DNA of 64,000 bases. It comes from a virus (lineage: Duplodnaviria > Caudoviricetes). Positions 1 through 64,000 of the stretch are shown here, one piece after another; position 1 is the stretch's first letter, and each line of letters opens with the position of its first letter. The DNA lies in the IMG/VR virus record IMGVR_UViG_3300020577_007160, positions 96,001 through 160,000 of that record; one strand, written 5' to 3'. Below the pieces are notes generated by a model. It searched no databases, was not told the origin of the DNA, and saw nothing but the letters and a program-made list of their open reading frames with translations. The position numbers were made by a program, and so were the translations under genes.

Positions 1-440
1 AAATTAAAATTTTCTAGCCAGTCTTCCTCATCCCAGTCAGAAAATTCATTTTCACATTCGTTTTCAAAAAGAATAATAGAAGTAATATAATTAGTAATAT
101 TCTTTATATCCTTAAGTACTACTTCTTCCATTTCATCTTTTATTATTCTTTTTATGGAAGTCCCAGAATAACTATCTTGATAAGGTTTAATCTGATAATT
201 ATTAGACAATTTATTTCCATCGACAACAATACATACTGGATATATTGAAGCAATAGATTTCCATGCATTTTTATCTCTTGTAAAGGACACCCAACCATGA
301 TTAGGAGAAATTTTTAATGTATTATTATCTAGTATTTTAACTAAATTAGTTAAATAAGTATAATGATACAGAATACCAACCTGTTTGGATTCTTTAAATA
401 CTAAATTTTCTAATCTATTTATTCTTTGATTAATATCCAT
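1..440 (-). CDS. Leader-bearing ADP-ribosyltransferase-fold-like protein (partial, runs off window start; missing from ORF track)
   Basis: Manual translation from ATG at 440: MDINQRINRLENLVFKESKQVGILYHYT...WVSFTRD...DEMEEV..., open to position 1. LYHYT / SFTR / ExE spacing resembles ART strands. Confidence 0.6.
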   Translation of the reverse strand, partial: MDINQRINRLENLVFKESKQVGILYHYTYLTNLVKILDNNTLKISPNHGWVSFTRDKNAWKSIASIYPVCIVVDGNKLSNNYQIKPYQDSYSGTSIKRIIKDEMEEVVLKDIKNITNYITSIILFENECENEFSDWDEEDWLENFN

Positions 441-464
441 TTATTTATATAGATTTGTTGGATA

Positions 465-1772
465 CTAAGATCTATATGATGATGGATCGATTTTATTTTT
501 ATTTACACTGCAAACATTCAAAATATCTTCTAGTGTAAATACTTTTGAATATTTATAACAACGAAACCAGCCACCAACTTCCGTTGGGCATCTATTTAAA
601 GACTCTATATTATTAAGAGAACAATCAAAACTTCCTTTAAGTTTAGTTGGACAGCCAACTAAAGATGTTAAATTATTTGAGGAACAATTAAGACTTTTTA
701 AAACTTCTGGACAACCTTTTAAAGAGATTAATTTATTATGTGAACAATCAAAATTCCCTTCAACTTCCATGGGACATCCGTCCAAGGATTCCAAGTTATT
801 AAAAGAACAATTAAAATTACCAGCTTTTATTGGAGATCCTTCCAAAGATGTTAGATTGTTGCTAAAACAAGTAAATGTTCCCCCAACTTTCTCGGGACAT
901 CCATCCAAGGATGTTAGGCTGTTACTAGAACAATCAAAATCCCCAGTAACAGTTCCGAATTTGCCAAATCTAAGAATAGAGTTTATTCGTTGCCTAGACA
1001 TATCAACATCCCCATCAACATCTATTAGTCCATCTGAGTTGATTTTGTAAGAACCTTTAATTACCTTCTTTAATAACATTTTTCTTGTTAATAATTCTCT
1101 TACTTTAAATAATTCTTTTGGTAAACCAATTTCTGAAAATGGAATATTAGTATCCAAAGCATTATAACATTCTAATTTTTCATTATAATAAACAGCTACT
1201 GCTGTTTTGTATAAAGGATTTGAACTATCTAATTTCTTATTAAAAACAAAATAAAACGTTACTTTATTTCTTCTATATTGATGAAAGTAATTCTTACTAT
1301 CTGTAGCTGATATACACCACTTCGTGGTGTTACCATATTGAATTGCTGCTTTTTTATTTTTTATCAAAAGAACAAGATGTTTATCATTATTCAAAATTGT
1401 TTCTGTTCCTTTATTTTTAAGAAGTCTTTGTTCTTCTGACTTACTCATTTTATCAGAATTAGAACTTATATACTCATTGAATTCATTATAGGTTTTGAAC
1501 CTGTTGATATCTTTGATATCAAGTAGATTTTTTGAACTTAATCTATCAAATGATTCTATATTATTCTTAAGTTCTTCAAAATCAATAGAAGGATCTTGCA
1601 AATAAAACTTACAGATTTTTTCTATATATTTATACGTCTTCGACGTATCAATTGATACAAGTTCTTCAAATGTTTTAGAATCAATCTTATTTGAATATAA
1701 TTTTCTTGCATTCGCAAGAGATTCAAATAACTGGTTTTCAAGGATTTGGATTCTTTTGAGGAAGGGTTTCAT
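465..1772 (-). CDS. Leader + TKWC domain + LRR-like repeat protein, paralog 1 (6 repeats)
   Basis: KRIQILENQLFES leader, YGNTTKWCISA domain, ~21-aa GxFxCxxNxLxSLxGCP repeats. Confidence 0.8.
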   Translation of the reverse strand: MKPFLKRIQILENQLFESLANARKLYSNKIDSKTFEELVSIDTSKTYKYIEKICKFYLQDPSIDFEELKNNIESFDRLSSKNLLDIKDINRFKTYNEFNEYISSNSDKMSKSEEQRLLKNKGTETILNNDKHLVLLIKNKKAAIQYGNTTKWCISATDSKNYFHQYRRNKVTFYFVFNKKLDSSNPLYKTAVAVYYNEKLECYNALDTNIPFSEIGLPKELFKVRELLTRKMLLKKVIKGSYKINSDGLIDVDGDVDMSRQRINSILRFGKFGTVTGDFDCSSNSLTSLDGCPEKVGGTFTCFSNNLTSLEGSPIKAGNFNCSFNNLESLDGCPMEVEGNFDCSHNKLISLKGCPEVLKSLNCSSNNLTSLVGCPTKLKGSFDCSLNNIESLNRCPTEVGGWFRCYKYSKVFTLEDILNVCSVNKNKIDPSSYRS

Positions 1773-1780
1773 AATTAGTT

Positions 1781-3280
1781 TTATTTAAATTTAGGATTAA
1801 CTAAAACAGTTTTTGCAAACTTAGATCTTATATTAGATGTTGTCGCTACTTCCGTATTGATAGTTATTGTTGATCCAACATTCGTAAATATTTCATCGAT
1901 TTCGCATTCAAATAATATATCAGAATTTGGAGATATTACAGGATCAATAATTTCTATTGACAATATTCCAGGATAATTTATCAATAAGTCATAAATCTCA
2001 GAAAGTAAAACAGGTTCTCCAAAATCCCGAGTCCAATTTCCGTCTGAACCTAAATATAGGGGATCTAATAAATTATTGATTTGAGTATTAACATAAGTAT
2101 CAATATCCCCCTGATCATAATTTGGATCAGTATGAACTGTTAATTCTAATGTTACGGTAATATATTTTGGGTTAACTACTCCAACTTTATATCCTGCAAC
2201 AATAATATCATCAATAGCGGATTTAACATTATCTTTCAAAGGATTGCTAGGATTTCCCCCACCATCAGGGATCAATTGAACTATTGGATAATTTATGTGT
2301 GGTGTAACATTTGCCCTAGCAACTCCATCGTAACTCTCTGCGAATATTTGTATATCCTCGGTGCTAACAAGACGATTATTCATTCGAGGTAATCGAATCG
2401 CTAAAGACCTAATTCGTTCAATTGAATCCGGATTACGACCTCCAGTGGCATCCTTAGGATTAGTTAAAGAAGTAATCCTGCCATTGAGACTTGAAGGGAT
2501 AGTATACGTAGTAGTAATCTTTCCCGCTAGAACATTTCCCCTAGCACCACCACCATTGATATAGGATATTTTTATTACTTCTCCAAGTGTTGGAATTTTA
2601 CCATTGGTATCATCTCCAAAAATAAATTGATGAGTTTCTTCATCTAATTGGCGATATAAATAACGAGTTTCACTCGAACTCGCATTCAATAAACTATCAA
2701 TTTCTGTCCATTCTGTTGCATTGACAAATACCCTAATTGTATTATCAACTAATCTATCTCGAATAATTATTGAAGTAAATGCTGTTCCTTTAGAAGTTTC
2801 AAGACGTTCCTTATATTGACCTTCAATAAATAACTGATTATTAATTGCCGTCGTAGAAGCAGAAAATGTTATTGAAGAAGGATTCGTGAAATAAACCGTA
2901 TTCCCGTCATTCCCTGAAGCAGACAGAACAATAGAGTATGCTGCAGCCACAACAGGGCTTCCACTACTCGTAATAACAAAATTTATTAAAGTATGAGAAC
3001 TGACATAATTAGTAGGAATGTATTGCAATTGTAAGGCATGGTTGAGAATGTTTTCCCTTGTAAGTGCAGTAGCTATATTGAATTCCTGGGAAACATTATT
3101 AGCAAATCTTGCAAGACGTTCAATTGACAATAAGTAATAGTCTAATGTAAATCTTAAAATATCGTTAGCATTATCAATATCCCAGTCTACTAAATTAGAC
3201 TTAGAATTTTTTAATGTTTTAACTTCATTGAATAAAGTTACGTAATCCTGAGAAATTATGTCAGTGAGAATTAAACTCAT
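1781..3280 (-). CDS. Baseplate wedge protein (gpJ / T4 gp6-like)
   Basis: FGDDTNGKIP, YINGGGARGNV, ATGGRNPDSIERIR, RLVSTED motifs; baseplate context. Confidence 0.85.
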   Translation of the reverse strand: MSLILTDIISQDYVTLFNEVKTLKNSKSNLVDWDIDNANDILRFTLDYYLLSIERLARFANNVSQEFNIATALTRENILNHALQLQYIPTNYVSSHTLINFVITSSGSPVVAAAYSIVLSASGNDGNTVYFTNPSSITFSASTTAINNQLFIEGQYKERLETSKGTAFTSIIIRDRLVDNTIRVFVNATEWTEIDSLLNASSSETRYLYRQLDEETHQFIFGDDTNGKIPTLGEVIKISYINGGGARGNVLAGKITTTYTIPSSLNGRITSLTNPKDATGGRNPDSIERIRSLAIRLPRMNNRLVSTEDIQIFAESYDGVARANVTPHINYPIVQLIPDGGGNPSNPLKDNVKSAIDDIIVAGYKVGVVNPKYITVTLELTVHTDPNYDQGDIDTYVNTQINNLLDPLYLGSDGNWTRDFGEPVLLSEIYDLLINYPGILSIEIIDPVISPNSDILFECEIDEIFTNVGSTITINTEVATTSNIRSKFAKTVLVNPKFK

Positions 3281-3298
3281 ATTTTAAATAATATAAAA

Positions 3299-4342
3299 TT
3301 AAACATTTATTTCCCCCTTAACATCACAAACTTTTACTACATCTTTTACTGTAAATTTTTTCTTATTAAAGTAACAACTAAATTTTCCACCAACATATAT
3401 TGGTGCATATTTTAATGATGTTAGAACACAAAAGCCACAATTAAAATATCCGCCAATTTGTATTGGGCATCCTTCTAAGGATGTTAGATTGTTATGAGAA
3501 CAATCAAAATCTCCAGTAACGATTCCAAAATTTCCAATATCTAGAATAGAATTTAATTTTTTATTATTTAAATCAACATCCCCATCAACATCTATTAACC
3601 CTCGAAAATTTATTTTGTATGTTCCTTTAATGCAATTGACTAAATCCTCCTGTTCTGGTAATTCTTTCACTTTAAATAACTTTTCAGATAATCCTAATTT
3701 TGAAAGAATAGAATTTCTAATTTTTTTATCAATTGCATTATAACATTCTAATTTACCACTATAATTAACAGCTACTGCTATTTTATAATTTGGATTTGAA
3801 CTATCTAGTTCTTTATTAAAGATAAAATAAAAAGTAACTCTTTTTCCTCTATAAGACTTAAAATAATTTTTACTATCAGTAGCAGAAATGCACCATTTTG
3901 TGTTTGATCCATATTGAATAGCTGCCTGTTCGTCTTTGATCAAAAGAACAAGAACATTTTCATTATTCAATATCGTTTCTGTTCCTTTATTTTTAAGAAG
4001 TCTTTGTTCTTCTGACTTTGACATTTTATCAGAATTAGAGTCTAAATACTCTTTAAATGAAGAATAAATCTTAAATTGATTTATATCTTTGATATCAATT
4101 AGATTTTTTGAACTTAATCTATCAAATAATTCTATATCTGATTTCAATTCATCTAGATCTATATCTTCATTCTGAAGGTAGAATTTACATATCTTTTCAA
4201 TATATTTATAAGTTTTAGAAATATCTATTGATATAAGTTGTTCAAATATTGAAGGTTCAATCTTATTTGAATATAATTTTCTTGCATTCGCAAGAGATTC
4301 GAATAATTGATTTTCTAGTATTTTGATTCTTTTGAGGATCAT
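3299..4342 (-). CDS. Leader + TKWC domain + LRR-like repeat protein, paralog 2 (2 repeats)
   Basis: Close paralog of 465..1772. Confidence 0.8.
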   Translation of the reverse strand: MILKRIKILENQLFESLANARKLYSNKIEPSIFEQLISIDISKTYKYIEKICKFYLQNEDIDLDELKSDIELFDRLSSKNLIDIKDINQFKIYSSFKEYLDSNSDKMSKSEEQRLLKNKGTETILNNENVLVLLIKDEQAAIQYGSNTKWCISATDSKNYFKSYRGKRVTFYFIFNKELDSSNPNYKIAVAVNYSGKLECYNAIDKKIRNSILSKLGLSEKLFKVKELPEQEDLVNCIKGTYKINFRGLIDVDGDVDLNNKKLNSILDIGNFGIVTGDFDCSHNNLTSLEGCPIQIGGYFNCGFCVLTSLKYAPIYVGGKFSCYFNKKKFTVKDVVKVCDVKGEINV

Positions 4343-4390
4343 TTTATTTGTTAAATTTTATATTAAATTTGATTTTATATATAATATAAT

Positions 4391-4843
4391 TTAAAGTCCA
4401 AAAGAGTCTTTAAAAATTGAGTAACCGAAATTTAATAGTTCTTTATAGGATGTAATATTATGATCCTGAAGAATTACTTTTTTTATATCCTGATCTGGTA
4501 CTACTTTATAATAAGAAATTAAAGTAGAAACTTCTACAGAATTCTCTGCTAAAATATGAGGTAATTTTGATTGAAAATCTATAGCGTAATCAGTTGTAGC
4601 TAGATTTAATTTTTGATCTTCTTTTGGTTCTACGTAGAACCTAACTATCAGATTGTCTGTTGTTTTATTGAATTTAATTTCTACTACAGAATTAATAATT
4701 ATTCCAAATATTGTTTCATATTCATCTTTATAATCAACTGGTGTTTTGCCTCGAAGAATAGTTTTGATCTCTTCGTAGATAGAAGATATTGGTGTCTTGT
4801 AAACTTCTGTTGTTGCTTCTTCCTCTTCTTTTAATCTTTTCAT
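4391..4843 (-). CDS. Hypothetical protein in baseplate cluster
   Basis: 150-aa ORF tightly packed in operon. Confidence 0.6.
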   Translation of the reverse strand: MKRLKEEEEATTEVYKTPISSIYEEIKTILRGKTPVDYKDEYETIFGIIINSVVEIKFNKTTDNLIVRFYVEPKEDQKLNLATTDYAIDFQSKLPHILAENSVEVSTLISYYKVVPDQDIKKVILQDHNITSYKELLNFGYSIFKDSFGL

Positions 4844-4845
4844 TT

Positions 4846-5679
4846 TTAACTCTGCGGTTTATTCGACACAAAATTCTGTCCTGGAACTACTCCTGCCGCA
4901 AGACTAGCCACGTTCGATGGAAACAAAGGTGCAGGAGCACCTAAGTTCCCAACAGCAAGGTTTGGAGCAGCATTCTTCAGCCAATCTACGAAAGGTTTCA
5001 GAGAAACATAATCACCATCAATCTGAGTACCAGAACTCATCATATTTAATATATGACCAAATTTATCTTGTAATGAAATCCCCGATGAATCTAAAACAAT
5101 AGCATTTCCAAATTTATCCTCTATTCGTATTCCTTCAGAAGAAGTTTGAATAAAATTAACAAAAGTATCCGTTATTTTGATACCATTGTTATCCATGAAA
5201 ACTTCGTTGTTATTTTTCCCGTCTTTTATTTTAATAAACTCTTCGTCTTTTTTACGGTTAATTTCAAAAGTTGTTTTGTCAGTAAGATAAATAATCCTAA
5301 AATACTCTTCATCTTTAAAATTATTTAATAGAAAATTCCAATTTTCATCAAAGTACATCATTTTAAGATCTGGATAAAAGGTATCGAAGTCCGTAGATAC
5401 CTTGGATAAATACGTGAATCCAGACCATGCCATATTGTTGAAATCATTGTTCAAAGGTTCTACAATAACTCCGATAAAATTAGAGAATTTCTGAACAAAG
5501 GTTTTTGATGGCACAATAAATTGACCAAATTGAAAAATTGGTTTAACATAACTTATATTTGATTGAAACTTTACTGGTATGTATCCCCTCTTATTAACAT
5601 CATCTACCCAGTATTCTATTGGGGCAAATTCAGCAATATATCGAGTATAAGATTTATTTTTACCAGGTTCTTCAAACAT
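4846..5679 (-). CDS. Putative baseplate spike (gpV/gp5-like beta-helix)
   Basis: Repeated I-x-D-K-F-G-N-x-I beta-repeats (IKITDTFVN, IRIEDKFGN, ISLQDKFGH); follows hub gene; start at MFEE chosen to limit overlap. Confidence 0.55.
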   Translation of the reverse strand: MFEEPGKNKSYTRYIAEFAPIEYWVDDVNKRGYIPVKFQSNISYVKPIFQFGQFIVPSKTFVQKFSNFIGVIVEPLNNDFNNMAWSGFTYLSKVSTDFDTFYPDLKMMYFDENWNFLLNNFKDEEYFRIIYLTDKTTFEINRKKDEEFIKIKDGKNNNEVFMDNNGIKITDTFVNFIQTSSEGIRIEDKFGNAIVLDSSGISLQDKFGHILNMMSSGTQIDGDYVSLKPFVDWLKNAAPNLAVGNLGAPAPLFPSNVASLAAGVVPGQNFVSNKPQS

Positions 5680-6826
5680 AAATTTCACCTTTGACATCAC
5701 AAATTTCTACTACATCCTCTGCTGTAAATTTTTTCTTGTTAGAATAACAATTAAAATTCCCTTTAACTTCCATAGGACATCCTTTTAAGGATGTTAATTT
5801 ATTATTAAAACAATTAAAATTTCCATTAATTTTTGTTGGGCAACCTTCTAAAGATTCTAGATTGTTATAAGTACAAATAAAACTTCCCCCAACTTCCTTT
5901 GGACATCCATCTAAGGATGTTAGTTTATTATCAAAACAACTAAATTTTCCTCCAACTTTTATTGGGCATCCTTTTAAGGATGCCAAATTGTTACCAACAC
6001 AAATAAAATCTCCAGTAACAATTCCGAATCTGCCTATATCAAGAATAGATTTTATATTTGAAATATCTACATCTCCGTCAACATCTATTAATCCTTGAGA
6101 ATTGATTTTATATGTTCCAATAATACAATTTTCTAATTTTTCTTCTTTTGATAATCCTTTTACTACAAATAACTTTTTAGGTAATCCTAATTTTGAAAAT
6201 GAAACCTTTTTATCGACAGCATTATAACATTCTAGTTTTCCCCATTTATAAACAGTAACTGCTATTTTGTATAATGGATTTGAACTATCTAAATCTTTAT
6301 TAAAGACAAAATAAAATGTTACAGATTCTTTTCTATATTTTTTAAAATAGTTTTCACTATCAGTAGCAGAAATGCACCATTTCGTATTTGAACCATACTG
6401 AATAGATGCTTGTTCATCTTTTATTAAAAGTACAAGATATTTATCATTATTCAATACTACTTCTGAACCTTTATTTTTCAATAATTTGACTTCTTCTGAT
6501 TTTGACATTTTGTCAGAATTAGAACTTATATACTCATTGAATTCATCATAAGTTTTAAATCTATTGATATCCTTGATATCAATCAAATTCTTTGAACTTA
6601 ATCTATCAAACAATTTTATATTATTCTTGAGTCCTTTAAGATCTATATCTTCATTCTGAAGGTAAAATTTACATATCTTTTCAATATATTTATAAGTTTT
6701 AGAAGTATCAATTGATATTAGTTCATCAAATACTTCAGGATCAATTTTATTTGAGTATAATTTTCTTGCATTCGCAAGAGACTCGAATAATTGGTTTTCT
6801 AGGATTTGGATTCTTTTGAGTATCAT
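5672..6826 (-). CDS. Leader + TKWC domain + LRR-like repeat protein, paralog 3 (4 repeats)
   Basis: Start MILKRIQILENQLFES at 6826 (TAAAATG context) matches paralogs. Confidence 0.8.
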   Translation of the reverse strand: MILKRIQILENQLFESLANARKLYSNKIDPEVFDELISIDTSKTYKYIEKICKFYLQNEDIDLKGLKNNIKLFDRLSSKNLIDIKDINRFKTYDEFNEYISSNSDKMSKSEEVKLLKNKGSEVVLNNDKYLVLLIKDEQASIQYGSNTKWCISATDSENYFKKYRKESVTFYFVFNKDLDSSNPLYKIAVTVYKWGKLECYNAVDKKVSFSKLGLPKKLFVVKGLSKEEKLENCIIGTYKINSQGLIDVDGDVDISNIKSILDIGRFGIVTGDFICVGNNLASLKGCPIKVGGKFSCFDNKLTSLDGCPKEVGGSFICTYNNLESLEGCPTKINGNFNCFNNKLTSLKGCPMEVKGNFNCYSNKKKFTAEDVVEICDVKGEIYV

Positions 6827-6827
6827 T

Positions 6828-8648
6828 TTACATTCCAAAATTATAAGAAGTTTTCCAACTACCGTTTTCTATTGTGTGAGTTAAAGATTTCAATCGTAAT
6901 CCTGTTAGTTTAGGCTTACGAGTTCCCATGTCCTTTCCGGATGGAGTCTTTATGGTATCAATTTGTGTTGATGAATTTCCAGTATTATTTTGCTTATTCT
7001 TTGCTTCCTGTAATGCCTTCTGTTTTTCAGCTTCATTTTCTTTTGCTATTTGTTCTTCCCTTTTATTGATATCCTGAAGAGATTCTGAATTGACACCAAT
7101 AGAATAATATTTTCCCAATCCGAGGATTGGATAAACCATATTGATCTGCGCAAAAGGATTACCTAACGTTTGGAAACTAGCCTCTATGCCGTGAAACTGA
7201 TAAACCTTGTAGGTATTTCCACCTTCAGGGTATTTCGGTGCTCCAGTGTTAGCGATGAAAAATTGCTTCACAGTTTCAAAATTAAAATTATTTCCTTTTA
7301 TTAATTGATTGAAAGTTGCTTCTGCTTCTGGAGTATCGAGTTTCCTCATATCTAATTCGTATAAAATTGGATCTCCGTTTTCATCGATATCCGTCAATAC
7401 CATTTTTGTTCCGACTTTAGTTCCCTTTGCGATTGTTTTAGTTGGGTCACTAGGATCAACAGTATCAGTTTCCGTAATTATATCCTGTTCTTCCATCACT
7501 GCTGATGCCTGCCAATTACCTGAAATAGTAATTGATGGTTCATCCAGCATAACAAAGTTCTTCGTTATCAAAGGATTGTACGGAATTTTTATCCCATTGT
7601 TCATTCTATTGAAATAGAATTGAACTCGCAAGGAAGTAATGTCCCCATTGGAATTGCTTTTATTTTCTATTACTGCTCTAGTCTCTACATCACCGACTTT
7701 TTTAGGTATTATCTTTCCTGATTTATCAGTAGTTGTTTCATCTTTTTTAACTGTTCTTGCTTCAAAAACCAGAGAAGATCCTGTTTTAGATAAAATGTCT
7801 TTCAACAATAACCAATCTGTTATTGGTTCTGCTTTTATAGATGGTAATACTCTATCTGTGCCAAGTTTAGTTTTTACTTCTTCTATTCTATTGTCTAAAC
7901 AAAAATATATTTCAGGGATTGTACCTCGATATTCTACTGGATATTTATAGCTACCCAATATTTCTCTTAATATATCTTTATTTGATAAGTAGGGTTCAGG
8001 ATCATCCGCTGCTTTTGTAGCCCAAGATCGGTCAAATGTTTTAGAATATTCTGGATTAGTTTTTGCAGCAAGATTTGTTATTTCAACTTCGGTTGAACTT
8101 TTAGCAACTCCAAGACTTGGATATGCAAAAGTTCTGACCGTTCGAGTCATTTCAAATCCAGAACATTGAAATACGTACTCAGCATTTGGATAAGCATTCT
8201 TTGGGAATGATGGTTTCATTTCCTTCAGAAATCCCCGATATTCTTTTACTCCAACATCTGGGAAATCATTAAGATACCGTAAGGAAAATATGCCTTTTAT
8301 ACGAGTACAAATCCCAGGATATAACCATGGGAATTCAATGTCCCCATTTGAGGTTGGTACTCCAGGATCAATGATCTTAAATGATACTTCTGTTATTCCG
8401 TTTTCACTTTCTGTAACAGAAATGCCCCCCATTATCCAGGGCTTATTTATAGAATTTTTAGAACCATCCTCTAAAAAAGAATATTCTTCCCCATAATAAT
8501 CTTTTTTTATTTCAATGTATTCATCCTGAGCATAAACTCCACGATACAAGGTTTCTGTATCAACTTTGATTATTAAAAGTTTAACAGAAAAATCTGCTTC
8601 ATATCCATGAAATAATTCAGTATTTGAATATTCGTCAAAAGTATTCAT
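6828..8648 (-). CDS. Putative baseplate hub (gpD/gp27-like)
   Basis: Size, position between LysM-like and spike genes, TDWLLL..I and C-terminal HTIENGSWKTSY. Confidence 0.5.
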   Translation of the reverse strand: MNTFDEYSNTELFHGYEADFSVKLLIIKVDTETLYRGVYAQDEYIEIKKDYYGEEYSFLEDGSKNSINKPWIMGGISVTESENGITEVSFKIIDPGVPTSNGDIEFPWLYPGICTRIKGIFSLRYLNDFPDVGVKEYRGFLKEMKPSFPKNAYPNAEYVFQCSGFEMTRTVRTFAYPSLGVAKSSTEVEITNLAAKTNPEYSKTFDRSWATKAADDPEPYLSNKDILREILGSYKYPVEYRGTIPEIYFCLDNRIEEVKTKLGTDRVLPSIKAEPITDWLLLKDILSKTGSSLVFEARTVKKDETTTDKSGKIIPKKVGDVETRAVIENKSNSNGDITSLRVQFYFNRMNNGIKIPYNPLITKNFVMLDEPSITISGNWQASAVMEEQDIITETDTVDPSDPTKTIAKGTKVGTKMVLTDIDENGDPILYELDMRKLDTPEAEATFNQLIKGNNFNFETVKQFFIANTGAPKYPEGGNTYKVYQFHGIEASFQTLGNPFAQINMVYPILGLGKYYSIGVNSESLQDINKREEQIAKENEAEKQKALQEAKNKQNNTGNSSTQIDTIKTPSGKDMGTRKPKLTGLRLKSLTHTIENGSWKTSYNFGM

Positions 8649-8924
8649 TTAATTTCTAATGTATACTTTATGATCTGGAACAAGATCCTCAGATTCTATG
8701 AACCATGGAATCGAATTATTATCTGAATCATCAATGAGTAAGAATGGTTTCAAATATGAAGGTCTTAACGGGGTATTTACTCTTTTAAGAATAAAAGATA
8801 AATCTTTTATTTCTTTAATATACTGAAGAGATTTTAACCAAGAAAACCAATTTTTGAAAAAAATTTTTACTTTCAGATAAAATCTAAAAATAGAAATTAA
8901 AGCAATGATTGTAAAGTTATTCAT
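8649..8924 (-). CDS. Hypothetical protein
   Basis: 91-aa ORF in operon. Confidence 0.45.
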   Translation of the reverse strand: MNNFTIIALISIFRFYLKVKIFFKNWFSWLKSLQYIKEIKDLSFILKRVNTPLRPSYLKPFLLIDDSDNNSIPWFIESEDLVPDHKVYIRN

Positions 8925-8943
8925 AAAATCCTTTAAAATAAAT

Positions 8944-9252
8944 TCATATTACCTGCATCCCACGATCATACGTCATTACTTTTGAATTAAGATTCGTTGA
9001 ACTTATCAAAGGTATTTTTATTTTCATTCCTTCTTCTAATTCGTCAGGAAATAGATTAGGATTACTATCATAAATCTTATACCATAATAAACGTTTTCCA
9101 TAGAATTTCATTGCAAGAAATTCAAATACAAAACCTTCAAAGGTATGAATGTCATCATAATTTAAAATGTATTCAATATAATTGACAGTTGTATCTCGTT
9201 TTTCATAAGATTGAACAACTGAATCCTCAATATTTAAAATTGAATATTTCAT
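8944..9252 (-). CDS. LysM/tail-X (gp53-like) baseplate protein
   Basis: LAMKFYG..LWYKIYDSNP...L..G..IKIP pattern. Confidence 0.7.
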   Translation of the reverse strand: MKYSILNIEDSVVQSYEKRDTTVNYIEYILNYDDIHTFEGFVFEFLAMKFYGKRLLWYKIYDSNPNLFPDELEEGMKIKIPLISSTNLNSKVMTYDRGMQVI

Positions 9253-9258
9253 TTTAAA

Positions 9259-10101
9259 TTAAAGCCCTAAGTCCATTGGCATTTCTAAAATTGAATTCGA
9301 TGAAATGCCGAGATTACTCGATGCAATATCGAATGCAAATCCAGCTGCGGATTCTAATATATTTTCCTTTACTTCCAAGTCGGAAATTGAAGATTCTAAT
9401 TTAGCCCAACGGATTCTTTGATTATCCATTTGTTCCGCGAATTGTCCATCTTCAATGACTGCGAAGTTTATTTGAGTCTCAAGATATCGTGGTGTAAGAA
9501 ACCTATTGAAATTCTTTTCAGTTACGTCGAATCCTTTTAATTTTCCTCGAAACCATCGTCTTCCGAGAATCAAATAAACATCTGGAGGTGCGAATGTACC
9601 TTGTCGTTTTTCTTGAGATTCCTGAGATATTTCTGAAGTAACAGAACTCAATAAATTTGTTGCACTGGATTCCAGGGAAGACGTCAAAGTTCCGAGGGAA
9701 ATACCCTCACCTGACGTGAATGGTGCAAGAGTATTTTTAATGAAATTTCCAGCTTCAAATACTTTTTGAAAAGGTCTAGAATTAGATGGCAATGTCAAAG
9801 TCTCAAGAATTGCCTCAATACCAAGAACTCCTAAAGACCTTCGAACTACGGAAGGACTAAGGAGTTCTGTTGCAGAAGTCTCAAACTGTAAGGTAAAATT
9901 TAATTCCTTTTGATTATTTCCACTCCAAGTTAATATTTGAGTAGGATATAATGGTGCATCCAAGGTCTCATAATTAACATCTTTTTTAACAGAAATTTCA
10001 ATAGGGTTAAATTGAAATTTCAGAGTTAATCCAATATCTGGAGCATGAAACATCCCCTTGAGAACTGAATTCCGAAGTTTTGATATTTCTTCTCCAAACA
10101 T
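9259..10101 (-). CDS. Tail tube initiator (CIS tube-like) protein
   Basis: FQFNPIEISVKK, LNFTLQF, PPDVYLILG, F...LTPR motifs; downstream of tape measure. Confidence 0.7.
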   Translation of the reverse strand: MFGEEISKLRNSVLKGMFHAPDIGLTLKFQFNPIEISVKKDVNYETLDAPLYPTQILTWSGNNQKELNFTLQFETSATELLSPSVVRRSLGVLGIEAILETLTLPSNSRPFQKVFEAGNFIKNTLAPFTSGEGISLGTLTSSLESSATNLLSSVTSEISQESQEKRQGTFAPPDVYLILGRRWFRGKLKGFDVTEKNFNRFLTPRYLETQINFAVIEDGQFAEQMDNQRIRWAKLESSISDLEVKENILESAAGFAFDIASSNLGISSNSILEMPMDLGL

Positions 10102-10107
10102 AAATTA

Positions 10108-10525
10108 TTAAAGTTTAAAAATTCTAGGATTAGTTACTCCAGTTATAATTTTGAATTCTTTAAGGGCTAATTCAAAAGTTTGATAATCTTCTATTAATGG
10201 CTTATTTCTTATCTTTTTTCCACTTGGAAGAGTAGTGAATCCTTTAACAGATTCTATGTGAAGAAACCATGTATCATCATTTTTATAAACTGAAGCTACT
10301 AACTCATCTCTATTAGAGACTGCAGTATAAATTACTCCGTATTCCATATCAGGATCGTGGTCTGCTTGTAAAAGATCCATTTTAGTTCCACAAATCCAAT
10401 TCAAACTAAATAAATTAAATCCACTTATTTCATTTAATCTTTTTCTTGGATTACTTTCTACAATATTTTCTAGAATTTCAAGTCTCTCAGAGAGAGAGTT
10501 TTGAACCTGTTCGTGTGTTACGCAT
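10108..10525 (-). CDS. Leader-bearing hypothetical protein, frameshifted at (CT)5-GA
   Basis: ATG 10525 gives MRNTRTGSKLSL* (TGA 10487-10489); shifted frame continues SERLEILENIVESNPRKRLNEIS... into ORF 10108..10404. Confidence 0.6.
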
Positions 10526-10543
10526 TTTATTCTCCTGTTGTGT

Positions 10544-11033
10544 CTAAATTAATTCAAAATCATAAGAATTATGATAATTCAATGGATTTTTTACAACATG
10601 TTTCATCCAACTATCTCCTGAAGTATAATTATCAGCATTGGCTCTCCAAAAAATCTGAGAATATCCATCATCATAATTTAGATAAAAGGATAAACCAGTA
10701 TTATCAAGAATTATAGTACACATTTTATTTTCCAATGAATCTTCTTCAAGATCTAATTTTTCGATTATTATTTGTTCTAATATGGAAGAGATTTTAACAT
10801 AACCGATATAAGGTTCTTGTGGTTCTCTTTTCATTTTAGTAATTCTCTCCGCACCTTCAAAAGTTCCCCAATCTTCTGGAGTAAACCTTTTGAGTTTAAT
10901 ACCATTGGAATATCTCAATACTGGAGGGCAATCGTAATTGTGTTCTTTCAAAGAACCCTTACTCTCTATGATTCTTTCTAATTTTTGAATCCGTTCAGAG
11001 AGAGAGTTTTGAACTTGTTCTTCTGTTGAGCAT
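10544..11033 (-). CDS. Leader-bearing hypothetical protein, frameshifted at (CT)5-GA
   Basis: ATG 11033 gives MLNRRTSSKLSL* (TGA 10995-10997); shifted frame continues SERIQKLERIIESKGSLKEH... into ORF 10544..10951. Confidence 0.6.
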
Positions 11034-11076
11034 TTTACGTCCTTTTATTTAAAATTGTATTAAAACTATATAACTG

Positions 11077-14000
11077 TTATCGTGGCAAAGTTTCCAAACC
11101 GTACTGACGACCTTGTTCTCGACGAATAATGGTCTTGATTTCTTCTAATAATTTCTTCGCATCATAATTCGGATTAACAGAATTTATTTGAATTGACCCT
11201 GCATTGAAATTAATTGTAACAGAATTCGATGAAGAAGTATTTTTAGGACTCTTTTCTTCAGACAAACCAACAGTCTTACGAACCCCAAAAACAGTATCTG
11301 TGGGTTCAAAAAATACGGGTTCTTGTCCTGGACGCACGACGAAGTCCTTACCAGGATTAGCGGCTGACCCACGCTTGATGGATTCAGGTTCTACTGGCTC
11401 TTTTTTATTCGTAGATTTTATGAAATTATCAAGAGTTTCTGGAGTATCTTTCTTCTGTTTTTTATCTGAAATTTTAACAAACTTATCAAGATTATCTATT
11501 GATGGCTTTTCTTCCTTTTCCTTAGGAATTGCCTTCACAACTTTATTGATAGTCTCTGATATTCCTTTATTCTTATTCTCTGAAACAGAACCTTTTTCTG
11601 GTACAAAATTTGTTATTTCTTTTATTGGTTCTTTCTTCTTAGAATCCGGAGTTTCTTTGGTGGTAGTTGCGAGTTTATTTAATTCTTTCGTGGGTTCTTT
11701 TTTAGTTACAGTATCTCGATTTTCTTTCTTGTAAGAATCCGGAATAAACTTATCCATTTTCTGGGACATGGGTTCATTTGAATTCTTAATAGAAGCCAAT
11801 AATTCATCAAATTTTGGATTGGCGAATCCAATGAATTTCAAAGATTTTCCTTTATCAAATGTCCCCATACTATTTGGGAAAGTATTTCGACTGACTTTCA
11901 CGCCTTCCCTGCCTTCCCCGTCAGTGCCAGTATTTCCTTCTACTGTAGTAAATTTGCCTCCTGCCACGCTGTCTACGAGTCCTAAGTGTCCTGAGCCAAA
12001 GGAATTCTGCTTCATGAAATCTTCAAGATTATCTACTGATTTGTCCTTGCCCCATGCTACCAGTGCTCCAGGTTTTGGATTGGTCTTGCTCAATTCAAAA
12101 TATCCGGATTTTCCAGCATTGGCTAAAGTTTCTTGAGCATTGAAACTGAACACATTTTTTATCTTACTCCATACGTCAGGTAGGGACGAAAATATACCCG
12201 AATATGTTGTTTTGGCGAAAGCAGCACACCATGCCAGACCTTCACGGATTTGATCATCAGCGAGTTTCGAAATTGAATCTGAAGAATATCCAGCATATTT
12301 CTTCATCATTTTATTGAAGTTTTCATTTTCAAAACCAAGATTCCCCACTGATACTTTTTTATCGGAAGCTAATTCTGCTATTCCTTTTTCTTCTGCTTCC
12401 TTTTTTGTGAGTAGAAGATTGTTACCTTTTTTATCTGTGATATATTTTCCAGATTTGTCTTTCGCATAATATCCCTGAACTTCTTTCGATACTTCTTTTT
12501 GACCAATGAATTGTTGTGCAAAAGAAGTTAAACTACTGGTAATATTTTCTGGAGTATAATTCTTGGGTAAAAATTCTGCAACATCTTTGATTTCGTCACT
12601 TCCTGCAATTGTTTTAGCAATGCCCGCTACTGGATTCATTCCTGACGTAACAGTATTGACTACTACGTCTTTCGCCAGCCCTACTCCGGCTCTTGCTGCA
12701 TCCATGATATTACCCTTCTTTATTGATTCAATAAATCCAGGTTTTTTACTTACAATTGCTTCATCCTTTTCATTCATAGGATATACTTCACCATTTTTAA
12801 CAATGGCATCATTCACCGCTGGTTTCACTGCGGAATCCTGAAACAGCTGATTCATAGATGCTAAATTTTCCTTCATTACTTCTCCTGTGGCAGAGGATAT
12901 CCAACCAACATATTCCATGGCAGATTTTTTCTGCAACGTTGCCGCTTCTTCACCTTCAGCTTTTTTGCGACTTAAATCACTTTTTGAAAGACTCTGAATA
13001 GCAGAAACCAACTTCATTATTTCATCTAATTTAGCAGTTTTCTCTACCCCATCCTTCATTTTCCGAATATCCGGTAACTGCTTATTGACGTCATATAATT
13101 TATTCTTCATGGTTTCAAATGCCATTGAATACGCAGAACCAGCTTCAATGCCATAATCCCCAAATGATTTCATCTCATCATTCAGGTTATTTACCATAGA
13201 ACTCAGATCAGTAGATTTAGATAAATCTGCGAAAGACGAACCAATGCTCGCAACAATTGACTGAGTTTTTTCTTTTACTCCGTCATCAATAATTAACTTG
13301 GAAATATTAACATTAGGTAATTTATTCAAGACATCAATAACCATGTTTACTGTTTTCTTGAACATTCGAATCATTGGATCAAAGAATCCGTCTCCAAATA
13401 TTAATTCTCCTAAATTAACCATTGAACCAAAACCACCTGATAATAACTGTCCGATTTTAGATGGAATTGAACCAAAGAAATTCATTATGGTATCAGGTAA
13501 ATTCTTTAAATTTGTCATTACCTGATCAGACGCTTCACTGAAAGCAGCACCAAATTTTCCAGGTAATTCTGAGAAGAACTTTGTGAAAGAATTCCAGGCA
13601 TCTTTAATCCAACCAACAATTGAACCAAGAATATTCCCTAACATTGTTGAAAATGTTTTCCACAGATTTTTCAAAGAATCCCAAATGTAGGTTCCAATTG
13701 AACTGAAAATATCAACTATTAACGTCCAAATTCTCCCAAATAATGATTTAACAAAATCCCATAATGCACCAAAGATATTTTTGATATTTTCCCAAGCACC
13801 TGAAAAATCTCCAGTAAAGAGATTTTTGAACATATCAAAAATATTACCAAATACATTCCCGATTAATGCTCCAATATCTTTGAACACGCCGACAACAAAA
13901 TCAATAACTCCACTCAGAATATTTTTTATGAGAGTTATTGCATCAGAAAATCCTTGAACTAAACCACCAAGAAAATTCATAAATGGATTATCAGAACCCA

Positions 14001-16548
14001 TCAAACTCGATGCAGCATCTGACAAAAATGAAGAGATCCAGGTAAGAACTGAATTGAAAGCATTCTTAAAAGTATCCCCAATGAAGCTACCAATTGTATC
14101 AAAAATATCAAATATTTTTCCACCAGCATCCATGAAATCCCCAGAAAACAACGAAGAAAAGAATTCTCCGATTTTTCCAATGATATCCCCTGCTGCGGTG
14201 ACTGCACCTTGCAGTACGGAAATGATAGAATCCCATCCTATTTTCAAGCCAATCAAAACATTCCCCAACCATTTTAAAAATGGATTATCGGATTTCAATA
14301 ATTTATCAGCTATGCCACCAATCCAATCAGATATCCATTTCCCCAATAATCCAAGACCTTCTGATAACATTTTCCCTAATTCTGGACCAATATAAGCTAA
14401 TTGTTCTGCTACCCAAACTAAGGCATCCCAGAGCATTGATGCCAGTCGTGGAGTCCAATCAATGATTATCTGAATAGCACCAATTAATAATTTCTTCAGT
14501 ATTGGTACAATCATTTTCAACAAGCCACCAAGAGTTTTCAATAACTCAGGAAATAATGCCTGAACTTTTGCTCCAAGAGTCTTGGCAAAATTGACAATTG
14601 AATCAATGATTTTTCCTGCAGCAGCAACGACTGCTGGAATTAATTTTGGTAACTGAGAATTGAACCATTTGAAAAATCCAGTAATCAGGTCAAATGCCTT
14701 ACCTACGAATCCAGTTATTCCATCAATCAACATCGAAATTATATCTCCAAGATCTGTCACTCCTCCTGCCAGATCCCCTTTGAATAATTTCTTTATCATT
14801 GAACCAATTTTTTGACCAATGAATCCAAGGATAAATATTATAGGATAAAATATATCTCGAATTTTACCAACAATTGATTTGAAGAACTCCGTAGCACCAC
14901 CCATAGATCCTGAGACGTTCCCTAGCAACCCCCCAATGAACTTGATGACAGTTCCCATCATCGAACCGATTGCCTGCCCTACTGCTAAAATCGAGTCCTT
15001 ATTGGCTTCTATTGTATTAAATATATTTGTTAAAACATCTTGCATTGCACGGAATGCACCCGAACCCGAAATGGTTTGTTGTAATTTTTCAAAGAATCCA
15101 GATATTGAAGCAATCTGACCTTCAGTTGAGTTCTTCATCCTATCAGCATTTCCTGAGTATTGCTTGTCAAGAAAATCTGCTGTTTTTTGCATACGTTCCT
15201 GGTAGGTGCTCGCACCTGCTAATGCTTCCTGCAGTGCTGCTGGATCAATGGTGTTCCCGAAGGACTCCGTGAATGATTGAAAATCCCCACCTTTCGCCAA
15301 CGCAGTCATTGCGGACATAGTGGATTGAAGGTCTTTTCCTGGACCAGTGGCAGCGTTGAGAACTCCTTTGAAATTAACTTTATCTACGCTCAAACCCATT
15401 TCCCCCAATTCAGTGGTATAGGATTCAAGATCGTCTTTTGCTAATCCATATTGCTGGGACATATCATTGATAAATCCGGTTGCTTTTTTAGCATAGTCAG
15501 AACTACCAAAACGATTTGTCATTTTGACAGTCATTTTTTCTAATTCCTGACCAGATTTCCAAGCAGATTCGAATGCCTCTTTGATGGAGTATATTCCCCC
15601 TGCTGCACCACCAATGGCTGCTAACGGAGGAATAAGATTTGTCAAATTGAATGCTTGATCTTTTATTGTTGAGGAAACATTCTTAAATCCTGATACCATT
15701 TTACCAGAAAGATCCTGCATATTCTTAGAAATATTAGAGAGTCCTCTGCCAGCCATTTGAGCAGAAGACAATAATCCTCCTGGAATCGTTGAAAGTCCCC
15801 TGCCTAGGGATTGTGCTGTCCCCCCAATTTTCGACAAACCTGACCCAAATACGCTGCCAAAATTTGATGCTTTCTTTTGATTCTCCGTGATTTCATTTCC
15901 CATTTGAGCCAATGACAAGACTCCATTATCAAATTCATCATTCATTCTTCCTGTTTGAGCAACAACACTATCCAAAGATGAATTTAAATTATTGAGTATA
16001 TCTTCTTGTTCCTGGTTAAAATTTTGAAGACCATTATTCAGATAATCAAATCCTGCGAAGTCTTCCATGTCCTGACTCATGGAATTTACAAATTGAGACT
16101 TTGGATTATAAGCAGTGAAATCATCCAGATCATTCATAGATTCTTGTAAAGATTTTTTAATATCTTTTTGATTCTTTGAATTTAATCTATTGGCTACTTC
16201 TCCTGTTCGAGCAAAATCCGTGAATGTTTTTCCAGATTCTTTTAATTTCTTATTATACTTAGTTTGTTCTGTTTGAGAATTTTTTAATGTTTTATTAAAA
16301 TCTTCTATTTTCTTTTTATTTTTATAATGTGTAGAATATTTTTTATTTAAACCATCATATCCATGTCCAACATCATCCAAACTTTTTTTAAGATTTGAAT
16401 CAAATGTTCCAGTTGTAGTACCGAGATCTTTAACTTTTCCTATCCAATTTTGGATAGATGCAGTTATGCTCTGGATTGTTTTATTAGCAGAATCCAGAGT
16501 AGCAACATCAACACTAAAACCTAAATCTATTTTATTTGGATCTTTCAT
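11077..16548 (-). CDS. Tape measure protein with C-terminal CHAP-type peptidoglycan hydrolase domain
   Basis: 1823 aa, G/A-rich amphipathic W/F-periodic repeats; AWCAAF...GHLGLV...TVEGNT CHAP motif. Confidence 0.9.
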   Translation of the reverse strand: MKDPNKIDLGFSVDVATLDSANKTIQSITASIQNWIGKVKDLGTTTGTFDSNLKKSLDDVGHGYDGLNKKYSTHYKNKKKIEDFNKTLKNSQTEQTKYNKKLKESGKTFTDFARTGEVANRLNSKNQKDIKKSLQESMNDLDDFTAYNPKSQFVNSMSQDMEDFAGFDYLNNGLQNFNQEQEDILNNLNSSLDSVVAQTGRMNDEFDNGVLSLAQMGNEITENQKKASNFGSVFGSGLSKIGGTAQSLGRGLSTIPGGLLSSAQMAGRGLSNISKNMQDLSGKMVSGFKNVSSTIKDQAFNLTNLIPPLAAIGGAAGGIYSIKEAFESAWKSGQELEKMTVKMTNRFGSSDYAKKATGFINDMSQQYGLAKDDLESYTTELGEMGLSVDKVNFKGVLNAATGPGKDLQSTMSAMTALAKGGDFQSFTESFGNTIDPAALQEALAGASTYQERMQKTADFLDKQYSGNADRMKNSTEGQIASISGFFEKLQQTISGSGAFRAMQDVLTNIFNTIEANKDSILAVGQAIGSMMGTVIKFIGGLLGNVSGSMGGATEFFKSIVGKIRDIFYPIIFILGFIGQKIGSMIKKLFKGDLAGGVTDLGDIISMLIDGITGFVGKAFDLITGFFKWFNSQLPKLIPAVVAAAGKIIDSIVNFAKTLGAKVQALFPELLKTLGGLLKMIVPILKKLLIGAIQIIIDWTPRLASMLWDALVWVAEQLAYIGPELGKMLSEGLGLLGKWISDWIGGIADKLLKSDNPFLKWLGNVLIGLKIGWDSIISVLQGAVTAAGDIIGKIGEFFSSLFSGDFMDAGGKIFDIFDTIGSFIGDTFKNAFNSVLTWISSFLSDAASSLMGSDNPFMNFLGGLVQGFSDAITLIKNILSGVIDFVVGVFKDIGALIGNVFGNIFDMFKNLFTGDFSGAWENIKNIFGALWDFVKSLFGRIWTLIVDIFSSIGTYIWDSLKNLWKTFSTMLGNILGSIVGWIKDAWNSFTKFFSELPGKFGAAFSEASDQVMTNLKNLPDTIMNFFGSIPSKIGQLLSGGFGSMVNLGELIFGDGFFDPMIRMFKKTVNMVIDVLNKLPNVNISKLIIDDGVKEKTQSIVASIGSSFADLSKSTDLSSMVNNLNDEMKSFGDYGIEAGSAYSMAFETMKNKLYDVNKQLPDIRKMKDGVEKTAKLDEIMKLVSAIQSLSKSDLSRKKAEGEEAATLQKKSAMEYVGWISSATGEVMKENLASMNQLFQDSAVKPAVNDAIVKNGEVYPMNEKDEAIVSKKPGFIESIKKGNIMDAARAGVGLAKDVVVNTVTSGMNPVAGIAKTIAGSDEIKDVAEFLPKNYTPENITSSLTSFAQQFIGQKEVSKEVQGYYAKDKSGKYITDKKGNNLLLTKKEAEEKGIAELASDKKVSVGNLGFENENFNKMMKKYAGYSSDSISKLADDQIREGLAWCAAFAKTTYSGIFSSLPDVWSKIKNVFSFNAQETLANAGKSGYFELSKTNPKPGALVAWGKDKSVDNLEDFMKQNSFGSGHLGLVDSVAGGKFTTVEGNTGTDGEGREGVKVSRNTFPNSMGTFDKGKSLKFIGFANPKFDELLASIKNSNEPMSQKMDKFIPDSYKKENRDTVTKKEPTKELNKLATTTKETPDSKKKEPIKEITNFVPEKGSVSENKNKGISETINKVVKAIPKEKEEKPSIDNLDKFVKISDKKQKKDTPETLDNFIKSTNKKEPVEPESIKRGSAANPGKDFVVRPGQEPVFFEPTDTVFGVRKTVGLSEEKSPKNTSSSNSVTINFNAGSIQINSVNPNYDAKKLLEEIKTIIRREQGRQYGLETLPR

Positions 16549-16557
16549 TTTAGATTC

Positions 16558-17973
16558 TTAAACTGAAATATGCCTTTTAACATCACAAATTTCCATTACA
16601 TCTTCTGTTGTAAATTTTACAGAATTTCTTGAACAACTAAAATCCCGTCCAACCTTTGTTGGACATCCGTCTAAAGATGTTAATTTGTTTGTGCTACAAC
16701 TAAAATCCCCTCCAACTTTTACAGGGCATCCTTTTAATGTTTTTAAATTATTATTGGAACAATTAAATGTTCTCCCAATTTCCTTCGGACATCCTTTTAA
16801 GGATGTTAGATTATTGCTATAACAATTAAAATTTCCTCGTATTTTTTCTGGACATCCTTCTAAGGATTCTAATTTATTAAAAGAACAGTTAAAATTTTTA
16901 CCAACTTTTGTTGGAGATCCGTCTAAGGATGTTAGACTGTTGCTAGAACAATCAAATGTTCCTCCAACCTTTACTGAATATGCTTCTAAAGATATTAGTC
17001 TAACATTAAAAGAACATTCAAAATTTCCTCCAACTTCCTTTGGACTTCCGTCTAGTGACATTAATAAATTAGTATTACATTTAAAATCACCCCCAACTCT
17101 CGTTGGAGATCCGTCTAAGGATGTCAACTTGCTACCAGAACAATTAAAATTCCCAGTAACAGTTCCGAATCTGCCTATTTCAAGAATTGATTTTATATTG
17201 ATATTTGAAATATCAACATCCCCGTCAACATCTATTAATCCTTGAGAATTAATTTTGTATGTCCCTTTAATTCGAATTTCTAAATTTTCTTCTTTTGATA
17301 ATTCTTTTACTTTAAATAATTCTCTTGGTAAACCAACTTCTGAACACGGAATCTCATTATCTATAGCATCGTAACACTCTAGTCTTCCACTAGAATAAAC
17401 AGCTACTGCTATTTTGTATAATGGATTATCTGAGGACAGAGTTTTGTTGAAAACAAAATAAAATGTTGTGGATTCTTTTCTGTAACGTTTAAAATAATTT
17501 TTACTATCAGTAGCTGAAATACACCATTTTGTGTTTGAACCATATTGAATTGCTGCCTGTTCGTCTTTGATCAATAGGACAAGATATTTATCATTATTCA
17601 ATACTACTTCTGAACCTTTGTTCTTTATTAATTTTGTTTCTTCTGATTTTGACATTTTATCAGAATTAGAGTCTAAATATTCTTTAAATGAAGAATAAGT
17701 CTTAAATTGATTTATATCTTTGATATCAATTAGATTTTTAGATGAAAGTTTATCGAATAATTCAATATTTGATTTTAATTCTTCAAAATCTAGATCTTCA
17801 TTCTGAAGATAGAACTTACATATCTTTTCAATATATTTATAAGTTTTAGAAGTATCAATTGATATTAGTTCATCAAATACTTCAGAACCAATCTTATTTG
17901 AGTATAATTTTCTTGCATTCGCAAGAGACTCAAATAATTGGTTTTCTAATATTTGTATTCTTCTGAGTAGCAT
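16558..17973 (-). CDS. Leader + TKWC domain + LRR-like repeat protein, paralog 4 (8 repeats)
   Basis: Close paralog; lies between tail chaperone and tape measure. Confidence 0.8.
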   Translation of the reverse strand: MLLRRIQILENQLFESLANARKLYSNKIGSEVFDELISIDTSKTYKYIEKICKFYLQNEDLDFEELKSNIELFDKLSSKNLIDIKDINQFKTYSSFKEYLDSNSDKMSKSEETKLIKNKGSEVVLNNDKYLVLLIKDEQAAIQYGSNTKWCISATDSKNYFKRYRKESTTFYFVFNKTLSSDNPLYKIAVAVYSSGRLECYDAIDNEIPCSEVGLPRELFKVKELSKEENLEIRIKGTYKINSQGLIDVDGDVDISNINIKSILEIGRFGTVTGNFNCSGSKLTSLDGSPTRVGGDFKCNTNLLMSLDGSPKEVGGNFECSFNVRLISLEAYSVKVGGTFDCSSNSLTSLDGSPTKVGKNFNCSFNKLESLEGCPEKIRGNFNCYSNNLTSLKGCPKEIGRTFNCSNNNLKTLKGCPVKVGGDFSCSTNKLTSLDGCPTKVGRDFSCSRNSVKFTTEDVMEICDVKRHISV

Positions 17974-18002
17974 TTTATACTGATGTTGTTTAAAATAAAA
18001 AT

Positions 18003-18023
18003 GGGGATTTGCAATAAATCCCC
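18003..18023 (-). terminator. Intrinsic terminator
   Basis: GGGGATTT-N5-AAATCCCC hairpin followed by T-rich tract on minus strand. Confidence 0.6.
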
Positions 18024-18061
18024 TATATGAATTGTTATTTTAACATTCTTTTATTTCAATT

Positions 18062-18247
18062 CTAGTTTGGTTTTTCTTCCCGATTCTGAAGTGCTTTATT
18101 GAAGAACCATTTAAATTCACTCAATGGGAGATCTAATGCTTCATTATAAAGAAAATGAATATCAGTTTTCAATAAGTAAATCATATCAAGAATTGGATAC
18201 TTGAAATAACCAAAGTAAGGATTTAGAGCAACTTGGAGGAAATACAT
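18062..18247 (-). CDS. Tail assembly chaperone C-terminal (-1 frame, GT-like) segment
   Basis: In -1 frame relative to 18271..19083 and open back to TTTTTTA at 18286-18292; YNEALDLPLSEFKWF is typical of GT-like extensions. Confidence 0.6.
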   Translation of the reverse strand: MYFLQVALNPYFGYFKYPILDMIYLLKTDIHFLYNEALDLPLSEFKWFFNKALQNREEKPN

Positions 18248-18270
18248 AAATCCATAATTATGTTTTTCTT

Positions 18271-19083
18271 CTAAGCTGCTATGAATAAAAAATTTGGTTC
18301 AATCGGAACAGAAATTTCTTTATCACAATACGTGCAAGATGCTTCTGTGAACAAACGATGACTTGGAAATTTATTGAATTCTCGAGAAACAATTTGCATA
18401 TCCCGAGCAGTCATTTCACTTATTAATTTTTCTCCAAACATTTTTCGGAGACTGTCAGGTAATTGTGTGCCATCTTCGGATTCGACTGAAACAAAACAAG
18501 AAGCAATTATTCGTTCCCCAAAGTCCGATTTAGCCGATGGAGAAAAATGTTTTTCATTTTTCAACATATCCCCTAAGGTTGGCATTCTGAACGTCATATA
18601 TTTCCAGACCTTACCTTTGAGACCAAGGTCTTCCATATTAGGTAAATTTATTTCTACACCATTGATGAGTTCAGCTAAAAATTCAGCATCTGGAGAAGGA
18701 CAGTCTTCTGGCAATTCAAGATCCTCTAAATTAATATCTAAAGATATTTCCTGTTGCCGTGCGCAGGAACAAACAGTTTTCAATCCTCGTATATCAGAAC
18801 TCAAATTGAAAACATGACCTGCTATCAACAAGTAAGAAACATCAATGAGAGATAAATTTTTAATTACATCTGGAAAATCACGACCAGTCATTGAACACGA
18901 TACTCCTCCAATATTATCCAATATTATTGAAAGAGTTTTAGCCAACCATCGTACTGGGTGTTCTTTACGATAATCATCATTGTTAATTTCTTTTAATTGA
19001 GCTACTTTCAAGGGTTTCAATTTAAAATCTTTGAGTAAAGTACCATTATTCAGTACTCCAACTCTGAGTTCATTTGTTATCAT
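18271..19083 (-). CDS. Tail assembly chaperone / baseplate hub assembly protein
   Basis: Between tube and tape measure; CxC and CxxC motifs, FRMPTLGD. Confidence 0.65.
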   Translation of the reverse strand: MITNELRVGVLNNGTLLKDFKLKPLKVAQLKEINNDDYRKEHPVRWLAKTLSIILDNIGGVSCSMTGRDFPDVIKNLSLIDVSYLLIAGHVFNLSSDIRGLKTVCSCARQQEISLDINLEDLELPEDCPSPDAEFLAELINGVEINLPNMEDLGLKGKVWKYMTFRMPTLGDMLKNEKHFSPSAKSDFGERIIASCFVSVESEDGTQLPDSLRKMFGEKLISEMTARDMQIVSREFNKFPSHRLFTEASCTYCDKEISVPIEPNFLFIAA

Positions 19084-19111
19084 TCGTTAAAATCCTTATG
19101 TTAAAATACTA

Positions 19112-19603
19112 TTAATAATCATTATCACCAAGCGTCTTAACTTGTTCTACTGACCAAAAATCACAGGAACAAGAATACGTCATTTCAATATTTGAAGCAG
19201 AAGAATTATCATAAGATGGGTATTGTTCTGATTTGAAACAGAGACCAACCAAATAATATTTCAATACTTCTTCCCCATGATGCCACTTCGTGGCAACAGC
19301 ATCAAATTTTTGACCTGACTTAATGAAAGTGTCTACCATTTCTCTCATTTTTTTATCATTGTCACTACCATCAGCAACACGAGAAAGAGTAACATCTTCA
19401 TAATTAATAATTCCACCATGGAATTTGTACTTCAGTCCTACCCCACCGTCAGTGACTTCTGTTGTTTCAACAGTGCGAGTCAATCCATCTAATTTTTGAA
19501 AATTGGGAAATTGCATTCCAGAATCAACAATTTCTAATGTGAAATTATTCGCTGTAAGCGGATGTCTTGGCTGTTCTTTTGGTCCAACTATCGGCTCTGC
19601 CAT
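19112..19603 (-). CDS. Tail tube protein (gp19-like)
   Basis: F.LEI...FQKLDGL, KYKFHGGIINYEDVTLSR pattern, 163 aa. Confidence 0.85.
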   Translation of the reverse strand: MAEPIVGPKEQPRHPLTANNFTLEIVDSGMQFPNFQKLDGLTRTVETTEVTDGGVGLKYKFHGGIINYEDVTLSRVADGSDNDKKMREMVDTFIKSGQKFDAVATKWHHGEEVLKYYLVGLCFKSEQYPSYDNSSASNIEMTYSCSCDFWSVEQVKTLGDNDY

Positions 19604-19902
19604 TTTTGTATTCCTTTATTTTTGTATAAAACATCTATATATTTTTCTGGATAACGTAAATACATAGGATCTGTATTTATCAAAGTATTTTCGAGTTGAC
19701 TAAATTGATTACGAGTTAGAATAAACATATCATATTTTTCATTAAATGCTGTATAACCAAATTGTTTGTCTATGTATTTTAATATAAAAGTTCGATCAGT
19801 TCTAAAATAGACATAATTAGAATTATAGATCGGAGTAGGAATACTGGATTCTTTTATCCCAAGTTTTCTTTCAAGAATTCTGATTCTTTGTTCAACGTTC
19901 AT
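19588..19902 (-). CDS. Leader-bearing hypothetical protein
   Basis: MNVEQRIRILERKLGIKES. Confidence 0.75.
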   Translation of the reverse strand: MNVEQRIRILERKLGIKESSIPTPIYNSNYVYFRTDRTFILKYIDKQFGYTAFNEKYDMFILTRNQFSQLENTLINTDPMYLRYPEKYIDVLYKNKGIQKWQSR

Positions 19903-20233
19903 AACTATATGAAATATATTTCTTATAATTCTGAAAAATTACATTTTCTAGTCTGTACATCAATGCATTTATTTCATCCCTATCAAGGGAATATTCATCC
20001 TGAAGATACTCTTTTATTTTAGATTCAGACCGTCTCAAGATAACATTATTCCATTTTCCATTTCTATCAATTATGTCAGAAATATAATATCCAGTAATTT
20101 CTTTATAATTATTTATAATTTCAAAAACAACTTGTTGAGTTTTTTGAAAACTAAGAATATTTTGTTCAGTTAATTTTCGTTGCTTTATTCCAAGTTTGTT
20201 CTCAAGAATTCTAATTCTTTGTTCGATATTCAT
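19892..20233 (-). CDS. Leader-bearing hypothetical protein
   Basis: MNIEQRIRILENKLGIKQRKLTEQ. Confidence 0.75.
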   Translation of the reverse strand: MNIEQRIRILENKLGIKQRKLTEQNILSFQKTQQVVFEIINNYKEITGYYISDIIDRNGKWNNVILRRSESKIKEYLQDEYSLDRDEINALMYRLENVIFQNYKKYISYSYER

Positions 20234-20312
20234 GATTTTATATCAATCCTTTAATATTTGTAATCTTTCAAGATTTTCAACAATTTTCTCTATAATCTAG
20301 AGATATAATTAT

Positions 20313-20603
20313 TTATTCAAAATCTTCTTTAAATTGAATCATATCAAACTTAGTATCTTGTAATACTTTTATTATTTTATCTAGTTTACTGGTATCGGAA
20401 ATCCATTCAGTTCTTCTTCTCTTTGTTCTTTTTAAATCTTCATATAAGTGATTTAATTGTATTGAAGATGTAGCCAATGAATGCATTATTAATTCTTGAG
20501 CCGTATCTCTTTCATATGCTCCTTCTTTTGGGGAAGAAAATTCTCTGGATTCAGATGATACTCTTTCCTCAAGTTTCAAAATTCTACGTTCTAAGTTTGT
20601 CAT
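20313..20603 (-). CDS. Leader-bearing hypothetical protein
   Basis: MTNLERRILKLEERVSSES; start at second Met. Confidence 0.7.
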   Translation of the reverse strand: MTNLERRILKLEERVSSESREFSSPKEGAYERDTAQELIMHSLATSSIQLNHLYEDLKRTKRRRTEWISDTSKLDKIIKVLQDTKFDMIQFKEDFE

Positions 20604-20616
20604 TGTTTTATCCTTA

Positions 20617-20973
20617 TTATTTTCCAAATATCTTAGATTTAAATGAAAGAACTTTTTCTTTTACAAAATATTTTGCGATATTCTTTAGTTCTCTAGAAGA
20701 TAAATTTGTATTTTTATAGTCTTTCATTAACTCTATTACCGAGTATTCAATTGAAATTGAAAGATCAGACCTAAATTCTTTTAGATCCCAATAAAAATCA
20801 ATTGCATAAATTTGCCTTCTTTTGTCAATGCAACCTGAATTATTTACTTCCCAACCATAAATTAAAAACTGATTTTCTATTAGACGATTGAGTTGAGAAC
20901 CTAAATCTTCTAAATTAGTTTCAGAATGAAACTTTTCCTCAAGTTTCGAAATTCTACGTTCTAAATTTGTCAT
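20617..20973 (-). CDS. Leader-bearing hypothetical protein
   Basis: MTNLERRISKLEEKFHSET. Confidence 0.75.
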   Translation of the reverse strand: MTNLERRISKLEEKFHSETNLEDLGSQLNRLIENQFLIYGWEVNNSGCIDKRRQIYAIDFYWDLKEFRSDLSISIEYSVIELMKDYKNTNLSSRELKNIAKYFVKEKVLSFKSKIFGK

Positions 20974-20977
20974 TATT

Positions 20978-22369
20978 TTATCCTATTATCTGAACATCAA
21001 ACTCATTTGTGGACGGTGCTACTGAAAACTTAAATGTCATCGTATTGGTAGTTGTTGATTCATTTGCTACAATAACCTGATCATAAGGGGAAACAACCCT
21101 ACGCACAGAAGATGTTACTCTACGAGTTCCTAGGTTGTGAGTTACGACAATATTTGTAGTTGAACCATCACCAATTTGAGCATTAAATATTCTTGTTCTA
21201 TATGGGGATTTAGTTTGAAGAGCATCCCCTGATATTTCTATTGTTACATCATCAACAACAACATCTAACGTATTTCCAGTTTTGGAAAGAGCAGCACCTG
21301 CTGTAATCTGACCTGCACCAGAAAATTGAATAAATGTTAATGATGTTGTATTTAATGTTATTGGAGCATTCGTAGAAAGTACCCACGATGAGTCAGCCCA
21401 AGTAGACCCTTCATTTATGAAAACATAAGATCCTGGAGCAGCATCAGCAGAAGAATCAAAATCAACTGCACGAGTTAAAACAAATGGATTAGAACCATCA
21501 CCAACAGTTGTAACAATATAAATACCATTATCTGCACCAGTGGATTGATTCTTAACTAAAATTCTATCATTTACTGCTAGATTAGTTACTCCATCAATTC
21601 CGGTATCATTGATGCTTCCATTGGCAGAAGCAGTCAATACATTGCTACTGCGAGTAGCAGATAAATTAGCAGTTGTTGCTACTCTTGATGCATCCTTAAA
21701 TACTAATCCTTGCTTGGTTGCATCAACATAATCCTTTGTTGCTGCATCAGAACCTACGCTAGGAGCAGCCAATGATGTTATACGCTGCGAATTGAAGGAA
21801 ACTGCACTCGTGGGTGCAGCCATCTGATCCAGACGACTAGTACGAACCTGAGTATCAAAATCCGATATCGTAGACGCAGTCTGAGATCCAGTATGGTTTG
21901 CTCTTGACAGGTAATATGATGCTGCCTGTGAATTCAGATTCGTAGCATTAGTGGCAGTAGATGCTGTTCCAGTTAAATTAGCAGTTATTGTTCCTGCTGA
22001 AAAATTACCAGAACCATCACGTTTGACAATTGCACCATTCGTATTGGCATCAGTTGCTCCATCTAATTTTGTTTTATCTGCTGCGGACATTGATCCTGGA
22101 TCCGACGTTGAAGCAGCAGATATTGTTATATTTGGAGTTGATCCCCCACTAGAAGCAATTGGAGCAGATGCAGTTACGGCTGTTACTGTTGATGGAGATC
22201 CAGAACTAACCCACGTACTACCATTATAGTAGTACATTTGATTTGTTCCCGTATCATAGTATACCTGACCAGTGACAGGACTAGATGGAGGTGATGCTAA
22301 ATTTTGAATTCTCGCATTTTGAAGTTCGTTTTTAACGAGATCAATAGAAGAAAGAAATGGTATTGACAT
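20978..22369 (-). CDS. Fibre-like virion structural protein
   Basis: S/T/A/G-rich; DAATKDYVD, RILVKNQS...NGIY, VTHNLG modules. Confidence 0.75.
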   Translation of the reverse strand: MSIPFLSSIDLVKNELQNARIQNLASPPSSPVTGQVYYDTGTNQMYYYNGSTWVSSGSPSTVTAVTASAPIASSGGSTPNITISAASTSDPGSMSAADKTKLDGATDANTNGAIVKRDGSGNFSAGTITANLTGTASTATNATNLNSQAASYYLSRANHTGSQTASTISDFDTQVRTSRLDQMAAPTSAVSFNSQRITSLAAPSVGSDAATKDYVDATKQGLVFKDASRVATTANLSATRSSNVLTASANGSINDTGIDGVTNLAVNDRILVKNQSTGADNGIYIVTTVGDGSNPFVLTRAVDFDSSADAAPGSYVFINEGSTWADSSWVLSTNAPITLNTTSLTFIQFSGAGQITAGAALSKTGNTLDVVVDDVTIEISGDALQTKSPYRTRIFNAQIGDGSTTNIVVTHNLGTRRVTSSVRRVVSPYDQVIVANESTTTNTMTFKFSVAPSTNEFDVQIIG

Positions 22370-22378
22370 AATTTTATA

Positions 22379-22870
22379 TTAACTTAAATATGCATTTCCT
22401 GCGAAGGAACTAGAAAACGTAACTACAGCCTGATTCGCATTCGTATGAGTTACCTGTCCATAAACTTTTGTACCAGAAGAATCAAATACTGCAACTGCAG
22501 GTCTATAACCAAGATTATGAGTTATTGTCCAAGTAGAATTAGGAACAGATTGACTATGAGAATACGTGAAATCAATTCCAGATTTATTGGTTATTTTTGA
22601 CCAGTCTACCTGTTTTTTCCCGCCAGATTCTCCAGCAAAAAATCCGTCAATTACTGCTTTGTTATAATAATTAGAAAGATCTATTCCCCCTGCAATTATG
22701 GCTTCTAATTTTTGAGAGGAATAAGAACGATCATTTCTTATATTAACGTCGTCAATCATTTGACGTGGATCGATCACATCATACCTGTCCTGAGGATCAA
22801 ACGGAGAATTAGGACTTTTATTGAAAATATCCAAATTCTGATCTGTAGACCGTTCGTTGAATACTACCAT
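22379..22870 (-). CDS. Fibre-associated structural protein
   Basis: YSSQKL and WTITHNLGYRPAV modules. Confidence 0.6.
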   Translation of the reverse strand: MVVFNERSTDQNLDIFNKSPNSPFDPQDRYDVIDPRQMIDDVNIRNDRSYSSQKLEAIIAGGIDLSNYYNKAVIDGFFAGESGGKKQVDWSKITNKSGIDFTYSHSQSVPNSTWTITHNLGYRPAVAVFDSSGTKVYGQVTHTNANQAVVTFSSSFAGNAYLS

Positions 22871-22903
22871 TTTATTGCTTAGTAAATATCTTGTGCTAAA
22901 TTC

Positions 22904-23128
22904 TCAAATGAGAATTAATTCGATATCTGAAATAAGTTCTGAAACACGAGAATCTAATTTAAAAATTCTTAATTCCCCTTTATACTCTTTTTTAAGAAGA
23001 ACTAATTTTTTGTAAAATTCATCTAATCTTTCATACTCATCATCTAACGCTCCGTTGCCCTCGTTGATTTTATTATTTTTACTAACTTTCGATTCTAAAA
23101 ATCGAATTCTACTTTCAATTGAATTCAT
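22904..23128 (-). CDS. Leader-bearing hypothetical protein
   Basis: MNSIESRIRFLESKVSKNNKINEG. Confidence 0.7.
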   Translation of the reverse strand: MNSIESRIRFLESKVSKNNKINEGNGALDDEYERLDEFYKKLVLLKKEYKGELRIFKLDSRVSELISDIELILI

Positions 23129-23129
23129 C

Positions 23130-23693
23130 TTAATCCTGTTTTATCGTTAATTTAAAATACAATTTTGTACCAGTAAGAATTGACTTTGAAGACATATCAT
23201 CTTTCGTGACAAAAATTCCAACCAATACTCTTGTATCTTTATAACTCTGAATATTCAGATTTATTTCCTTCAATTGAGCCATTGCAATAACTTCTGTTCC
23301 ACGTTTTACTGTTTTATAATCTGTTGCTGCAACATCAATATACCCTGCGAAGTCTTCCCAGTCTAAACTCGCACCCATGTCAAACTTAGTGTTGATTGCT
23401 CCTGAAACATAAGTTGTGTCTGATGGAGTAAAGAATAACAGAGATCCTGGAATTTTATGGGGCGTAGTGACAGTATTGGCACTTTGTTCAAAAATATGGA
23501 GTTGTTTTATTTGAAACGTTCCCCCATAACGAATTGATGCACCATTGAATAACATTGCTTCTGCAGCAATTCGATCGGGTTCTAGGGTTATGTTTCCAAC
23601 ATATTCATATGAACTATCAATATGAACAATCATCCTCCCAAATTTTCCACGGTAATTCCTGGCATACCCTTCGTTGTTTTCTGTTGCTGACAT
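23130..23693 (-). CDS. Hypothetical structural protein
   Basis: 187 aa, beta-rich, in tail cluster. Confidence 0.55.
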   Translation of the reverse strand: MSATENNEGYARNYRGKFGRMIVHIDSSYEYVGNITLEPDRIAAEAMLFNGASIRYGGTFQIKQLHIFEQSANTVTTPHKIPGSLLFFTPSDTTYVSGAINTKFDMGASLDWEDFAGYIDVAATDYKTVKRGTEVIAMAQLKEINLNIQSYKDTRVLVGIFVTKDDMSSKSILTGTKLYFKLTIKQD

Positions 23694-23696
23694 AAT

Positions 23697-25145
23697 TTAA
23701 CTTAGTGCAATAGGAATTATTCCGGCTTGAACTTCTTTACCATAGGTATCACACCTATCAATATTTATATAACCATAAGATAATGATAATGGTGGTTGGA
23801 TTGCCATAGGTAGATTATGCTTAACTTTTATTTCAATATAGTCTCCGAGTTCCAAAACAATCCGATCTGTACCCTGACATGAAGACCGAAAGTGATAATT
23901 GTTATCGGGTTGTAATCCTGTAATTACGCCAATATCATAATCAAGAACAGAATATTGGAGACCATTACGAAATAACCCATACCTAATATTGTATTCTGTT
24001 CCTGTTCCTAATCCATCATTACCATAATCAAAAACATAGAAAAAACTAATAGTATATATTCCAGGAACCTGTGGATAAAATTTCCATTTTGTAGAAGTCT
24101 TATAAACAAGGTCTCCACGAATTACTTCAACATAATTGAATAATAGAGTACTCCAAGCACCAAAATTAAATGTTTGAGCAGGATTAGCAATCCAACGGAC
24201 ATTAACTCCCATATCAAAGAAATATTCTTCTGGAGGAAAGTTCAAAATATCCCAATGAATTGTTCCAATTTCTGTTAATAATTCTCCTATATCTTGTTCA
24301 CTATTAAGAACAAGATAATCATCATAATTCATGAACCTTCTTCCTTTAAAATAAAGGATTTGCCCCTCAACATAAAATCCACTAATAACATCAAAATTAT
24401 CATGAGAATGAGAAAATTTTCTCAATACTTCCAAGTAATTTACTATAGCAGATTTAAACTTGTTGAATTCTATTTCAGATAATAATTCAGTATGAGTATG
24501 TTCCCTAGGGGGAAACTGAGAAGGTACGTTCTTTATATCTTGATATGCTACTGGGATTTGATTTCCTACTGAACCATCAGGATTTATATAAGAAGACTTT
24601 CTCATATAATTTTCCAGAATGGATGCTAATTGTTCCTGAGTTACTAAGTTCGATGGTAATTGTAATTTCTTGTCAGCAATTTGATATATCTTTATATCTA
24701 AAGAAGAAATAGTTAAAGCAATTGATTTAAATATTTCATGACTGAATGCTAAATTAAAATGATCTGCTTTATTGAGGTAAATCTCAAAATCATATTCTTT
24801 TGTTAAATCAGTAGTATTACTAATTACTCCGCTTCCATTTAAATTATATTCTATTCTATCCAAAAGACCTTGATAAATTCCATTAATATATTTTAATACT
24901 AATAAAGCAATAGTAGTATTCGCAAGGTCTAATAACGCATTTATACTAAATACAAACTTTAATTTAACATGGTAATACCCACCTTCAAGACTCGAATAAA
25001 TAAAAGGTATATTCTGAAGTAAATTATTAGCATTATACGTTTGCTTCAATGGCAGAAATATGTCATGACCTTCTCCCAATCTCTTAGGAATAAGCATTGA
25101 CAAATTTGAATCAGAATAATTATGAACTAATAATTCGTCTCTCAT
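23697..25145 (-). CDS. Putative fibre/receptor-binding protein with C-terminal C1q/TNF-like domain
   Basis: HTH/HSH fibre motifs; FYPQVPGIYTISF...LELGDYIEIKV. Confidence 0.55.
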   Translation of the reverse strand: MRDELLVHNYSDSNLSMLIPKRLGEGHDIFLPLKQTYNANNLLQNIPFIYSSLEGGYYHVKLKFVFSINALLDLANTTIALLVLKYINGIYQGLLDRIEYNLNGSGVISNTTDLTKEYDFEIYLNKADHFNLAFSHEIFKSIALTISSLDIKIYQIADKKLQLPSNLVTQEQLASILENYMRKSSYINPDGSVGNQIPVAYQDIKNVPSQFPPREHTHTELLSEIEFNKFKSAIVNYLEVLRKFSHSHDNFDVISGFYVEGQILYFKGRRFMNYDDYLVLNSEQDIGELLTEIGTIHWDILNFPPEEYFFDMGVNVRWIANPAQTFNFGAWSTLLFNYVEVIRGDLVYKTSTKWKFYPQVPGIYTISFFYVFDYGNDGLGTGTEYNIRYGLFRNGLQYSVLDYDIGVITGLQPDNNYHFRSSCQGTDRIVLELGDYIEIKVKHNLPMAIQPPLSLSYGYINIDRCDTYGKEVQAGIIPIALS

Positions 25146-25160
25146 GCTACCTTAAAATAA

Positions 25161-25190
25161 AAGGGATCTCCATTTTCAAGAAGATCCCTT
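25161..25190 (-). terminator. Intrinsic terminator
   Basis: AAGGGATCT...AGATCCCTT hairpin followed by T tract. Confidence 0.6.
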
Positions 25191-25233
25191 GTCAATTAAC
25201 AATTGAAAATTAAAACTTCTAATAAAATAAGAA

Positions 25234-25668
25234 TTAATGTTGGTTTGCGTAATTAACAATGTAATCTGAAATCCAAGAACAATCTCCGAATCTTAGTCTC
25301 CACATCGCCATTTTTCCTAAATCCGCGGGAAATGGTTTATTAAAAACAAGAGCAATATCGGAACGACCACCAGAAGTCTTAAGAAGATAAGCTCCTCTGA
25401 ATAATTCACTTGGGGATTTTGAGGTTGCAATATCTTCGTCGAATAACATTTCAGAAACTCCGTCGATCCATTCATTTGGATTTCCCCCTGCTCCCAAAAG
25501 AACAATCCCCTTAGAATTAGATCTTTCCATAAGATTTTCAAATCTATAAAAGTTGATAGGTTTGATATTCCAATTGGAATAATTTCCTCGCAAAGTTTCT
25601 ACAACTTTTCTAGTATTAATTCCTATTTTTTCTTCTAATCTACTTATTCTGCGTTCTAAGTTTGTCAT
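25234..25668 (-). CDS. Leader-bearing hypothetical protein
   Basis: MTNLERRISRLEEKIGINTRKVVET then GIVLLGAGG..EWIDG...AMWRL...WISDY globular domain. Confidence 0.75.
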   Translation of the reverse strand: MTNLERRISRLEEKIGINTRKVVETLRGNYSNWNIKPINFYRFENLMERSNSKGIVLLGAGGNPNEWIDGVSEMLFDEDIATSKSPSELFRGAYLLKTSGGRSDIALVFNKPFPADLGKMAMWRLRFGDCSWISDYIVNYANQH

Positions 25669-25688
25669 CGGGTTTTAAAATTAAAAGA

Positions 25689-27167
25689 TTAAACAACATT
25701 AACGTCAAACCCACCAACCATTTGAACAAGATTAACGTAGACTGTTTCAGCAACTTCTGCGAAGTTCATATAAATGTCAACGACTAACTGACGATTCTGA
25801 CGAACATTCACATCATTGTTTGTTGCATCACAAGTCACCCGAACATTATTATCATATCCATTTTCGCGTTCAAACATCCCCTTTGTGAATTGAGACGATA
25901 AGAATATATTTATAGCATTTTGAATCTGAGCTCGTGTGCGATCATTATTCTGACGTTGTTCGTATTCTCCAAGAGTTTGACGAAACGTAGAAATCAAGAA
26001 ATTGATTGAACGTCGAATATGGATAGAATAATGTTTCGATGTTGTGGAAAGAGTTCTTGAGGTTCGGGTAACAAATCCCTTACCTTTATAATACTGAATA
26101 ACATTCCAACCATTGGTATGAACCATTACTTCAATAGCGGAATTCGACAATTCATATTTTTGTCCTAGAACACCAAAAATTGAGGCTCTCAATCCTGCAG
26201 GTGGTACGAAAGCATTACCACCCTCCGAAATGCATTGACGAATATAATATGCTCCGATAACGCCTCCCAAATTCGGAATCCATTGCTGTGCCCCTCCAGA
26301 GAAATAATTAGCAACTTTAGTCCAGTTGAAATATCCTGCTAAGAAAGATTTACTTATATTCAAAGCAGAATATGTTGTTGACAAGTCTGAAGTAGTAGAA
26401 GCATATGTTGCAGCAATCAATCCCATGCAGTCGTTTCTACCAGAACAATATGTTTCCAATGCCTGATGATCTGTCAATGCCGTCCATTCTGGTGCGAACA
26501 GCATTTGAACAGAATAGTTATCTAAATAACCATATTCTGTTGCTGATAAATTAGTAGGAGCAGTAGGATTTGTACCAGTTGCCAATGCTGTTTTTGTGCA
26601 TGCTGCAAGAGTGTAGGATCCAGTAATGACAGCTTTTACGTAACGACTCTGGGATTGAAGAGTCCCTTCAATTGTGCCAGTAGTCAATCCTCCAATGGAC
26701 TCTACTAAAACATCAGAACCTGAAGTAGAATCATAAACATTGCATTTCCACGCTGAGCCATCAGCAACAACCTCTACCTTATAATTATTAGTATAAGTCC
26801 CTTGGGACTCATCCCCATAATATGCTGCTGTGAATGTTATCTGATTCGGGGATGTTCCAAAGGCAATTACACCACCTGTGCCCAATGCACCTGAATTCGC
26901 AGGACGCAGGCAATATACATTAATATCATTAGGAGCAGCGTTCGCAAATAATGCTCTTATTTCATAATAAGAAACTAATTGGGATGCCGTAGTAACCGGA
27001 CCAAAAATTATTTCATAATCTTTTAAAGATGAAATAAAAATGACCTTATTTACTGGTCCGCGTAATGATTTAACAATTACCCCTACGTTAGTTATATCTG
27101 CAGGAGTTAGCACCGGACTGCTTGGTCCGGCTAATTCTCTAACTTGTAATCCAATAGGTTGTGCCAT
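25689..27167 (-). CDS. Tail sheath protein (gp18-like)
   Basis: RGPVNK..FISS, PPAG, SRTL...IHIRR, VTCDATNN, AEVAE motifs. Confidence 0.92.
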   Translation of the reverse strand: MAQPIGLQVRELAGPSSPVLTPADITNVGVIVKSLRGPVNKVIFISSLKDYEIIFGPVTTASQLVSYYEIRALFANAAPNDINVYCLRPANSGALGTGGVIAFGTSPNQITFTAAYYGDESQGTYTNNYKVEVVADGSAWKCNVYDSTSGSDVLVESIGGLTTGTIEGTLQSQSRYVKAVITGSYTLAACTKTALATGTNPTAPTNLSATEYGYLDNYSVQMLFAPEWTALTDHQALETYCSGRNDCMGLIAATYASTTSDLSTTYSALNISKSFLAGYFNWTKVANYFSGGAQQWIPNLGGVIGAYYIRQCISEGGNAFVPPAGLRASIFGVLGQKYELSNSAIEVMVHTNGWNVIQYYKGKGFVTRTSRTLSTTSKHYSIHIRRSINFLISTFRQTLGEYEQRQNNDRTRAQIQNAINIFLSSQFTKGMFERENGYDNNVRVTCDATNNDVNVRQNRQLVVDIYMNFAEVAETVYVNLVQMVGGFDVNVV

Positions 27168-27196
27168 GGTTCTTTATTTCAAATTATAAAAAATGT

Positions 27197-27586
27197 TTAT
27201 CTATTCAATATTCTTTTCGCATAAGATAATCTAATACTCCAACCCGAAGCATCGGGGTCACCAGCACAGTCTTCATCATCCGTAACCCATGCCTGATCAT
27301 CATCAATGGAACAAATCCAAAGTTTTCCATAGGATCCAAAATCAACATAATCTCCAGGTTCTATTTCATCAATATCTATATTTTCTGAAAATCTAGATTC
27401 TTTTACCTTAGATTTCTGTTTTTTCCATTTATTGAAGGCAATTATATATTCTCTTTCAGAATTAAATTTTCCTCCAGTTTCTTTTTCAAATTGTTTTAAT
27501 TCTTTATCAGAAGCATCTTGATAAAGAGATTTTCCTTCTTTCAATACTTTTGATTCAAGTCTTCTGATTCTTTGTTCAATGTTCAT
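27197..27586 (-). CDS. Leader-bearing hypothetical protein
   Basis: MNIEQRIRRLESKVLKEG; start at second Met (TAAAATG). Confidence 0.75.
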   Translation of the reverse strand: MNIEQRIRRLESKVLKEGKSLYQDASDKELKQFEKETGGKFNSEREYIIAFNKWKKQKSKVKESRFSENIDIDEIEPGDYVDFGSYGKLWICSIDDDQAWVTDDEDCAGDPDASGWSIRLSYAKRILNR

Positions 27587-27587
27587 T

Positions 27588-28253
27588 TTAATTTCCTTCA
27601 ACAAAAGTATTTGTATTAACTATAAAACTCAATATTCGTAGATAATCTACTGGTTTCGTAGAATATAACGAAGTCTCAATTTTAATTGTTTGAATTGCTC
27701 TGAATTTATTTGAATCCTCTTCCACATTTTGAGTAATTGGATCCATCTTAACAGTATGATTTATTCCAAAAAGATTTATATATTGTTGATTATAATCATC
27801 TTCCACCATCTTATAATACAATAAATCTTTTAATATTCGGTGATCAATCCAACTATCAGAAATTCCTTCAATTTGATATTGAAATGCTACTCTACGAATG
27901 GCTCGATGTTGACTTGCGATATCAGTATCTTTATCAAAAGTGGATTCAGTATCAGTATAGGGCATTGTCTCTCTGAGATCTTCTTCATCCAAAGGAGAAA
28001 CCAAAATAAACGGATATGTTAATTTTGGGTTCTGCCTAAGAATTGTTTCTACTGTTAATTGTTTTTCATATATGTTTGAATATCTAAATATTACCGGAAC
28101 ATATTGAGCCGGAACATTAGCATTAGAACCATCCAGTATCTCAAGATTTACTTTTGAAGTATCAGTTGAATCCAGAGAGACAATCCATTTGAAATATCTT
28201 GTTTGAAGGTATTTCATGAACTCAATGTCTATTTCATAGATTTGAGTATACAT
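27588..28253 (-). CDS. Putative tail completion/terminator protein
   Basis: Upstream of sheath; VPVIF, YPFILV, FQYQIE. Confidence 0.5.
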   Translation of the reverse strand: MYTQIYEIDIEFMKYLQTRYFKWIVSLDSTDTSKVNLEILDGSNANVPAQYVPVIFRYSNIYEKQLTVETILRQNPKLTYPFILVSPLDEEDLRETMPYTDTESTFDKDTDIASQHRAIRRVAFQYQIEGISDSWIDHRILKDLLYYKMVEDDYNQQYINLFGINHTVKMDPITQNVEEDSNKFRAIQTIKIETSLYSTKPVDYLRILSFIVNTNTFVEGN

Positions 28254-28377
28254 ATATTTGTTAATTATAAATCCAATTAAATTTTATTAACAAATTCTTT
28301 TCCATCTTCTTCTAAATTTTTAAAATTTAAGTATTTCACTCTTAAATCAAATTTAATTGCTTCCCTTAATAAATGCC

Positions 28378-28809
28378 TCAAATAAAATCTCGATTTAAAA
28401 CTTCAACCTCATAATTTTCTTTTTTTGAAGAATTAAAAAGATTTTTAACAGACCAAGCAATAGAAGCCATATCTAAATTATCTTTAATAGCATTTCCATC
28501 TTTATCTATCCAAATTTCCCCAAACGTTCTGTTGCTCCCATTTCCCCAATTAAAAATATTTCCGGAACATACTCTAAATTTAATTCCAGATGGGCTACTA
28601 TAAAAGCGCATTTCTCCTAAATATTCTGCATATTTAATATTTTTTCTTTGTATCTTTTTTACAAAATACTGATATACATTTTCTGCAATTTCAGGAGTAG
28701 TTTTAGTCGCATAATATTTGCCTGGAACAACTATATTATTCTGATGATTTAATCTTCCTTCTTTTAATATTTTTCTTTCAAGCCTCAAAATACGTTGTTC
28801 AATGTTCAT
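28378..28809 (-). CDS. Leader-bearing hypothetical protein
   Basis: MNIEQRILRLERKILKEG. Confidence 0.75.
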   Translation of the reverse strand: MNIEQRILRLERKILKEGRLNHQNNIVVPGKYYATKTTPEIAENVYQYFVKKIQRKNIKYAEYLGEMRFYSSPSGIKFRVCSGNIFNWGNGSNRTFGEIWIDKDGNAIKDNLDMASIAWSVKNLFNSSKKENYEVEVLNRDFI

Positions 28810-28819
28810 TTTGGTTTCC

Positions 28820-30421
28820 TTAGATTTTTTGAGATAAAAATTTACTTACTCTACGTTTGTAAGATTCTTCTGTTTTAGGTTCTTCTGTTGGAGTTTCTTC
28901 AGCAGATGCTTCTGGTGTCTCTTCCTCTGTTGAGGATGTTTCTTCCGCAGAGTCCTCTACTGGGGGTTCAGTCATCATAGAATCATCGTCTTCAACTGGG
29001 GGAACTTCCATATTGGCAGTTTCATCGAATTCTATTTCAATGATTGATTTACCAGTATCATCAGTAGAACTATGAATATTTTTTATTGGTTTATCAAAAC
29101 TCAAAGAAAGAGACTCATTTATTCTAGATGAAATCAATTTTTTGAATTCTTTCAAAACAACGCTTCTTTTATATTCGGGGTAATCACTGGCAACTTCTTC
29201 ATATAATTGTGGAAGTTTTTTACGTTTTAAATAACGTTTGATCTCGTTTTCATTTACTTTGAAATATTTACGTAAACTACTACGTAATTTACTTTCTGTT
29301 TTACAAGATTCATCTTCATAATCATTTTCATCATATTCTTCTATATCATCTGCTGATATTTCTTCTTCATCTCCGTCTTCATCTTCCATATCCCCAAAGT
29401 CATCAGAAGTATCAATTTCATCCTCCATGTCTGCGTCGGTTTCTGAGTCATCATCCTCGTCATCTTCTGAGACTCGACGCTTATTTCTGCCAAGGCGTTT
29501 TTCTACTTCCATAGATAAATCATCTATATCCATAGTATCTTCATCATTATCTTCTTCATCGTCATTATAGGATTCAATACCATCCTCTAACCCTTCATTA
29601 CGACGAGATTCATATACTTCCTCTGACCCCATTTGTCCCTTGCTACGCAAGCGAGTTAAAAGGGCATTCAAGGATGCGTCCTTCAATGATAAGTCTTCAG
29701 TTTTTAATGTGAAGAACAATTTAGAGTCACCTTCAGATGTTTCTGCAGACCGGAATCGAAAATGCATACCAGAAATAACATTAGTACGAACTTTCAATAA
29801 ATTGTCTTCAACAAGATTCAAAGTAAGGAATGACTTCAATTTATGTTTCAGAACTCGAGAATTTGCAGGACTGAGAATTTTAAATACGCAAATATCTCCA
29901 TCAGCGACAACAAAGAATCGAACAAGTTTCCTTGCATTATCTGTGATAGCAAATAAATATGCTTTATCTGGATAATATCGTGCTATCTTTTTGAGAGATT
30001 TAAAATTTGAAGTATTCTTTAATGCAGACTCAGGATCACCAGGAAGAATACCATAGAATAATAATTGCACATTAGAAACTGTGAGACCTTCTTTAATATT
30101 CAAAGTCTTTTTTAATTTTGAATATGAATTTCCACTTTCTAAGATTCTATCTAATTTTTTCAAAAATGATTCAGTCTTCATAGTGTTATCTGTGACGTTT
30201 ATTAAATGTTTTGTTTCCTGTTCAAATTCCTGCATATGATCTGCAGGGGTCAAATTAATTTTATCGAAACCATTATTTGTTAGATAATTTTTTAATGAAT
30301 CCCCTGATATGAAATTCTTAATTTCTCCTTCGAGATTCACTGAATAAGAATTTCCCATTATAGCATCAATGGTTAAAATTCTACCGAGATTATCTACATA
30401 TTTATCTTGTATTTCGAACAT
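28820..30421 (-). CDS. Acidic low-complexity protein, possible head core protein
   Basis: 533 aa, long D/E tracts, many x-x-E-S/G sites. Confidence 0.55.
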   Translation of the reverse strand: MFEIQDKYVDNLGRILTIDAIMGNSYSVNLEGEIKNFISGDSLKNYLTNNGFDKINLTPADHMQEFEQETKHLINVTDNTMKTESFLKKLDRILESGNSYSKLKKTLNIKEGLTVSNVQLLFYGILPGDPESALKNTSNFKSLKKIARYYPDKAYLFAITDNARKLVRFFVVADGDICVFKILSPANSRVLKHKLKSFLTLNLVEDNLLKVRTNVISGMHFRFRSAETSEGDSKLFFTLKTEDLSLKDASLNALLTRLRSKGQMGSEEVYESRRNEGLEDGIESYNDDEEDNDEDTMDIDDLSMEVEKRLGRNKRRVSEDDEDDDSETDADMEDEIDTSDDFGDMEDEDGDEEEISADDIEEYDENDYEDESCKTESKLRSSLRKYFKVNENEIKRYLKRKKLPQLYEEVASDYPEYKRSVVLKEFKKLISSRINESLSLSFDKPIKNIHSSTDDTGKSIIEIEFDETANMEVPPVEDDDSMMTEPPVEDSAEETSSTEEETPEASAEETPTEEPKTEESYKRRVSKFLSQKI

Positions 30422-30447
30422 CGTATTTTAGAGTTTAATATATAACG

Positions 30448-30891
30448 CTAGTCTGAAAATTTATGACTGATATCTATTTGACATATCAAATGAAGTGGAA
30501 CATGAACTGATGGAATGAAATCAGCATACTCCGCTGACAAGATTTCATAACGTTCTGTTTCTTTGTTAAAGGGAAAGATTATCAAGTCTCCTCTTTGTAT
30601 TTCTATGCCTTTTTCTTTTAACTGTCGGCAATTTAATCTAATTTGAATCTTGTTGGTTTTAACCCAAACACCTTCTTGCAATTCATTGATTTTCTTTTCT
30701 CGATCATAATCAGCATTTATTGGTATTAAATTACTACTATAAGTGCTTTTAACTCGCGTACCGAGAATTGAATGGATCTGAGAATGCTCTCGTTGAAATT
30801 GAGAAATATAAATATAAGGAAAACGTTCAAACAACTGTAGTTCATTTTGTTCTACAAGATCTACCTCAGCTTCTGAAAACCATGTTTCCAT
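30448..30891 (-). CDS. Putative head closure/neck protein
   Basis: GIEIQRGDLIIFP...YEI pattern; between capsid and sheath. Confidence 0.55.
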   Translation of the reverse strand: METWFSEAEVDLVEQNELQLFERFPYIYISQFQREHSQIHSILGTRVKSTYSSNLIPINADYDREKKINELQEGVWVKTNKIQIRLNCRQLKEKGIEIQRGDLIIFPFNKETERYEILSAEYADFIPSVHVPLHLICQIDISHKFSD

Positions 30892-31137
30892 TTAGTATTT
30901 TAAAGATATATTATATTCTTCTAATTTATCTTCTATCGTATTTGTAAGTTTATCTAAGTCTGATCTTATTCCAAATACACTAAAAGTTTTCACCCATTTA
31001 ATTCTGAAACTTCCTAATTCTTTGTAACACTGAGCCAAAGATTCTTTATCTCTTTCTGATATATCACTTTCCCTTAAATTTCTTTTATTAGAAACTCTAT
31101 TTTCTAATATTTTGATTCTTTGTTCTAGTGTTTTCAT
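30892..31137 (-). CDS. Leader-bearing hypothetical protein
   Basis: MKTLEQRIKILENRVSNKRNLRES. Confidence 0.75.
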   Translation of the reverse strand: MKTLEQRIKILENRVSNKRNLRESDISERDKESLAQCYKELGSFRIKWVKTFSVFGIRSDLDKLTNTIEDKLEEYNISLKY

Positions 31138-31634
31138 AGTAAATTATATTGTTGTTTCAAAATTTCAAATAAATGTTTAATATCCAAGAAAGCATCAGAA
31201 TCAAAATGATCTTTCAATTTAAATTCTCGGGACATCACTCTCTTCGGATTTATTTCATCAATTCTTTTAGAATTTAATAAGTAATACTTAAAATCAAAAG
31301 TTGAGTACACTAGAACAAAATAGAAAAAATCATATTTAAGTGAGTTTTCAAATCCTAATAATTGAGAATCTGATAACATTCCAAGATGAAAATTTTCAGT
31401 TTCTGTATATTTAAATTCAATCAAGCAACACTTTGATCCATTGAATACAAACATGAAATCTGAAACCTGACCTGGAATCCTCACGCTTACTCTTTTACCA
31501 CCTGTAAATCCAGAGAAAGAATCATAGAATCTTATTAACTGGATATTTCTTTTCTCGGTTTCTACTTTTAATTTCTGAATCAACTTACTTTCAAATTCTT
31601 TTCCTTTTTTCGCTTTAGCGGAACTTGGAGGCAT
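31134..31634 (-). CDS. RecU-like Holliday junction resolvase (PD-(D/E)xK)
   Basis: GKEFE...SDF...IEFKYT...SDSQ motif order. Confidence 0.75.
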   Translation of the reverse strand: MPPSSAKAKKGKEFESKLIQKLKVETEKRNIQLIRFYDSFSGFTGGKRVSVRIPGQVSDFMFVFNGSKCCLIEFKYTETENFHLGMLSDSQLLGFENSLKYDFFYFVLVYSTFDFKYYLLNSKRIDEINPKRVMSREFKLKDHFDSDAFLDIKHLFEILKQQYNLL

Positions 31635-31668
31635 AGGGTATTATCAGGATTACTATCAAATTAAATGT

Positions 31669-32400
31669 TTATGTTAAATACGTTTGTTTTACTATAGTAG
31701 TGTTAAATGCTTCCAGTAATGCTGTTCCTTCACTCACTAGGGCTTCCCCGTCATTCGTTGCTGCCTGACTACCACCACTGACTCTCCTCAGTATTCTACC
31801 CTCTGTTATTTTTGTTTGAGCCTGAACATATTGCATTATCAATGGTAATTGACTTGAAGGGAAATGTTCATTGGTAGTACTTATATTTGCATAGTCTTCG
31901 GCTAACGCAGGAATCTTAGCTGAAAAATTTATATAGAAACAAGAAGTAGATGGAGGAATATCATCAACATAGATTTTATTTCTATTTTGTTCTGAATACA
32001 TCCAACCAAAAGTCTTGCCAGTCATTTCTAGTAAAGTTGATATATTTGCTCTATCCTGAATGAAGTTTTGAATATTAGCAAATGAATTTTTTATATCAAC
32101 ACCCATACTGAAAATTGATGGATAAAAATCAAAGATTATTTCATTCGTGTTCGATCCCTCAGTTCTCACTGGCATGACGTCATAAACGCTTTTAACCACG
32201 TATTGGGAAGGAATTTCAATGTGATATATTCCAGAAGTATATGGGATAGAACAATCATATACTGGTGGAATTCTTTCAGAAACTATCTCAGTAACATATT
32301 TCAAAAAGGAGTAAATTGTTTCGGGTTTAATAAAAACCCGAATACCAGAATCTACTCCGAGTTCTGATTGAACGTATTTTATAACGTCCGTAGGTCTCAC
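31669..32400 (-). CDS. Putative neck/head-tail adaptor (gp13-like)
   Basis: Downstream of capsid gene; YVQSELG, EGRILRR, DGEALVSEG. Confidence 0.55.
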   Translation of the reverse strand: MRPTDVIKYVQSELGVDSGIRVFIKPETIYSFLKYVTEIVSERIPPVYDCSIPYTSGIYHIEIPSQYVVKSVYDVMPVRTEGSNTNEIIFDFYPSIFSMGVDIKNSFANIQNFIQDRANISTLLEMTGKTFGWMYSEQNRNKIYVDDIPPSTSCFYINFSAKIPALAEDYANISTTNEHFPSSQLPLIMQYVQAQTKITEGRILRRVSGGSQAATNDGEALVSEGTALLEAFNTTIVKQTYLT

Positions 32401-32876
32401 GCTTGGAGTTCCTTGATACGGGATTCTACTGCTTCCTTGACTGTTACGCGAGTTTCATCGGAAGAAAGGAATGCTTTGAGTTCTTCAACAGAATTCAAAG
32501 TTTTTATCATTGCCTTACATTCTGACAATGATAAAGTATTAGATTTTTTAACTATGATTTCTGCTGTTGATTTTTGTGCTTCCTCAACAGGTGCAACAGG
32601 AGGTTCTGTAATAGTTTCTACTGTTGTGGGTTCTACTGTGGGTTCAACTACTGGTTCTTTTTCAACTAATAGTTCCTTCTTCTTTTCTGTTCTTTGAACA
32701 GGTTCAACAGTAATAACAGGAACAACTTTTATATTGGGTACGGAACGTACTAAAATTTGAACTTCCTGTTCACTCAAAAATATAGTAACAGGTATATTAG
32801 GATTAGCAATATTTAATGCCGGAATATCAAAAGATATCGGCATAGGAGATTGAACGATATAAGATTTCTTTTCCAT
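32397..32876 (-). CDS. Hypothetical protein
   Basis: P/E/T-rich linker and C-terminal ETRVTVKEAVESRI helix. Confidence 0.6.
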   Translation of the reverse strand: MEKKSYIVQSPMPISFDIPALNIANPNIPVTIFLSEQEVQILVRSVPNIKVVPVITVEPVQRTEKKKELLVEKEPVVEPTVEPTTVETITEPPVAPVEEAQKSTAEIIVKKSNTLSLSECKAMIKTLNSVEELKAFLSSDETRVTVKEAVESRIKELQA

Positions 32877-32900
32877 AAAATAATATTAAATTTTAAAATA

Positions 32901-32930
32901 AAAGGGGAAAGGAAATCTCCAATCCCCTTT
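32901..32930 (-). terminator. Intrinsic terminator after major capsid gene
   Basis: AAAGGGGA...TCCCCTTT hairpin with T tract. Confidence 0.65.
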
Positions 32931-32955
32931 GCAACGTGAGATAATTCTTTATCAA

Positions 32956-34356
32956 TTACGAATAATTGATAACTGTTCCTTTAGCATACATCCGACTGTT
33001 GACCATTTTCTTGCCACCACTGGTGTAAAGACCACGACGAACAATCATGTCATCCAGGACAACTGGTTGAGTCGTGTACAATGGACGGTATGGAGCCCAA
33101 ACGTATCCAGCATACAAATAACCTTCACCTTTGTGACCAACTAAATAATCGTTAGCACCATAGCTAGGGTTCTTAATTACCAGGAATCTATTATCCAAAG
33201 TTCCGCACACATATGGACCAGAAAATGAGCCATTCATATTCATTCCTGACGATTCAAATTTACTCATACCTTCAATAATAGAAGCAGCATTAATACCAGC
33301 AATAATGAAATTGCCGGAAACCATTCTTGTCGAAGTATAAATTTGATTCGCAGATTGATTTATTTTATGAATAAATCCATCATAGTGTTCTTGTTTTGAA
33401 ACACCCGTTGGTACTGTTGCATCGAATTGTGTTGTTCCTGCAGCAGCCTGAACATATAAATCTTTCATTATCTGTTCATCAATTTCTGCACGGATAATTG
33501 CAGCCAGTGCTGCAACGAGTTCCGCATCTGCATCCTTACCATGGGCTTGTTGCAAGTCCCAAGCAGCATCCAACGTGTACAAGGCACGCAACTTGTAGGG
33601 TCGTGCAGTAACAGTTGTTTGTGACAAATCAATGTCGATCTGCCCAATACCGGATGGTGTTTGTTCAGAGTCAAAATCATAGGTAGCAGTAATTGCGATG
33701 CTCGATGCTGGAGCAGAAGAGAAAACAACTGCCCATGCACCACTGGAATAATTGATAGTTCCACTGGAAATACCTGAACCAGAAAGCGTTCCCGAACCAT
33801 TATCGGTAGCGGTAACGCTACCAGTCGTAATGGAAACAGTACCAGCACGAACAGGATAGTACGTCAGGTTACCAGAGAATGATGTTGTTACTGCATCCCC
33901 TGTGCCAAGGGCTTCTTCCTCAATCGTTTCCGTTGAGAAATTAAAACCTCCAGGTTGAAATCCTGTGTTCGCACCAATAGCAGTTGCGCCTGAGGCAATT
34001 TTACCCTTGGTTTGTCCGTACTTGAAATTCATGTAAAAGATTTCACCGGACTTCATTTTCAATGGTTGGATAGAAACAATTCTATCAGCAACCAGATTCG
34101 GAAGAATAGCAGTAACTAATTTGAACCCGTAATCAACAAATGTACCAGCATTTGTTGCACGAGTTGTTTCATCCATTCTTGACAACCAATTACGTGTTTC
34201 ATTCAATGCATTGGCAACCGTAGCAACCATATGACGTGATGCTTCACGTCCAGTTTTTTCACGGATAACCCGTTGCATGCTTTTGATATACGGAGAAAAT
34301 TCACGCTGTTCTGAGAGTTGTACGCCACCCTCAATAGCTTCATTAAGAAAATTCAT
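32956..34356 (-). CDS. Major capsid protein (T4 gp23-like)
   Basis: VSIQPL...GEIFY, VTARPYKLRA.YT.DAAWDL...HG.DA..EL, AEIDEQI, AGYVWAPY. Confidence 0.95.
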   Translation of the reverse strand: MNFLNEAIEGGVQLSEQREFSPYIKSMQRVIREKTGREASRHMVATVANALNETRNWLSRMDETTRATNAGTFVDYGFKLVTAILPNLVADRIVSIQPLKMKSGEIFYMNFKYGQTKGKIASGATAIGANTGFQPGGFNFSTETIEEEALGTGDAVTTSFSGNLTYYPVRAGTVSITTGSVTATDNGSGTLSGSGISSGTINYSSGAWAVVFSSAPASSIAITATYDFDSEQTPSGIGQIDIDLSQTTVTARPYKLRALYTLDAAWDLQQAHGKDADAELVAALAAIIRAEIDEQIMKDLYVQAAAGTTQFDATVPTGVSKQEHYDGFIHKINQSANQIYTSTRMVSGNFIIAGINAASIIEGMSKFESSGMNMNGSFSGPYVCGTLDNRFLVIKNPSYGANDYLVGHKGEGYLYAGYVWAPYRPLYTTQPVVLDDMIVRRGLYTSGGKKMVNSRMYAKGTVINYS

Positions 34357-34373
34357 TGTTGTTTTCTAAATTT

Positions 34374-35915
34374 TTAAGACATTAGTTTATTCATAACCGC
34401 AAAAGTCAAATCGTCTTCACCTGGATTATTCCCAATAGTTTCGTCGGTGCGATTAGTGATCTCCTTGCGACGAGGCTGGATTTTACTTCCGTGAATACCG
34501 TCACGAATTTCTCGCTTTTCTGCGCGTTGTTCTACCCTGTCCTCTGGTAGTGCGGATTCTCGGGTTTCCTGTTGTTGGCTTTGGGCAAGTTTTCGTTTTG
34601 ACTGAATAATCATTTTTCTGGCTTCCTGTAACAAAGAAGTTAGTTCAGAAACCTGATCTTTTAAATCTGCGTTTTCTTTTAGTAAGGTTCTAGTTTTATT
34701 TTTAGTAGATTTTATTTCCTCAGTTAAATCTTGGAGTTGTTTTTCAAATTTTGAATTAACTGTTCCAATTTTATGCTCTTTTACTTCCAGGGTTTCTTTG
34801 ACAGATTCAATCTCTTCATTTAAATTTCTGATTTCTTCATCCTTATCTTCTAATTCGGATAAAGATTCCCGCATTCTTTCTAAGGTTGATTCTGAAGTTT
34901 CTAATTTATTTTCATAATTTTCAATATTCTTGACCAGACCTTCTACGAGAGACAGTGATCGCTGATACTTACTTGTAACACTGTTATACTTAGATTCTAA
35001 AAATTTATAATCTTTTTTAAAGAGATTAAATTGTTCAGTTTTATTTTCGAGTAACTGATTGCCCTGAATTAAAAGATCCTTTGCTTCCTGATATCGTTTT
35101 AACAGGATTTCAGATTTTGATAATAATTTTGTATTAATATTCTTAACTTCAGAAACACCAGTATTGACTCTATTAATTTTAGATTTTAATTCCGCGTTCT
35201 CACGAATCAATGCAACATTAGCTGCTAGTTTTTCTTTATATTTTTCTAATATCTTACCTAATTTTATTCCAGTAGATAAATTAGATTGTTTTATATTTTC
35301 CATTGGTTCATCAGAAGAATGAATTGATTTCTCTGTGATAGATATAACTCTATTTAAAAGAGAAATATCAGAATTCGTTTTTAGATTATTTAATCCTCGT
35401 TTTATGGATTCTTTCATGACCTGTGGCACAGCTTCCGTGACAGCAGGATTGAGAGTTGTATCAAATGTTATGAGCTCAAAGTCTTTATCATCAACATAGC
35501 TCTCACCAGATTTTTCCACGATAGAACCTTCACCTCTGCTCGAAATACCAATCTGACAGCCATTCCTCAGAAACACTTCAAGTATTCCTCCTAGCGTTGG
35601 GTAGGGCATCACTTCAGCTTCGCCCATAACATATCCGCCCTCAATGAAAAGATCCGTAATAATGAAAGCACTTTTTTCAATATCAATATCCCGATATTCG
35701 GGATGTTTCAATTCACCAAGAATCTGACGTTTTTCTAAGCGTTCCCGCACTGACTTAGAATTAACAACACTTTCCCACAACTTACTGGAATATATTCTTC
35801 CATTCTCAGTTTTATGATCTAACTTAGCAAAAACACCTCTGAACTTCAGAGGTTTTCCTGCTTGACTTTCTAAAATTTTTATTCGGGTATTGAGATTGGT
35901 TTCGACTAATAACAT
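34374..35915 (-). CDS. Prohead protease (T4 gp21-like) fused to coiled-coil scaffold
   Basis: ENGRIYS, GELKHP, GISSRGEGS, FD...PA protease motifs; ~300-aa C-terminal coiled coil; immediately upstream of capsid gene. Confidence 0.9.
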   Translation of the reverse strand: MLLVETNLNTRIKILESQAGKPLKFRGVFAKLDHKTENGRIYSSKLWESVVNSKSVRERLEKRQILGELKHPEYRDIDIEKSAFIITDLFIEGGYVMGEAEVMPYPTLGGILEVFLRNGCQIGISSRGEGSIVEKSGESYVDDKDFELITFDTTLNPAVTEAVPQVMKESIKRGLNNLKTNSDISLLNRVISITEKSIHSSDEPMENIKQSNLSTGIKLGKILEKYKEKLAANVALIRENAELKSKINRVNTGVSEVKNINTKLLSKSEILLKRYQEAKDLLIQGNQLLENKTEQFNLFKKDYKFLESKYNSVTSKYQRSLSLVEGLVKNIENYENKLETSESTLERMRESLSELEDKDEEIRNLNEEIESVKETLEVKEHKIGTVNSKFEKQLQDLTEEIKSTKNKTRTLLKENADLKDQVSELTSLLQEARKMIIQSKRKLAQSQQQETRESALPEDRVEQRAEKREIRDGIHGSKIQPRRKEITNRTDETIGNNPGEDDLTFAVMNKLMS

Positions 35916-35927
35916 TGTAATTCCAGT

Positions 35928-36446
35928 TTATAGGTAATAATGTTTATAATATTTTTTGAGGTAATTAGAAATTACAATAGTTGATTTCTCAATATTACCC
36001 CGATTAAATTTTGGATTAGAATATAGCTTTAATTTTGCTTTCAGTTCTCGAACATTTACATTATATAAATCCGCATCATGAGTTAATGACAAATATTTAT
36101 AAATATAAAATTCTGAAGTACTAGGAATTCTTTTTATATAAATATGATAAACATCTTTCATATGCTCATAGGCGAGTTCAACTGCCTGTTGTGGGGAAGA
36201 AGGATCTTTATCAATGAATAACATTCCAAGATATGGAGGAGAAAAAACATAGTCTTTTATTTCCCTTTGGAGTTGATCCCAGTTCTTCTCTTTTTTATTT
36301 CCAACAGTAACAATAGAATGAATATCATTGAAACTTTTCAGAATTTCTTGTTGAAACCACTTATATTCTTTTTCATATTTGAGTATACCTTTCAATACCT
36401 GGAAAGCCATATAACTCAATAAAACATCGGTATTCGTAAATTTCAT
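35928..36446 (-). CDS. Hypothetical protein (paralog of upstream gene)
   Basis: Shares P.L...F, FY.Y.YL, PKF..G.IE..T..ISNYL with 36443..37303. Confidence 0.65.
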   Translation of the reverse strand: MKFTNTDVLLSYMAFQVLKGILKYEKEYKWFQQEILKSFNDIHSIVTVGNKKEKNWDQLQREIKDYVFSPPYLGMLFIDKDPSSPQQAVELAYEHMKDVYHIYIKRIPSTSEFYIYKYLSLTHDADLYNVNVRELKAKLKLYSNPKFNRGNIEKSTIVISNYLKKYYKHYYL

Positions 36447-37303
36447 TTTTTAGTAAGATCAATTTTCATCGGCTTACCCATTAATGGATCTTCCGGTGGT
36501 GGTTCTTTTCTATCAGGATTTGTTACTACGGGTTTTAACTTAGCGTCTTTTTGCTTTTGAAGTTTATCAATATTCTTTTTGGTATCATTGGTGAAATCAT
36601 CTTTCAATTCACCTTCTTTATTTTTATCTACTTTCTTTTCAGGTTCTTTCTTTGGAGTTTCCGTTGGTGTTGTTTTCTTGTCTGAACCCAATTTATCAAT
36701 ACTAGTAAATGCCTTAATTTCATCAACTGCTAACTTAAATTCTTTTTTAATATTGCCTGCAAGATAATTTGAAATGAATACTGTCGCTAACTCTATTTTA
36801 CCACCTTTGAATTTTGGGCTTTGTGTTGGTTTTATTGTTTTGATAACATCTGACAAGGAAACCTGACCAATAGATTCTGGTGAATATAAGTAATAATAAT
36901 TATAAAAATTAAATTGCTTTAATGGTTTCTGGGGCTTAACATATTTAGTATAAATATTTCTAAAATATTCTAATGTTATTTCCTCTGCATCAACAATTGT
37001 GTCAGGATTGCTTTTGTAAAATATCAGAGAAAGAAATGGATATTTAAAATCATTTAATTGAAAAGCATTAACATTCGAATTAGATTGCTTCTTTTTGGCG
37101 TATTCAGCATAATTTGTATTAATAGATTTACCATAAAATATGCCAATATTACCTTTCTTTTCTACTAATTGTCCAAGTAATTTAGCATATAGATAAGAAA
37201 GAAATCCTAAAGTTATTTCTGATTTCTTTAAATCAGTCTGAGGATTTTTCTTTATTTTTAAGAATTTTAAATCCTTGATATTAAATTCATCTAATCGAAT
37301 CAT
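36443..37303 (-). CDS. Hypothetical protein
   Basis: Likely start MIRLDEF at 37303. Confidence 0.65.
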   Translation of the reverse strand: MIRLDEFNIKDLKFLKIKKNPQTDLKKSEITLGFLSYLYAKLLGQLVEKKGNIGIFYGKSINTNYAEYAKKKQSNSNVNAFQLNDFKYPFLSLIFYKSNPDTIVDAEEITLEYFRNIYTKYVKPQKPLKQFNFYNYYYLYSPESIGQVSLSDVIKTIKPTQSPKFKGGKIELATVFISNYLAGNIKKEFKLAVDEIKAFTSIDKLGSDKKTTPTETPKKEPEKKVDKNKEGELKDDFTNDTKKNIDKLQKQKDAKLKPVVTNPDRKEPPPEDPLMGKPMKIDLTKK

Positions 37304-38286
37304 ATTATATAATATAAATTTTATTACCAATAGTAAAACTTGTAATAGGAAGAGAGATACTCACTAAGTTTTGTTCCCTTATTAATTTATATTTCTTTTT
37401 AGTTTCAACAGATTTTTGAATAGATTCTGGTGACTGCTTTTTTCCCTGATGACTTTTAGACATATTTTTCTTCCATTCTTCTGTAATAATTACGTTTTTT
37501 CTGCGGGCTTTCATTTTCAATTTCGATTCTTCCGACATCTTTTTTCCTATATTTGCTTTTCGTAACTTTTCTTTATGTTCTTCCGAAATGTTTTTTCCCT
37601 TTCTGTTACCACTGAGTTCTCTCAATCTATCAGCATTAAGTTTCTTTTGTTCCGGGGAATAATTAACTTTCTTTCCAATTTTAATGTCAGACATTTTCTT
37701 TAAAGTTTTTTCAGAATGCCGAAATCCTGTTTTTATTTTGGAAAGATGTTCTCTATGTTCCTTAGATAGTTTCTTCCCCATATTCCCAGAACTTATTTTT
37801 CTTTTATGGTCTTCAGTTAATTTTGTTCCTATTCTCTTTTTATTTTGTTCTAATAATCTTTTTGTATTCTCTGCAACATGTTCTGGAGATAATGGCTTCG
37901 GTTTTCCTTTTGAAGCTAAAGATAATAATTTTCTAGTTTCATCTGAAATCTTTGGATTACTTCCTCCAGATGTTAAATTCATCCCATGTGGTGTATTGAA
38001 AGTATCATATAATTTTATATAATGAATTTCTCTTTCATTCAACATTTCAATAGAACATTCTTCTAAGATTTCGAATTTGTGATTTTCATATCCATGTTTT
38101 TCTAATGATAATCGTAGTTTTCTTTGATTTAAGCAATCACCCTTTTCATAGATTTTAAATCTAGCATAAATATCTCTACTTTGTCCAATATATAATTTAT
38201 TAGTAGGACTTGTTATTTTATAAATTCCACAAATTTTTGTTTTCATAATCTTGTTTTTATTATCAATTATATAATATAAATTTTAT
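37304..38286. repeat. 21-bp direct repeat bracketing the homing endonuclease gene
   Basis: ATTATATAATATAAATTTTAT at 37304-37324 and 38266-38286. Confidence 0.75.
37305..38246 (-). mobile_element. Free-standing GIY-YIG homing endonuclease with NUMOD3 repeats
   Basis: GIYKIT...YIGQS..R; repeated (H/L)SEE.K.K(I/M)S NUMOD3 units. Confidence 0.9.
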
Positions 38287-38803
38287 CTCCAGTTTTTATT
38301 CTAACTTGGGATTTGAAATTTTTCTTCTCCAAATCCAAAGCATAGCTACGTATAAAAAGCGTACACCTATTAAGTGCCGCCGAACAGTGTTTACAAATAG
38401 ATCCTTTTAATTCTGGATTTTTTATATGGGGATATCTTGGTTCTTTAACAATTCCATATTTTCTAACATCTGCGAGGTACGCAAACCCTTCATATAGAAA
38501 GGATTCGCATGTGCAGTGTACACGACAATTCCCAAGAATCAATGCTTTTTTAATAATATCTTCAGGTTTCAAGCCCTTATAAGTTTCAAGAAATTTAGGA
38601 TAATCATCAAGAACAATTCGTACTAAATGTTTTCTTTTAGTTCCCTTACGATCCAAGCACTTGAAATATAATGTCAAAAAATTTTTAATAGGAGTAAGAC
38701 GTATCCCCCAATACCATACCCTGCATGATGTAGATTTTATTATTTTCTTTCTCTCTTGCTTACGCTGAATATCCTTTAATGTTTGTTCATCCAGTCGAAT
38801 CAT
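38267..38803 (-). CDS. SWIM zinc-finger protein
   Basis: VHCTCESF...GSICKH. Confidence 0.75.
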   Translation of the reverse strand: MIRLDEQTLKDIQRKQERKKIIKSTSCRVWYWGIRLTPIKNFLTLYFKCLDRKGTKRKHLVRIVLDDYPKFLETYKGLKPEDIIKKALILGNCRVHCTCESFLYEGFAYLADVRKYGIVKEPRYPHIKNPELKGSICKHCSAALNRCTLFIRSYALDLEKKNFKSQVRIKTGDKIYII

Positions 38804-39147
38804 TTGAAATCCAATTTCAATTTTGCTAATTTAGTCATTAATTTAGTAGGAGCTATTCCTAGAAATGGATTTCCAAATTCCATTAAATTATAAAGATCTT
38901 TTTTTATAACGCCTGTTCTTAAATATTCTTTTATATTAAATTCTGGTAATTTTACTTTTTCCTGTTCTTCTTTTTTCAGATTTTTTAATTTTGAAAGTAT
39001 CCTCTTATATTCCTGATCTAATATTTTACCAGAAAGTTTTAAGTATTCTATATTTTTATTTTTTACGTCTTCTGGATCAACTGCTGTATTTTTTAATATT
39101 TTAGATAATAATGGATTCTGGAAACCATCATTTAACAGGACTTTCAT
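38800..39147 (-). CDS. Hypothetical protein
   Basis: Coupled ORF; MEFGNP motif. Confidence 0.55.
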   Translation of the reverse strand: MKVLLNDGFQNPLLSKILKNTAVDPEDVKNKNIEYLKLSGKILDQEYKRILSKLKNLKKEEQEKVKLPEFNIKEYLRTGVIKKDLYNLMEFGNPFLGIAPTKLMTKLAKLKLDFK

Positions 39148-39700
39148 CTTCTATCTCTGGATTTAATTGGAATTCTAAGTCAGGAAAAACTAAAGATATC
39201 ATGTCAAAGTCTGATGCTTTTATAATCATGCATATTTCTGCTGGTGCATTGGCAGGATCAGGAACAGGGTTTCCATAAACAGCAGAAAATATAATGAAAT
39301 CAATACCACTATAATTGATAATTAAATACCACCATTCTGGACCAGTACTAACATATTTTACCTGATTTCCATTAGCCATTACTTCTTCCGCTATCCGGAA
39401 TACGCTCAAGGAACTTGTATAGAAAGTACCGAGCAGATTTGACAGCGGAACTTTCAATGCATCTGCAGACTGAAGTATACCTCGGACAGAAGTTGAATCC
39501 GCAGTCCGGAAAAACTTCTTAGCAAATTTTGATAAATGATAAAATTTAACTGGTTCAAATACTTCATCCTGAATATCCTTCAATTCGGCTTCATTGAGGT
39601 CATAAGGAAAATCATGATGTTGTAATTCATCCCAACCATCTATATTATTGTTATATGTTCCCATTCCTCCAGAGGTTGTTGTTTCAGTCGGGTTGCGCAT
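39128..39700 (-). CDS. Hypothetical protein
   Basis: 190-aa coupled ORF. Confidence 0.6.
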   Translation of the reverse strand: MRNPTETTTSGGMGTYNNNIDGWDELQHHDFPYDLNEAELKDIQDEVFEPVKFYHLSKFAKKFFRTADSTSVRGILQSADALKVPLSNLLGTFYTSSLSVFRIAEEVMANGNQVKYVSTGPEWWYLIINYSGIDFIIFSAVYGNPVPDPANAPAEICMIIKASDFDMISLVFPDLEFQLNPEIEDESPVK

Positions 39701-40109
39701 TGAGTTCTCTTCTAAAATTTAATAAAGCAACGGAGTTTTGTAAGGTCAAAATATCAGTTCGATAATTAGCAAGAATAACATCCTGAGCAAATAGCTTATT
39801 TTCCATTGTATCAGAACGTTCCTGTAATTTCGTATATAACTGATTTTTCATTGATATTCTATCTGCTAATTTAATATTGGCTTCTAAGATAACTTCTACG
39901 AGAACTTTTATTCTTTGTTCAGAAAGTTCATCAGATTCTTTTTTAAATTTTAATAGTTCATCATAATATGACTTATCAATATCAATCTTTTGCTTCATGT
40001 ATTCCTTGATTATCCGCATGCCCTTCCATATTGCCCCGATGAGAGTTGCGACAATACCAACAACAAGAACGTAACTCCGAATTACTTCAAGTATTGATGT
40101 GGTCTCCAT
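39684..40109 (-). CDS. Membrane protein, possible holin-like (one TM + coiled coil)
   Basis: YVLVVGIVATLIGAIW hydrophobic helix then coiled coil; start METT. Confidence 0.45.
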   Translation of the reverse strand: METTSILEVIRSYVLVVGIVATLIGAIWKGMRIIKEYMKQKIDIDKSYYDELLKFKKESDELSEQRIKVLVEVILEANIKLADRISMKNQLYTKLQERSDTMENKLFAQDVILANYRTDILTLQNSVALLNFRRELNAQPD

Positions 40110-40272
40110 TGGCAATTGCGTATAATATAGGAATAATTTTATTATCTTTGTCAAGAACAATTTTAATTTTTAAGCTCACTCCAAGATCTTTTTCTAATTG
40201 AAGCAATACAATTTTGAATAATTGTTCTCTTTCATCTGAGGAAAGATTTTTAATATCAGAAATCAATATCAA
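40087..40272 (-). CDS. Hypothetical protein
   Basis: Short ORF filling operon gap. Confidence 0.45.
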   Translation of the reverse strand: MILISDIKNLSSDEREQLFKIVLLQLEKDLGVSLKIKIVLDKDNKIIPILYAIANGDHINT

Positions 40273-40278
40273 TTAAAA

Positions 40279-40956
40279 TTAAATTCCAAAAAACCCAGAT
40301 TGACCAAATTCATCAAGAGGAACTTTCCCGCTGCCTGCGACATACAATTCCGCTATAAATGCTATAAATGAACCCCCAACACTTCCTGCCCAAGTAAAGG
40401 ATGAACCTGTTTCCCCTGAATTTCTATAAGCATTCAGCATTACTCTATATGGGTTTGAATACGCAACTGTTCCAAGACCTGTCCAGGAAGTTGGTGCACT
40501 AACCCCAGAATTATCAACTTTAAATATTGAACCAATCATTCCATTGGAATTAATCGCAGAAGAATTTAAAGTCGCAACACAATTTGTTGAATTCCCAGAT
40601 GTAAATTTATATTGACGAATATAAGGTTGGGTTTGTCCATCAAGTCCTGTTAATCTCAATACTTGAATTGAACACCCTGTGGCTGCGTCATCTGAACAAT
40701 CAAAATGTGGTGTTATTGAAGTAGCAGAAGACGCATAAGCATAATAAACATAGAGAGTATCACCGCCATTACTAAAACTATCCAACAGAGTCCAATCAAA
40801 AGTCCCTGTGAGACCTCCAACACTCACAGTGTTGCTTGCACCAACAAAAGCAATCAATAAATCACCACTTGCTGGAGTTCCTGAATTACCATTATAAGCA
40901 GTGGTATCAGAAGTACTAGCTGAATTAGTAGCTAATCGAGTAGTACTCATTGCCAT
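40279..40956 (-). CDS. Virion structural protein (S/T/G-rich beta-sandwich)
   Basis: GDLLIAFV...WT pattern; composition. Confidence 0.55.
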   Translation of the reverse strand: MAMSTTRLATNSASTSDTTAYNGNSGTPASGDLLIAFVGASNTVSVGGLTGTFDWTLLDSFSNGGDTLYVYYAYASSATSITPHFDCSDDAATGCSIQVLRLTGLDGQTQPYIRQYKFTSGNSTNCVATLNSSAINSNGMIGSIFKVDNSGVSAPTSWTGLGTVAYSNPYRVMLNAYRNSGETGSSFTWAGSVGGSFIAFIAELYVAGSGKVPLDEFGQSGFFGI

Positions 40957-41198
40957 TACAATTCACCTAATTCTGGTTCAAAATATATCTTATATTGATT
41001 TAATTCTAATGAAGCAATTATATCTTCATCAGAAGTTCCTAATGGAAAAGAAAATGGACTTCTACTGCATTGGCGTAATAAAGATCCATTTTCATCCCTG
41101 ATATTACATTCTGCTATTATCTTTCTAATAGGAACTTCTTCTTCATTTATTAATTCTGTTGTTTCTATGCTCCGGACTATTTCTATTGAAATACTCAT
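40956..41198 (-). CDS. Hypothetical protein
   Basis: Coupled ORF. Confidence 0.55.
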   Translation of the reverse strand: MSISIEIVRSIETTELINEEEVPIRKIIAECNIRDENGSLLRQCSRSPFSFPLGTSDEDIIASLELNQYKIYFEPELGEL

Positions 41199-42541
41199 AT
41201 CTCATACCCATAAACAATAATTTCTAAACTCAAATTAGCATCTGTAGTGCATCTTAAAATATAATCAGCATTCAAACAAAATACTGGAGTACTTAAATCC
41301 AAAACAAGTCCAGGTTTTGATGTTGTACTTGGAGCAAAAGATGGCAATGTCAAAGGCTGGTCTGTTCCCGCAGTATAAGTTGTGTCGCCACTTGCACCAA
41401 ACCATAATATACATTTGCCAGAAGTAGCTCCATAACTATAAATAGAACAATGAGTAACAACAATTTTTTTACCAGATCCTGGTGTCCAGATTGCAGTGCC
41501 TGTTTGAGTGGTGGTATAATTTGCAGATTTCCACACCTGCATGGAAGGATCAATCTTTGCTATTAAAAGTCTTCCATAAACATCTGTTATAAAATTAGTT
41601 CTGTCGCCATTTGAGACTGCAGAAAATCCTGTAGTGGCTTTACCCCCGACTTTTACTGGATTGCCGGAATCAGAAGAGTCATGAGCAATATCACCATTAA
41701 CAGTAACTGTCCCCGTAATATCATTATTACTTCCAAGATTAACTAATAAACCATCTGTGGTGTTTCCTTGGAGTGGAACTAAAGTATTGGAAGATGCTTC
41801 CATTAAAACTGCTTTTCCAGTTATGGTGGAATCAGTGTCCCCTTCTGTATACTCTACACCACCTCCAAAACTGGTTATTTGATTTCCTGTACCATCAACA
41901 ACAGCTACCGTTAAAGGATTGCTATTTGTCAAATCTAAAACATCGGCAACATCTGTTCCATCACTTATTTTGACTTGTCCTATAACATTATTTCCGGACG
42001 GTAATGCCACATCTGTGGCTAATGTTACTCGTTGCGTAGTGGCACTGACATTGCCACTACCACCTGCAACTCCAGCTTGCCCTACTATTGGGTTTGTCTT
42101 TGCTCTGTCAGACTCATCCCAATCATCTATAATAGATAAAGAAGCTGCAATCGCAGCTAAGTTGCCTCCAGATTCTAAAGCAAGTGCTGAAGTATTTAAA
42201 TTAGTACCAGCATTAGCAGTAACATTTCCTGAAATACTAACAACATTAGTTCCTATTGTTTGAATAGGAGATCCGTCAGGATAATCAAGATAAATTATTA
42301 ATTTATCTGTATCTGAGTGGGAAGTTGTGTCAAATGTTAGAGACAACGTATCTCCTGACCATGTCCCCCCCTTTAAAGGATTCCCTACTTCATAAATTAT
42401 GGATTCCTGAGTTGTATTTATTATTGCTAATATATTATTAAGATCAAAAGTAGAAGTCGGAGTAAAATCTATAGTTTTTGCAGAAGCGTCAAAGGTTGCT
42501 GTTGCTGCAAAAGAAAGATCATTTATATTTATTTTAGGCAT
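41195..42541 (-). CDS. Virion structural/fibre-like protein
   Basis: TFDASAKTI, AHDSSDSGNPVKVGG, TQRVTLATD modules. Confidence 0.6.
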   Translation of the reverse strand: MPKININDLSFAATATFDASAKTIDFTPTSTFDLNNILAIINTTQESIIYEVGNPLKGGTWSGDTLSLTFDTTSHSDTDKLIIYLDYPDGSPIQTIGTNVVSISGNVTANAGTNLNTSALALESGGNLAAIAASLSIIDDWDESDRAKTNPIVGQAGVAGGSGNVSATTQRVTLATDVALPSGNNVIGQVKISDGTDVADVLDLTNSNPLTVAVVDGTGNQITSFGGGVEYTEGDTDSTITGKAVLMEASSNTLVPLQGNTTDGLLVNLGSNNDITGTVTVNGDIAHDSSDSGNPVKVGGKATTGFSAVSNGDRTNFITDVYGRLLIAKIDPSMQVWKSANYTTTQTGTAIWTPGSGKKIVVTHCSIYSYGATSGKCILWFGASGDTTYTAGTDQPLTLPSFAPSTTSKPGLVLDLSTPVFCLNADYILRCTTDANLSLEIIVYGYEI

Positions 42542-42547
42542 AATAAT

Positions 42548-42754
42548 TTAACCAAATATTATTGCTTTTATAAAAGAATCAGAAACACCACCCATACTAA
42601 CCCAAGTACTTCCATTATAGAAATACATTTGATTTGTTCCAGTGTCATAATAAATCCTAGCTTCTTCTCCTGTTGGAGAAGTTGGCAATTTCTCTATAAC
42701 AATATTTTCAACAGGAAGCAGTTTTAAGTCCAAAGGACTTTGAATTTCAAACAT
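42548..42754 (-). CDS. Small protein matching N-terminal module of 20978..22369
   Basis: IYYDTGTNQMYFYNGSTWVS vs VYYDTGTNQMYYYNGSTWVS. Confidence 0.65.
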   Translation of the reverse strand: MFEIQSPLDLKLLPVENIVIEKLPTSPTGEEARIYYDTGTNQMYFYNGSTWVSMGGVSDSFIKAIIFG

Positions 42755-42767
42755 AAGTCTTAAAACA

Positions 42768-42802
42768 TAAACGGTATCAAGTATAAAACCGAATACCGTT
42801 TA
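42768..42802 (-). terminator. Hairpin / possible terminator
   Basis: TAAACGGTAT...ATACCGTTTA inverted repeat in intergenic gap. Confidence 0.45.
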
Positions 42803-42838
42803 ATATAAAATCAATATTTACTTAAATTAGTTACTTAA

Positions 42839-44011
42839 TTAATCCCAATCCATAACAACGCGTCGGGTTGTTCTGCGCTTGGATTCGTTGAATCTTTTTC
42901 TTCTTGTTCTAAAACGATTCGAGGACTCATCAGGATAATCTTCGTCTTCGGAATCATCTTCAATGTCGTCGTCACAATCCTCATCATCGGGATCACAGTT
43001 TTCATCGTCGTCATAGTCTTCAGAATCATCATCCTCAAAATCTTCGTCATCGTCATCTGAATCATCATAATTTTCAAGTTCCTCGATATCATCTTCCAAG
43101 TCTTCGATGTCATCCTCGATATCGTCAATAAGATCATCGTCGTCAGTTTCTTCTTGAAACCTGTTTCCTCGTCGAGATCTCCATGAAGATTCTTCGATAG
43201 CAGTAGCAGCTTCTTTATCTGCTTTTTTATAATGATGAATTATTTTTTCAAATATAACCCATGCTGCAGAAGCAGCAGTAGAAAGAATAATAAATATTCC
43301 CCCACCCATGCATATTTCAACAATACCTACAGCAATGCAGATTGCATTGACAACATCTTTAACAGGGAGATTTAATTTAGGTATTTTACCATGTTCCCAC
43401 CAGTCTATTAATTTAGACAATTTAGGATTGTTCTTTAAAAATTCTGTTACTTTTAATAATTTTGAAGTCAATCCGGCAAGAAAAGGAATGCTTGGTGCAA
43501 CCTTTAATATAGCCTCAAGGACATCAACAGCAAAATGTGACCAGTGAATCACAGACAGAACAGCACCAATAGCACCGGATTCCACAACAACATTTTTACG
43601 TTCATGGATAAAACTGTTACCAACAGTTCTAACGTAACGACGAATACCTTCCGTAACCCGTTGGGACTTTTCAGCAGAAAACCGAGAACGACTCTCAACT
43701 GCCTGCCCACTGGACTTGGCAAATATCTTGATAACACTTTCAATTATTCCATCAGCATTATCTTTATTAGATCCCCAACTATATCCTGGAATGAATTTGG
43801 AGATATGGGCTTTTAATGGTTCAAAAATATTCTTATCAACCCAAGCACTGATAACATCCGCTTTTTTCATTATGAATTCTTTTGCTTTCGCTCCGAGTTG
43901 CTTGATTGAAGACACTGCTTTTTTCAACATGTCCCCAAGACCTTCATTGAGACTGTGTTCATAGAAATCTGCTATTATAGCAGATTCTGATAATTGAGAA
44001 TAATGTTTCAT
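42839..44011 (-). CDS. Putative internal head/ejection protein with hydrophobic helices and acidic tail
   Basis: Multiple hydrophobic-x-E sites, hydrophobic helices, long D/E tract. Confidence 0.55.
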   Translation of the reverse strand: MKHYSQLSESAIIADFYEHSLNEGLGDMLKKAVSSIKQLGAKAKEFIMKKADVISAWVDKNIFEPLKAHISKFIPGYSWGSNKDNADGIIESVIKIFAKSSGQAVESRSRFSAEKSQRVTEGIRRYVRTVGNSFIHERKNVVVESGAIGAVLSVIHWSHFAVDVLEAILKVAPSIPFLAGLTSKLLKVTEFLKNNPKLSKLIDWWEHGKIPKLNLPVKDVVNAICIAVGIVEICMGGGIFIILSTAASAAWVIFEKIIHHYKKADKEAATAIEESSWRSRRGNRFQEETDDDDLIDDIEDDIEDLEDDIEELENYDDSDDDDEDFEDDDSEDYDDDENCDPDDEDCDDDIEDDSEDEDYPDESSNRFRTRRKRFNESKRRTTRRVVMDWD

Positions 44012-44045
44012 GAATCTCTTTTATAAAATGTGTATTGTGAATTTT

Positions 44046-44765
44046 TTATTCATCTAAAAAATTAGTCTGTTGATTGACGTCAACAAATATTTCATTCGCT
44101 AATGCTACAAGATCTCGGGTTTTTGTTTTGAATTCTTTTTCATTTTTGGATTCTAGGATCACGTATCCTTCCTGAAATAAATCCGAATTCAATTCGTTCA
44201 ACTCTAGTAAAAGTTCTTGTGGTAAAGTTTCTCCAGAAACTTTTTCGGATAACTCATTAAAAATGACATAATGAGTCAAAGAAGAATTCATTGCTTTCAA
44301 CAATGTGAAAATATCTTCTCTGCTATATGACTCTTTTTTTAATAAATCTCTTATGTTTTTCTGACAGGGTTTAGTATTGAAAGATTCCTGAGCATCTTTT
44401 AAAGCCCTTAGATACTTCTGACGATAACGAACCCAACGTCTCTTGGCTATTCTACTCAGATTTCTATTGATTCGTTTTTCAACGATTTCAGACTTAACGT
44501 CTGAAACAGGAAAACAGTATTCGCACAATATATTATAAAATTCTAAATCTTCTTTCTGATAAGAATCTTCTTCAGTAGAAACTATTTCCAATACGGAATT
44601 TATAATTTGTTCCGAAAGGCTCTGCGATATTGATTTTTCTTTCAGAACAAAAGAATCAAGCACACTCAGAAAATTAGTACAATCAATAGATTCCTGAGGA
44701 TTTCTACTACCTGAAATTTTTAATTCAGTTTTGACTTCCTGTAAAATCTTAGGGTTAACAATCAT
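44046..44765 (-). CDS. Putative prohead core protein
   Basis: Directly after portal (T4 gp67/gp68 position); basic patch following IVE. Confidence 0.45.
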   Translation of the reverse strand: MIVNPKILQEVKTELKISGSRNPQESIDCTNFLSVLDSFVLKEKSISQSLSEQIINSVLEIVSTEEDSYQKEDLEFYNILCEYCFPVSDVKSEIVEKRINRNLSRIAKRRWVRYRQKYLRALKDAQESFNTKPCQKNIRDLLKKESYSREDIFTLLKAMNSSLTHYVIFNELSEKVSGETLPQELLLELNELNSDLFQEGYVILESKNEKEFKTKTRDLVALANEIFVDVNQQTNFLDE

Positions 44766-46423
44766 TATTCTATTCCAATAGTGTTGGATTTTTCTTTTAA
44801 ATTTTTTAATCTCTTGAGTTTATTATAACTGAACTTCTGGTCTTCCTGTAAGCCACGCAGGTCATCGTGATAAAGTATGTCCAATTCACTAGCTTTGAGA
44901 TCTTTAGAAATTCGATTATTTTTCACTCTTTCAATATCTTCCCGCAGGGAAGGCTGCTGGGAAAGAATATCCTGAATCTTTCTATCAATGGATTCATCCG
45001 ACGGAGTCTCTACGGTTTCCTTTTTGAATAAAGAATCTATTTCAAAATTAGGGAATTTTAAATAATTAGTCACAAGATATTTTGCAAGATATTCCTTATC
45101 AACATTATCCTGATCAAAAAATGTTTTAATATTATTACAAATATCTATGATTGCATTCAATGCATCATTTCTATCAAGTTCCCCGTTAGTTGAGACCGGA
45201 ACAAGATGAATCGAAAATTTTGAAGTATCAGGTTCTAAATTGTGGAGAACTAATTCTACCTGACAGAGAACTGTTAATCCTGAAATTAGGGCTTTCTGCA
45301 AAGAAACAATTTTTCGTGCATAACGAGTATCTAATGCTATCAAGCTATTGAAGGATTGTGCTTCGTCAAAACTAACATAGGACTTTGGTATTCCCAGTAC
45401 TCCGAATCGTTGAGACGTTAAATAATCAATATCCGCAATTCCCGTAACATCAACATTCCCCCCAATATCATTGATTTCAGACTGACCTTTACCATCATTG
45501 TCCTTAGGGACAAATAATTCACGAAAGAAATTAAGATCTTTATGAGTTATGTTTGCCCTATCTTTGTCAAAATTTATTCCTGGAGCATTGCTGATATTAT
45601 TCTGATAATCTTTCATTATCTTCTTGCGTTGGTCTACGACGGTCATGTCCCCAACGTTCACACTATGAATACGATAAACCATTGATCGAGCTAATCGAGT
45701 CAATGCTAACGCATCATTGATGAGAGATATTCTTTTTTCTACTTTTCGTGCTTTGAGAAACGTGCTTGAACCATACAAAGGATTCTTGTCTATTTCATAC
45801 GAAGCATAAACTTCCTCAGGCAAAAGATCCTCCACGACTCTGTAGCGAGGAGTTCGGAAGTGAACAATGGAATACGGGGGTAACGTAGAATCCCCATCTA
45901 ACCCCCCTGCGCGGCTTCTATAGCGATGAAGATCTAAAAACCCCAACAGAGTCCCCTGTGACTCCAAACGGCACACCTGTGACGGAAACAACGTATCATC
46001 CACGGATTTGATGAGACCTTCTCCTGGATTTATCTTGAGGAAAAAATCCCCATACTTATAAATCTCTCGTGCCCAACGCCACAGTTTTTCTTCTACTTTT
46101 ATTCTACTGAATAATTTATTTATCACGGTTTCATATGCTGGATCTTCTGATTTACACCATAAACTCTTTCCCGTATTAAGATCCATTTGAGTTGCATCGT
46201 CTGCACCCATGTCCAGAACAGTAGAAATAATATCATTATCCAGATCATCCATATCCTTATAGATTTTTGATCTCTCATTTAATGCTGCAGTATTTTCCTG
46301 ATAGTACTGGGATACGGGGTCTCGATAATTATAAAAATTACTGGTATCTGTTGTTCTTTTCCGTAATTCTCCTATGTCGGAATTACCACGTAATCTTTTT
46401 ACTATATTATCAATAAACTTCAT
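44765..46423 (-). CDS. Portal protein (T4 gp20-like)
   Basis: YKYGDFF, HFR, YGSS, DAL...RLARS...RI..VNVG, FVP, LGIPKSY. Confidence 0.93.
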   Translation of the reverse strand: MKFIDNIVKRLRGNSDIGELRKRTTDTSNFYNYRDPVSQYYQENTAALNERSKIYKDMDDLDNDIISTVLDMGADDATQMDLNTGKSLWCKSEDPAYETVINKLFSRIKVEEKLWRWAREIYKYGDFFLKINPGEGLIKSVDDTLFPSQVCRLESQGTLLGFLDLHRYRSRAGGLDGDSTLPPYSIVHFRTPRYRVVEDLLPEEVYASYEIDKNPLYGSSTFLKARKVEKRISLINDALALTRLARSMVYRIHSVNVGDMTVVDQRKKIMKDYQNNISNAPGINFDKDRANITHKDLNFFRELFVPKDNDGKGQSEINDIGGNVDVTGIADIDYLTSQRFGVLGIPKSYVSFDEAQSFNSLIALDTRYARKIVSLQKALISGLTVLCQVELVLHNLEPDTSKFSIHLVPVSTNGELDRNDALNAIIDICNNIKTFFDQDNVDKEYLAKYLVTNYLKFPNFEIDSLFKKETVETPSDESIDRKIQDILSQQPSLREDIERVKNNRISKDLKASELDILYHDDLRGLQEDQKFSYNKLKRLKNLKEKSNTIGIE

Positions 46424-46424
46424 A

Positions 46425-48485
46425 CTAGGATTGCTTTCGAAAACGATTTAAAATATTCTGTTTTTCCTGAGAACTCAGGTAATCCTCAAATTGAAAATCC
46501 AGATCTTCACTGTTAGGACTTTCCTGATCTCCATAAATATCAACTGCTGATGGAAGAAAACGCTTCAATGACGTTTTCTCTTTGAGAGTCATTTTAACGA
46601 AAGAAAATATTGAACCGCAGACTGCATCTGCAAGGTCTTTCCGTCCCTTTTCTTTATTTGAAAATAATAAGGGGTGATCAACTTTCTTTTTATCTTTATA
46701 ATGGATTAATTCTGATGCCTCCAAAATCAAATCTTCACTAGTATAAAACTCAAACCGATGAGAATCAATGAGATCTTTCCAGGAAATATAAGGAATATCA
46801 GTTTTGTCCACTGATAATAATTCAGTATTGAATCCGAGTTGCTGAAGTTGTTGCATCAGAACAGTGGATTGATATCCGTCAAAAGTAACTTTGAATATTG
46901 TTAAATTAAAAACTCTTTTTAATTCATGAATAAAATTAACAATTCGCATCAATGGGATTTGCTGACCTTCTTTGGGTAAAATCCGAAACATCAATTCTGT
47001 TCTATACTTTTCTTCTATATCAACCTGGAGTTCCCCTTGCTGATTGATGTTTTCTACTACCCCAATATCATAAATTGTTGACATTGCGAATCCTAAAGCA
47101 TCTCCCGAAACTCCAACATCAACATGAATGCATCGGGGAAAGGAAGTCCCCACAACATCAAGATAATCTTTAAATACGCCAACATTAACATAATTCATTA
47201 TACGATCACTGGAGTCAGAAAAATCTAAATGAAATGCTGATTTTTTAACAGGGGATAACCACTCATTATTATCTTTGATGATATGCTTCATGCATTGACG
47301 CAGATTAGCCCTATTGGAAATGAGGCTCAATTGTCCATATGTACTGATTCCTGCAATATCCCGAATTGAATTATTTAATTGACGGGAAAATGATGTTCCG
47401 AATTCAATAGGTACTTCTATTATTCTATACCCATCAGGATATTCAGCATCCTTTTGAGAAGGATCAACAATATACTTACCTGTTTTAGTATCCTGAACTA
47501 TTGGAGATATAATTCGTGAATCTGAATATTGATCCCCAATCATAACTTTGAAGGTTTCTCCAGAATAAATGTTCAAATGTTCTTTGAACTTCCAGATTGG
47601 TTCATCAATAGTATAACACTGCGGATTAGATTTATTGTTCTCGATGTGAACTTCTAAAAATGATGAAGTTTCTTTTTTGGAAGAAACAATGTACAATTGT
47701 CCTGGAATGTCCCCTCCAGTTCCCATGAATCGAGACTCCATTCTTCGAAGAATACCCGTATAAGTTTCCATGATGTTAGACGTTGCTACGTCCTCTCCGA
47801 TTCGAAAGAAGTTTGCTTCATCGATAAGTCCGCCAAAGAGATTGTACCCCAAGCCGTGAGTGAACTTTGAGCCAATCATCACTGCGATATTCTTCTTGAA
47901 AAACAGACCTTCTGTTATTTTCTTTTCTCTTCCTTTGAGAATATGATCTAAGAAAAATGGAGATAAATCTACCAATGCTGACATCTTATTAAACGTCACA
48001 TCAGCAGCAAGGGTAAGAACAATGCTAAAAAATGCAAATGCTATAATATCATCTGTTATTATATTATAGTACGATTGTGGATTTTTTAAGCACAATAACT
48101 TATGAATCTGATACAATATTGATGCTACGCCAATGGAAGTTTTCCCTGCTCCGATTGGTCCAGTAAAAAATACTTCTAATATCTTATTTTCTGGATTACA
48201 ATAAAATTTCATATGGTCAAACCATCGGGGAAATATGTTGTTCCCTAAGGTTGCACCAAGATAATCCTTTGAATAAACAAACGTCTCAATATCAACGGGT
48301 TCTTGTTCATAATCATATAATTTCAATATCTTCCAAGAAGGGGAATATCCGTAAGAAGAAAGTTCTCGTAGAATTGTTAAAACATATTGTTTTTCGACAG
48401 TGTTTAAATTCTTAAAATAATCCGAACTGTTATTATTTAATCCTGTTAGAACCTGAGTGATGAGTTGTTGATTATCTTCGGTCAT
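46425..48485 (-). CDS. terL: Terminase large subunit
   Basis: Walker A GPIGAGKT, Walker B LIDEANF, nuclease HVD...D, FDGYQS, VDHP...KDLADA. Confidence 0.93.
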   Translation of the reverse strand: MTEDNQQLITQVLTGLNNNSSDYFKNLNTVEKQYVLTILRELSSYGYSPSWKILKLYDYEQEPVDIETFVYSKDYLGATLGNNIFPRWFDHMKFYCNPENKILEVFFTGPIGAGKTSIGVASILYQIHKLLCLKNPQSYYNIITDDIIAFAFFSIVLTLAADVTFNKMSALVDLSPFFLDHILKGREKKITEGLFFKKNIAVMIGSKFTHGLGYNLFGGLIDEANFFRIGEDVATSNIMETYTGILRRMESRFMGTGGDIPGQLYIVSSKKETSSFLEVHIENNKSNPQCYTIDEPIWKFKEHLNIYSGETFKVMIGDQYSDSRIISPIVQDTKTGKYIVDPSQKDAEYPDGYRIIEVPIEFGTSFSRQLNNSIRDIAGISTYGQLSLISNRANLRQCMKHIIKDNNEWLSPVKKSAFHLDFSDSSDRIMNYVNVGVFKDYLDVVGTSFPRCIHVDVGVSGDALGFAMSTIYDIGVVENINQQGELQVDIEEKYRTELMFRILPKEGQQIPLMRIVNFIHELKRVFNLTIFKVTFDGYQSTVLMQQLQQLGFNTELLSVDKTDIPYISWKDLIDSHRFEFYTSEDLILEASELIHYKDKKKVDHPLLFSNKEKGRKDLADAVCGSIFSFVKMTLKEKTSLKRFLPSAVDIYGDQESPNSEDLDFQFEDYLSSQEKQNILNRFRKQS

Positions 48486-49357
48486 AGTTTAATTTCAAGT
48501 AATGTGCTATTTTCTGATTCCTTTATATTAAATTCACCATCATGAAGCAAAACGATCTTTTTAATCAAGAGGAGATTTACTGGAGTATTATTGCGATCTT
48601 TATATTCTCGTGTTAAAAAATAAAGAGAACGTTCAAATAAGGAACGATAAATTTCCTTATATTCGAGACGAGAATTAAATTGAAATGTTATTAAAATTCG
48701 GTGTTCAGAACCAACAGATATTCTGATTATTAATTCTAATGGCTTTTCACCTGACGAAAGAATAGCGTAGGAAAATATTGCTCGTGTCAATATTCCTAAT
48801 AAATTAGAATCTACTTTACCATAAATTTCTAATTCCGTAGAAACAACATTTGCTTTCACGGTTGGAGATTGAAGTCCCGTAACTCGCTTTCGAAAAAACG
48901 ATATTAATTCTATTTCTGAGAGTTCAACTGAATAAATTGAATTAAGTATTTCCCGAGAAAATATAAAATAATTTACCTGATTTATGCAGTTCTCAATAGC
49001 ATTTAGAATCTCATATTTTTTATGAAGTATCTCATTCTCATCAATTTCTGAAAACTTAACCTTTAATAAAATTACTTCTAAGTTATTGAGAATAAGATCA
49101 AAGAATAGTTTTATTTCATTTCCAAAATCTTCAATAATGGATTGAACCTGAGAATTTAATAAGGCATCCTTGGAATCTTTTTCTATTTCTGCTCGGAGTT
49201 CTGATTCGTGTTTTATTATTTCTGCTTGGTTGGTAAGATTCGTATATCGGTTTCTGGTAATTATCAATGGTATGACCCCAACGCACACTACCAGTAATAG
49301 TACTACCAGTGTTATCCAGAGACCTGTAGATATTAATGGTATATAGGGAAACTCCAT
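48482..49357 (-). CDS. Membrane-anchored degenerate histidine-kinase-like protein
   Basis: N-terminal TM helix, coiled coil, C-terminal LLLIKKIVLLHDGEFNIKES like the HATPase_c end; no H, N or G boxes. Confidence 0.55.
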   Translation of the reverse strand: MEFPYIPLISTGLWITLVVLLLVVCVGVIPLIITRNRYTNLTNQAEIIKHESELRAEIEKDSKDALLNSQVQSIIEDFGNEIKLFFDLILNNLEVILLKVKFSEIDENEILHKKYEILNAIENCINQVNYFIFSREILNSIYSVELSEIELISFFRKRVTGLQSPTVKANVVSTELEIYGKVDSNLLGILTRAIFSYAILSSGEKPLELIIRISVGSEHRILITFQFNSRLEYKEIYRSLFERSLYFLTREYKDRNNTPVNLLLIKKIVLLHDGEFNIKESENSTLLEIKL

Positions 49358-49366
49358 ATAATAAAA

Positions 49367-49400
49367 ATCGGTTATAATAAAATTACTTATTATAACCGAT
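49367..49400 (-). terminator. Intrinsic terminator
   Basis: Perfect 14-bp stem ATCGGTTATAATAA/TTATTATAACCGAT with T tract. Confidence 0.65.
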
Positions 49401-49433
49401 CTCTCAGTATTAAGAATTGTTTGAGCCTAATAC

Positions 49434-49772
49434 CTAAGGATTCAACACCTTTATCTCCAATACTGTTATTGCTAGATGATTCTTTCGAACATTATTGGCA
49501 TCAGTATATGTTCCCATGGTTAATTCACCTTCAACATAAATCTTTGTTCCTTTTTTCACATTAGCCGCTACGTATTCTGCAACGCCCTGCCATGCTGTCA
49601 GGTTGTGCCATGTTGTCTCTTCCCGAGAATGCCCATCATTGGTCTTGAAATGCTTATGGGTTGCTATCCGGAAATTACAAACTGCCTGACCTGATGGTTT
49701 CACGTAGAGCAATTCTGTATCCTTACCACAGATACCAATGAGCATGACCTTATTCAATGTTGCTGATGTCAT
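49434..49772 (-). CDS. ssb: Single-stranded DNA-binding protein (bacterial type, no acidic tail)
   Basis: LNKVMLIG, F.IAT, TTWH, KKG..IYVEG.L. Confidence 0.92.
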   Translation of the reverse strand: MTSATLNKVMLIGICGKDTELLYVKPSGQAVCNFRIATHKHFKTNDGHSREETTWHNLTAWQGVAEYVAANVKKGTKIYVEGELTMGTYTDANNVRKNHLAITVLEIKVLNP

Positions 49773-49794
49773 ATATAATCCTTGTTATTATCAC

Positions 49795-50304
49795 TTAAAT
49801 TTCTTGAAAATAATTTAGAGTTTGAACATTAGGAAATATTCCCATTAATTTTTCTACTTCAACAGAAAAATTCTGAATAATAGCGAGAGGATCAATATTG
49901 TCCCAGTTGATTTTATAAACATCCTGTGGTCTCCAATTTCCAGTTTCTACTTTAGTATAAATATAATCTGGATCGTTTTGAAGATTTAATAAATATGGAG
50001 TAGGTTTTGGATTTTCTTTGTCAGAAAAATTCCAACATTTATCAAAATTATTTAAATAAACATCTGAAGCGGAAGAAAGTAACATTGCTTTTATTAAGCA
50101 ATCTTTTAAGTCTCGAAGGGTAACACCGGAGACCTCTTGTTTTCCGCGTTCTCCATCATCTGTCCAAGGTTGTCCGTTGTAGGGTCTATCACGAGAATTA
50201 TCGTAATCTGAACTACTTTGAGTAGACCAAATATTGAATTTTAATTCTTCTTCAAAATTTTCAGAAGTTGAATCTAAAACAGGAATATGTTCTGAAGGAT
50301 TCAT
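49795..50304 (-). CDS. Hypothetical protein
   Basis: 169-aa coupled ORF. Confidence 0.6.
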   Translation of the reverse strand: MNPSEHIPVLDSTSENFEEELKFNIWSTQSSSDYDNSRDRPYNGQPWTDDGERGKQEVSGVTLRDLKDCLIKAMLLSSASDVYLNNFDKCWNFSDKENPKPTPYLLNLQNDPDYIYTKVETGNWRPQDVYKINWDNIDPLAIIQNFSVEVEKLMGIFPNVQTLNYFQEI

Positions 50305-50876
50305 ATGTTCATTTCCGTAATAATGTTAAATATCTTCACGCATAAATCTACGTCATAAGAAGCATTATGAAGATTTTCTTCCTCAACAATAATTCCGAGG
50401 ATTGCTGCGATGGTTTGCAACTTAAAATCTACTAATTGATATCGCTTCTTTCTTAATCGGAAAGAAAGTATTGGATAAAGGTCAATGCAATCTGCCCAAA
50501 ACCATGAACCAAAATAATTGTCATTATTTCTTTTGAAAAATCCCCTGAATATCTCATTATCAAAAGAACTAATATTATATCCAGCAAGATGGAACTTATC
50601 CTGCTTATCATACTTATCAACATATTTTGATAATATCGCAACTATTTGTTGATAAATTTCAGGTTCTTTGGGATGAGACTGCAGGGATTCTAAAGTAACT
50701 TTTCCGATAGCTAGTGCTTCCTCCGTATAAGAAAACCCTTCATGAGGGCATACCTTAAAATTGAAGGTTTCTTTCACTTCACCTTCAATCATAATTGCAC
50801 CAGAAATCTGGTGAATTCCTAGTGTTGACTTTTTGACATCTGTTGTCTCCAGGTCATAGAAGAATATCTTTTCCAC
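50301..50876 (-). CDS. DEDDh 3'-5' exonuclease (DnaQ-like)
   Basis: YDLETT, GYN..SFD, LHNASYDV; probable GTG start at 50876. Confidence 0.88.
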   Translation of the reverse strand: MEKIFFYDLETTDVKKSTLGIHQISGAIMIEGEVKETFNFKVCPHEGFSYTEEALAIGKVTLESLQSHPKEPEIYQQIVAILSKYVDKYDKQDKFHLAGYNISSFDNEIFRGFFKRNNDNYFGSWFWADCIDLYPILSFRLRKKRYQLVDFKLQTIAAILGIIVEEENLHNASYDVDLCVKIFNIITEMNI

Positions 50877-50943
50877 AGTAAAATCTTTCGTACAATAAAA
50901 GTATAATTTCAGATTAGAAAGAACGAAATTCAATCAATAAGAT

Positions 50944-51189
50944 CTACTTTACCATGATTGTCCCCATTTTATCATAATTAGTCCTATAAGTTTTAATAAC
51001 TTGTTCTGGAGTTAAAGGTATGGTTCTTTTATTCCATTTTAATAAAACTTTATCAGAGTCCTTGATAAGAACTTCGGCTATATACCAATTTTCTAATATT
51101 GTATTGTTAAATCCTGATTCTAAAATTCTACGAATAACCGATGAGTAATGTTCTTCCCAAAATGCAGAATCACCAGAAAAATTATTCAT
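50944..51189 (-). CDS. Hypothetical protein
   Basis: 81-aa ORF. Confidence 0.55.
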   Translation of the reverse strand: MNNFSGDSAFWEEHYSSVIRRILESGFNNTILENWYIAEVLIKDSDKVLLKWNKRTIPLTPEQVIKTYRTNYDKMGTIMVK

Positions 51190-51219
51190 ATTATCAATGA
51201 GTATAATTATAAAATAAAA

Positions 51220-51245
51220 TCACTTTTCTTTTTTGAGAAAAGTGA
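51220..51245 (-). terminator. Intrinsic terminator
   Basis: TCACTTTTCT/AGAAAAGTGA stem followed by T tract on minus strand. Confidence 0.55.
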
Positions 51246-51265
51246 CTTACCTATTAAAATCAATA

Positions 51266-51535
51266 TCAATCTTCTAATTCAGATTTAACTAAAATCTGAA
51301 CTTGTCTTGGTAATTGAGAAAATCGTATTCTTTTGCCTAAGTGGCTTCCTACCTGACCTGACGTATGTTGCCAGAATCCATGGGGCTGTGTTGGTTCTTC
51401 GGAACTCCCAACCATCTGGTACATGCCATTACGCTCTCTTTCAAAATCGAGAAATACAATTGTGTATCTATCGAAAGATTCTGACCCTGCGTCATAAACA
51501 GTTATTTCATGACCCATTACAATTTCTGAAGACAT
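51266..51535 (-). CDS. Hypothetical phage protein
   Basis: DRYTIV...HLGKRI.F..LP globular pattern. Confidence 0.65.
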   Translation of the reverse strand: MSSEIVMGHEITVYDAGSESFDRYTIVFLDFERERNGMYQMVGSSEEPTQPHGFWQHTSGQVGSHLGKRIRFSQLPRQVQILVKSELED

Positions 51536-51562
51536 TTGATTTTCCTAAACTAGTAAACAAAA

Positions 51563-51928
51563 TTAAAGTTCTTTTATAACGGAATAATACGTGCTGTAAT
51601 AAAACATTTTATCTTTTAATGTTAAATACCGAAATTTGACATTAATAGTTTTTATTTTAGACTTTTGAACTTGTTCTAAAGATTTTAGAATTTTTAAATG
51701 TAAAGGAAACTCAAATATTTTATCATAAAATGAATACCGGATCAAAAGAATAAGTTTCGTAGAAGAACAATACCATATACATGCTATATATGAACTATTG
51801 TAAATTTCATTATTAATTTTCAAACCTGATTGAGCAATACTCTTTGGTAGAGAGTATCCAGAACTTGCTACTTGTTTTAGCTGTCCAGACTTAACCATTC
51901 TGTTAATATCAAACCAATTGTCAATCAT
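51563..51928 (-). CDS. Hypothetical protein
   Basis: Coupled ORF. Confidence 0.55.
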   Translation of the reverse strand: MIDNWFDINRMVKSGQLKQVASSGYSLPKSIAQSGLKINNEIYNSSYIACIWYCSSTKLILLIRYSFYDKIFEFPLHLKILKSLEQVQKSKIKTINVKFRYLTLKDKMFYYSTYYSVIKEL

Positions 51929-52476
51929 TGACTCTTAGAAAAAGAATGTTTATAAGTTGTATGCTTTCTTGTTATTGAATACACTAGAGTATTGGCGATT
52001 AATTCCAAGGGGAAATCTATTGTATTCATCAATTTTTCCCGATAGTATTCCCCTGAACCTGCCTCAAGATATGCTATGGTCATGTGGGGAATATAATCCT
52101 GATATGTTGGTTTGACACCAAAAAATCTTAAAAAAGAATCTTTGATAGATTCGAGTTCTTTTGTTTTGAAAACTTTAAAATAAAGAACATCATAACCATT
52201 ATTTTCAAATATACCAATATCTTGGATTTCTAATTTAAGAGGTAAATTTCTTTTAAAGAATTTAAATATATCAGATATTGAAAGATCTTTAGGAATGTCT
52301 GAAGAATAGAACAAAGTTACGTGTGGTTCAGATTCTTTGCCATATTCATGAACGTCAGAGTTAGGGATAGAACGTAAGATCCTTCCCCAAAATTCAGGAG
52401 AAATCTTATTGTTCAATAACAGGTAAACACAACTACTATCAGTTTGAATTTCTCGTTCTAGTATTTTAGTTTTCAT
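51925..52476 (-). CDS. 2H phosphoesterase (T4 gp57B/Acb1-like)
   Basis: Two HxT motifs: EPHVTL and YIPHMTIAY; FEN..YDVL. Confidence 0.8.
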   Translation of the reverse strand: MKTKILEREIQTDSSCVYLLLNNKISPEFWGRILRSIPNSDVHEYGKESEPHVTLFYSSDIPKDLSISDIFKFFKRNLPLKLEIQDIGIFENNGYDVLYFKVFKTKELESIKDSFLRFFGVKPTYQDYIPHMTIAYLEAGSGEYYREKLMNTIDFPLELIANTLVYSITRKHTTYKHSFSKSQ

Positions 52477-52521
52477 AAAAGAAAATTTAATATTATAGAT
52501 CTTTTAATTATTAATTAACTA

Positions 52522-52941
52522 TTAATTTTCTTTTGTTGGCTCTTCTTGTGTTGATTTAATATATGTTATTTGTTTTGATAACTCTTCCATCAGCAGGTCG
52601 TAACTGCATTCCATTCCTTCAACAAAATCTTCAGTAACTGAATCTTCGACTGAACTTACTGATTTTTCAAAAACAATTCCTAAATAAACTAACAACTCAT
52701 TTCCATCTGCTAGTTTTTTATTAGAAAGAGCATAATTGAGTCTCATGAACTTAAAGAAAATAAGAACTTCTAAAAGAACATATGATGCCCTAAAATAGAA
52801 CTCCCAGGATAATGGATTGGTAGTGCCAATGAGGATACAAAATCCTAGATAAATAAAAATAGAAAATATAAAGAAAGCAAAATAAGAAGCATAAACAATT
52901 GCGAACTTATTCGAATCAAAAATTTCTTTAGGAGAATTCAT
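52522..52941 (-). CDS. Membrane protein (two TM helices)
   Basis: Two hydrophobic segments. Confidence 0.6.
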   Translation of the reverse strand: MNSPKEIFDSNKFAIVYASYFAFFIFSIFIYLGFCILIGTTNPLSWEFYFRASYVLLEVLIFFKFMRLNYALSNKKLADGNELLVYLGIVFEKSVSSVEDSVTEDFVEGMECSYDLLMEELSKQITYIKSTQEEPTKEN

Positions 52942-52963
52942 AGTAGTTTATTATCAATAAATG

Positions 52964-53221
52964 TTATGATACACCAAACTCTTCAAATGAAACCAAGACT
53001 CCAATAGAATCTAGGTAGTTTTGAATCTTTTCGGATTCATCCTGCGTCAAAGGTCTCGACTTATATAACTTCGTTTTCAAAGAGTTATAATTTAACTTAC
53101 AAGCAGAACAAACCTGAGTTATTTTAATAAAATGTGACAGTTCCTTTAACCTTGTAATAGTTAAAGGAACTGTACGAATGATTCGAGTTGAATTACTTTT
53201 TTCGGATCTTGGAATTTTCAC
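52964..53221 (-). CDS. Hypothetical protein, possible HTH
   Basis: ITQVCSACKLNYNSLKTKL HTH-like; follows rIIB. Confidence 0.45.
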   Translation of the reverse strand: MKIPRSEKSNSTRIIRTVPLTITRLKELSHFIKITQVCSACKLNYNSLKTKLYKSRPLTQDESEKIQNYLDSIGVLVSFEEFGVS

Positions 53222-54494
53222 TCTTTTTCTCGTGAATTACTGAATAGTTTTGATCAACAAACTTTTTGAATGTTGCGATTGGAAAATTTGAGAATGTTTT
53301 ATTGAACGCTTTTCGTAAACCACCCCATGTTATTGAACCTAATTTTTCGAGTTTTTTATCAATCCAGGATTCAAAATCAATATTGGAAGTTTCGATTGCA
53401 ATGTTTTCTGAAATAGAAAACTGTTCTATAAAACTTGCTGTTGATAAAAATTTGTTTTTTCTGAGAGCATTCTGAAAATCCATTTTGCACAGTACTCGAT
53501 ACTTGCAAACTCGGATTTTTCCCTCATTTGTCCCTGGAACAGAGACCAGATCTCGAGGATCAATTTCTACTGCCAGGAGAACATCGCTTGCCCTATCCCA
53601 GTAGTTATGGATATAATCCAAATTTCCAACGTGTAAACCTGCACTACAAGTCTGATTCCTGTCCTGAGTGACTTTGTCACGGGGCATACGTATCGTTGCT
53701 CCTACGTTGTTTTTGATGGAACTGGAATACTTGTCATAAAGGTCTTTTCGAACTGCTTTGTACCCAATGATATTACCTTCTTCATTGATAATGAATTTTT
53801 GCATTGAAAGATATAGCAAAAAATATGGGAGTTCCGAAATAGATTCATTACTCAATAATTTCACTATAAACTTTTTGAAAAAATCAAGATTCTTATAGGA
53901 ATCAATATCAAAACATAAATCTTTGATTATATCTTTGAACGCGGGTATCTCATATTCCTTATCCCCCTGATAAAGATAAAAGATATTATTGCGATGAGTT
54001 ATGAATTCTTTCAGATTTTCTGTTATGAAAATAACAGGATCCGAAAGTTCAAACATTGTTTGATAATCTTTGGCTTTGAATAATTCTTGTAAAAAATAAA
54101 AATGGGGATGACCTTGTGCCACGTTGATGACCTTGTTTGTAGCAGTATCAATGATGTTCAAAAAATCCTTTGAAAATATACCTTTATATCTTTCTGGGGA
54201 TTCTAACAACTCCTCATTGATTTTTAATTCCTTATAGGAAGGATATGTTCCTATGGTTTCAATCGGTTTTTCTGATTGAATTTCAGTAGTGCTTTTCTTT
54301 GTTATTCGGGATTGTTCAGTTTTCTTTTCTGGAATTATATTGTATTCTTTCCAGACAAAAGTTTTCAACTCTTTCGAGTCAGGTTCTTGGGGGAAATCTT
54401 TTTTGAAAGATTTTTGGATAGATCCCCAAGCTAGAGAGTCCTGCTTCTCTAGCTTTTTATCAATCCAGATTTTCCAATCAGTTTGTTTTGACAT
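53193..54494 (-). CDS. rIIB: rIIB-like protein
   Basis: GYKAVR.D..D, MPR..V, CSAGLHVG, DPRDLVSVP, K.RVCKY; adjacent to rIIA. Confidence 0.88.
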   Translation of the reverse strand: MSKQTDWKIWIDKKLEKQDSLAWGSIQKSFKKDFPQEPDSKELKTFVWKEYNIIPEKKTEQSRITKKSTTEIQSEKPIETIGTYPSYKELKINEELLESPERYKGIFSKDFLNIIDTATNKVINVAQGHPHFYFLQELFKAKDYQTMFELSDPVIFITENLKEFITHRNNIFYLYQGDKEYEIPAFKDIIKDLCFDIDSYKNLDFFKKFIVKLLSNESISELPYFLLYLSMQKFIINEEGNIIGYKAVRKDLYDKYSSSIKNNVGATIRMPRDKVTQDRNQTCSAGLHVGNLDYIHNYWDRASDVLLAVEIDPRDLVSVPGTNEGKIRVCKYRVLCKMDFQNALRKNKFLSTASFIEQFSISENIAIETSNIDFESWIDKKLEKLGSITWGGLRKAFNKTFSNFPIATFKKFVDQNYSVIHEKKSENSKIRKK

Positions 54495-54495
54495 T

Positions 54496-56997
54496 TTAAA
54501 ATCCTTGTGCTATAAATTTAGAATTAATTGAGTTAAAATTTTTCTCTTTGTGACCTTCGTAGTAAGAATACGTATTGAGAATTTCATGTCGTAGATAATT
54601 CATTCTCAGGAAGAAGAACGTATCTGCTTTTATAATCTTAGAACAAACTGATTTTAAATACTCTGTTGAAGACTCTGGCAAAGGAACTTGACAGTCCGCA
54701 GCATTTAAAAATATTATGGGCTTCAATACTCGATATAAAAGTTCTATGAAATCCCTTCGATCTTTCGGGATTTGACTTGAAAATGAAACTGGAGAACTCG
54801 TATTCTTCATGAATAATTTCAATTTCTTTAAATTTCTATTTAATTTCGTATTCTTCTTTTGGATTGAGTTCTCAGGATTGTGCCTATAATTGTGTTCAAA
54901 TATTGTTAGCCAACTAACAAACTCTCGAAATGACTCCATATCTCTGAATCCTAAACCATGCAAAAATTCGGACAAAGAATCAAAATTATATTGATTAATT
55001 CGATATCCGAGTCTAAGAGTTTTTAAATACAAGGAATCTTTTGCGGAAAACGAATTCCGAATTTCAAAACACTTATTGAGAAACTCAGTGTTAAAATCCT
55101 CAAATGCCAGAACTTCATAGGGAGCATTGGCCAAATCCTTAGCATTCATTTTAACAAAAACAGGAATGAAGTTTAAAATCTGAGAACATAATTTTACGAA
55201 ATTATAAAAATAAATAGAATGATACGTATCATAAAATTGTACTTTATTCCCAGCATAGGATAAAAATAAATTCTTATCCTGATTAATTTTTTGCGTTGGG
55301 CAATTTATCAATTTTATTATTTTTGGGGAAGACGTAGTTGTTTCAATGTAATCATAAATTTCACGGATAGTCGTCACCTCCGTAAAGTTACGGTGTGGGT
55401 TACCTAAATCTAATCGTGGGGAAATAACCGTAATTGACTTGGAAATCTTCACAGGCTCAGATGAACCATAGTTTTCTAAATCAGAAACTTTCAATATGAA
55501 AAATCCAAGATCTCTTACTTTTGAGATATACTCATCAACGGAAATATCACTCTTTGGATACACCAGGAAAAGGGATGGCAAATCAATAGGGTTATGTACG
55601 TCGGAATGATTGTAAAAGGAATATCCTGGAACTTCTGCATTTAATTTTTCTCGAACTTCCGCGATACCTCTAGTATTCACTAAGGTATTACGCCAAGTAT
55701 GGAGACAGATTTCATCTTTGGCACGGTTGCTCGTGCCTACAATGAGTAAGGGGTAATTTCGATGATTAAATACATTACTATTGGTATTGACCATACTTTG
55801 AATTCTCGCGATATCATAAGACTTCTTAAACCGATAATCCTTACCAAATTTGCTGACTGTTTTAACAAAAATATCGGAAGTCAAATCTAATAATTTTTGT
55901 GAATCTAAGGTATATTCTAATTTGGATAAATCAAAAATACGATTCTGTTCTGGATCTTTGAGTACTCCAGAAAGTCTGATATTTATTGACAATTTTGAAT
56001 ATGAGTTTATATTTCCGTTTTTATTGAAAAAATCAGACTTTATGGATTCGAAATAAAAGTCTTTGAATCTTTCCATATAAGATTTCAATACTTTTGCATT
56101 AGAATTTGTCATTTCTATTTGTTCTCTATTGGAAGAGAATTCAATTTCTCCCATAGGAACTTTAAAAATAACATGAGTATTTCTATTAAATGTTGGATTA
56201 TCAACATTCTTCCAAAACCAATCTTTATCTATATTATATGCAACATTCCCCATCACTACTTGAAAGTTCAAAAACACTGATTCTTGAATAAACATTTCGG
56301 GTGAATTCAATACAGGTTTCCCATGGGAAAGAATTATTCCATAATTGGTTGAAAATATATCAGGAGTTTTTAAGTCATAATCTGATGGTTCTCCTAAGAG
56401 TTTATAAGGGAAAGATAATGCTATACTATAATTTTCAAATTCTGACCTGAACTTAGAAAAATCTTCATTCTTAATTGGCACACTTATTTCCAATCCGGAG
56501 TCTTCCTCTGTAGGAATGGAATTGAACAAAGATATTGAACCCAATCCCGTATCATCAAGATATGCAGCATAAGTATAAAGTTTTCCTTCATAATACGAAT
56601 TAATAAGAAATGATTCTGAATACGAGAATGCTGCCTTAGAACCAATTCCAATACAACCAGTGAAATCATCTGAATTTCTTTTGGTGCTTGCACCATAAGA
56701 AATGAATATATTCTCAATATCTTCCTGAGACAACCCTCTACCAAAATCACGAACTTTGAAATAGTGATTTAATTCTGATGGTAAAGTTATTTCAATAGGA
56801 CGTGAAGAGTTATTTTCTATAGTAGCGTCAATAGCATTAGTAACATATTCTCGAATGACTGCCAACACTTTATTATTGTACAGTTTATTTCGGAGAATGT
56901 TCACAATATGAACTACGTTCTCCGTTTGGATATAGAAATTTTTGGTTGAAAAATCCCCAAGGATACCAACTTCTCTTTCAATCAAATTTGTTCTCAT
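54496..56997 (-). CDS. rIIA: rIIA-like protein (GHKL ATPase N-terminus)
   Basis: LY..K.LAVIREY.TNAIDA, VRDFGRGL, YGASTK, GCIGIGSK. Confidence 0.88.
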   Translation of the reverse strand: MRTNLIEREVGILGDFSTKNFYIQTENVVHIVNILRNKLYNNKVLAVIREYVTNAIDATIENNSSRPIEITLPSELNHYFKVRDFGRGLSQEDIENIFISYGASTKRNSDDFTGCIGIGSKAAFSYSESFLINSYYEGKLYTYAAYLDDTGLGSISLFNSIPTEEDSGLEISVPIKNEDFSKFRSEFENYSIALSFPYKLLGEPSDYDLKTPDIFSTNYGIILSHGKPVLNSPEMFIQESVFLNFQVVMGNVAYNIDKDWFWKNVDNPTFNRNTHVIFKVPMGEIEFSSNREQIEMTNSNAKVLKSYMERFKDFYFESIKSDFFNKNGNINSYSKLSINIRLSGVLKDPEQNRIFDLSKLEYTLDSQKLLDLTSDIFVKTVSKFGKDYRFKKSYDIARIQSMVNTNSNVFNHRNYPLLIVGTSNRAKDEICLHTWRNTLVNTRGIAEVREKLNAEVPGYSFYNHSDVHNPIDLPSLFLVYPKSDISVDEYISKVRDLGFFILKVSDLENYGSSEPVKISKSITVISPRLDLGNPHRNFTEVTTIREIYDYIETTTSSPKIIKLINCPTQKINQDKNLFLSYAGNKVQFYDTYHSIYFYNFVKLCSQILNFIPVFVKMNAKDLANAPYEVLAFEDFNTEFLNKCFEIRNSFSAKDSLYLKTLRLGYRINQYNFDSLSEFLHGLGFRDMESFREFVSWLTIFEHNYRHNPENSIQKKNTKLNRNLKKLKLFMKNTSSPVSFSSQIPKDRRDFIELLYRVLKPIIFLNAADCQVPLPESSTEYLKSVCSKIIKADTFFFLRMNYLRHEILNTYSYYEGHKEKNFNSINSKFIAQGF

Positions 56998-57066
56998 ATT
57001 TTTCAAAATTTAAAATGAATCAAATACTCACTGTAGGGGAAAGAACGTCTAATGGTCTATAAAAAG

Positions 57067-57104
57067 AAAGTTCTTGTCATTACAAAAGTAACAACAAGAA
57101 CTTT
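57067..57104 (-). terminator. Intrinsic terminator
   Basis: AAAGTTCTTGT...ACAAGAACTTT stem, T tract on minus strand. Confidence 0.6.
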
Positions 57105-57128
57105 GAATCTTGGATTGAGAACTATAAA

Positions 57129-57437
57129 TTAATAACCAGCTATATCCAATTTCTTTTTGATATAAGCAATTACCTTTTCAGCTACGTCTTCTTCCTCGTA
57201 ATTCATTTGTCGTTTCCGCCAATAATCTAATTTTTTTACATCATCACTGGTAGCAATTTTTGAAAAATTACGTATATCAGTATAATCTAATTCATCATCG
57301 TTATGCTGGGACACATCTTGTAGAAATGCATCAATTCTACCTGGTAACTTTGAAGTTACATTAGCTTCCGCAATCCCTACTTTTTTCTCAAGTCTCTCTA
57401 ATCTTTCAACTAGAGAAGAAGTTCTATTTCGCACCAT
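57129..57437 (-). CDS. Leader-bearing hypothetical protein (outside structural cluster)
   Basis: MVRNRTSSLVERLERLEKKVGIAEA. Confidence 0.7.
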   Translation of the reverse strand: MVRNRTSSLVERLERLEKKVGIAEANVTSKLPGRIDAFLQDVSQHNDDELDYTDIRNFSKIATSDDVKKLDYWRKRQMNYEEEDVAEKVIAYIKKKLDIAGY

Positions 57438-57483
57438 TTCGATTTTCTTTCAATAAAGATTAAAATTATATATTATATAACGT

Positions 57484-58134
57484 TTAACATTCTAAATGAT
57501 CTAAATATTTATCTATTCCAAATTCTTCAAACTCTCTCCGTAATGGAAGAAATACGTCTTTTAAAATATCTTCAAAATTAGATGCTACGTGTCCCCCTGT
57601 TTCATAACAGACCAATTCCCCATCTGGAATGAAACTTCTTAAATCTTCTAAGTCTTCTTTGGAAGAAAATTTAGTAGTTTCATCATCTTTGTTTACAACA
57701 ATTTTTTCGAATCTTGGGAAATCATGTGAAATATTTTTAAGATCATTTTGAAATTTTATAAATTTCTTCAATTGATCTTCAGTGAAGATTGAATATCCCA
57801 ATTTTTCTGTTCCAACTCTTTCACCAATGTACTTTGAGAGTTGAACACTAGGATTATAGCAAGGATTAATTAAGAGTGCTGGAGAGGAATATAATTTAGA
57901 AAAGTAATAAGCAAAGAATGAGCCTAATGATATTCCAATGAATATAAGTTTATTATTTTCTTTTGAAATGCATTCTTTGATCTTTTGAATAGATTCTTCC
58001 AAATTATTATAATAATCTATTTCAATGGGTAAAAGATTATCTTCTTTATATATGAATTTTTCCAGTATTTTTATTTTATTAAATATACTTGGTCTTGACT
58101 CAATTTGAAACCCCTTGAAATACACTATATTCAT
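57484..58134 (-). CDS. YqiA/YcfP-like alpha/beta hydrolase
   Basis: GF, GISLG nucleophile elbow, LINP, DE, GGH. Confidence 0.8.
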   Translation of the reverse strand: MNIVYFKGFQIESRPSIFNKIKILEKFIYKEDNLLPIEIDYYNNLEESIQKIKECISKENNKLIFIGISLGSFFAYYFSKLYSSPALLINPCYNPSVQLSKYIGERVGTEKLGYSIFTEDQLKKFIKFQNDLKNISHDFPRFEKIVVNKDDETTKFSSKEDLEDLRSFIPDGELVCYETGGHVASNFEDILKDVFLPLRREFEEFGIDKYLDHLEC

Positions 58135-58186
58135 AATTCATCTATAATGAATAAACACCTTTGAACAACATAGAAGAACGAGAATA

Positions 58187-58732
58187 TTAGTTTAAAATCT
58201 TAGGTAGAAACTCGTAACCTTTGACCCATCCTACTAAGACCTTAGTTTTCACTTCCCCACCAATTATTCTATCGTAGTGATAACCATCAGAATCTAGTCT
58301 TAAAATAGGCTTATTGAGAATTTCTTGAACATATTGATTACTAATAGGAATAGATCCTAGTTTTAAGTTTATTCTCTCTGCTTTATGAGAAACTTCTGAC
58401 CAAGATCTTTGCATTTTGATGTCTTCACAAAATAACATATAGATATCTTTCTTTCCACGAGAAGATCCATCACAAGCAGCACATATGCTTTTCAATCCCC
58501 ACTGATCCCTGTAAGCAACAAGAGCAGATACGTTTAAGTCTCTTTTGACGATTTTCCATATTTTAGTTTTCGTCAATAGATCTTCTATGTTTTCTGCTCC
58601 TTTGAAACCGCCTACATAAGAATAACTTCTCTCAATTATCTCCCAGATTTCTTCTAAATTTCTGTAGAAAAAATCTGATTTCAAATTGTCTTTTGATAAA
58701 TCTATAGTAAGTATTCTCTCTGTCAAAATCAT
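58187..58732 (-). CDS. Hypothetical phage protein
   Basis: SYSYVGG, WKIVKR, WSEVS, DGYHYDR.IGG motifs. Confidence 0.65.
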   Translation of the reverse strand: MILTERILTIDLSKDNLKSDFFYRNLEEIWEIIERSYSYVGGFKGAENIEDLLTKTKIWKIVKRDLNVSALVAYRDQWGLKSICAACDGSSRGKKDIYMLFCEDIKMQRSWSEVSHKAERINLKLGSIPISNQYVQEILNKPILRLDSDGYHYDRIIGGEVKTKVLVGWVKGYEFLPKILN

Positions 58733-58741
58733 AGGATTACA

Positions 58742-58942
58742 TTACCATCTATGCTTAAACATTTCAATTGTTTTGAGAACGTGCTTCTGTAATTTCATCA
58801 TGTCTAACCACCATGCTGGTTCAACAGATGAGGAGGACTCAAAATGAGAATCAATATCATCAATTTCTTTCTCAATCTGAATACAAAGATCCAAATATGC
58901 AGAACGTGATAAATCATTATTTCTCATGTTTGATTCTTTCAT
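58742..58942 (-). CDS. Hypothetical protein
   Basis: Coupled ORF. Confidence 0.5.
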   Translation of the reverse strand: MKESNMRNNDLSRSAYLDLCIQIEKEIDDIDSHFESSSSVEPAWWLDMMKLQKHVLKTIEMFKHRW

Positions 58943-59346
58943 GTTTCCAAAAAATGTTTTTTATGAGTAAAATAACTTGATTCTTTCTCTGATCTCTGTT
59001 CTAACTCTGCCCCAATATTTTTCGCTAGATTAACAATGAAGTATCTTTCCTTTTCAGGAATATCTAAGGAAACAAAAGAACAGTAATCCCGCCACAATCC
59101 ATCGTATTTTTCTACTAAAGGATTTAATTGCTTTATTCCTTTGTCAGCGAGTTCAACATAGAAACTCACAACAAACTTGGAATAATGATTTTTCAACACA
59201 CCTAACGCATCCTCTGCTGAATTATTGATATCATCAGCTAGATTCTGAATAATGTTCTGATTAAAATTTATAAATTTTGTTTTACAACAAAATTTATATT
59301 TCAATTTTGAACCGCAAACGCAGGGCTTATTTAAAATGTTACTCAT
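58939..59346 (-). CDS. SEC-C motif protein
   Basis: NKPCVCGSKLKYKFCC. Confidence 0.75.
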   Translation of the reverse strand: MSNILNKPCVCGSKLKYKFCCKTKFINFNQNIIQNLADDINNSAEDALGVLKNHYSKFVVSFYVELADKGIKQLNPLVEKYDGLWRDYCSFVSLDIPEKERYFIVNLAKNIGAELEQRSEKESSYFTHKKHFLET

Positions 59347-59774
59347 AATGCTGATGATACTTTTTCCAGTGATTTTTCTGCTATTGCAGAAAGCCCTGAA
59401 ACATACAATTGATATAAAAAAGGATTATGAGTTTTCAACATATTTGGAAAGTGATCTTCTGACAAAGAAAAATAACTTCCATTAGTTAATTTAGAGTACT
59501 GATTATAATTAAAAATAATTGAACTCCAAATATCCACGTATTTCAGTACCAAGCAAACTGGCTTGTCAGTTTCAGAATTAGTAATATCTTCCATTAGAGT
59601 CAGAAACCGACATCGAAGTTCTTCCAATAAGAACAAGGGAAGAAATGTTACAATAGAATTGAAGACAGGATATTCCTTACAACCGAACAAATTAACAATC
59701 AGATTATTGATTGTTTCTCGTAGTTGCTCCGGCGTCATTTCGTTGATCTTTGCTAAGTCGGGTAGGTCGGTCAT
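59343..59774 (-). CDS. Hypothetical protein
   Basis: Coupled ORF. Confidence 0.55.
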   Translation of the reverse strand: MTDLPDLAKINEMTPEQLRETINNLIVNLFGCKEYPVFNSIVTFLPLFLLEELRCRFLTLMEDITNSETDKPVCLVLKYVDIWSSIIFNYNQYSKLTNGSYFSLSEDHFPNMLKTHNPFLYQLYVSGLSAIAEKSLEKVSSAL

Positions 59775-59872
59775 TAGTTTCTTCTACGTTATTATCAATA
59801 TTATTTTCATTGTTAACATCACGGGAAGTAGGAGTATGAATAACTTCTGTGATTAATTTCCGAGTTTTCATT

Positions 59873-60058
59873 TCAATCCTCAATTAAAAAATTTAATTCG
59901 TAAATGTCCTTATAAAACTCTTGTCCTGATATAACATGTCGCAAATGTGCGGATTCATAACCTCGAGTAATTTCAACTCCAAGGATTTCGAGGTCATCAT
60001 TGGGACTTATTTTCAATTTTTCATCAAGTTCAAGAATCTGAGATCCTTTGATCGTCAT
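59873..60058 (-). CDS. Hypothetical protein
   Basis: 61-aa ORF. Confidence 0.5.
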   Translation of the reverse strand: MTIKGSQILELDEKLKISPNDDLEILGVEITRGYESAHLRHVISGQEFYKDIYELNFLIED

Positions 60059-60142
60059 ATGGTTACCCTAAATAATAATGAATGAGGAGAACGTCCAGTC
60101 ATTCTTAATTCGGGATCCTGAACATAATCTTTGATACTCTTC

Positions 60143-60838
60143 TCATATCGCTATATTTGAATAAGAATCTGAACTGAAATTTTTATAATCTTTATACAAA
60201 GGTTCAAAAATATCAATTAAAATCCTATTAAAATTACTCACGTAATATCCACCTTTATCATATTGATAAAGTTTTCCTTCAGGCATAGCAATCTTTAGTC
60301 TTCTTATTTCGAGTTCAGAATTGTAGGGACTAATTTTGTCATCCCTATTGATGACAATTTTAATAAATTCTGGATTAGCATGGCGCAAGGAACTGAGTGA
60401 GTCTTCGAACGATTTGAATATCTTCAATGAGTTTTCCTGAAATTTAGAAAACCCAAAATTTGGAGTTCCAACTCTTTCACCAATGTACTTTGAGAGTTGA
60501 ACACTAGGATTATAGCAAGGATTAATTAAGAGTGCTGGAGAGGAATATAATTTAGAAAAGTAATAAGCAAAGAATGAGCCAAGAGAAGTACCGATGAAAA
60601 TAAATTTTGAATTCCGATGACGATAAAATTTATCAAATCTCTCGTAAGAAAGGGAATGCTTTATTAATTGAATAGACTCTTCCAAATTATTATAATAATC
60701 TATTTCAATAGGATAAATATTATCTCGGATATCAATGAACGGCGCATTTTTTAAAAGATCGATCTTATTGAAAGAACTTGAAAAAACACCTTCAAACTGA
60801 AGACCATTAAAATAAATTATATCCATAAGTATCATCAA
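60143..60838 (-). CDS. YqiA/YcfP-like alpha/beta hydrolase paralog (His position replaced)
   Basis: GTSLG; GGY where paralog has GGH; 116-bp identity with 57484..58134. Confidence 0.75.
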   Translation of the reverse strand: MMILMDIIYFNGLQFEGVFSSSFNKIDLLKNAPFIDIRDNIYPIEIDYYNNLEESIQLIKHSLSYERFDKFYRHRNSKFIFIGTSLGSFFAYYFSKLYSSPALLINPCYNPSVQLSKYIGERVGTPNFGFSKFQENSLKIFKSFEDSLSSLRHANPEFIKIVINRDDKISPYNSELEIRRLKIAMPEGKLYQYDKGGYYVSNFNRILIDIFEPLYKDYKNFSSDSYSNIAI

Positions 60839-60844
60839 AGAAAA

Positions 60845-61075
60845 CTAAGATCGTAAACTTCCCTTCAATTTTTCATATTCAGAACTAGAGTAAGAAAGAT
60901 TATTGATAATATAACTAATAAGTGTCTGAAGAATCAAAACAACAATTATAAATAAAGAACCAAATAAAACTGTATTAAGAAAAGTCATTGTGCTGCTGAA
61001 ATACAATAACAAAAGTCCAGAGAAACAAAACAAATATCTATGGAAACTTCTTTTCAGATTTAAAAGGGAAGTCAT
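60845..61075 (-). CDS. Small membrane protein
   Basis: Two hydrophobic segments. Confidence 0.5.
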   Translation of the reverse strand: MTSLLNLKRSFHRYLFCFSGLLLLYFSSTMTFLNTVLFGSLFIIVVLILQTLISYIINNLSYSSSEYEKLKGSLRS

Positions 61076-61806
61076 TGTTCTATTGTAATTGTTCTAAAAG
61101 GTTCTGTTGTAAAACTTTCTTCCTGAGAAATTAGTATTTCTAATACTTCTTTCTTTTTTTGCAGGCAATCGAGGAAAACAATATTGTCTTCGATTAATAT
61201 TTCTGGAACTCCTGAATGACCAACAATCTGAATACAATCTGGAATACTATCAGATCTCAGGGATTCAGGGCGAACCCACAAAGGTGATTGGTAAATACTA
61301 TTACCATACATATCACCTGTGTTTTGAAACTCAAATTTTTTGAAGGAATCTAAAAATGAAGAATTTATATCTTTAATTTTTAATCGGGAATTTGCCAACC
61401 ACGTCTTTGTTATACCAGCATGACTTACTATAAGATTTTTATACTGGAAAATAACTTGAAGTAAGTTCTGATCTACGCAAAGTTTTAATGTTCCTCCAGC
61501 CAAAATGGCAGTGTGGGGTGAGTATCCCGAATACCGTTGATTAACATAGGGCAAATAATGGTAATCATGATTACCCAATAATAAAATTATGTTCTCAGGA
61601 TTGTAAGATTTTTCTGATAATAAGTCATCAAAATTTCTTATTTGTTCCGGTGGTATATAAACAAAGGAATCAAAGTAATCCCCTACGAATACGTAGAGAG
61701 TACTTGAGAACTTATTTTCAAGTTTATCTTTCGATAATAATTTTTTCCAAACTGAATCCCCATGGATGTCCCCGATGACAACAATTCTTTTAATATCAGG
61801 ATTCAT
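61072..61806 (-). CDS. Calcineurin-like metallophosphoesterase
   Basis: GDIHG, GDYFD, GNHD, SHAG, GH motifs. Confidence 0.92.
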   Translation of the reverse strand: MNPDIKRIVVIGDIHGDSVWKKLLSKDKLENKFSSTLYVFVGDYFDSFVYIPPEQIRNFDDLLSEKSYNPENIILLLGNHDYHYLPYVNQRYSGYSPHTAILAGGTLKLCVDQNLLQVIFQYKNLIVSHAGITKTWLANSRLKIKDINSSFLDSFKKFEFQNTGDMYGNSIYQSPLWVRPESLRSDSIPDCIQIVGHSGVPEILIEDNIVFLDCLQKKKEVLEILISQEESFTTEPFRTITIEQ

Positions 61807-61840
61807 ATAGTATAATGTATTGAGATATAACGTGAAATTT

Positions 61841-62260
61841 TTATAAATTATTAAATGCCTTTATTCCTATATCACCTTCCAGATAATTAAGGATCTTAAT
61901 TCCTAATTCTCTGACCTTTTTTCCATATTCGAAAGAAGATTCATAGTTCAGAATCTCTGTATGACTCTCCGCATTAAAATCAAATGTTGAAAATAAAATA
62001 GTTTTATTTCTTGAAAATACTACCTGGCACATCCGTGAATGTTCCGACAAGTTCTCCGGCGAAGACCACTGAATAGTTAAATCCCCTGATTCTAGGAAAT
62101 ATATACCAGATGGCAATAAAAAATAGTCATGCATATTAAAAAACTGAATAGCACAGACAATAGAATCTAAGTTTGGATTAACTAATGGATTATTATCCTG
62201 GTATTCCTTATAGGAAGTAAGAAGAATCTGCGTAAATTCAGAAGAAAGGGTAGAAGTCAT
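61841..62260 (-). CDS. Hypothetical protein
   Basis: 139-aa ORF. Confidence 0.55.
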   Translation of the reverse strand: MTSTLSSEFTQILLTSYKEYQDNNPLVNPNLDSIVCAIQFFNMHDYFLLPSGIYFLESGDLTIQWSSPENLSEHSRMCQVVFSRNKTILFSTFDFNAESHTEILNYESSFEYGKKVRELGIKILNYLEGDIGIKAFNNL

Positions 62261-62263
62261 TGG

Positions 62264-62494
62264 TTACTTATCAGTAATGTAACATCCAGTATCAAAGATA
62301 ATCTCATTAGCGTCATGAATGGTATTTTCTGTGAGCTTGTAAACAACACAGGAATACTTTCTACCCCGATCAGAACAATGCTTACTCGCAATAGCCCTTG
62401 CTCTGCTCTCCTTGCGGGAAAAGGTAACAACATAACTATGGTCATTCTTATCACCATTTCGATGTGCGAGAATGACATAAATCTCAGATTTCAT
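62264..62494 (-). CDS. Hypothetical protein
   Basis: IYVILAHR.GD...HSYVV...RGRKY; coupled to upstream gene. Confidence 0.6.
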   Translation of the reverse strand: MKSEIYVILAHRNGDKNDHSYVVTFSRKESRARAIASKHCSDRGRKYSCVVYKLTENTIHDANEIIFDTGCYITDK

Positions 62495-62895
62495 TTTAGT
62501 ATTTCCACTTTTTGAAAAATTCTTTTAGAAATTTTTAAAAGCATTTCCTCTGTTAAAAACAAAGTATATTGATTCATGTTCCCATGAGTAGAACAGTTCA
62601 TTCTACCAAATGAATATTTTGATATCTTACCCTTGGAAAATCGAAGCATGCAAGATGCATGAACTCTCATATGTTGATAACTACTTGCAACTTTGGGCAT
62701 AATGCAAAAACATTCGATTTGTAATCCTTTATCATAATCTGTCTTTTTTAATTGAAAATCATTTTCACATTTTTTAATGGAATTTAAAACTATTGATTCA
62801 GTAAGTTTTCCAGATTCGAGTTTTCCATTAGATTCTTCTAAGGATTCCATAAATGCCAAATAATGTTCTTTGGTCTTAAAGAAATTTTCTAACAT
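62491..62895 (-). CDS. Hypothetical protein
   Basis: 134-aa ORF. Confidence 0.55.
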   Translation of the reverse strand: MLENFFKTKEHYLAFMESLEESNGKLESGKLTESIVLNSIKKCENDFQLKKTDYDKGLQIECFCIMPKVASSYQHMRVHASCMLRFSKGKISKYSFGRMNCSTHGNMNQYTLFLTEEMLLKISKRIFQKVEILK

Positions 62896-62975
62896 AATAG
62901 TATTTTAAAATTAGTTTATTCAATTACACTACAAAGAACGGTTTTCTCAATTTAGGGATAGAGAACAAAACTATT

Positions 62976-63278
62976 TTATGTTAAATTCAATAAAGTATTA
63001 ACTAAAGAACATGCAATTTTACAGGCATGATTTTGAAATTCTGAGTACTCAACAGAAGACTCTGTTACAAGAATAGAATGCATGTCAGTATATGAAACAC
63101 TAAATACCCCTGAGTTTTCTTTACAATTTTTCTCAAGATCCCTAGCAAGATTTAAGATTGATTCTTCTGTTGTTCTTATGGGGTGAAATAAAATCTTATT
63201 TTTTGTCCCATAATTTTTACGAAATAATAAAAGAGTTGGATAAAGAATTTGAGCAATTTCTTGAAAATTATATTTCAT
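62976..63278 (-). CDS. Hypothetical protein
   Basis: 100-aa ORF. Confidence 0.5.
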   Translation of the reverse strand: MKYNFQEIAQILYPTLLLFRKNYGTKNKILFHPIRTTEESILNLARDLEKNCKENSGVFSVSYTDMHSILVTESSVEYSEFQNHACKIACSLVNTLLNLT

Positions 63279-63486
63279 GTTCAGAAGTAGTTATATTGGA
63301 AACAAAGGAATTGAATCGGGATTCAAGCGTATTTACAATCTCAACAAGTTCATTAATTTTCTTTATCAAGATCATTATATTTGCTGGAGTAGCATCGGGG
63401 ATTTGGGTTTGGTCGTAACCTTCCCATTTCATAGAGGTGTCGGGGAAACTTCCCCAATAAAGTGTTTGTATTGAATTTTCTTCCAT
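63268..63486 (-). CDS. Hypothetical protein
   Basis: 72-aa ORF. Confidence 0.5.
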   Translation of the reverse strand: MEENSIQTLYWGSFPDTSMKWEGYDQTQIPDATPANIMILIKKINELVEIVNTLESRFNSFVSNITTSEHEI

Positions 63487-63517
63487 AATTTAAATTAATA
63501 AATATATTTGAAAATAG

Positions 63518-63699
63518 TGGTGGAAAACAGAATCGAACTGTTTATATTTTGTCCCAAATTTCAACAGCTTTTCATCGTTAAGTGCCTCATCGAGGCCAAT
63601 AGTACTCTTGTCCTCAGTTCAACTGCTTAATGCATTTAGCGTAAATCGTGTTGCAACATTACGCACAACCTATTTGGGATACGTCGTCCAGACTCCACC
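63518..63699 (-). ncRNA. tRNA-like / miniature tmRNA-like RNA (~182 nt)
   Basis: Acceptor GGTGGAG/TTCCACC+A, T-arm AACAG-TTCGATT-CTGTT, stemless D-loop TCTGGACGAC, long-range helix TCCCAAAT/ATTTGGGA. Confidence 0.6.
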
Positions 63700-63712
63700 A
63701 ATTATAAATCAT

Positions 63713-63964
63713 CTATGCAAGTTGTTTACTTCTATATTTTCTTTTTGTAATTTCAGAATCTAAGGATTCTTTAGGAAATACAAAATCAGAATCTATAGGA
63801 AGAGAATATGATTTTGAAATATTAATCTTTCCTTTCCCAACTTTCCCCCCTTGAAAACAGAGAAGAAATACTTCCCCATAATCATCGGATTCGACTTCAA
63901 TACTAATATAGATAGTAGGATGTTCTTTCGTATAGTCACAAAATTGATCTATTACTCGATTCAA
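63713..63964 (-). CDS. Hypothetical protein (may extend beyond window)
   Basis: 83-aa ORF at window edge. Confidence 0.5.
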   Translation of the reverse strand: MNRVIDQFCDYTKEHPTIYISIEVESDDYGEVFLLCFQGGKVGKGKINISKSYSLPIDSDFVFPKESLDSEITKRKYRSKQLA

Positions 63965-64000
63965 TTCCTTTGTAACTTGTTTACCTTCATTGGAAAGACT

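Follow-up and report, generated by a model that had tools for sequence, protein, structure and literature searches.

An N-terminal leader shared by unrelated proteins of a T4-like phage as a candidate capsid-targeting propeptide

The leader genes and their neighbourhood

The window analysed here, a stretch of 64,000 nucleotides, is part of a 179,512-bp genome with about 300 genes, which belongs to an uncultivated T4-like phage represented by a metagenomic IMG/VR record, and all window genes lie on the minus strand. An earlier note on this DNA had named 17 genes with a shared N-terminal leader. All of these starts were confirmed: 15 ORFs begin with the quoted leaders, and the genes starting at 10525 and 11033 carry them after a +1 frame shift. 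The first leader gene (3..440, 170 aa, 3' end past the window start) combines the leader MDINQRINRLENLVFKE/S, where the slash marks the predicted cut, with a body of ADP-ribosyltransferase (ART) fold. Four genes are PcfJ-like paralogs with leucine-rich repeats (PcfJ-LRR): 465..1772 (435 aa, leader ending in KRIQILENQLFE/S), 3299..4342 (347 aa), 5672..6826 (ATG at 6826) and 16558..17973 (471 aa), the last flanked by the baseplate hub and tape measure genes. The frame is broken in the same way in 10108..10525 (leader ending in SERLEILENIVE/S) and 10544..11033 (leader ending in SERIQKLERIIE/S, with TATATAGTTTT upstream): where a (CT)5 run ends, a TGA closes the ATG frame after 12 codons, and leader and body resume in the +1 frame. 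A group of smaller genes follows at 19588..19902 (104 aa, leader MNVEQRIRILERKLGIKE/S), 19892..20233 (113 aa), 20313..20603 (96 aa from the ATG at 20603), 20617..20973 (118 aa) and 22904..23128 (74 aa). The tail sheath gene has one leader gene directly downstream (25234..25668, 144 aa) and one directly upstream (27197..27586, 129 aa). The remaining three are 28378..28809 (143 aa), whose body is a paralog of the gene at genome positions 80744-81163, 30892..31137 (81 aa) and 57129..57437 (102 aa), which lies among non-structural genes with its own TATATAA-type motif upstream.

Genome-wide, R-[IL]-x-x-L-E N-termini were found in 28 intact and 3 broken genes, and about 10% of the genes are tagged. 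The earlier placement of 16 of the 17 genes in the morphogenesis cluster holds within the window, where most leader genes have tail or baseplate genes (sheath, tube, hub, wedge) as neighbours. It does not hold for the genome, as 13 more leader genes were located beyond the window, in the company of genes for replication and nucleotide metabolism. A profile scan of the genome and its relatives, as proposed in the earlier note, was carried out. The six-frame translation of the whole genome gave 27-28 strong matches, all on the coding strand and at most 10 residues from the first start codon; below them came three to four weak ones (two frameshifted genes, one broken gene and one internal copy) and then noise.

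BLAST agreed that the bodies behind the leader are mutually unrelated, except for the LRR family (six members genome-wide), and added one further related pair. The leader genes have no Pfam or PHROG family in common, and nearly all cargo is without family assignment in Pfam and PHROGs. The pI of the mature cargo is unbiased (median 5.8 versus 5.6 genome-wide), in contrast to the basic internal proteins of T4, and the cargo contains no hydrophobic run of at least 18 residues that would hint at a membrane segment.

The leader peptide, its predicted cut site and the prohead protease

The leader is 13-25 residues long and has the consensus x-S-L-E-x-R-I-x-x-L-E-x-K-V. Residues R6, L10 and E11 are invariant, and the hydrophobic positions 3, 7, 10 and 14 are spaced 4-3-4, with R-h-x-x-h-E in heptad register (R at g, h at a and d, E at e). 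Synonymous codons are used at the invariant positions (four for R, six for L and two for E), which indicates that conservation acts on the protein. A strict [LIV]-x-E-[SGTAN] site, with L, I or V as P3 residue, is present at most 22 residues downstream in 24 of 29 leader genes compared with a background of 10-14%, in agreement with the earlier claim that the leader ends at a cleavage-type site. The other five have the relaxed sites F-K-E/S, L-T-E/Q, V-R-E/E, L-N-E/E or S-S-E/S. The leader is a discrete module ending at a predicted cut between [LIV]-x-E and a small residue.

The gp21- and gp23-like proteins named earlier are both encoded. The gene at 34374..35915 codes for a prohead protease of the T4 gp21 type: residues 23-162 match Peptidase_S77 (PF03420, E 1.8e-18, above the cut-off) and are followed by a coiled-coil, scaffold-like tail of about 300 residues. 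This protease-scaffold fusion is presumed to be both the processing enzyme and the docking core. The major capsid protein (Pfam Gp23, PF07068) is encoded at 32956..34356, and the protease/capsid pair falls into phrog_207 and phrog_138. The capsid protein begins with MNFLNE/AIEGG, an L-x-E site (L-N-E/A) after just six residues. The N-terminus of the protease itself reads NTRIKILE/S and was considered as a leader; it was dropped, as the orthologs read NTQISLLE/T and NTEIITLTE/S. It is a short propeptide of the L-x-E type, comparable to the LIE-9 site of T4 gp21 itself, and no leader tag (PMC9026906).

N-termini of the form M-[NT]-x-E-Q-R-I-x-x-L-E also turned up, one per contig, in 64 viral contigs, which measure 5-68 kb except for one of 141 kb and one of 362 kb; a few were also seen in ankyrin-rich contigs resembling giant viruses. 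The pattern M-x-x-E-Q-R-I-x-x-L-E was rejected as a marker of relatives, since none of the contigs with its 64 single matches is a detected relative. For the same reason an R-h-x-x-h-E-type helix need not imply S77 processing, and the motif alone is not diagnostic.

Kammerer and co-workers are said to have described R-h-x-x-h-E in 2005 as a trimerisation motif of short coiled coils. It is unlikely, in our assessment, that the leader is an uncleaved oligomerisation or docking helix, which would trimerise small proteins or bind a neck, tail, baseplate, capsid-exterior or cytoplasmic partner and load nothing into the capsid. Such a helix would suit the trimerisation motif, the tail-gene surroundings of most window leader genes and the solitary N-terminal helices in other viral contigs, but it leaves unexplained the strong enrichment of the [LIV]-x-E/small site at a fixed distance, and the 13 leader genes among replication genes speak against it.

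Cassettes, cargo turnover and leader exchange

An upstream element of 22-25 nt is nearly identical in four to six leader cassettes, and all six exact genomic copies of TATATAGTTTT lie upstream of leader genes. Most leader genes are without a conserved upstream element, and TATATAG also precedes the tail tube gene, at a distance of 38 nt. Hairpin terminators are located 3' of leader cassettes, and the ACGTTC motif, present upstream of 31 other genes, precedes none of the leader genes. The leader genes inside the replication region appear to be separate units.

The cargo differs strongly between relatives. Relative L010 (86% capsid identity) carries nine leader genes in 21 kb, the bodies of which have no homolog bearing the leader here, and the core genes beside them are 45-87% identical to this genome. 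Relative L012 (89% capsid identity) has empty slots at the same junctions: the slot of 25234..25668 is empty there and holds different cargo in L010, the slot of 27197..27586 is likewise empty in L012, and 30892..31137 alone among the leader genes has a syntenic L012 ortholog (41% identity). The leader profile had no match in Listeria phage LIS04 and none in five relatives of 157-194 kb picked with a capsid protein alignment (34-66% identity, the nearest complete relative being at 66%). An IMG/VR search gave no close relative when either the protease or the capsid protein served as sole query, and the leader profile retrieved almost only this genome's own proteins from a set of 5.8 billion. 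The quick turnover of cargo between related phages fits the expectation for host-takeover or anti-defence proteins.

A DNA-level cassette, in which promoter, RBS and leader form a homology arm or portable expression unit for recombining accessory genes and the peptide is nearly functionless, would account for slots whose occupancy varies among close relatives (filled, empty or with other content), as well as for the nearly identical upstream element and the terminators of the cassettes. As a full explanation it is quite improbable: the element is absent from most leader genes, the codon variety points to selection on the peptide, and the heptad pattern and cut site are kept in L010 where the DNA has diverged. 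It is compatible with the capsid-targeting explanation and does not exclude it.

One homolog lacks the leader altogether. The window gene 51266..51535 (89 aa) is 56% identical to the body of the leader-tagged protein L010:3330-3641, whose leader ends in IKE/S, and the alignment starts at residue 2 of the former and residue 19 of the latter, exactly past the predicted cut. This boundary, too, would go unexplained if the leader were an uncleaved helix.

The packaged T4 protein Alt is an ADP-ribosyltransferase. For the ART-fold cargo of 3..440, AF2 (pLDDT 86 with alignment) predicted a helix at residues 3-16 followed by an α/β domain, and Foldseek matched Tpt1/KptA, DarT and Scabin. A nearly invariant Glu immediately precedes [AGS]-K-Q-V-G in this family, for which 948 homologs were found; this Glu could reflect conservation related to the fold instead of cleavage. 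In other phages that encode a T4 gp32-type SSB, the family carries the leader MIKL[IV][DN]xLxE, of which we know no description. The MIKL leader is also present on unrelated bodies within the same contigs (dozens of bodies), with one to two strict copies per complete genome, and Peptidase_S77 was detected in all five large contigs tested that bear it. Among PcfJ-LRR homologs whose mature part begins alike with S-L-x-x-A-K/R, 12 have the R-h-x-x-h-E leader, eight a T4-like Y-x-E-F leader and one the MIKL leader; the Y-x-E-F type is confined to homologs from other phages. A leader of the M-K-Y-L-K-E-Y-N-E-F type is common to four genes that surround a T4-type portal in contig L203. Three leader classes at one predicted junction in the ART-fold and PcfJ-LRR families show leader exchange on common cargo. 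T4-type leaders on the same cargo families in other T4-like phages are again left unexplained by an uncleaved helix.

The conserved protease-type site, together with at least one cargo whose enzyme fold makes toxicity to the cell conceivable, would also be expected of an inhibitory or timing propeptide that keeps cargo such as the ART-fold enzyme inactive until the prohead protease trims it in the cytoplasm, with no packaging. We consider this highly improbable, as T4-type prohead proteases are active within proheads that have already assembled (PMC5694885), one 15-residue helix would have to inhibit about 25 unrelated small proteins, and a leaderless homolog exists.

Proposed capsid targeting and comparison with known systems

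The leader is probably a lineage-specific capsid-targeting propeptide, a form of the tag by which T4 loads its heads with proteins destined for injection. Core binding, cleavage, packaging and injection, which we infer for the tagged proteins, would proceed as follows. Late in infection, the proteins would be made with an N-terminal two-heptad amphipathic helix (R-h-x-x-h-E-x-K-h), which would tether them to the assembling prohead core, that is, the coiled-coil tail of the protease-scaffold fusion. Peptidase_S77 would cut behind the Glu of the [LIV]-x-E site, which lies 4-14 residues further downstream, and the mature cargo would be kept in the head and enter the host with the DNA. This cargo would consist of about 25 unrelated small proteins, six PcfJ-LRR proteins and the ART-fold enzyme. 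Several points count against capsid targeting. The tail and baseplate neighbourhood of most window leader genes would also suit a tail-associated role. The leader, often longer than the T4 capsid-targeting sequence (CTS), has no sequence similarity to it, and the mature cargo lacks the basic pI of T4 internal proteins. The solitary helices in other viral contigs and the possibly fold-related conservation of the Glu in the ART-fold family belong here as well.

The closest known system is the CTS of T4 IPI, IPII, IPIII and Alt, a short N-terminal propeptide that is likewise the sole similarity among unrelated proteins (PMC3012670, PMC9026906, PMC8442874, PMC12373910). The T4 sequence MKTYQEFIAE (PMC8442874) also ends in a hydrophobic-x-Glu site, which a gp21-type prohead protease cleaves in T4 and is predicted to cleave here; the propeptide of packaged Alt is cleaved (PMC9026906). 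In both systems cargo varies between related phages, and T4 cargo, where characterised, inhibits host restriction: all three internal proteins specifically inhibit restriction enzymes of Type IV (PMC12373910). The T4 tag is portable to foreign proteins, and such a cleaved N-terminal tag has been established and engineered for protein delivery (PMC9026906, PMC8442874, PMC12373910). The earlier wording of a plug-and-play delivery system is therefore overstated as to its principle; its other part, a separable leader module on varied cargo, stands. Unlike the CTS, the leader here is a heptad helix of the R-h-x-x-h-E type. The genome has about 30 tagged genes, where T4 has 3-4 and the T-even phages together about 10 types. 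These genes are spread over the tail and replication modules, in part as transcription cassettes complete in themselves; protease and scaffold form one fusion protein; and the system is known from sequence alone.

Short portable peptides also direct diverse cargo into the HK97-fold shell of encapsulins, but these are C-terminal (some N-terminal), bind the shell protein directly, and are neither cleaved nor injected. The MIKL leader of environmental T4-like phages is a 10-residue N-terminal tag that ends in L-x-E and has ART-fold and PcfJ-LRR cargo in common with the leader described here; it differs in sequence class, and its length is nearer to that of the T4 CTS. In the giant phages phiKZ, 201phi2-1 and SPN3US, N-terminal propeptides are cut off behind Glu by a protease related to gp21. 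A prohead-targeting role is assumed for these propeptides, and paralogs may have identical N-termini (PMC5694885, PMC9026906). However, those propeptides are mostly longer than 100 residues, have the cut motif A/S/G-x-E and include no single tag on about 30 unrelated proteins; the leaders here, with 13-25 residues and L, I or V at P3, do not conform to them.

The loading principle is known from T4. What is new here is the coiled-coil leader, the scale of about one tagged gene in ten, the fast cargo turnover and the self-contained cassettes of promoter, leader, cargo and terminator. It is plausible, if short of probable, that this clade swapped a T4-type tag for a coiled-coil tag that has grown to about 10% of the genes, with about 25 unrelated, quickly exchanged proteins loaded into the head and injected, and that T4-like phages more broadly use several mutually exclusive, lineage-specific tag classes (Y-x-E-F, MIKLIDLLNE, R-h-x-x-h-E) on a common cargo pool.

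Proteins injected with phage DNA act ahead of any phage gene expression. With a recognisable tag they can be listed from sequence, here as about 30 candidates including the ART-fold enzyme and the six PcfJ-LRR proteins, and comparison with relatives shows which candidates are under exchange. Differing tags on the same cargo families across T4-like lineages offer a computational rule for injected effectors in uncultivated phages and suggest co-evolution of tags with prohead cores, a point of relevance to the engineering of phage heads into protein carriers. If tag classes are indeed lineage-specific and draw on a common cargo pool, the injected-effector repertoire of any phage with an S77 protease would be readable from its genome.

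The phage and its head and tail genes

The window covers bases 96,001-160,000 of a phage record in IMG/VR (179,512 bp, with direct terminal repeats); its G+C content is about 30%, and it carries nearly all genes on the minus strand. The phage is a distant T4-type myovirus. Its nearest cultured relatives are the Listeria phage LIS04 and the Bacillus phage SP-15, with 39% identity in the capsid protein. Core head genes in the window encode the large terminase (46425-48485), the portal (44765-46423), the head maturation protease (34374-35915) and the major capsid protein of the Gp23 family (32956-34356, minus strand), and the tail genes encode the sheath (25689-27167), the tube (19112-19603), a baseplate hub (18271-19083) and a baseplate wedge (1781-3280). 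The protease has 513 residues, with a Pfam Peptidase_S77 domain (the T4 gp21-type prohead protease family) at residues 23-162 followed by a coiled-coil tail of about 300 residues. The capsid protein begins with MNFLNE|AIEGG (the bar marks the predicted cut), with about 6 residues preceding the first L-x-E site. As a lead only, this resembles the maturation site of T4 gp23, ...FLTE|AEIGG. The propeptide of T4 gp23 comprises 65 residues (PMC5694885). The scaffold function may have shifted to the coiled-coil tail of the protease. All protease orthologs open with a short amphipathic stretch ending in L-x-E|S/T/N, which parallels the LIE-9 site that T4 gp21 itself possesses (PMC9026906).

A GIY-YIG homing-endonuclease-like gene (37305-38246, minus strand; N-terminus MKTKICGIYKITSPTNKLYIGQS) lies within the head module, and related GIY-YIG/NUMOD3 genes were present in the corresponding region of L010, a related contig. 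The tail module also holds a gene (20978-22369, minus strand) with four leader genes in a row immediately downstream of it; its product, of 463 residues, has matches to a PHROG annotated as "head decoration" (E 7e-72) and to tail-fibre PHROGs.

The shared leader and the genes that carry it

The earlier note had listed 17 genes in the window that start with a shared N-terminal helix, R-[IL]-x-x-L-E; the N-termini it quoted were present at all 17 sites. A profile built from this leader was run, as had been proposed there, on the entire genome in all stop-to-stop frames. It returned 27-28 matches far above the remainder in score, all on the coding strand and no more than 10 residues from the first start codon. 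Next in rank were two frameshifted genes, a broken copy (genome 82407-82466, in coordinates of the whole record) and an internal copy (genome 86866-86934); everything below was noise. The profile found no match in LIS04 or in five relatives of 157-194 kb (34-66% capsid identity). The broken copy, a weak match in an open frame inside an apparently non-coding gap of 462 nt, is probably a decayed leader gene. In two genes outside the window (genome 86665-87174, L005:6665-7174; genome 49067-49459, L003:9067-9459) the leader lies some way into the protein: about 80 residues precede it in one (MKNFRIGDKVQITNG...) and about 20-50 in the other, and these could be fusions or misplaced starts.

The invariant arginine, leucine and glutamate of the leader are encoded by four, six and two different codons, respectively, which therefore indicates selection on the peptide itself. 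Positions 3, 7, 10 and 14 are hydrophobic with a spacing of 4-3-4, and the arginine stands before and the glutamate after the central pair, which matches the R-h-x-x-h-E motif in its heptad register. The bodies that follow are mutually unrelated except for six PcfJ-LRR paralogs and one pair. No Pfam or PHROG function was found for the other bodies, and the pI of the cargo was unremarkable. The placement of the leader genes in the morphogenesis cluster held only in part, as 13 more were located beyond the window (genome 27-88 kb), amid replication and nucleotide-metabolism genes, and the leader is therefore not limited to that cluster. Many leader genes are located among tail genes, which leaves room for the alternative that their products are associated with the tail.

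Two adjacent leader genes share a frame break, AAA-CTC-TCT-CTC-TGA (10480-10530 and 10985-11040, minus strand). In both (starts at 10525 and 11033, minus strand) an ATG frame of 12 codons stops at the TGA that ends a (CT)5 run, and the leader, followed by an undamaged body, reads on in the +1 frame. If the Leu-tRNA slipped by -2 on the CT run, with CUC re-pairing to CUC, or if the run had one CT unit more, the product would read ...K-L-S-L-S-E-R-[IL]..., which fits the intact members of the family (R-S-S-L-S-L-x-E-R-L). The shared break could reflect recoding or phase variation, or both genes could be dead.

Modularity, expression and predicted cleavage

Related contigs were retrieved via homologs of the capsid protein. 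In 21 kb of L010 (86% capsid identity) there are nine leader genes, which start M-T-[LI]-E-Q-R-[IL]-x-x-[LI]-E... and occupy the same junctions as the leader genes of this phage, such as those behind the capsid gene and around the sheath gene. The core genes beside them share 45-87% identity between the two phages, whereas homologs of the nine bodies were absent from this genome. L012 (89% identity) has one leader gene in 15 kb, an ortholog of window 30892-31137, and empty slots where this phage carries leader genes; the more distant L008/G006 (66%) and L014 (51%) have no leader genes of the R-h-x-x-h-E type. One L010 gene (L010:3330-3641; N-terminus MTLEQRISLLEKKIGIKE|S) has a body with 56% identity to the product of window 51266-51535, which is without a leader and surrounded by non-structural genes. 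The alignment starts at residue 19 of the tagged and residue 2 of the untagged protein, so that the edge of the module falls at the predicted cut. These comparisons show that the leader is a separable module and that cargo turnover is fast.

A predicted cleavage site, [LIV]-x-E and then one of S, G, T, A and N, lies no more than 22 residues past the L-E in 24 of 29 leader genes; the counts include paralogs and are not fully independent. The background is 10% in 22-residue windows drawn at random from this proteome and 14% at residues 9-30 of non-leader genes. In the remaining five the residues are F-K-E|S, L-T-E|Q, V-R-E|E, L-N-E|E or S-S-E|S.

The leader genes of the replication region are separate units. 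The sequence TATATAGTTTT has six exact copies in the genome, all 36-42 nt upstream of leader genes, and four of them extend into a shared 25-mer (approximate length). The promoter-like element GTTATATAGTTTTCAATTCAACAA lies at genome 47366-47390, 57558-57582, 61949-61973 and 63528-63552 (L003/L004, stretches outside the window) and also at window 11062-11072, upstream of leader genes only. Its core TATATAG also precedes the tail tube gene (window 19603) by 38 nt, which hints at late expression of the leader genes. Strong hairpin terminators stand behind the replication-region cassettes, and the gene after a cassette restarts downstream of an ACGTTC motif, which occurs upstream of 31 other genes and of no leader gene (78 copies on the coding strand and 37 on the other strand of the whole genome). 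A recurrent "AAATGCC-type hairpin + T-run + ...ACGTTC(T)" arrangement bounds non-leader transcription units, e.g., upstream of genome 57074, 61410, 65873, 46696 and 45683.

Tags on the same cargo families and the T4 precedent

The PcfJ-LRR family has 767 homologs. Among the best 120, 23 show the mature start S-L-x-x-A-K/R directly behind a glutamate; their leaders were of the R-h-x-x-h-E type in 12, of the Y-x-E-F type in eight (for example MEYIKRYDEFLFE|S...) and MIKLLDVINE in one. On L203 (3236-11575), a contig of another phage, a leader M-[KR]-Y-[IL]-[LK]-E-Y-x-E-[FY]...E (M-K-Y-L-K-E-Y-N-E-F type) is common to four genes around a T4-type portal, one of them a PcfJ-LRR homolog. The experimentally defined capsid-targeting sequence (CTS) of T4 is MKTYQEFIAE (PMC8442874), in which targeting depends on residues 4 and 7 and processing on residues 8 and 10 (PMC9026906), and its Y..F.h.E spacing is identical to that of the Y-x-E-F leaders.

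For the leader gene at window 3-440, 948 homologs of the body were found. An AF2 model with alignment (pLDDT 86) starts with a helix (residues 3-16), which a linker joins to an a/b domain. Its best PDB matches are all NAD-using proteins of the ADP-ribosyltransferase (ART) superfamily, e.g., Tpt1/KptA, DarT and Scabin (E-values down to 5e-4, TM-scores 0.4-0.5), which supports a predicted ART fold, as an assignment of fold and not of activity. In 20 aligned homologs a glutamate is nearly invariant directly before [AGS]-K-Q-V-G, and the short amphipathic stretch preceding it varies with lineage. In L081 and L082, two contigs that encode a T4 gp32-type SSB, this stretch is MIKL[IV][DN]xLxE, and its ten residues also stand on neighbouring genes with unrelated bodies (L081:9549-11539, L082:10001-11687). 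A pattern scan found it opening dozens of unrelated proteins, including P-loop kinases, HAD-like and zinc-finger-like proteins, in more than 120 IMG/VR viral contigs (L083-L162 among them). All five large contigs tested encode a Peptidase_S77, and each of the five has only one or two strict copies of the tag. This tag, of which we know no description, looks like another class of capsid-targeting tag. Of the computational arguments that the leader would hold the place and do the job of a CTS, the strongest is this occurrence of the same cargo families with other tags in other T4-like phages.

Similar N-terminal helices were also found as single copies in 64 viral contigs, among which no relative was detected, as well as in ankyrin-rich contigs resembling giant viruses; the motif alone is therefore not diagnostic. 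A capsid-targeting tag is the best available reading of the leader, partly supported and on the whole probable. The tag-based delivery proposed in the earlier note stands to the same extent, but not as a new system. [quoted passage not shown] Each of the three internal proteins of T4 is an inhibitor of specific GmrSD restriction enzymes (PMC12373910). The principle is thus established biology. Here, unlike in T4, the tag is a two-heptad coiled-coil motif of 13-25 residues, about 30 genes (roughly 10% of the gene set) are tagged and lie, as insulated cassettes, scattered over the tail and replication modules, and the putative scaffold is fused to the protease.

Follow-up and report, generated by a model that had tools for sequence, protein, structure and literature searches.

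The window, a stretch of 64,000 nt (positions refer to it unless marked as genome positions), belongs to the 180-kb genome of an uncultured phage whose head is of the T4 type. It contains four dispersed paralogous genes whose products end in leucine-rich-repeat (LRR)-like arrays of different lengths. Tail and baseplate genes lie all around these paralogs, and the locus raises the question of what these proteins are and where in the virion, or in the infected cell, they would act. The four paralogs (P1-P4) and the parts of P4 are the following:

465-1772, minus strand: P1, 435 aa, with 6 LRR units (about 573-944) and a divergent cap
3299-4342, minus strand: P2, 347 aa, with 2 LRR units (about 3389-3514; the second is degenerate) and a cap
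5672-6826, minus strand: P3, 384 aa from ATG 6826, with 4 LRR units (about 5762-6013) and a cap
16558-17973, minus strand: P4, 471 aa, with a leader, a predicted PcfJ-like domain, a hairpin cap, 8 LRR units and a C-cap
17926-17973, minus strand: P4 leader (residues 1-16; MLLRRIQILENQLFES), in which phi-x-E occurs twice, as ILE-10 and LFE-15
17269-17925, minus strand: conserved N-domain of P4, residues 17-235, consisting of a helical half and an alpha/beta half
16642-17154, minus strand: the 8 LRR units of P4, each 21-22 residues long

Translation revealed no stops in any of the four minus-strand ORFs. The start of P3 is most likely ATG 6826 rather than TTG 6838, because its N-terminus then reads MILKRIQILEN..., as in the other paralogs. 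All four proteins share a common layout, in which a 16-residue leader is followed by a conserved domain of ~220 residues, a beta-hairpin cap, the LRR array and a C-cap. The leader, constant domain, LRR solenoid and cap described in a first-pass annotation of this DNA are real in every copy, and the parsing of individual units reproduced its full repeat counts of 6, 2, 4 and 8 for P1, P2, P3 and P4, respectively. The AF2 model of full-length P4 has a pLDDT of 83.8, with values of about 90 in the LRR part. Outside the window, the phage encodes two more LRR proteins that bear the leader but differ in their N-domain, at genome positions 66557-67867 and 71195-72529.

The periodicity of the repeats far exceeds chance, and analysis of the DNA with TRF gave periods of 63 and 126 nt, the latter at 5736-6009 in P3 and also in P4. 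Units are 20-22 residues long, and each array closes with a half-repeat and a short helical C-cap. The pattern V-x-G-x-(L/F)-x-(L/C)-x-x-N-x-L is fitted by 19 of the 20 full units, with unit positions F3, C5, N8, L10 and L13 fixed or nearly so. According to Miyashita et al. 2014, as summarised in PMC8181103, an LRR class is defined by the highly conserved segment VxGxLxLxxNxL. Listeria InlJ (PDB 3bz5) aligned in register with the array (E-value, 3.6e-13), the NCBIfam model internalin_J matched it as well (E-value, 6e-15), and a Foldseek search with the AF2 model matched SspH1, IpaH (IpaH1.4), YopM and InlJ. By sequence and fold alike, these are genuine LRRs, of the VxGx(L/F)x(L/C)xxNxL cysteine-ladder class. 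As in the InlJ class, the unit has 21 residues and a Cys at the second core position, which forms the ladder. InlJ, by contrast, is a bacterial surface protein that is anchored by sortase, bears an internalin cap and lacks a PcfJ-like domain. The paralogs differ from it in having another conserved Cys (in G-C-P), a beta-hairpin as the N-cap, and a short, helical C-cap with C-D-V-K-G at its end. By structure, the closest solenoid geometry is that of the type III effectors of the IpaH/SspH/SlrP/YopM kind. The resemblance is confined to the LRR part: no NEL domain was found in the paralogs with Pfam or NCBIfam, so the E3 ligase domain of IpaH/SspH is absent here, and the domain order is reversed, with the LRR array being C-terminal.

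The conserved N-domain contains an invariant Cys (C151) within a G-x-x-T-K-W-C motif and is modelled by AF2 with a pLDDT of 93.5. Its best match to Pfam PF14284 (PcfJ-like) reached 17.3 bits (E-value, 0.004), which is below the gathering threshold of 25 bits, and only 2 of 66 family members match PF14284 at an E-value of 1e-4 or better. PHROG 17056 matches the N-domain with E-values of 1e-9 to 8e-8, with EST35_0205 of phage PA5oct matched as well. Foldseek comparison against BFVD retrieved PcfJ-annotated phage proteins (E-values of 4.6e-5 to 1e-2, at low TM scores of 0.23-0.27) and a structural protein of PA5oct, and the Atlas feature search listed PcfJ clusters at 0.83-0.85, which serves as a lead only. 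Nothing was found for the N-domain above threshold in Pfam, NCBIfam and PADLOC, and a profile search against PDB sequences matched the LRR part only. Foldseek against the PDB gave no fold match (best E-value, 0.2), and the best hit of VIA-align among 48,161 chains was a designed helical protein (Z 5.9), which names no fold; for the alpha/beta half, GNAT-like and nucleotide phosphatase folds scored no higher than Z 4.0-4.7. On these profile and model comparisons, the N-domain is probably a distant PcfJ-like domain. An exhaustive search gathered 3880 clusters (50% identity) of the N-domain family, which is common in large phages and in which fusions to binding repeats are frequent (LRR, ankyrin in giant viruses, pentapeptide, and DGR-diversified domains), with up to five copies of the domain in single giant proteins. 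To our knowledge, no member of the PcfJ-like family has a solved structure or function.

The first-pass annotation saw in these arrays a shuffled set of binders. All of the segments that it quoted as shared between paralogs were found at the array positions given, and the units do not cluster by paralog, the mean DNA identity being 0.674 within paralogs versus 0.678 between them. Most units have their best partner in another paralog, and identity along the N-domain is a mosaic. These features suit an antibody-like repertoire in which cassettes are actively recombined between paralogs and the concave face is hypervariable, a reading that is nevertheless highly improbable in view of how the units vary and align. 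The framework is fixed, as had been reported, but the variation is not limited to the surroundings of FxCxxN: all exposed positions vary, and over 66 units the entropy of the concave face is 3.10 bits versus 3.07 bits at the other exposed positions. The variable residues are thus scattered rather than concentrated on one face, a distribution that the annotation itself had named as speaking against its proposal. Any exchange of units is old, because the units have become dissimilar (mean identity 0.67, with the closest pair reaching 0.88 over 57 nt) and the dS between paralogs is 0.63-0.89; recent conversion tracts were not seen in the arrays.

Instead of shuffling, roughly collinear arrays with insertions or deletions of two units fit the alignments better. 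P1 and P3 are each collinear with P4 if units 2-3 of P4 are skipped, a weak signal, as the score was reached in 166 and 89 of 2000 permutations, respectively. A two-unit super-repeat is weakly supported by an identity of 0.70 at lag 2 versus 0.66 at lag 1, together with the 126-nt period. From these sequence comparisons, we propose that array length changed mainly by two-unit insertions and deletions, which were followed by long divergence. With an N-domain dN/dS of 0.18-0.24, the four copies are, by estimate from their sequences, old, diverged and under purifying selection. Distinct binding specificities are plausible, given that length and surface vary from array to array. The repeat counts are all even in this phage, as had been remarked, but in relatives they range from 2 to 9 and include odd as well as even values, and an even number was rejected as a rule of the family on account of relatives with 3, 5, 7 and 9 repeats.

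The other constant part of the paralogs is the leader. The first 30 codons are the best-conserved DNA among the paralogs (0.88-0.92), and each of the four leaders contains both ILE-10 and LFE-15. The leader motif occurs in 28 ORFs, within the first 26 residues (about 26 of these ORFs are clearly leader-like), compared to a single ORF in control windows; its bearers are all six LRR proteins of the genome and about two dozen small unrelated ORFs across it. In 56 of 56 aligned family members, E15 is followed by S/G16, after N-terminal extensions of 9-18 residues, and the leader residues are kept at the protein level in relatives that are only 50-60% identical elsewhere. Two genes of the window bear on the role of such a leader:

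34374-35915, minus strand: prohead protease of the T4 type (Peptidase_S77, 69.6 bits), fused to a coiled-coil, scaffold-like tail
32956-34356, minus strand: major capsid protein of the gp23 type (Gp23, 183.8 bits)

The N-terminus of the prohead protease contains the leader-like sequence TRIKILES. Prohead proteases of T4-type and giant phages recognise short motifs and cleave behind their Glu, and a capsid targeting sequence directs the loading of T4 internal proteins (PMC5694885, PMC3012670), while the SPN3US ejection-protein paralogs gp53 and gp54 have identical propeptides (PMC5694885). The present set resembles T4 IPI, IPII, IPIII and Alt in that a short N-terminal tag is common to otherwise unrelated or diverged proteins; as in T4-type systems, the tag ends in phi-x-E and the phage encodes a T4-type prohead protease; and, as in SPN3US gp53/gp54 and phiKZ gp93, divergence of the paralogs affects the body and spares the propeptide. 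Unlike in T4, the leader has a different sequence, loading, cleavage and ejection are putative, and the cargo would be a large PcfJ-like and LRR protein, whereas that of T4 is a small basic protein or an ADP-ribosyltransferase. The constant-domain homolog of PA5oct, EST35_0205, starts with MKLFEVFTLYE and was detected in virions by ESI-MS/MS; the genes of PA5oct include a T4-like protease-scaffold gene. The proteomics of PA5oct places this homolog in the virion, not specifically in the head. Packaging via the leader, as suggested by the first-pass annotation, is plausible in the light of the 28-ORF tag, the phi-x-E motif, the S77 protease, the gp23-type capsid protein and the PA5oct virion homolog. 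The annotation also proposed that the packaged proteins might neutralise different host defence proteins. On the other hand, a phi-x-E-[S/A/G] junction also precedes internal domain copies in giant multi-copy proteins, and for this reason phi-x-E may reflect the structure of the first helix and not a cleavage site.

Based on the sequence features and on the analogy to T4, we tentatively favor the explanation that the paralogs are binder/effector proteins that are carried in the head and ejected into the host; carriage in the virion is probable, with the head as the most likely location. The four proteins would be loaded into the prohead through their common N-terminal leader, trimmed after the phi-x-E site by the T4-type prohead protease of the phage, and ejected into the host together with the DNA. 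In the cell, the InlJ/IpaH-like solenoid, whose length and surface are specific to each paralog, would recognise a protein target, and the PcfJ-like domain, in which one Cys is invariant, would contribute an activity or a docking function that all four have in common. Loading, cleavage and ejection, as well as the targets and the activity of the N-domain, are what we infer from these comparisons. On the side of head cargo stand the leader and its conserved DNA, the protease, the E-S/G junction, the virion homolog in PA5oct, the differing positions of family members in a relative, the LRR fold and the purifying selection on the N-domain; on the opposite side stand the junction before internal domain copies, the tail/baseplate operon setting, the slot upstream of the tape measure gene that is kept in a relative, the leaderless LRR protein of Vibrio phage SRILMA and the replication-region promoter motif at some leader genes. 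The isoelectric point was uninformative as a clue to DNA association.

The genomic setting is that of a tail module, in which P1 is the next gene downstream of baseplate J (1781-3280) and P4 the next gene upstream of the tape measure gene with CHAP (11077-16548); the module also includes the following genes:

18271-19083: hub
19112-19603: tube

All four paralogs are co-oriented with the structural operons and embedded in them, and the genes are tightly packed, with no promoter of their own evident. Such a position would suit adhesins attached to the baseplate or tail, that is, accessory receptor-binding proteins whose N-domain docks on the baseplate and whose LRRs bind different host surface structures, giving a tail of multiple specificity; InlJ, the closest solved LRR protein, is also a surface adhesin. 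One relative, represented by two contigs (L007 and L008) from a metagenome scan, bears on this reading in both directions. In L007, the slot of P4 before the tape measure gene is occupied, as would be expected of a tail component, but another member is found in a tail-module slot that is empty here, and in L008 a family member is located in the replication module, right after a DNA polymerase A homolog. Because the relative has members in other slots, one of them beside DNA polymerase, the slot is variable and the tail-module position of the paralogs carries little weight. Moreover, the leader is shared with the small unrelated ORFs, the N-domain also accompanies ankyrin repeats and is multiplied in giant proteins, and searches of Pfam, PHROGs, PDB folds and BFVD found no fibre, tailspike, trimerisation or baseplate-adaptor features, while a conventional tail-fibre candidate of 578 aa exists downstream. 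Taken together, a role as tail adhesins is quite unlikely. The search for further relatives yielded little: a megablast of 20 kb against phage records gave nothing, scans of IMG/VR with the N-domain and baseplate J found no close relative, and the alignment-based IMG/VR scan returned distant loci only.

It is also unlikely, if less plainly so, that the paralogs are intracellular proteins outside the virion, such as host take-over factors, assembly chaperones or immune-sensor decoys, with the leader acting as a recombination handle or as an expression/stability tag. Several leader genes, as well as the L008 member, are preceded by a different promoter motif, that of the replication region, and the timing of their expression may not be late; one of the early genes of Vibrio phage SRILMA encodes a protein that has this type of LRR but no leader. 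A non-virion role is at odds with the PA5oct homolog in the virion, with a leader that ends in a protease-type motif whose residues are kept in otherwise diverged relatives, and with the embedding of the genes in structural operons.

If the paralogs are head cargo, as we favor, they would share with type III LRR effectors the logic of an injected protein that combines target recognition by LRRs with a second domain, the difference being that delivery would occur by phage ejection and not by a secretion system, and that catalysis by the partner domain is only putative. In this case, the idea of T4 internal proteins would be extended from small single-purpose inhibitors to a modular binder on a constant domain, and a first functional handle on the very large PcfJ-like superfamily would be gained. 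A more general proposal, which we regard as doubtful, is that the heads of large T4-like phages contain a whole set of two-domain effectors, each with an LRR array that differs in length and directs a PcfJ-like domain with its Cys to another host protein (e.g., a defence sensor or a nuclease), as a counterpart of the type III LRR effectors, and that the PcfJ-like domains of phages and conjugative plasmids are entry-stage effector modules in general. If the proteins are tail adhesins instead, they would represent an unusual LRR-based receptor-binding set. One uncultured phage provides a single scaffold in four natural versions, with which target-finding experiments are straightforward.

The sequence TATAAATA, which occurs within each paralog, was considered as an internal late promoter and rejected; it overlaps the conserved T-Y-K-Y codons, and a coding coincidence is its simplest explanation.

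The four minus-strand ORFs at 465–1772, 3299–4342, 5672–6838 and 16558–17973 (P1–P4) were described in the first-pass annotation as paralogs of one architecture, and their clean translations and the parsing of their repeat units bear this out. The start of P3 is most likely the ATG at 6826, because its N-terminus is then the same as in the other three paralogs. Each protein opens with a 16-residue leader (consensus M-x-L-K-R-I-Q-I-L-E-N-Q-L-F-E-S), followed by a conserved domain of ~220 residues with Y-G-x-x-T-K-W-C-I-S-A, a beta-hairpin with G-D-V-D, a G-x-F-G-x-V-T-G junction, and an array of 6, 2, 4 or 8 units of 20–22 residues each, closed by a half-unit and a short C-cap. Inside all four paralogs, the T4 late-promoter octamer TATAAATA is found at the same codons (T-Y-K-Y; 1627–1634, 4203–4210, 6687–6694 and 17834–17841, minus strand), which is probably a coding coincidence; across the whole window the octamer is over-represented (21 observed vs 10.7 expected).

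The repeats, previously termed LRR-like, are genuine LRRs. The array aligned in register with Listeria internalin J (3bz5; E-value, 3.6e-13) and matched NCBIfam internalin_J (6e-15), while the array-containing profile also matched IpaH9.8, SspH1 and SlrP. Foldseek analysis with the full-length AF2 model (pLDDT 83.8 overall, ~90 in the array) retrieved SspH1, IpaH1.4, YopM and InlJ. Judged by its pattern, V-x-G-x-F-x-C-x-x-N-x-L, the unit belongs to the class whose highly conserved segment, VxGxLxLxxNxL, is termed 'novel' (Miyashita et al. 2014, as summarised in PMC8181103). A 211-aa protein of Vibrio phage VB_VaC_SRILMA (PP083314.1; positions 4950–5585 of the locus analysed) consists almost entirely of eight near-identical 21-residue repeats of the same class; it has neither leader nor conserved domain, and its gene is flanked by a DnaB-like helicase gene on one side and small early genes on the other.

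For the conserved domain, the only Pfam match was PcfJ, below threshold (17.3 bits), and the PHROGs match was phrog_17056, whose function is unassigned there. A word-indexed search returned only 16 proteins, about 10 of them close relatives of the same architecture and variable length; an exhaustive search returned 3880 clusters at E ≤ 1e-3 (856 at ≤ 1e-10), including proteins of 1500–1850 residues with two to five domain copies. Other family members bear ankyrin repeats or canonical LRRs. C151 is invariant, and D40, K46, D86, G145, T148, W150, Y172 and K187 are nearly so. The domain was predicted confidently from a 66-sequence alignment (pLDDT 93.5), and no counterpart of the fold was found among solved structures. 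Predicted viral structures that match it include the PA5oct 'structural protein', several paralogs from Salicola phage SCTP-2 and ankyrin proteins of Marseillevirus; many phage proteins annotated as PcfJ match more weakly. In phage PA5oct, the homolog EST35_0205 carries the annotation of a virion protein (ESI-MS/MS), and the PA5oct genome contains a T4-like protease/scaffold gene. The N-terminus of EST35_0205 reads M-K-L-F-E-V-F-T-L-Y-E, ending in phi-x-E as in the leader.

The source record is complete (179,512 bp, direct terminal repeats) with a G+C content of ~30%. The head of the phage is T4-like, since the following two proteins are encoded, both identified by domain match:
32956–34356, minus strand, gp23-type capsid protein
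34374–35915, minus strand, prohead protease of the Peptidase_S77 family with a long, scaffold-like coiled coil fused on as its C-terminal half
The N-terminus of the protease holds T-R-I-K-I-L-E-S, similar to the shared leader. Near the head genes, a 533-aa protein (28820–30421, minus strand) has a very long D/E-rich acidic central and C-terminal region. A 313-aa ORF next to the head genes (37305–38246, minus strand), with a GIY-YIG-type motif (G-I-Y-K-I ... Y-I-G-Q-S) at its start followed by lysine-rich repeats, looks like a homing endonuclease from its sequence.

Genome-wide, 28 ORFs (~26 clearly leader-like) have a simple form of the leader motif within their first 26 residues, compared with a single occurrence in the control window of residues 30–56, and each of the phage's six LRR proteins bears it. 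It contains ILE-10 and LFE-15; the prohead proteases of T4 and giant phages cleave after Glu in such short motifs, and T4 internal proteins are loaded via a capsid targeting sequence (PMC3012670, PMC5694885). DNA identity among the paralogs is highest in the first 30 codons (0.88–0.92, vs 0.75–0.83 overall), which resembles the SPN3US ejection paralogs gp53 and gp54 with their identical propeptides (PMC5694885). The E-[S/G] pair is universal among the aligned family members (56/56), preceded by extensions of mostly 9–18 residues. Four metagenomic representatives (P0027, P0025, P0079 and P0077; 1200–1850 residues, two to five domain copies) carry phi-x-E-[A/S/G] before each copy, including the internal ones. 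As a caution for the leader, this shared motif may be either a structural feature or a polyprotein cleavage mark; these giant proteins may be polyproteins cut by a prohead protease.

The paralogs are wedged among tail genes with tiny intergenic gaps and with a terminator just ahead of P4. The neighbouring tail genes are:
19112–19603, tube
18271–19083, hub, next to P4
11077–16548, minus strand, tape measure (1823 aa) with a CHAP domain (peptidoglycan hydrolase) around residues 1436–1539
1781–3280, baseplate J, between P2 and P1
The gene order is tube, hub, P4, tape measure, further genes, P3, P2, baseplate J and P1, with a tail-fibre candidate downstream. In a related phage, represented by two contigs (L007 and L008; structural proteins 59–71% identical), L007 has a family member before the tape measure gene, the same slot as here, and a second between 282-aa and 102-aa genes, where the corresponding slot is empty here. 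In L008, a member directly follows a DNA polymerase homolog and is itself followed by two leader-bearing LRR proteins with yet another N-terminal domain. The promoter-like motif upstream of the L008 member (4300–4320) resembles one found here before leader-bearing replication-region genes, a conserved block of ~25 nt (G-T-T-A-T-A-T-A-G-T-T-T-T-C-A-A-T-T-C-A-A-C-A-A) ahead of the minus-strand gene starts 47348, 57537, 61928, 63509, 66491 and 81163 of the genome. Two more leader-bearing LRR proteins are encoded outside the window (genome 66557–67867 and 71195–72529, minus strand; 3557–4867 and 8195–9529 of stretch L013); each combines a pair of degenerate LRR modules of the paralogs' type with an N-terminal domain different from theirs. 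The LRR module is thus carried on different leader-bearing heads. These two genes flank an intein-containing DNA polymerase A gene (L013:4931–7471, genome 67931–70471); a ResIII/DEAD helicase gene (L013:558–2513, genome 63558–65513) also has a Pfam intein splicing domain.

We tentatively favour the reading that the paralogs are binder or effector proteins, which would be packaged in the head, trimmed by the protease and ejected. From the PA5oct virion protein, the leader and the protease we infer ejected head cargo; a role against host defence, as the first-pass annotation proposed, would likewise be a step beyond these observations. That the paralogs are intracellular non-virion proteins is rather unlikely. 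It is somewhat less probable that they are baseplate adhesins, as their location among tail genes might indicate, but this position is weak evidence for tail function because the relative has one member after the DNA polymerase homolog and another in the slot that is empty here.

An actively shuffled repertoire is improbable, although all repeat segments earlier listed as shared were found in the arrays, where they recur at differing positions, and the units do not cluster by paralog (identity 0.674 within vs 0.678 between; best pair 0.88 identical over 57 nt). The four paralogs are old and constrained; their conserved domains show dS of 0.63–0.89, dN/dS of 0.18–0.24 and identity that is mosaic along the length. 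At the unit level, P1 and P3 each align collinearly with P4 when P4 units 2–3 are skipped (scores reached by 166 and 89 of 2000 permutations, respectively), TRF detected a period of 126 nt (two units) in both P3 and P4, and lag-2 unit identity slightly exceeds lag-1. Thus, two-unit insertions or deletions best account for the recurring segments and even counts, although the signal is weak. The even counts hold for this phage, but relatives have 2–9 units, both odd and even. Contrary to what the first-pass annotation implied, variable residues are not focused on the concave face: the positional entropy, computed over 66 units, is 3.10 bits there vs 3.07 bits at other exposed positions (2.36 vs 1.99 bits in the four paralogs alone). 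The residue composition does differ: the concave side has S/N/D/T/F/Y, the other positions K/E/T.

Follow-up and report, generated by a model that had tools for sequence, protein, structure and literature searches.

CT-tract frame breaks in three leader-tagged accessory genes of a myophage with a T4-type head

Two split genes between the tape-measure and tube-initiator genes

The window, the whole 64,000-nucleotide stretch of DNA that we analyzed, forms one part of a phage contig of 179,512 bp (32% GC), nearly all of whose genes lie on the minus strand. Coordinates below are those of the window unless marked as genome. A profile search of the genome identified a Gp23-family capsid protein (PF07068, 180 bits) and a T4 gp21-type prohead serine protease (Peptidase_S77, PF03420; 34374..35915, minus strand; 67.2 bits against a cut-off of 27; phrog_207). 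Portal, terminase and sheath proteins and a LysM/tail-X-like gene are also encoded, and the phage is a contractile-tailed myophage with a T4-type head. Its capsid protein is only 39% identical to those of the nearest isolated phages, and no DNA-level match was found in the phage collection. In the 513-aa protease, the catalytic domain (residues 23-162) is joined to a coiled-coil-rich tail of about 350 aa, so that a single protein may serve as protease and scaffold. The first 77 bases of the contig (genome 1-77) recur at its end (179436-179512), which makes them either a short terminal repeat or, in a genome that is circular or circularly permuted, an overlap left by assembly.

Two genes, here called A and B, sit on the minus strand between two tail genes. 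Directly upstream of A lies the gene for a tape-measure-like protein of 1823 aa (11077..16548, minus strand), whose C-terminus aligns, on visual comparison, with the gene that precedes the tube-initiator gene in related phages. Downstream, a CIS_tube-like (tube-initiator-like) gene (9259..10101, minus strand; a weak match to PF19266) begins 6 nt past the stop of B. Gene A starts at an ATG at 11033, in a TAAAATG context preceded by AGGA. This ATG and 11 further codons, MLNRRTSSKLSL, are followed by a TGA at 10997-10995 (zero-frame part 10995..11033, minus strand). Similarly, gene B starts at an ATG at 10525, in a TAAAATG context preceded by AGGAG, and reads MRNTRTGSKLSL before a TGA at 10489-10487 (10487..10525, minus strand). 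Each zero frame is therefore 12 codons long and ended by the TGA of an AAA-(CT)5-GA cassette, AAA CTC TCT CTC TGA, found on the minus strand at 10995..11009 in A, with (CT)5 at 11006-10997, and at 10487..10501 in B, with (CT)5 at 10498-10489. The 15-mer AAACTCTCTCTCTGA is thus present at 11009-10995 and 10501-10487.

In both genes the leader and the body continue in the +1/-2 frame. The body frame of A (10544..10999, minus strand; 151 codons and a stop at 10544) opens SERIQKLERIIES and carries the leader SERIQKLERIIE followed by Ser; that of B (10108..10491, minus strand; 127 codons and a stop at 10108) opens SERLEILENIVES, with the leader SERLEILENIVE followed by Ser. Neither contains an ATG, GTG or TTG between the upstream stop and the leader. 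The identity between the two genes extends beyond the cassette to a run of 20 nt, GTTCAAAACTCTCTCTCTGA, while the flanks are 67% identical, a run that would arise by chance with a probability of about 0.006. Many synonymous differences separate the leader codons around this core, and the bodies are unrelated past the 13-aa leader.

The N-terminal peptide of A is homologous to those of in-frame paralogues such as MINRRTTLSL and MTNRRSSLSL, and one added CT, giving (CT)6, makes both A and B read KLSLSER. A sequence-only reading of the window had described two genes running from TAAAATG to a stop in an identical cassette, with an ER[IL]xxLE leader and a body in a frame devoid of upstream starts, and had pointed to the gene starting at 57437 as an in-frame parallel. 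This description holds throughout: the flanks and bodies have diverged around an identical core, the gene at 57129..57437 (minus strand; starting MVRNRTSSLVERLERLEKKVG) reads MVRNRTSSLVERLERLE, and A and B are leader-plus-body genes split at the cassette whose fused KLSL-S-ER fits the consensus of six in-frame paralogues.

The leader-tag family and a third broken member

Across the whole genome, at least 24 in-frame genes and three broken ones carry the leader tag, in which ER[IL]xx[LI]E comes after an N-terminus that is short and basic. More generally it takes the form [KRQE][RK][ILVM]xx[LIVM]E, is helical and lies inside the first 35 residues. Starts of tagged genes in the window include 440, 1772, 4342, 6838, 17973, 19902, 20233, 20627 and 20973, as well as 25668, 27604, 28809, 31137 and 57437. 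Nine members form a sub-group with (S/T)LSL right before ER, for example MTNRRSSLSLMERLEKLE and MINRRTTLSLTERLSRLE, and the full consensus (S/T)LSLxER[IL]xxLE is shared by six in-frame paralogues. In this sub-group LSL is encoded by CT-rich codons, and CTC, which makes up just 7.5% of the Leu codons of the phage, nevertheless fills the CT tracts. Several of the tagged genes encode large proteins within tail or baseplate operons and have KRIQILENQLFESLANARKLYSNKI in common.

We counted four tracts of (CT)5 or longer in the genome against 0.1 expected, and 4/4 fall in leader codons of the tag family. Only the tract at genome 63490 keeps the frame; those of A, B and a third gene, C, do not. With the simple-sequence repeats of phase-variable contingency loci the repeat shares a position inside the 5' coding region, where a change of units switches the frame, over-representation and recurrence at several loci. 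No family member was found to be broken outside a CT tract.

Gene C lies outside the window (contig segment L009, 605-984, equal to genome 82104-82483, minus strand) and directly follows an in-frame leader gene (L009, 997-1278). From the ATG at genome 82483 (L009, 984) it reads ATG AAA CAC CAA TCT CTC TCT CTC TTC TAG, a zero frame of nine codons (MKHQSLSLF-stop) containing (CT)6, while its leader and body (LLERIEKLEE..., 116 codons) lie in the -1/+2 frame. With one CT fewer, (CT)5, the gene reads MKHQSLSLLERIEKLEE, with QSLSLLER matching the family consensus. Gene C is thus broken by one extra CT, A and B by one CT too few. No canonical start giving at least 40 aa is present in its body frame, which means that the protein cannot be made leaderless. 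In all three genes, a zero-frame ORF with a good start ends at or next to the shift site and a long ORF follows in another frame.

A promoter-like 14-mer, AGTTATATAGTTTT (11062..11075, minus strand), precedes the ATG of A by about 30 nt and overlaps the end of the tape-measure gene. Exactly or with 1-2 changes, it is found 26-31 nt upstream of the ATG in eight leader genes, A included, the other seven sites being at genome 47390, 57582, 61973, 63552, 66532, 67905 and 81204. The coding strand has 11 copies and the opposite strand 5, and the 14-mer is probably the cassette promoter. Gene B has no 14-mer of its own and would share a transcript with A.

By eye, the tag ends in most members with hydrophobic-x-Glu followed by Ser or Gly (RIIE then S in A, NIVE then S in B). 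Considering this motif together with the T4-type head genes, the tag likely serves for prohead loading followed by gp21-type cleavage after hydrophobic-x-Glu, and the gp21-type protease described above is a candidate for the processing enzyme. A precedent is offered by the internal proteins IPI-III of T4, whose N-terminal capsid-targeting sequence is reported to be cut off by the gp21 prohead protease (PMC3012670, PMC9026906). Like that system, the present one places a short common tag, apparently ending in hydrophobic-x-Glu before Ser or Gly, on unrelated small proteins in a phage with a Gp23-type capsid and a gp21-type protease. In contrast to it, the tag here is a helical, ER[IL]xxLE-based sequence of 17-27 aa with no similarity to the T4 tag, and it is carried by about 27 genes as opposed to 3-4, many of them in tail operons.

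State of the tracts and of the reading frames behind them

The sequence-only reading had listed assembly error at the repeat as an outcome that would refute it. Logan contigs of independent runs, a type of data that cannot reveal minor alleles, were aligned over 9800-11600. Contigs of run X1, which may be the source sample, and of run X2, from a study of 2025, covered the whole stretch, sites A and B included, without a difference. Site B was also spanned gap-free by contigs of two further runs, one from a river (X4, record 5) and one from activated sludge (X7, record 12), with site A outside their coverage. Contigs thus show (CT)5 at B for four runs, each of a different study and two of them represented by short Illumina-length contigs, and at A for two runs. 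Neither a tract-length variant nor an ON allele was seen in these contigs (four runs for B, two for A), in which minor alleles are invisible. In all samples seen, the out-of-frame genotype dominates. Repeats are a classic place for indel errors in sequencing or assembly, yet the same sequence recurs in independent contigs and large genes elsewhere in the genome are unbroken. As far as contigs can show, assembly error is excluded, and we hold an artefact to be highly improbable.

The reading frames behind the tracts look like those of real genes. The body frames of A and B score -3.66 nats per codon versus about -4.0 for off-frame models, and the bodies stay open for 151 (A), 127 (B) and 116 (C) codons at 32% GC, with no second lesion in any. 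By comparison, open frames of at least 137 codons make up 5/11,655 stop-to-stop segments on the non-coding strand. A strain from the sludge run X7, about 4% divergent, differs at five positions in the B body, all five at third codon positions (P ~0.004) and four of them synonymous in the body frame. In the same strain the TTG at 10404, the start chosen by gene callers, is changed to TTA. This evidence for constraint on the B body amounts to five substitutions and does not include the tract length of the divergent strain. Taken together, the data suggest, if on slender grounds, that A, B and C are still in use. The identity of the 20-nt core points to constraint at the nucleotide level or to short-patch recombination, and in combination with the filling of the tracts by the rare CTC codon it suggests the former.

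Among 5.8 billion proteins neither gene A nor gene B has a homologue other than itself, and no significant Pfam or PHROGs match was found for A, B or C. In a full HMMER scan, residues 59-121 of A weakly resemble HYR_4C Ig-like repeats (27% identity; E ~1e-4 for each repeat and 7e-17 for their sum). The matched protein, 1798 aa long, contains 12-13 such repeats, LRRs and a type IX secretion signal of the CHU_C kind. This likeness is a possible pointer to Bacteroidota as the host or as the source of the gene. AlphaFold2 run on single sequences gave poor models (mean pLDDT 53.1 and 46.5).

Relatives were found using the CIS_tube-like gene at 9259..10101 as an anchor. Their tube-initiator genes are 84% to 42% identical to it; in viral_contigs there was no relative of the anchor gene. 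On 7 related contigs the tube-initiator gene directly follows the tape-measure gene with nothing between, and in one relative (L014) a different tagged gene stands directly upstream of it. Relatives carry further tagged genes nearby, for example MKRTILERIEILES... and MEKSLVKRIQNLEEKV..., with LRR-like repeats. Tagged cargo genes occupy other positions in the same tail module (L001, 4867-5448; L002, 2541-3854; L004, 4851-6095; L014, 491-1168 and 2113-2814), which indicates a tag-cargo cassette system that is clade-wide and positionally fluid. Genes A and B, whose orthologues were found neither by protein searches nor at the relatives' loci, are cassettes and not long-standing residents. A search for the CT cassette itself gave no copies in viral_contigs and, with a specific pattern, 0 matches in metagenome_contigs; five metagenome_contigs matches to a looser (CT)5-GAR-leader pattern are chance occurrences in unrelated DNA.

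Interpretation of the out-of-frame tracts

Frame breaks of both signs, one CT gained and one CT lost, argue for slipped-strand mispairing of CT units, and it is very probable that A, B and C all lost their frames in this way. How the genes behave at present is a separate matter. The reading that we prefer, with a probability of roughly 0.4, is a slippage switch or attenuator that works through a polymerase slip of one CT unit. A, B and C are leader-tagged accessory ('cargo') genes in which the CT tract encoding the (S/T)LSL of the tag has lost its frame by removal (A, B) or addition (C) of one CT. According to the preferred reading, ordinary ribosomes would halt after 12 codons in A and B or after 9 codons in C, and full tag-plus-cargo protein would require a one-CT slip of a polymerase, as happens on a minority of templates or transcripts. 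Slippage during replication would yield heritable ON subpopulations, as at the CT repeats of outer-membrane protein genes in H. pylori. Realignment of RNA polymerase could act as well, since a 2-nt slip would keep 8/9 hybrid bp on (CT)5 and 9/9 on the tract of C.

The gene anatomy, the out-of-frame state of the DNA, the tag family and the two opposite indels are shown by the data; we infer that the three genes are still in use and restored by slippage, and read the tract as a switch or attenuator, from bodies that are still intact and apparently constrained. Several observations favor this. A one-CT shift in either direction covers all three genes, which a fixed -2 ribosomal signal does not, and (CT)6 in A and B or (CT)5 in C restores the consensus tag. 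The three long open bodies have the coding signature of real genes, the changes in the B body are third-position and mostly synonymous, and the TTG at 10404 is lost in the X7 strain, while the body of C has no canonical start giving at least 40 aa. The literature provides two parallels and one caution: sabA of H. pylori is turned on and off by CT repeats of 6-10 units in its 5' coding region (PMC2715451) and E. coli transcripts show an enrichment of two-nucleotide deletions at dinucleotide repeats (PMC5574713), but CT-length variation in H. pylori sabA cDNA is no greater than in gDNA (PMC2715451), which speaks against efficient slippage by RNA polymerase. The slippage reading is weakened by the uniform tract length in contigs (where minor alleles are hidden), by tracts of 5-6 units that are short for a high switching rate, by a constraint case of five substitutions only, and by the lack of orthologues showing long-term retention. 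Gain of one CT unit by slippage had also been proposed in the sequence-only reading; it would explain the data at least as well as the -2 ribosomal shift proposed beside it.

In that -2 shift, a dedicated programmed event at CUC_UGA, a small fixed fraction of ribosomes would make the cargo: with UGA in the A site, the peptidyl-tRNA-Leu on CUC would move to the CUC two bases back and continue with UCU GAR, giving ...KLSL-SER.... The sequence does allow this, with perfect CUC-to-CUC re-pairing beside a stop codon, and 'shifty stops' with -2 shifting are on record for E. coli (Weiss et al. 1987, cited in PMC10274946). A 20-nt core shared by adjacent genes with unrelated bodies and synonymously diverged flanks, a tract state constant across the samples' contigs, and intact, constrained bodies would fit as well. 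However, the TGA arises automatically from T plus the GAR of a Glu codon and is therefore no independent signal; it is also an ordinary stop in this phage, where it ends 38/120 long genes. By eye, no SD-like (GGAGG-like) element was seen upstream of the shift sites, downstream structure did not stand out against shuffled sequence (z of -0.08 for A, -1.54 for B and +0.83 for C), and neither Rfam elements nor terminators were found around the sites. CUC is read by no phage tRNA, the sole tRNA gene (genome 175943-176027, outside the window) being a normally called Leu-UAA that fits the dominant Leu codon TTA (43.5%), and there are no orthologues by which conservation could be judged. Gene C needs a -1/+2 shift at the homologous tract, which would involve partial re-pairing of UUC to CUU at -1 or re-pairing of CUC to CUU at +2 without a pause codon, and this opposite shift suggests that the breaks were caused by slippage of CT units and not by a dedicated -2 signal. 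We therefore consider a programmed -2 ribosomal shift unlikely. A wider version, in which deliberately out-of-frame (CU)n tag genes at all three loci would be expressed at a low fixed dose by a 2-nt slip of either tRNA-Leu (CUC to CUC) or RNA polymerase, is doubtful though possible. Quadruplet decoding or a suppressor tRNA finds no candidate in the normally called Leu-UAA, and reassignment of TGA was rejected given its use as a stop and the mere 24-aa peptide obtained when TGA is read as sense.

Frameshifts at repeats are the commonest way in which accessory phage genes break, and A, B and C could simply be dead: the tract would be a mutational hot spot, recent hits would have knocked out two or three genes that a family of 27 can dispense with, nothing would restore them, and the shared state of A and B could reflect one CT loss copied to the neighbor by short-patch recombination. 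OFF states only in contigs, the large family with its strain-specific extras, relatives (84-42%) that have no gene between tape-measure and tube-initiator genes, and the lack of stimulatory signals all agree with inactivation. Against it stand the absence of a second lesion from three bodies with normal coding statistics, the third-position bias of the B strain differences (P ~0.004), the conserved start context and N-terminal mini-ORFs, a core whose nucleotide identity exceeds that of its flanks, and the restriction of breaks within the family to the tract. Inactivation thus appears possible but less than probable. Translation from internal starts or by reinitiation (TTG at 10951 in A; TTG at 10404 or ATG at 10380 in B), which would make the upstream ORF irrelevant, corresponds to what gene callers report in public collections, namely leaderless fragments of 135 aa for A and 90 aa for B, and nothing for C. 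The conserved ER[IL]xxLE, however, lies in the body frame upstream of these internal starts, the X7 strain replaces TTG 10404 by TTA while changing the codons upstream only synonymously, and C has no usable internal start. Leaderless products are therefore very unlikely; even jointly with an artefact they remain improbable, and standard gene callers mis-annotate A, B and C.

The preferred slippage switch has its closest counterpart in the sabA-type repeats of H. pylori (PMC2715451): in both cases several loci of one genome, in mixed ON and OFF states, have about 5-10 CT units among their first 15 codons or so, inside a targeting peptide (in H. pylori the signal peptide of outer-membrane protein genes), and the out-of-frame allele runs into an early stop. 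Unlike those, the present genes belong to a lytic-type phage and have 5-6 units, at the short end of the range, and for A, B and C only OFF alleles and no length polymorphism were seen in contigs. The resemblance to shifty stops (-2, +1) and to the CUU_UGA site of prfB (PMC10274946, PMC11463598) lies in a Leu codon in the P site before UGA, the possible re-pairing in the new frame and a short zero-frame peptide. In contrast, A and B would shift by -2 and not +1 (re-pairing of CUC to UCU at +1 being poor), lack an SD-like stimulator and have in C a sister gene that needs the opposite shift.

Programmed transcriptional slippage is known in IS elements, in dnaX of Thermus and in the paramyxovirus P gene. 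The tracts described here share with those cases a repeat long enough for the RNA:DNA hybrid to re-pair, and insertions together with deletions would suit A, B and C, but the tract is a dinucleotide repeat instead of a homopolymer run. To our knowledge, all established cases of programmed slippage occur on homopolymer runs and a dinucleotide-tract case has not been described. A 2-nt slip during expression, if true, would represent natural programmed +/-2 recoding on a dinucleotide repeat at three loci of one genome. We regard the finding as known kinds of event, repeat-mediated frame switching and shifty-stop recoding, in an unusual place, and as a not yet demonstrated case of recoding.

Should the break be bypassed or reversible, it would be a rare use by a virus of a dinucleotide repeat in a targeting tag to dose or switch virion-loaded proteins, which are likely to be anti-defence or host-takeover factors, and recoding mechanisms, few as they are, would gain a natural -2 or dinucleotide-slippage case. 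Even with dead genes, the encoding of LSL by CT codons makes this cargo family unusually fragile and shapes the turnover of its cassettes. A further observation concerns the same codons. Those for SL-x-ER form an inverted repeat, TCTCTC-NNN-GAGAGA, at genome 57504, 61895, 63476, 66464 and 82744 and at 10486-10498 (B) in the window; one paralogue has the matched inverted pair TCTTTC...GAAAGA, and GAG at the tag Glu is far above its genome-wide share of 19%. This may reflect an RNA or DNA hairpin laid over the tag, or shared ancestry.
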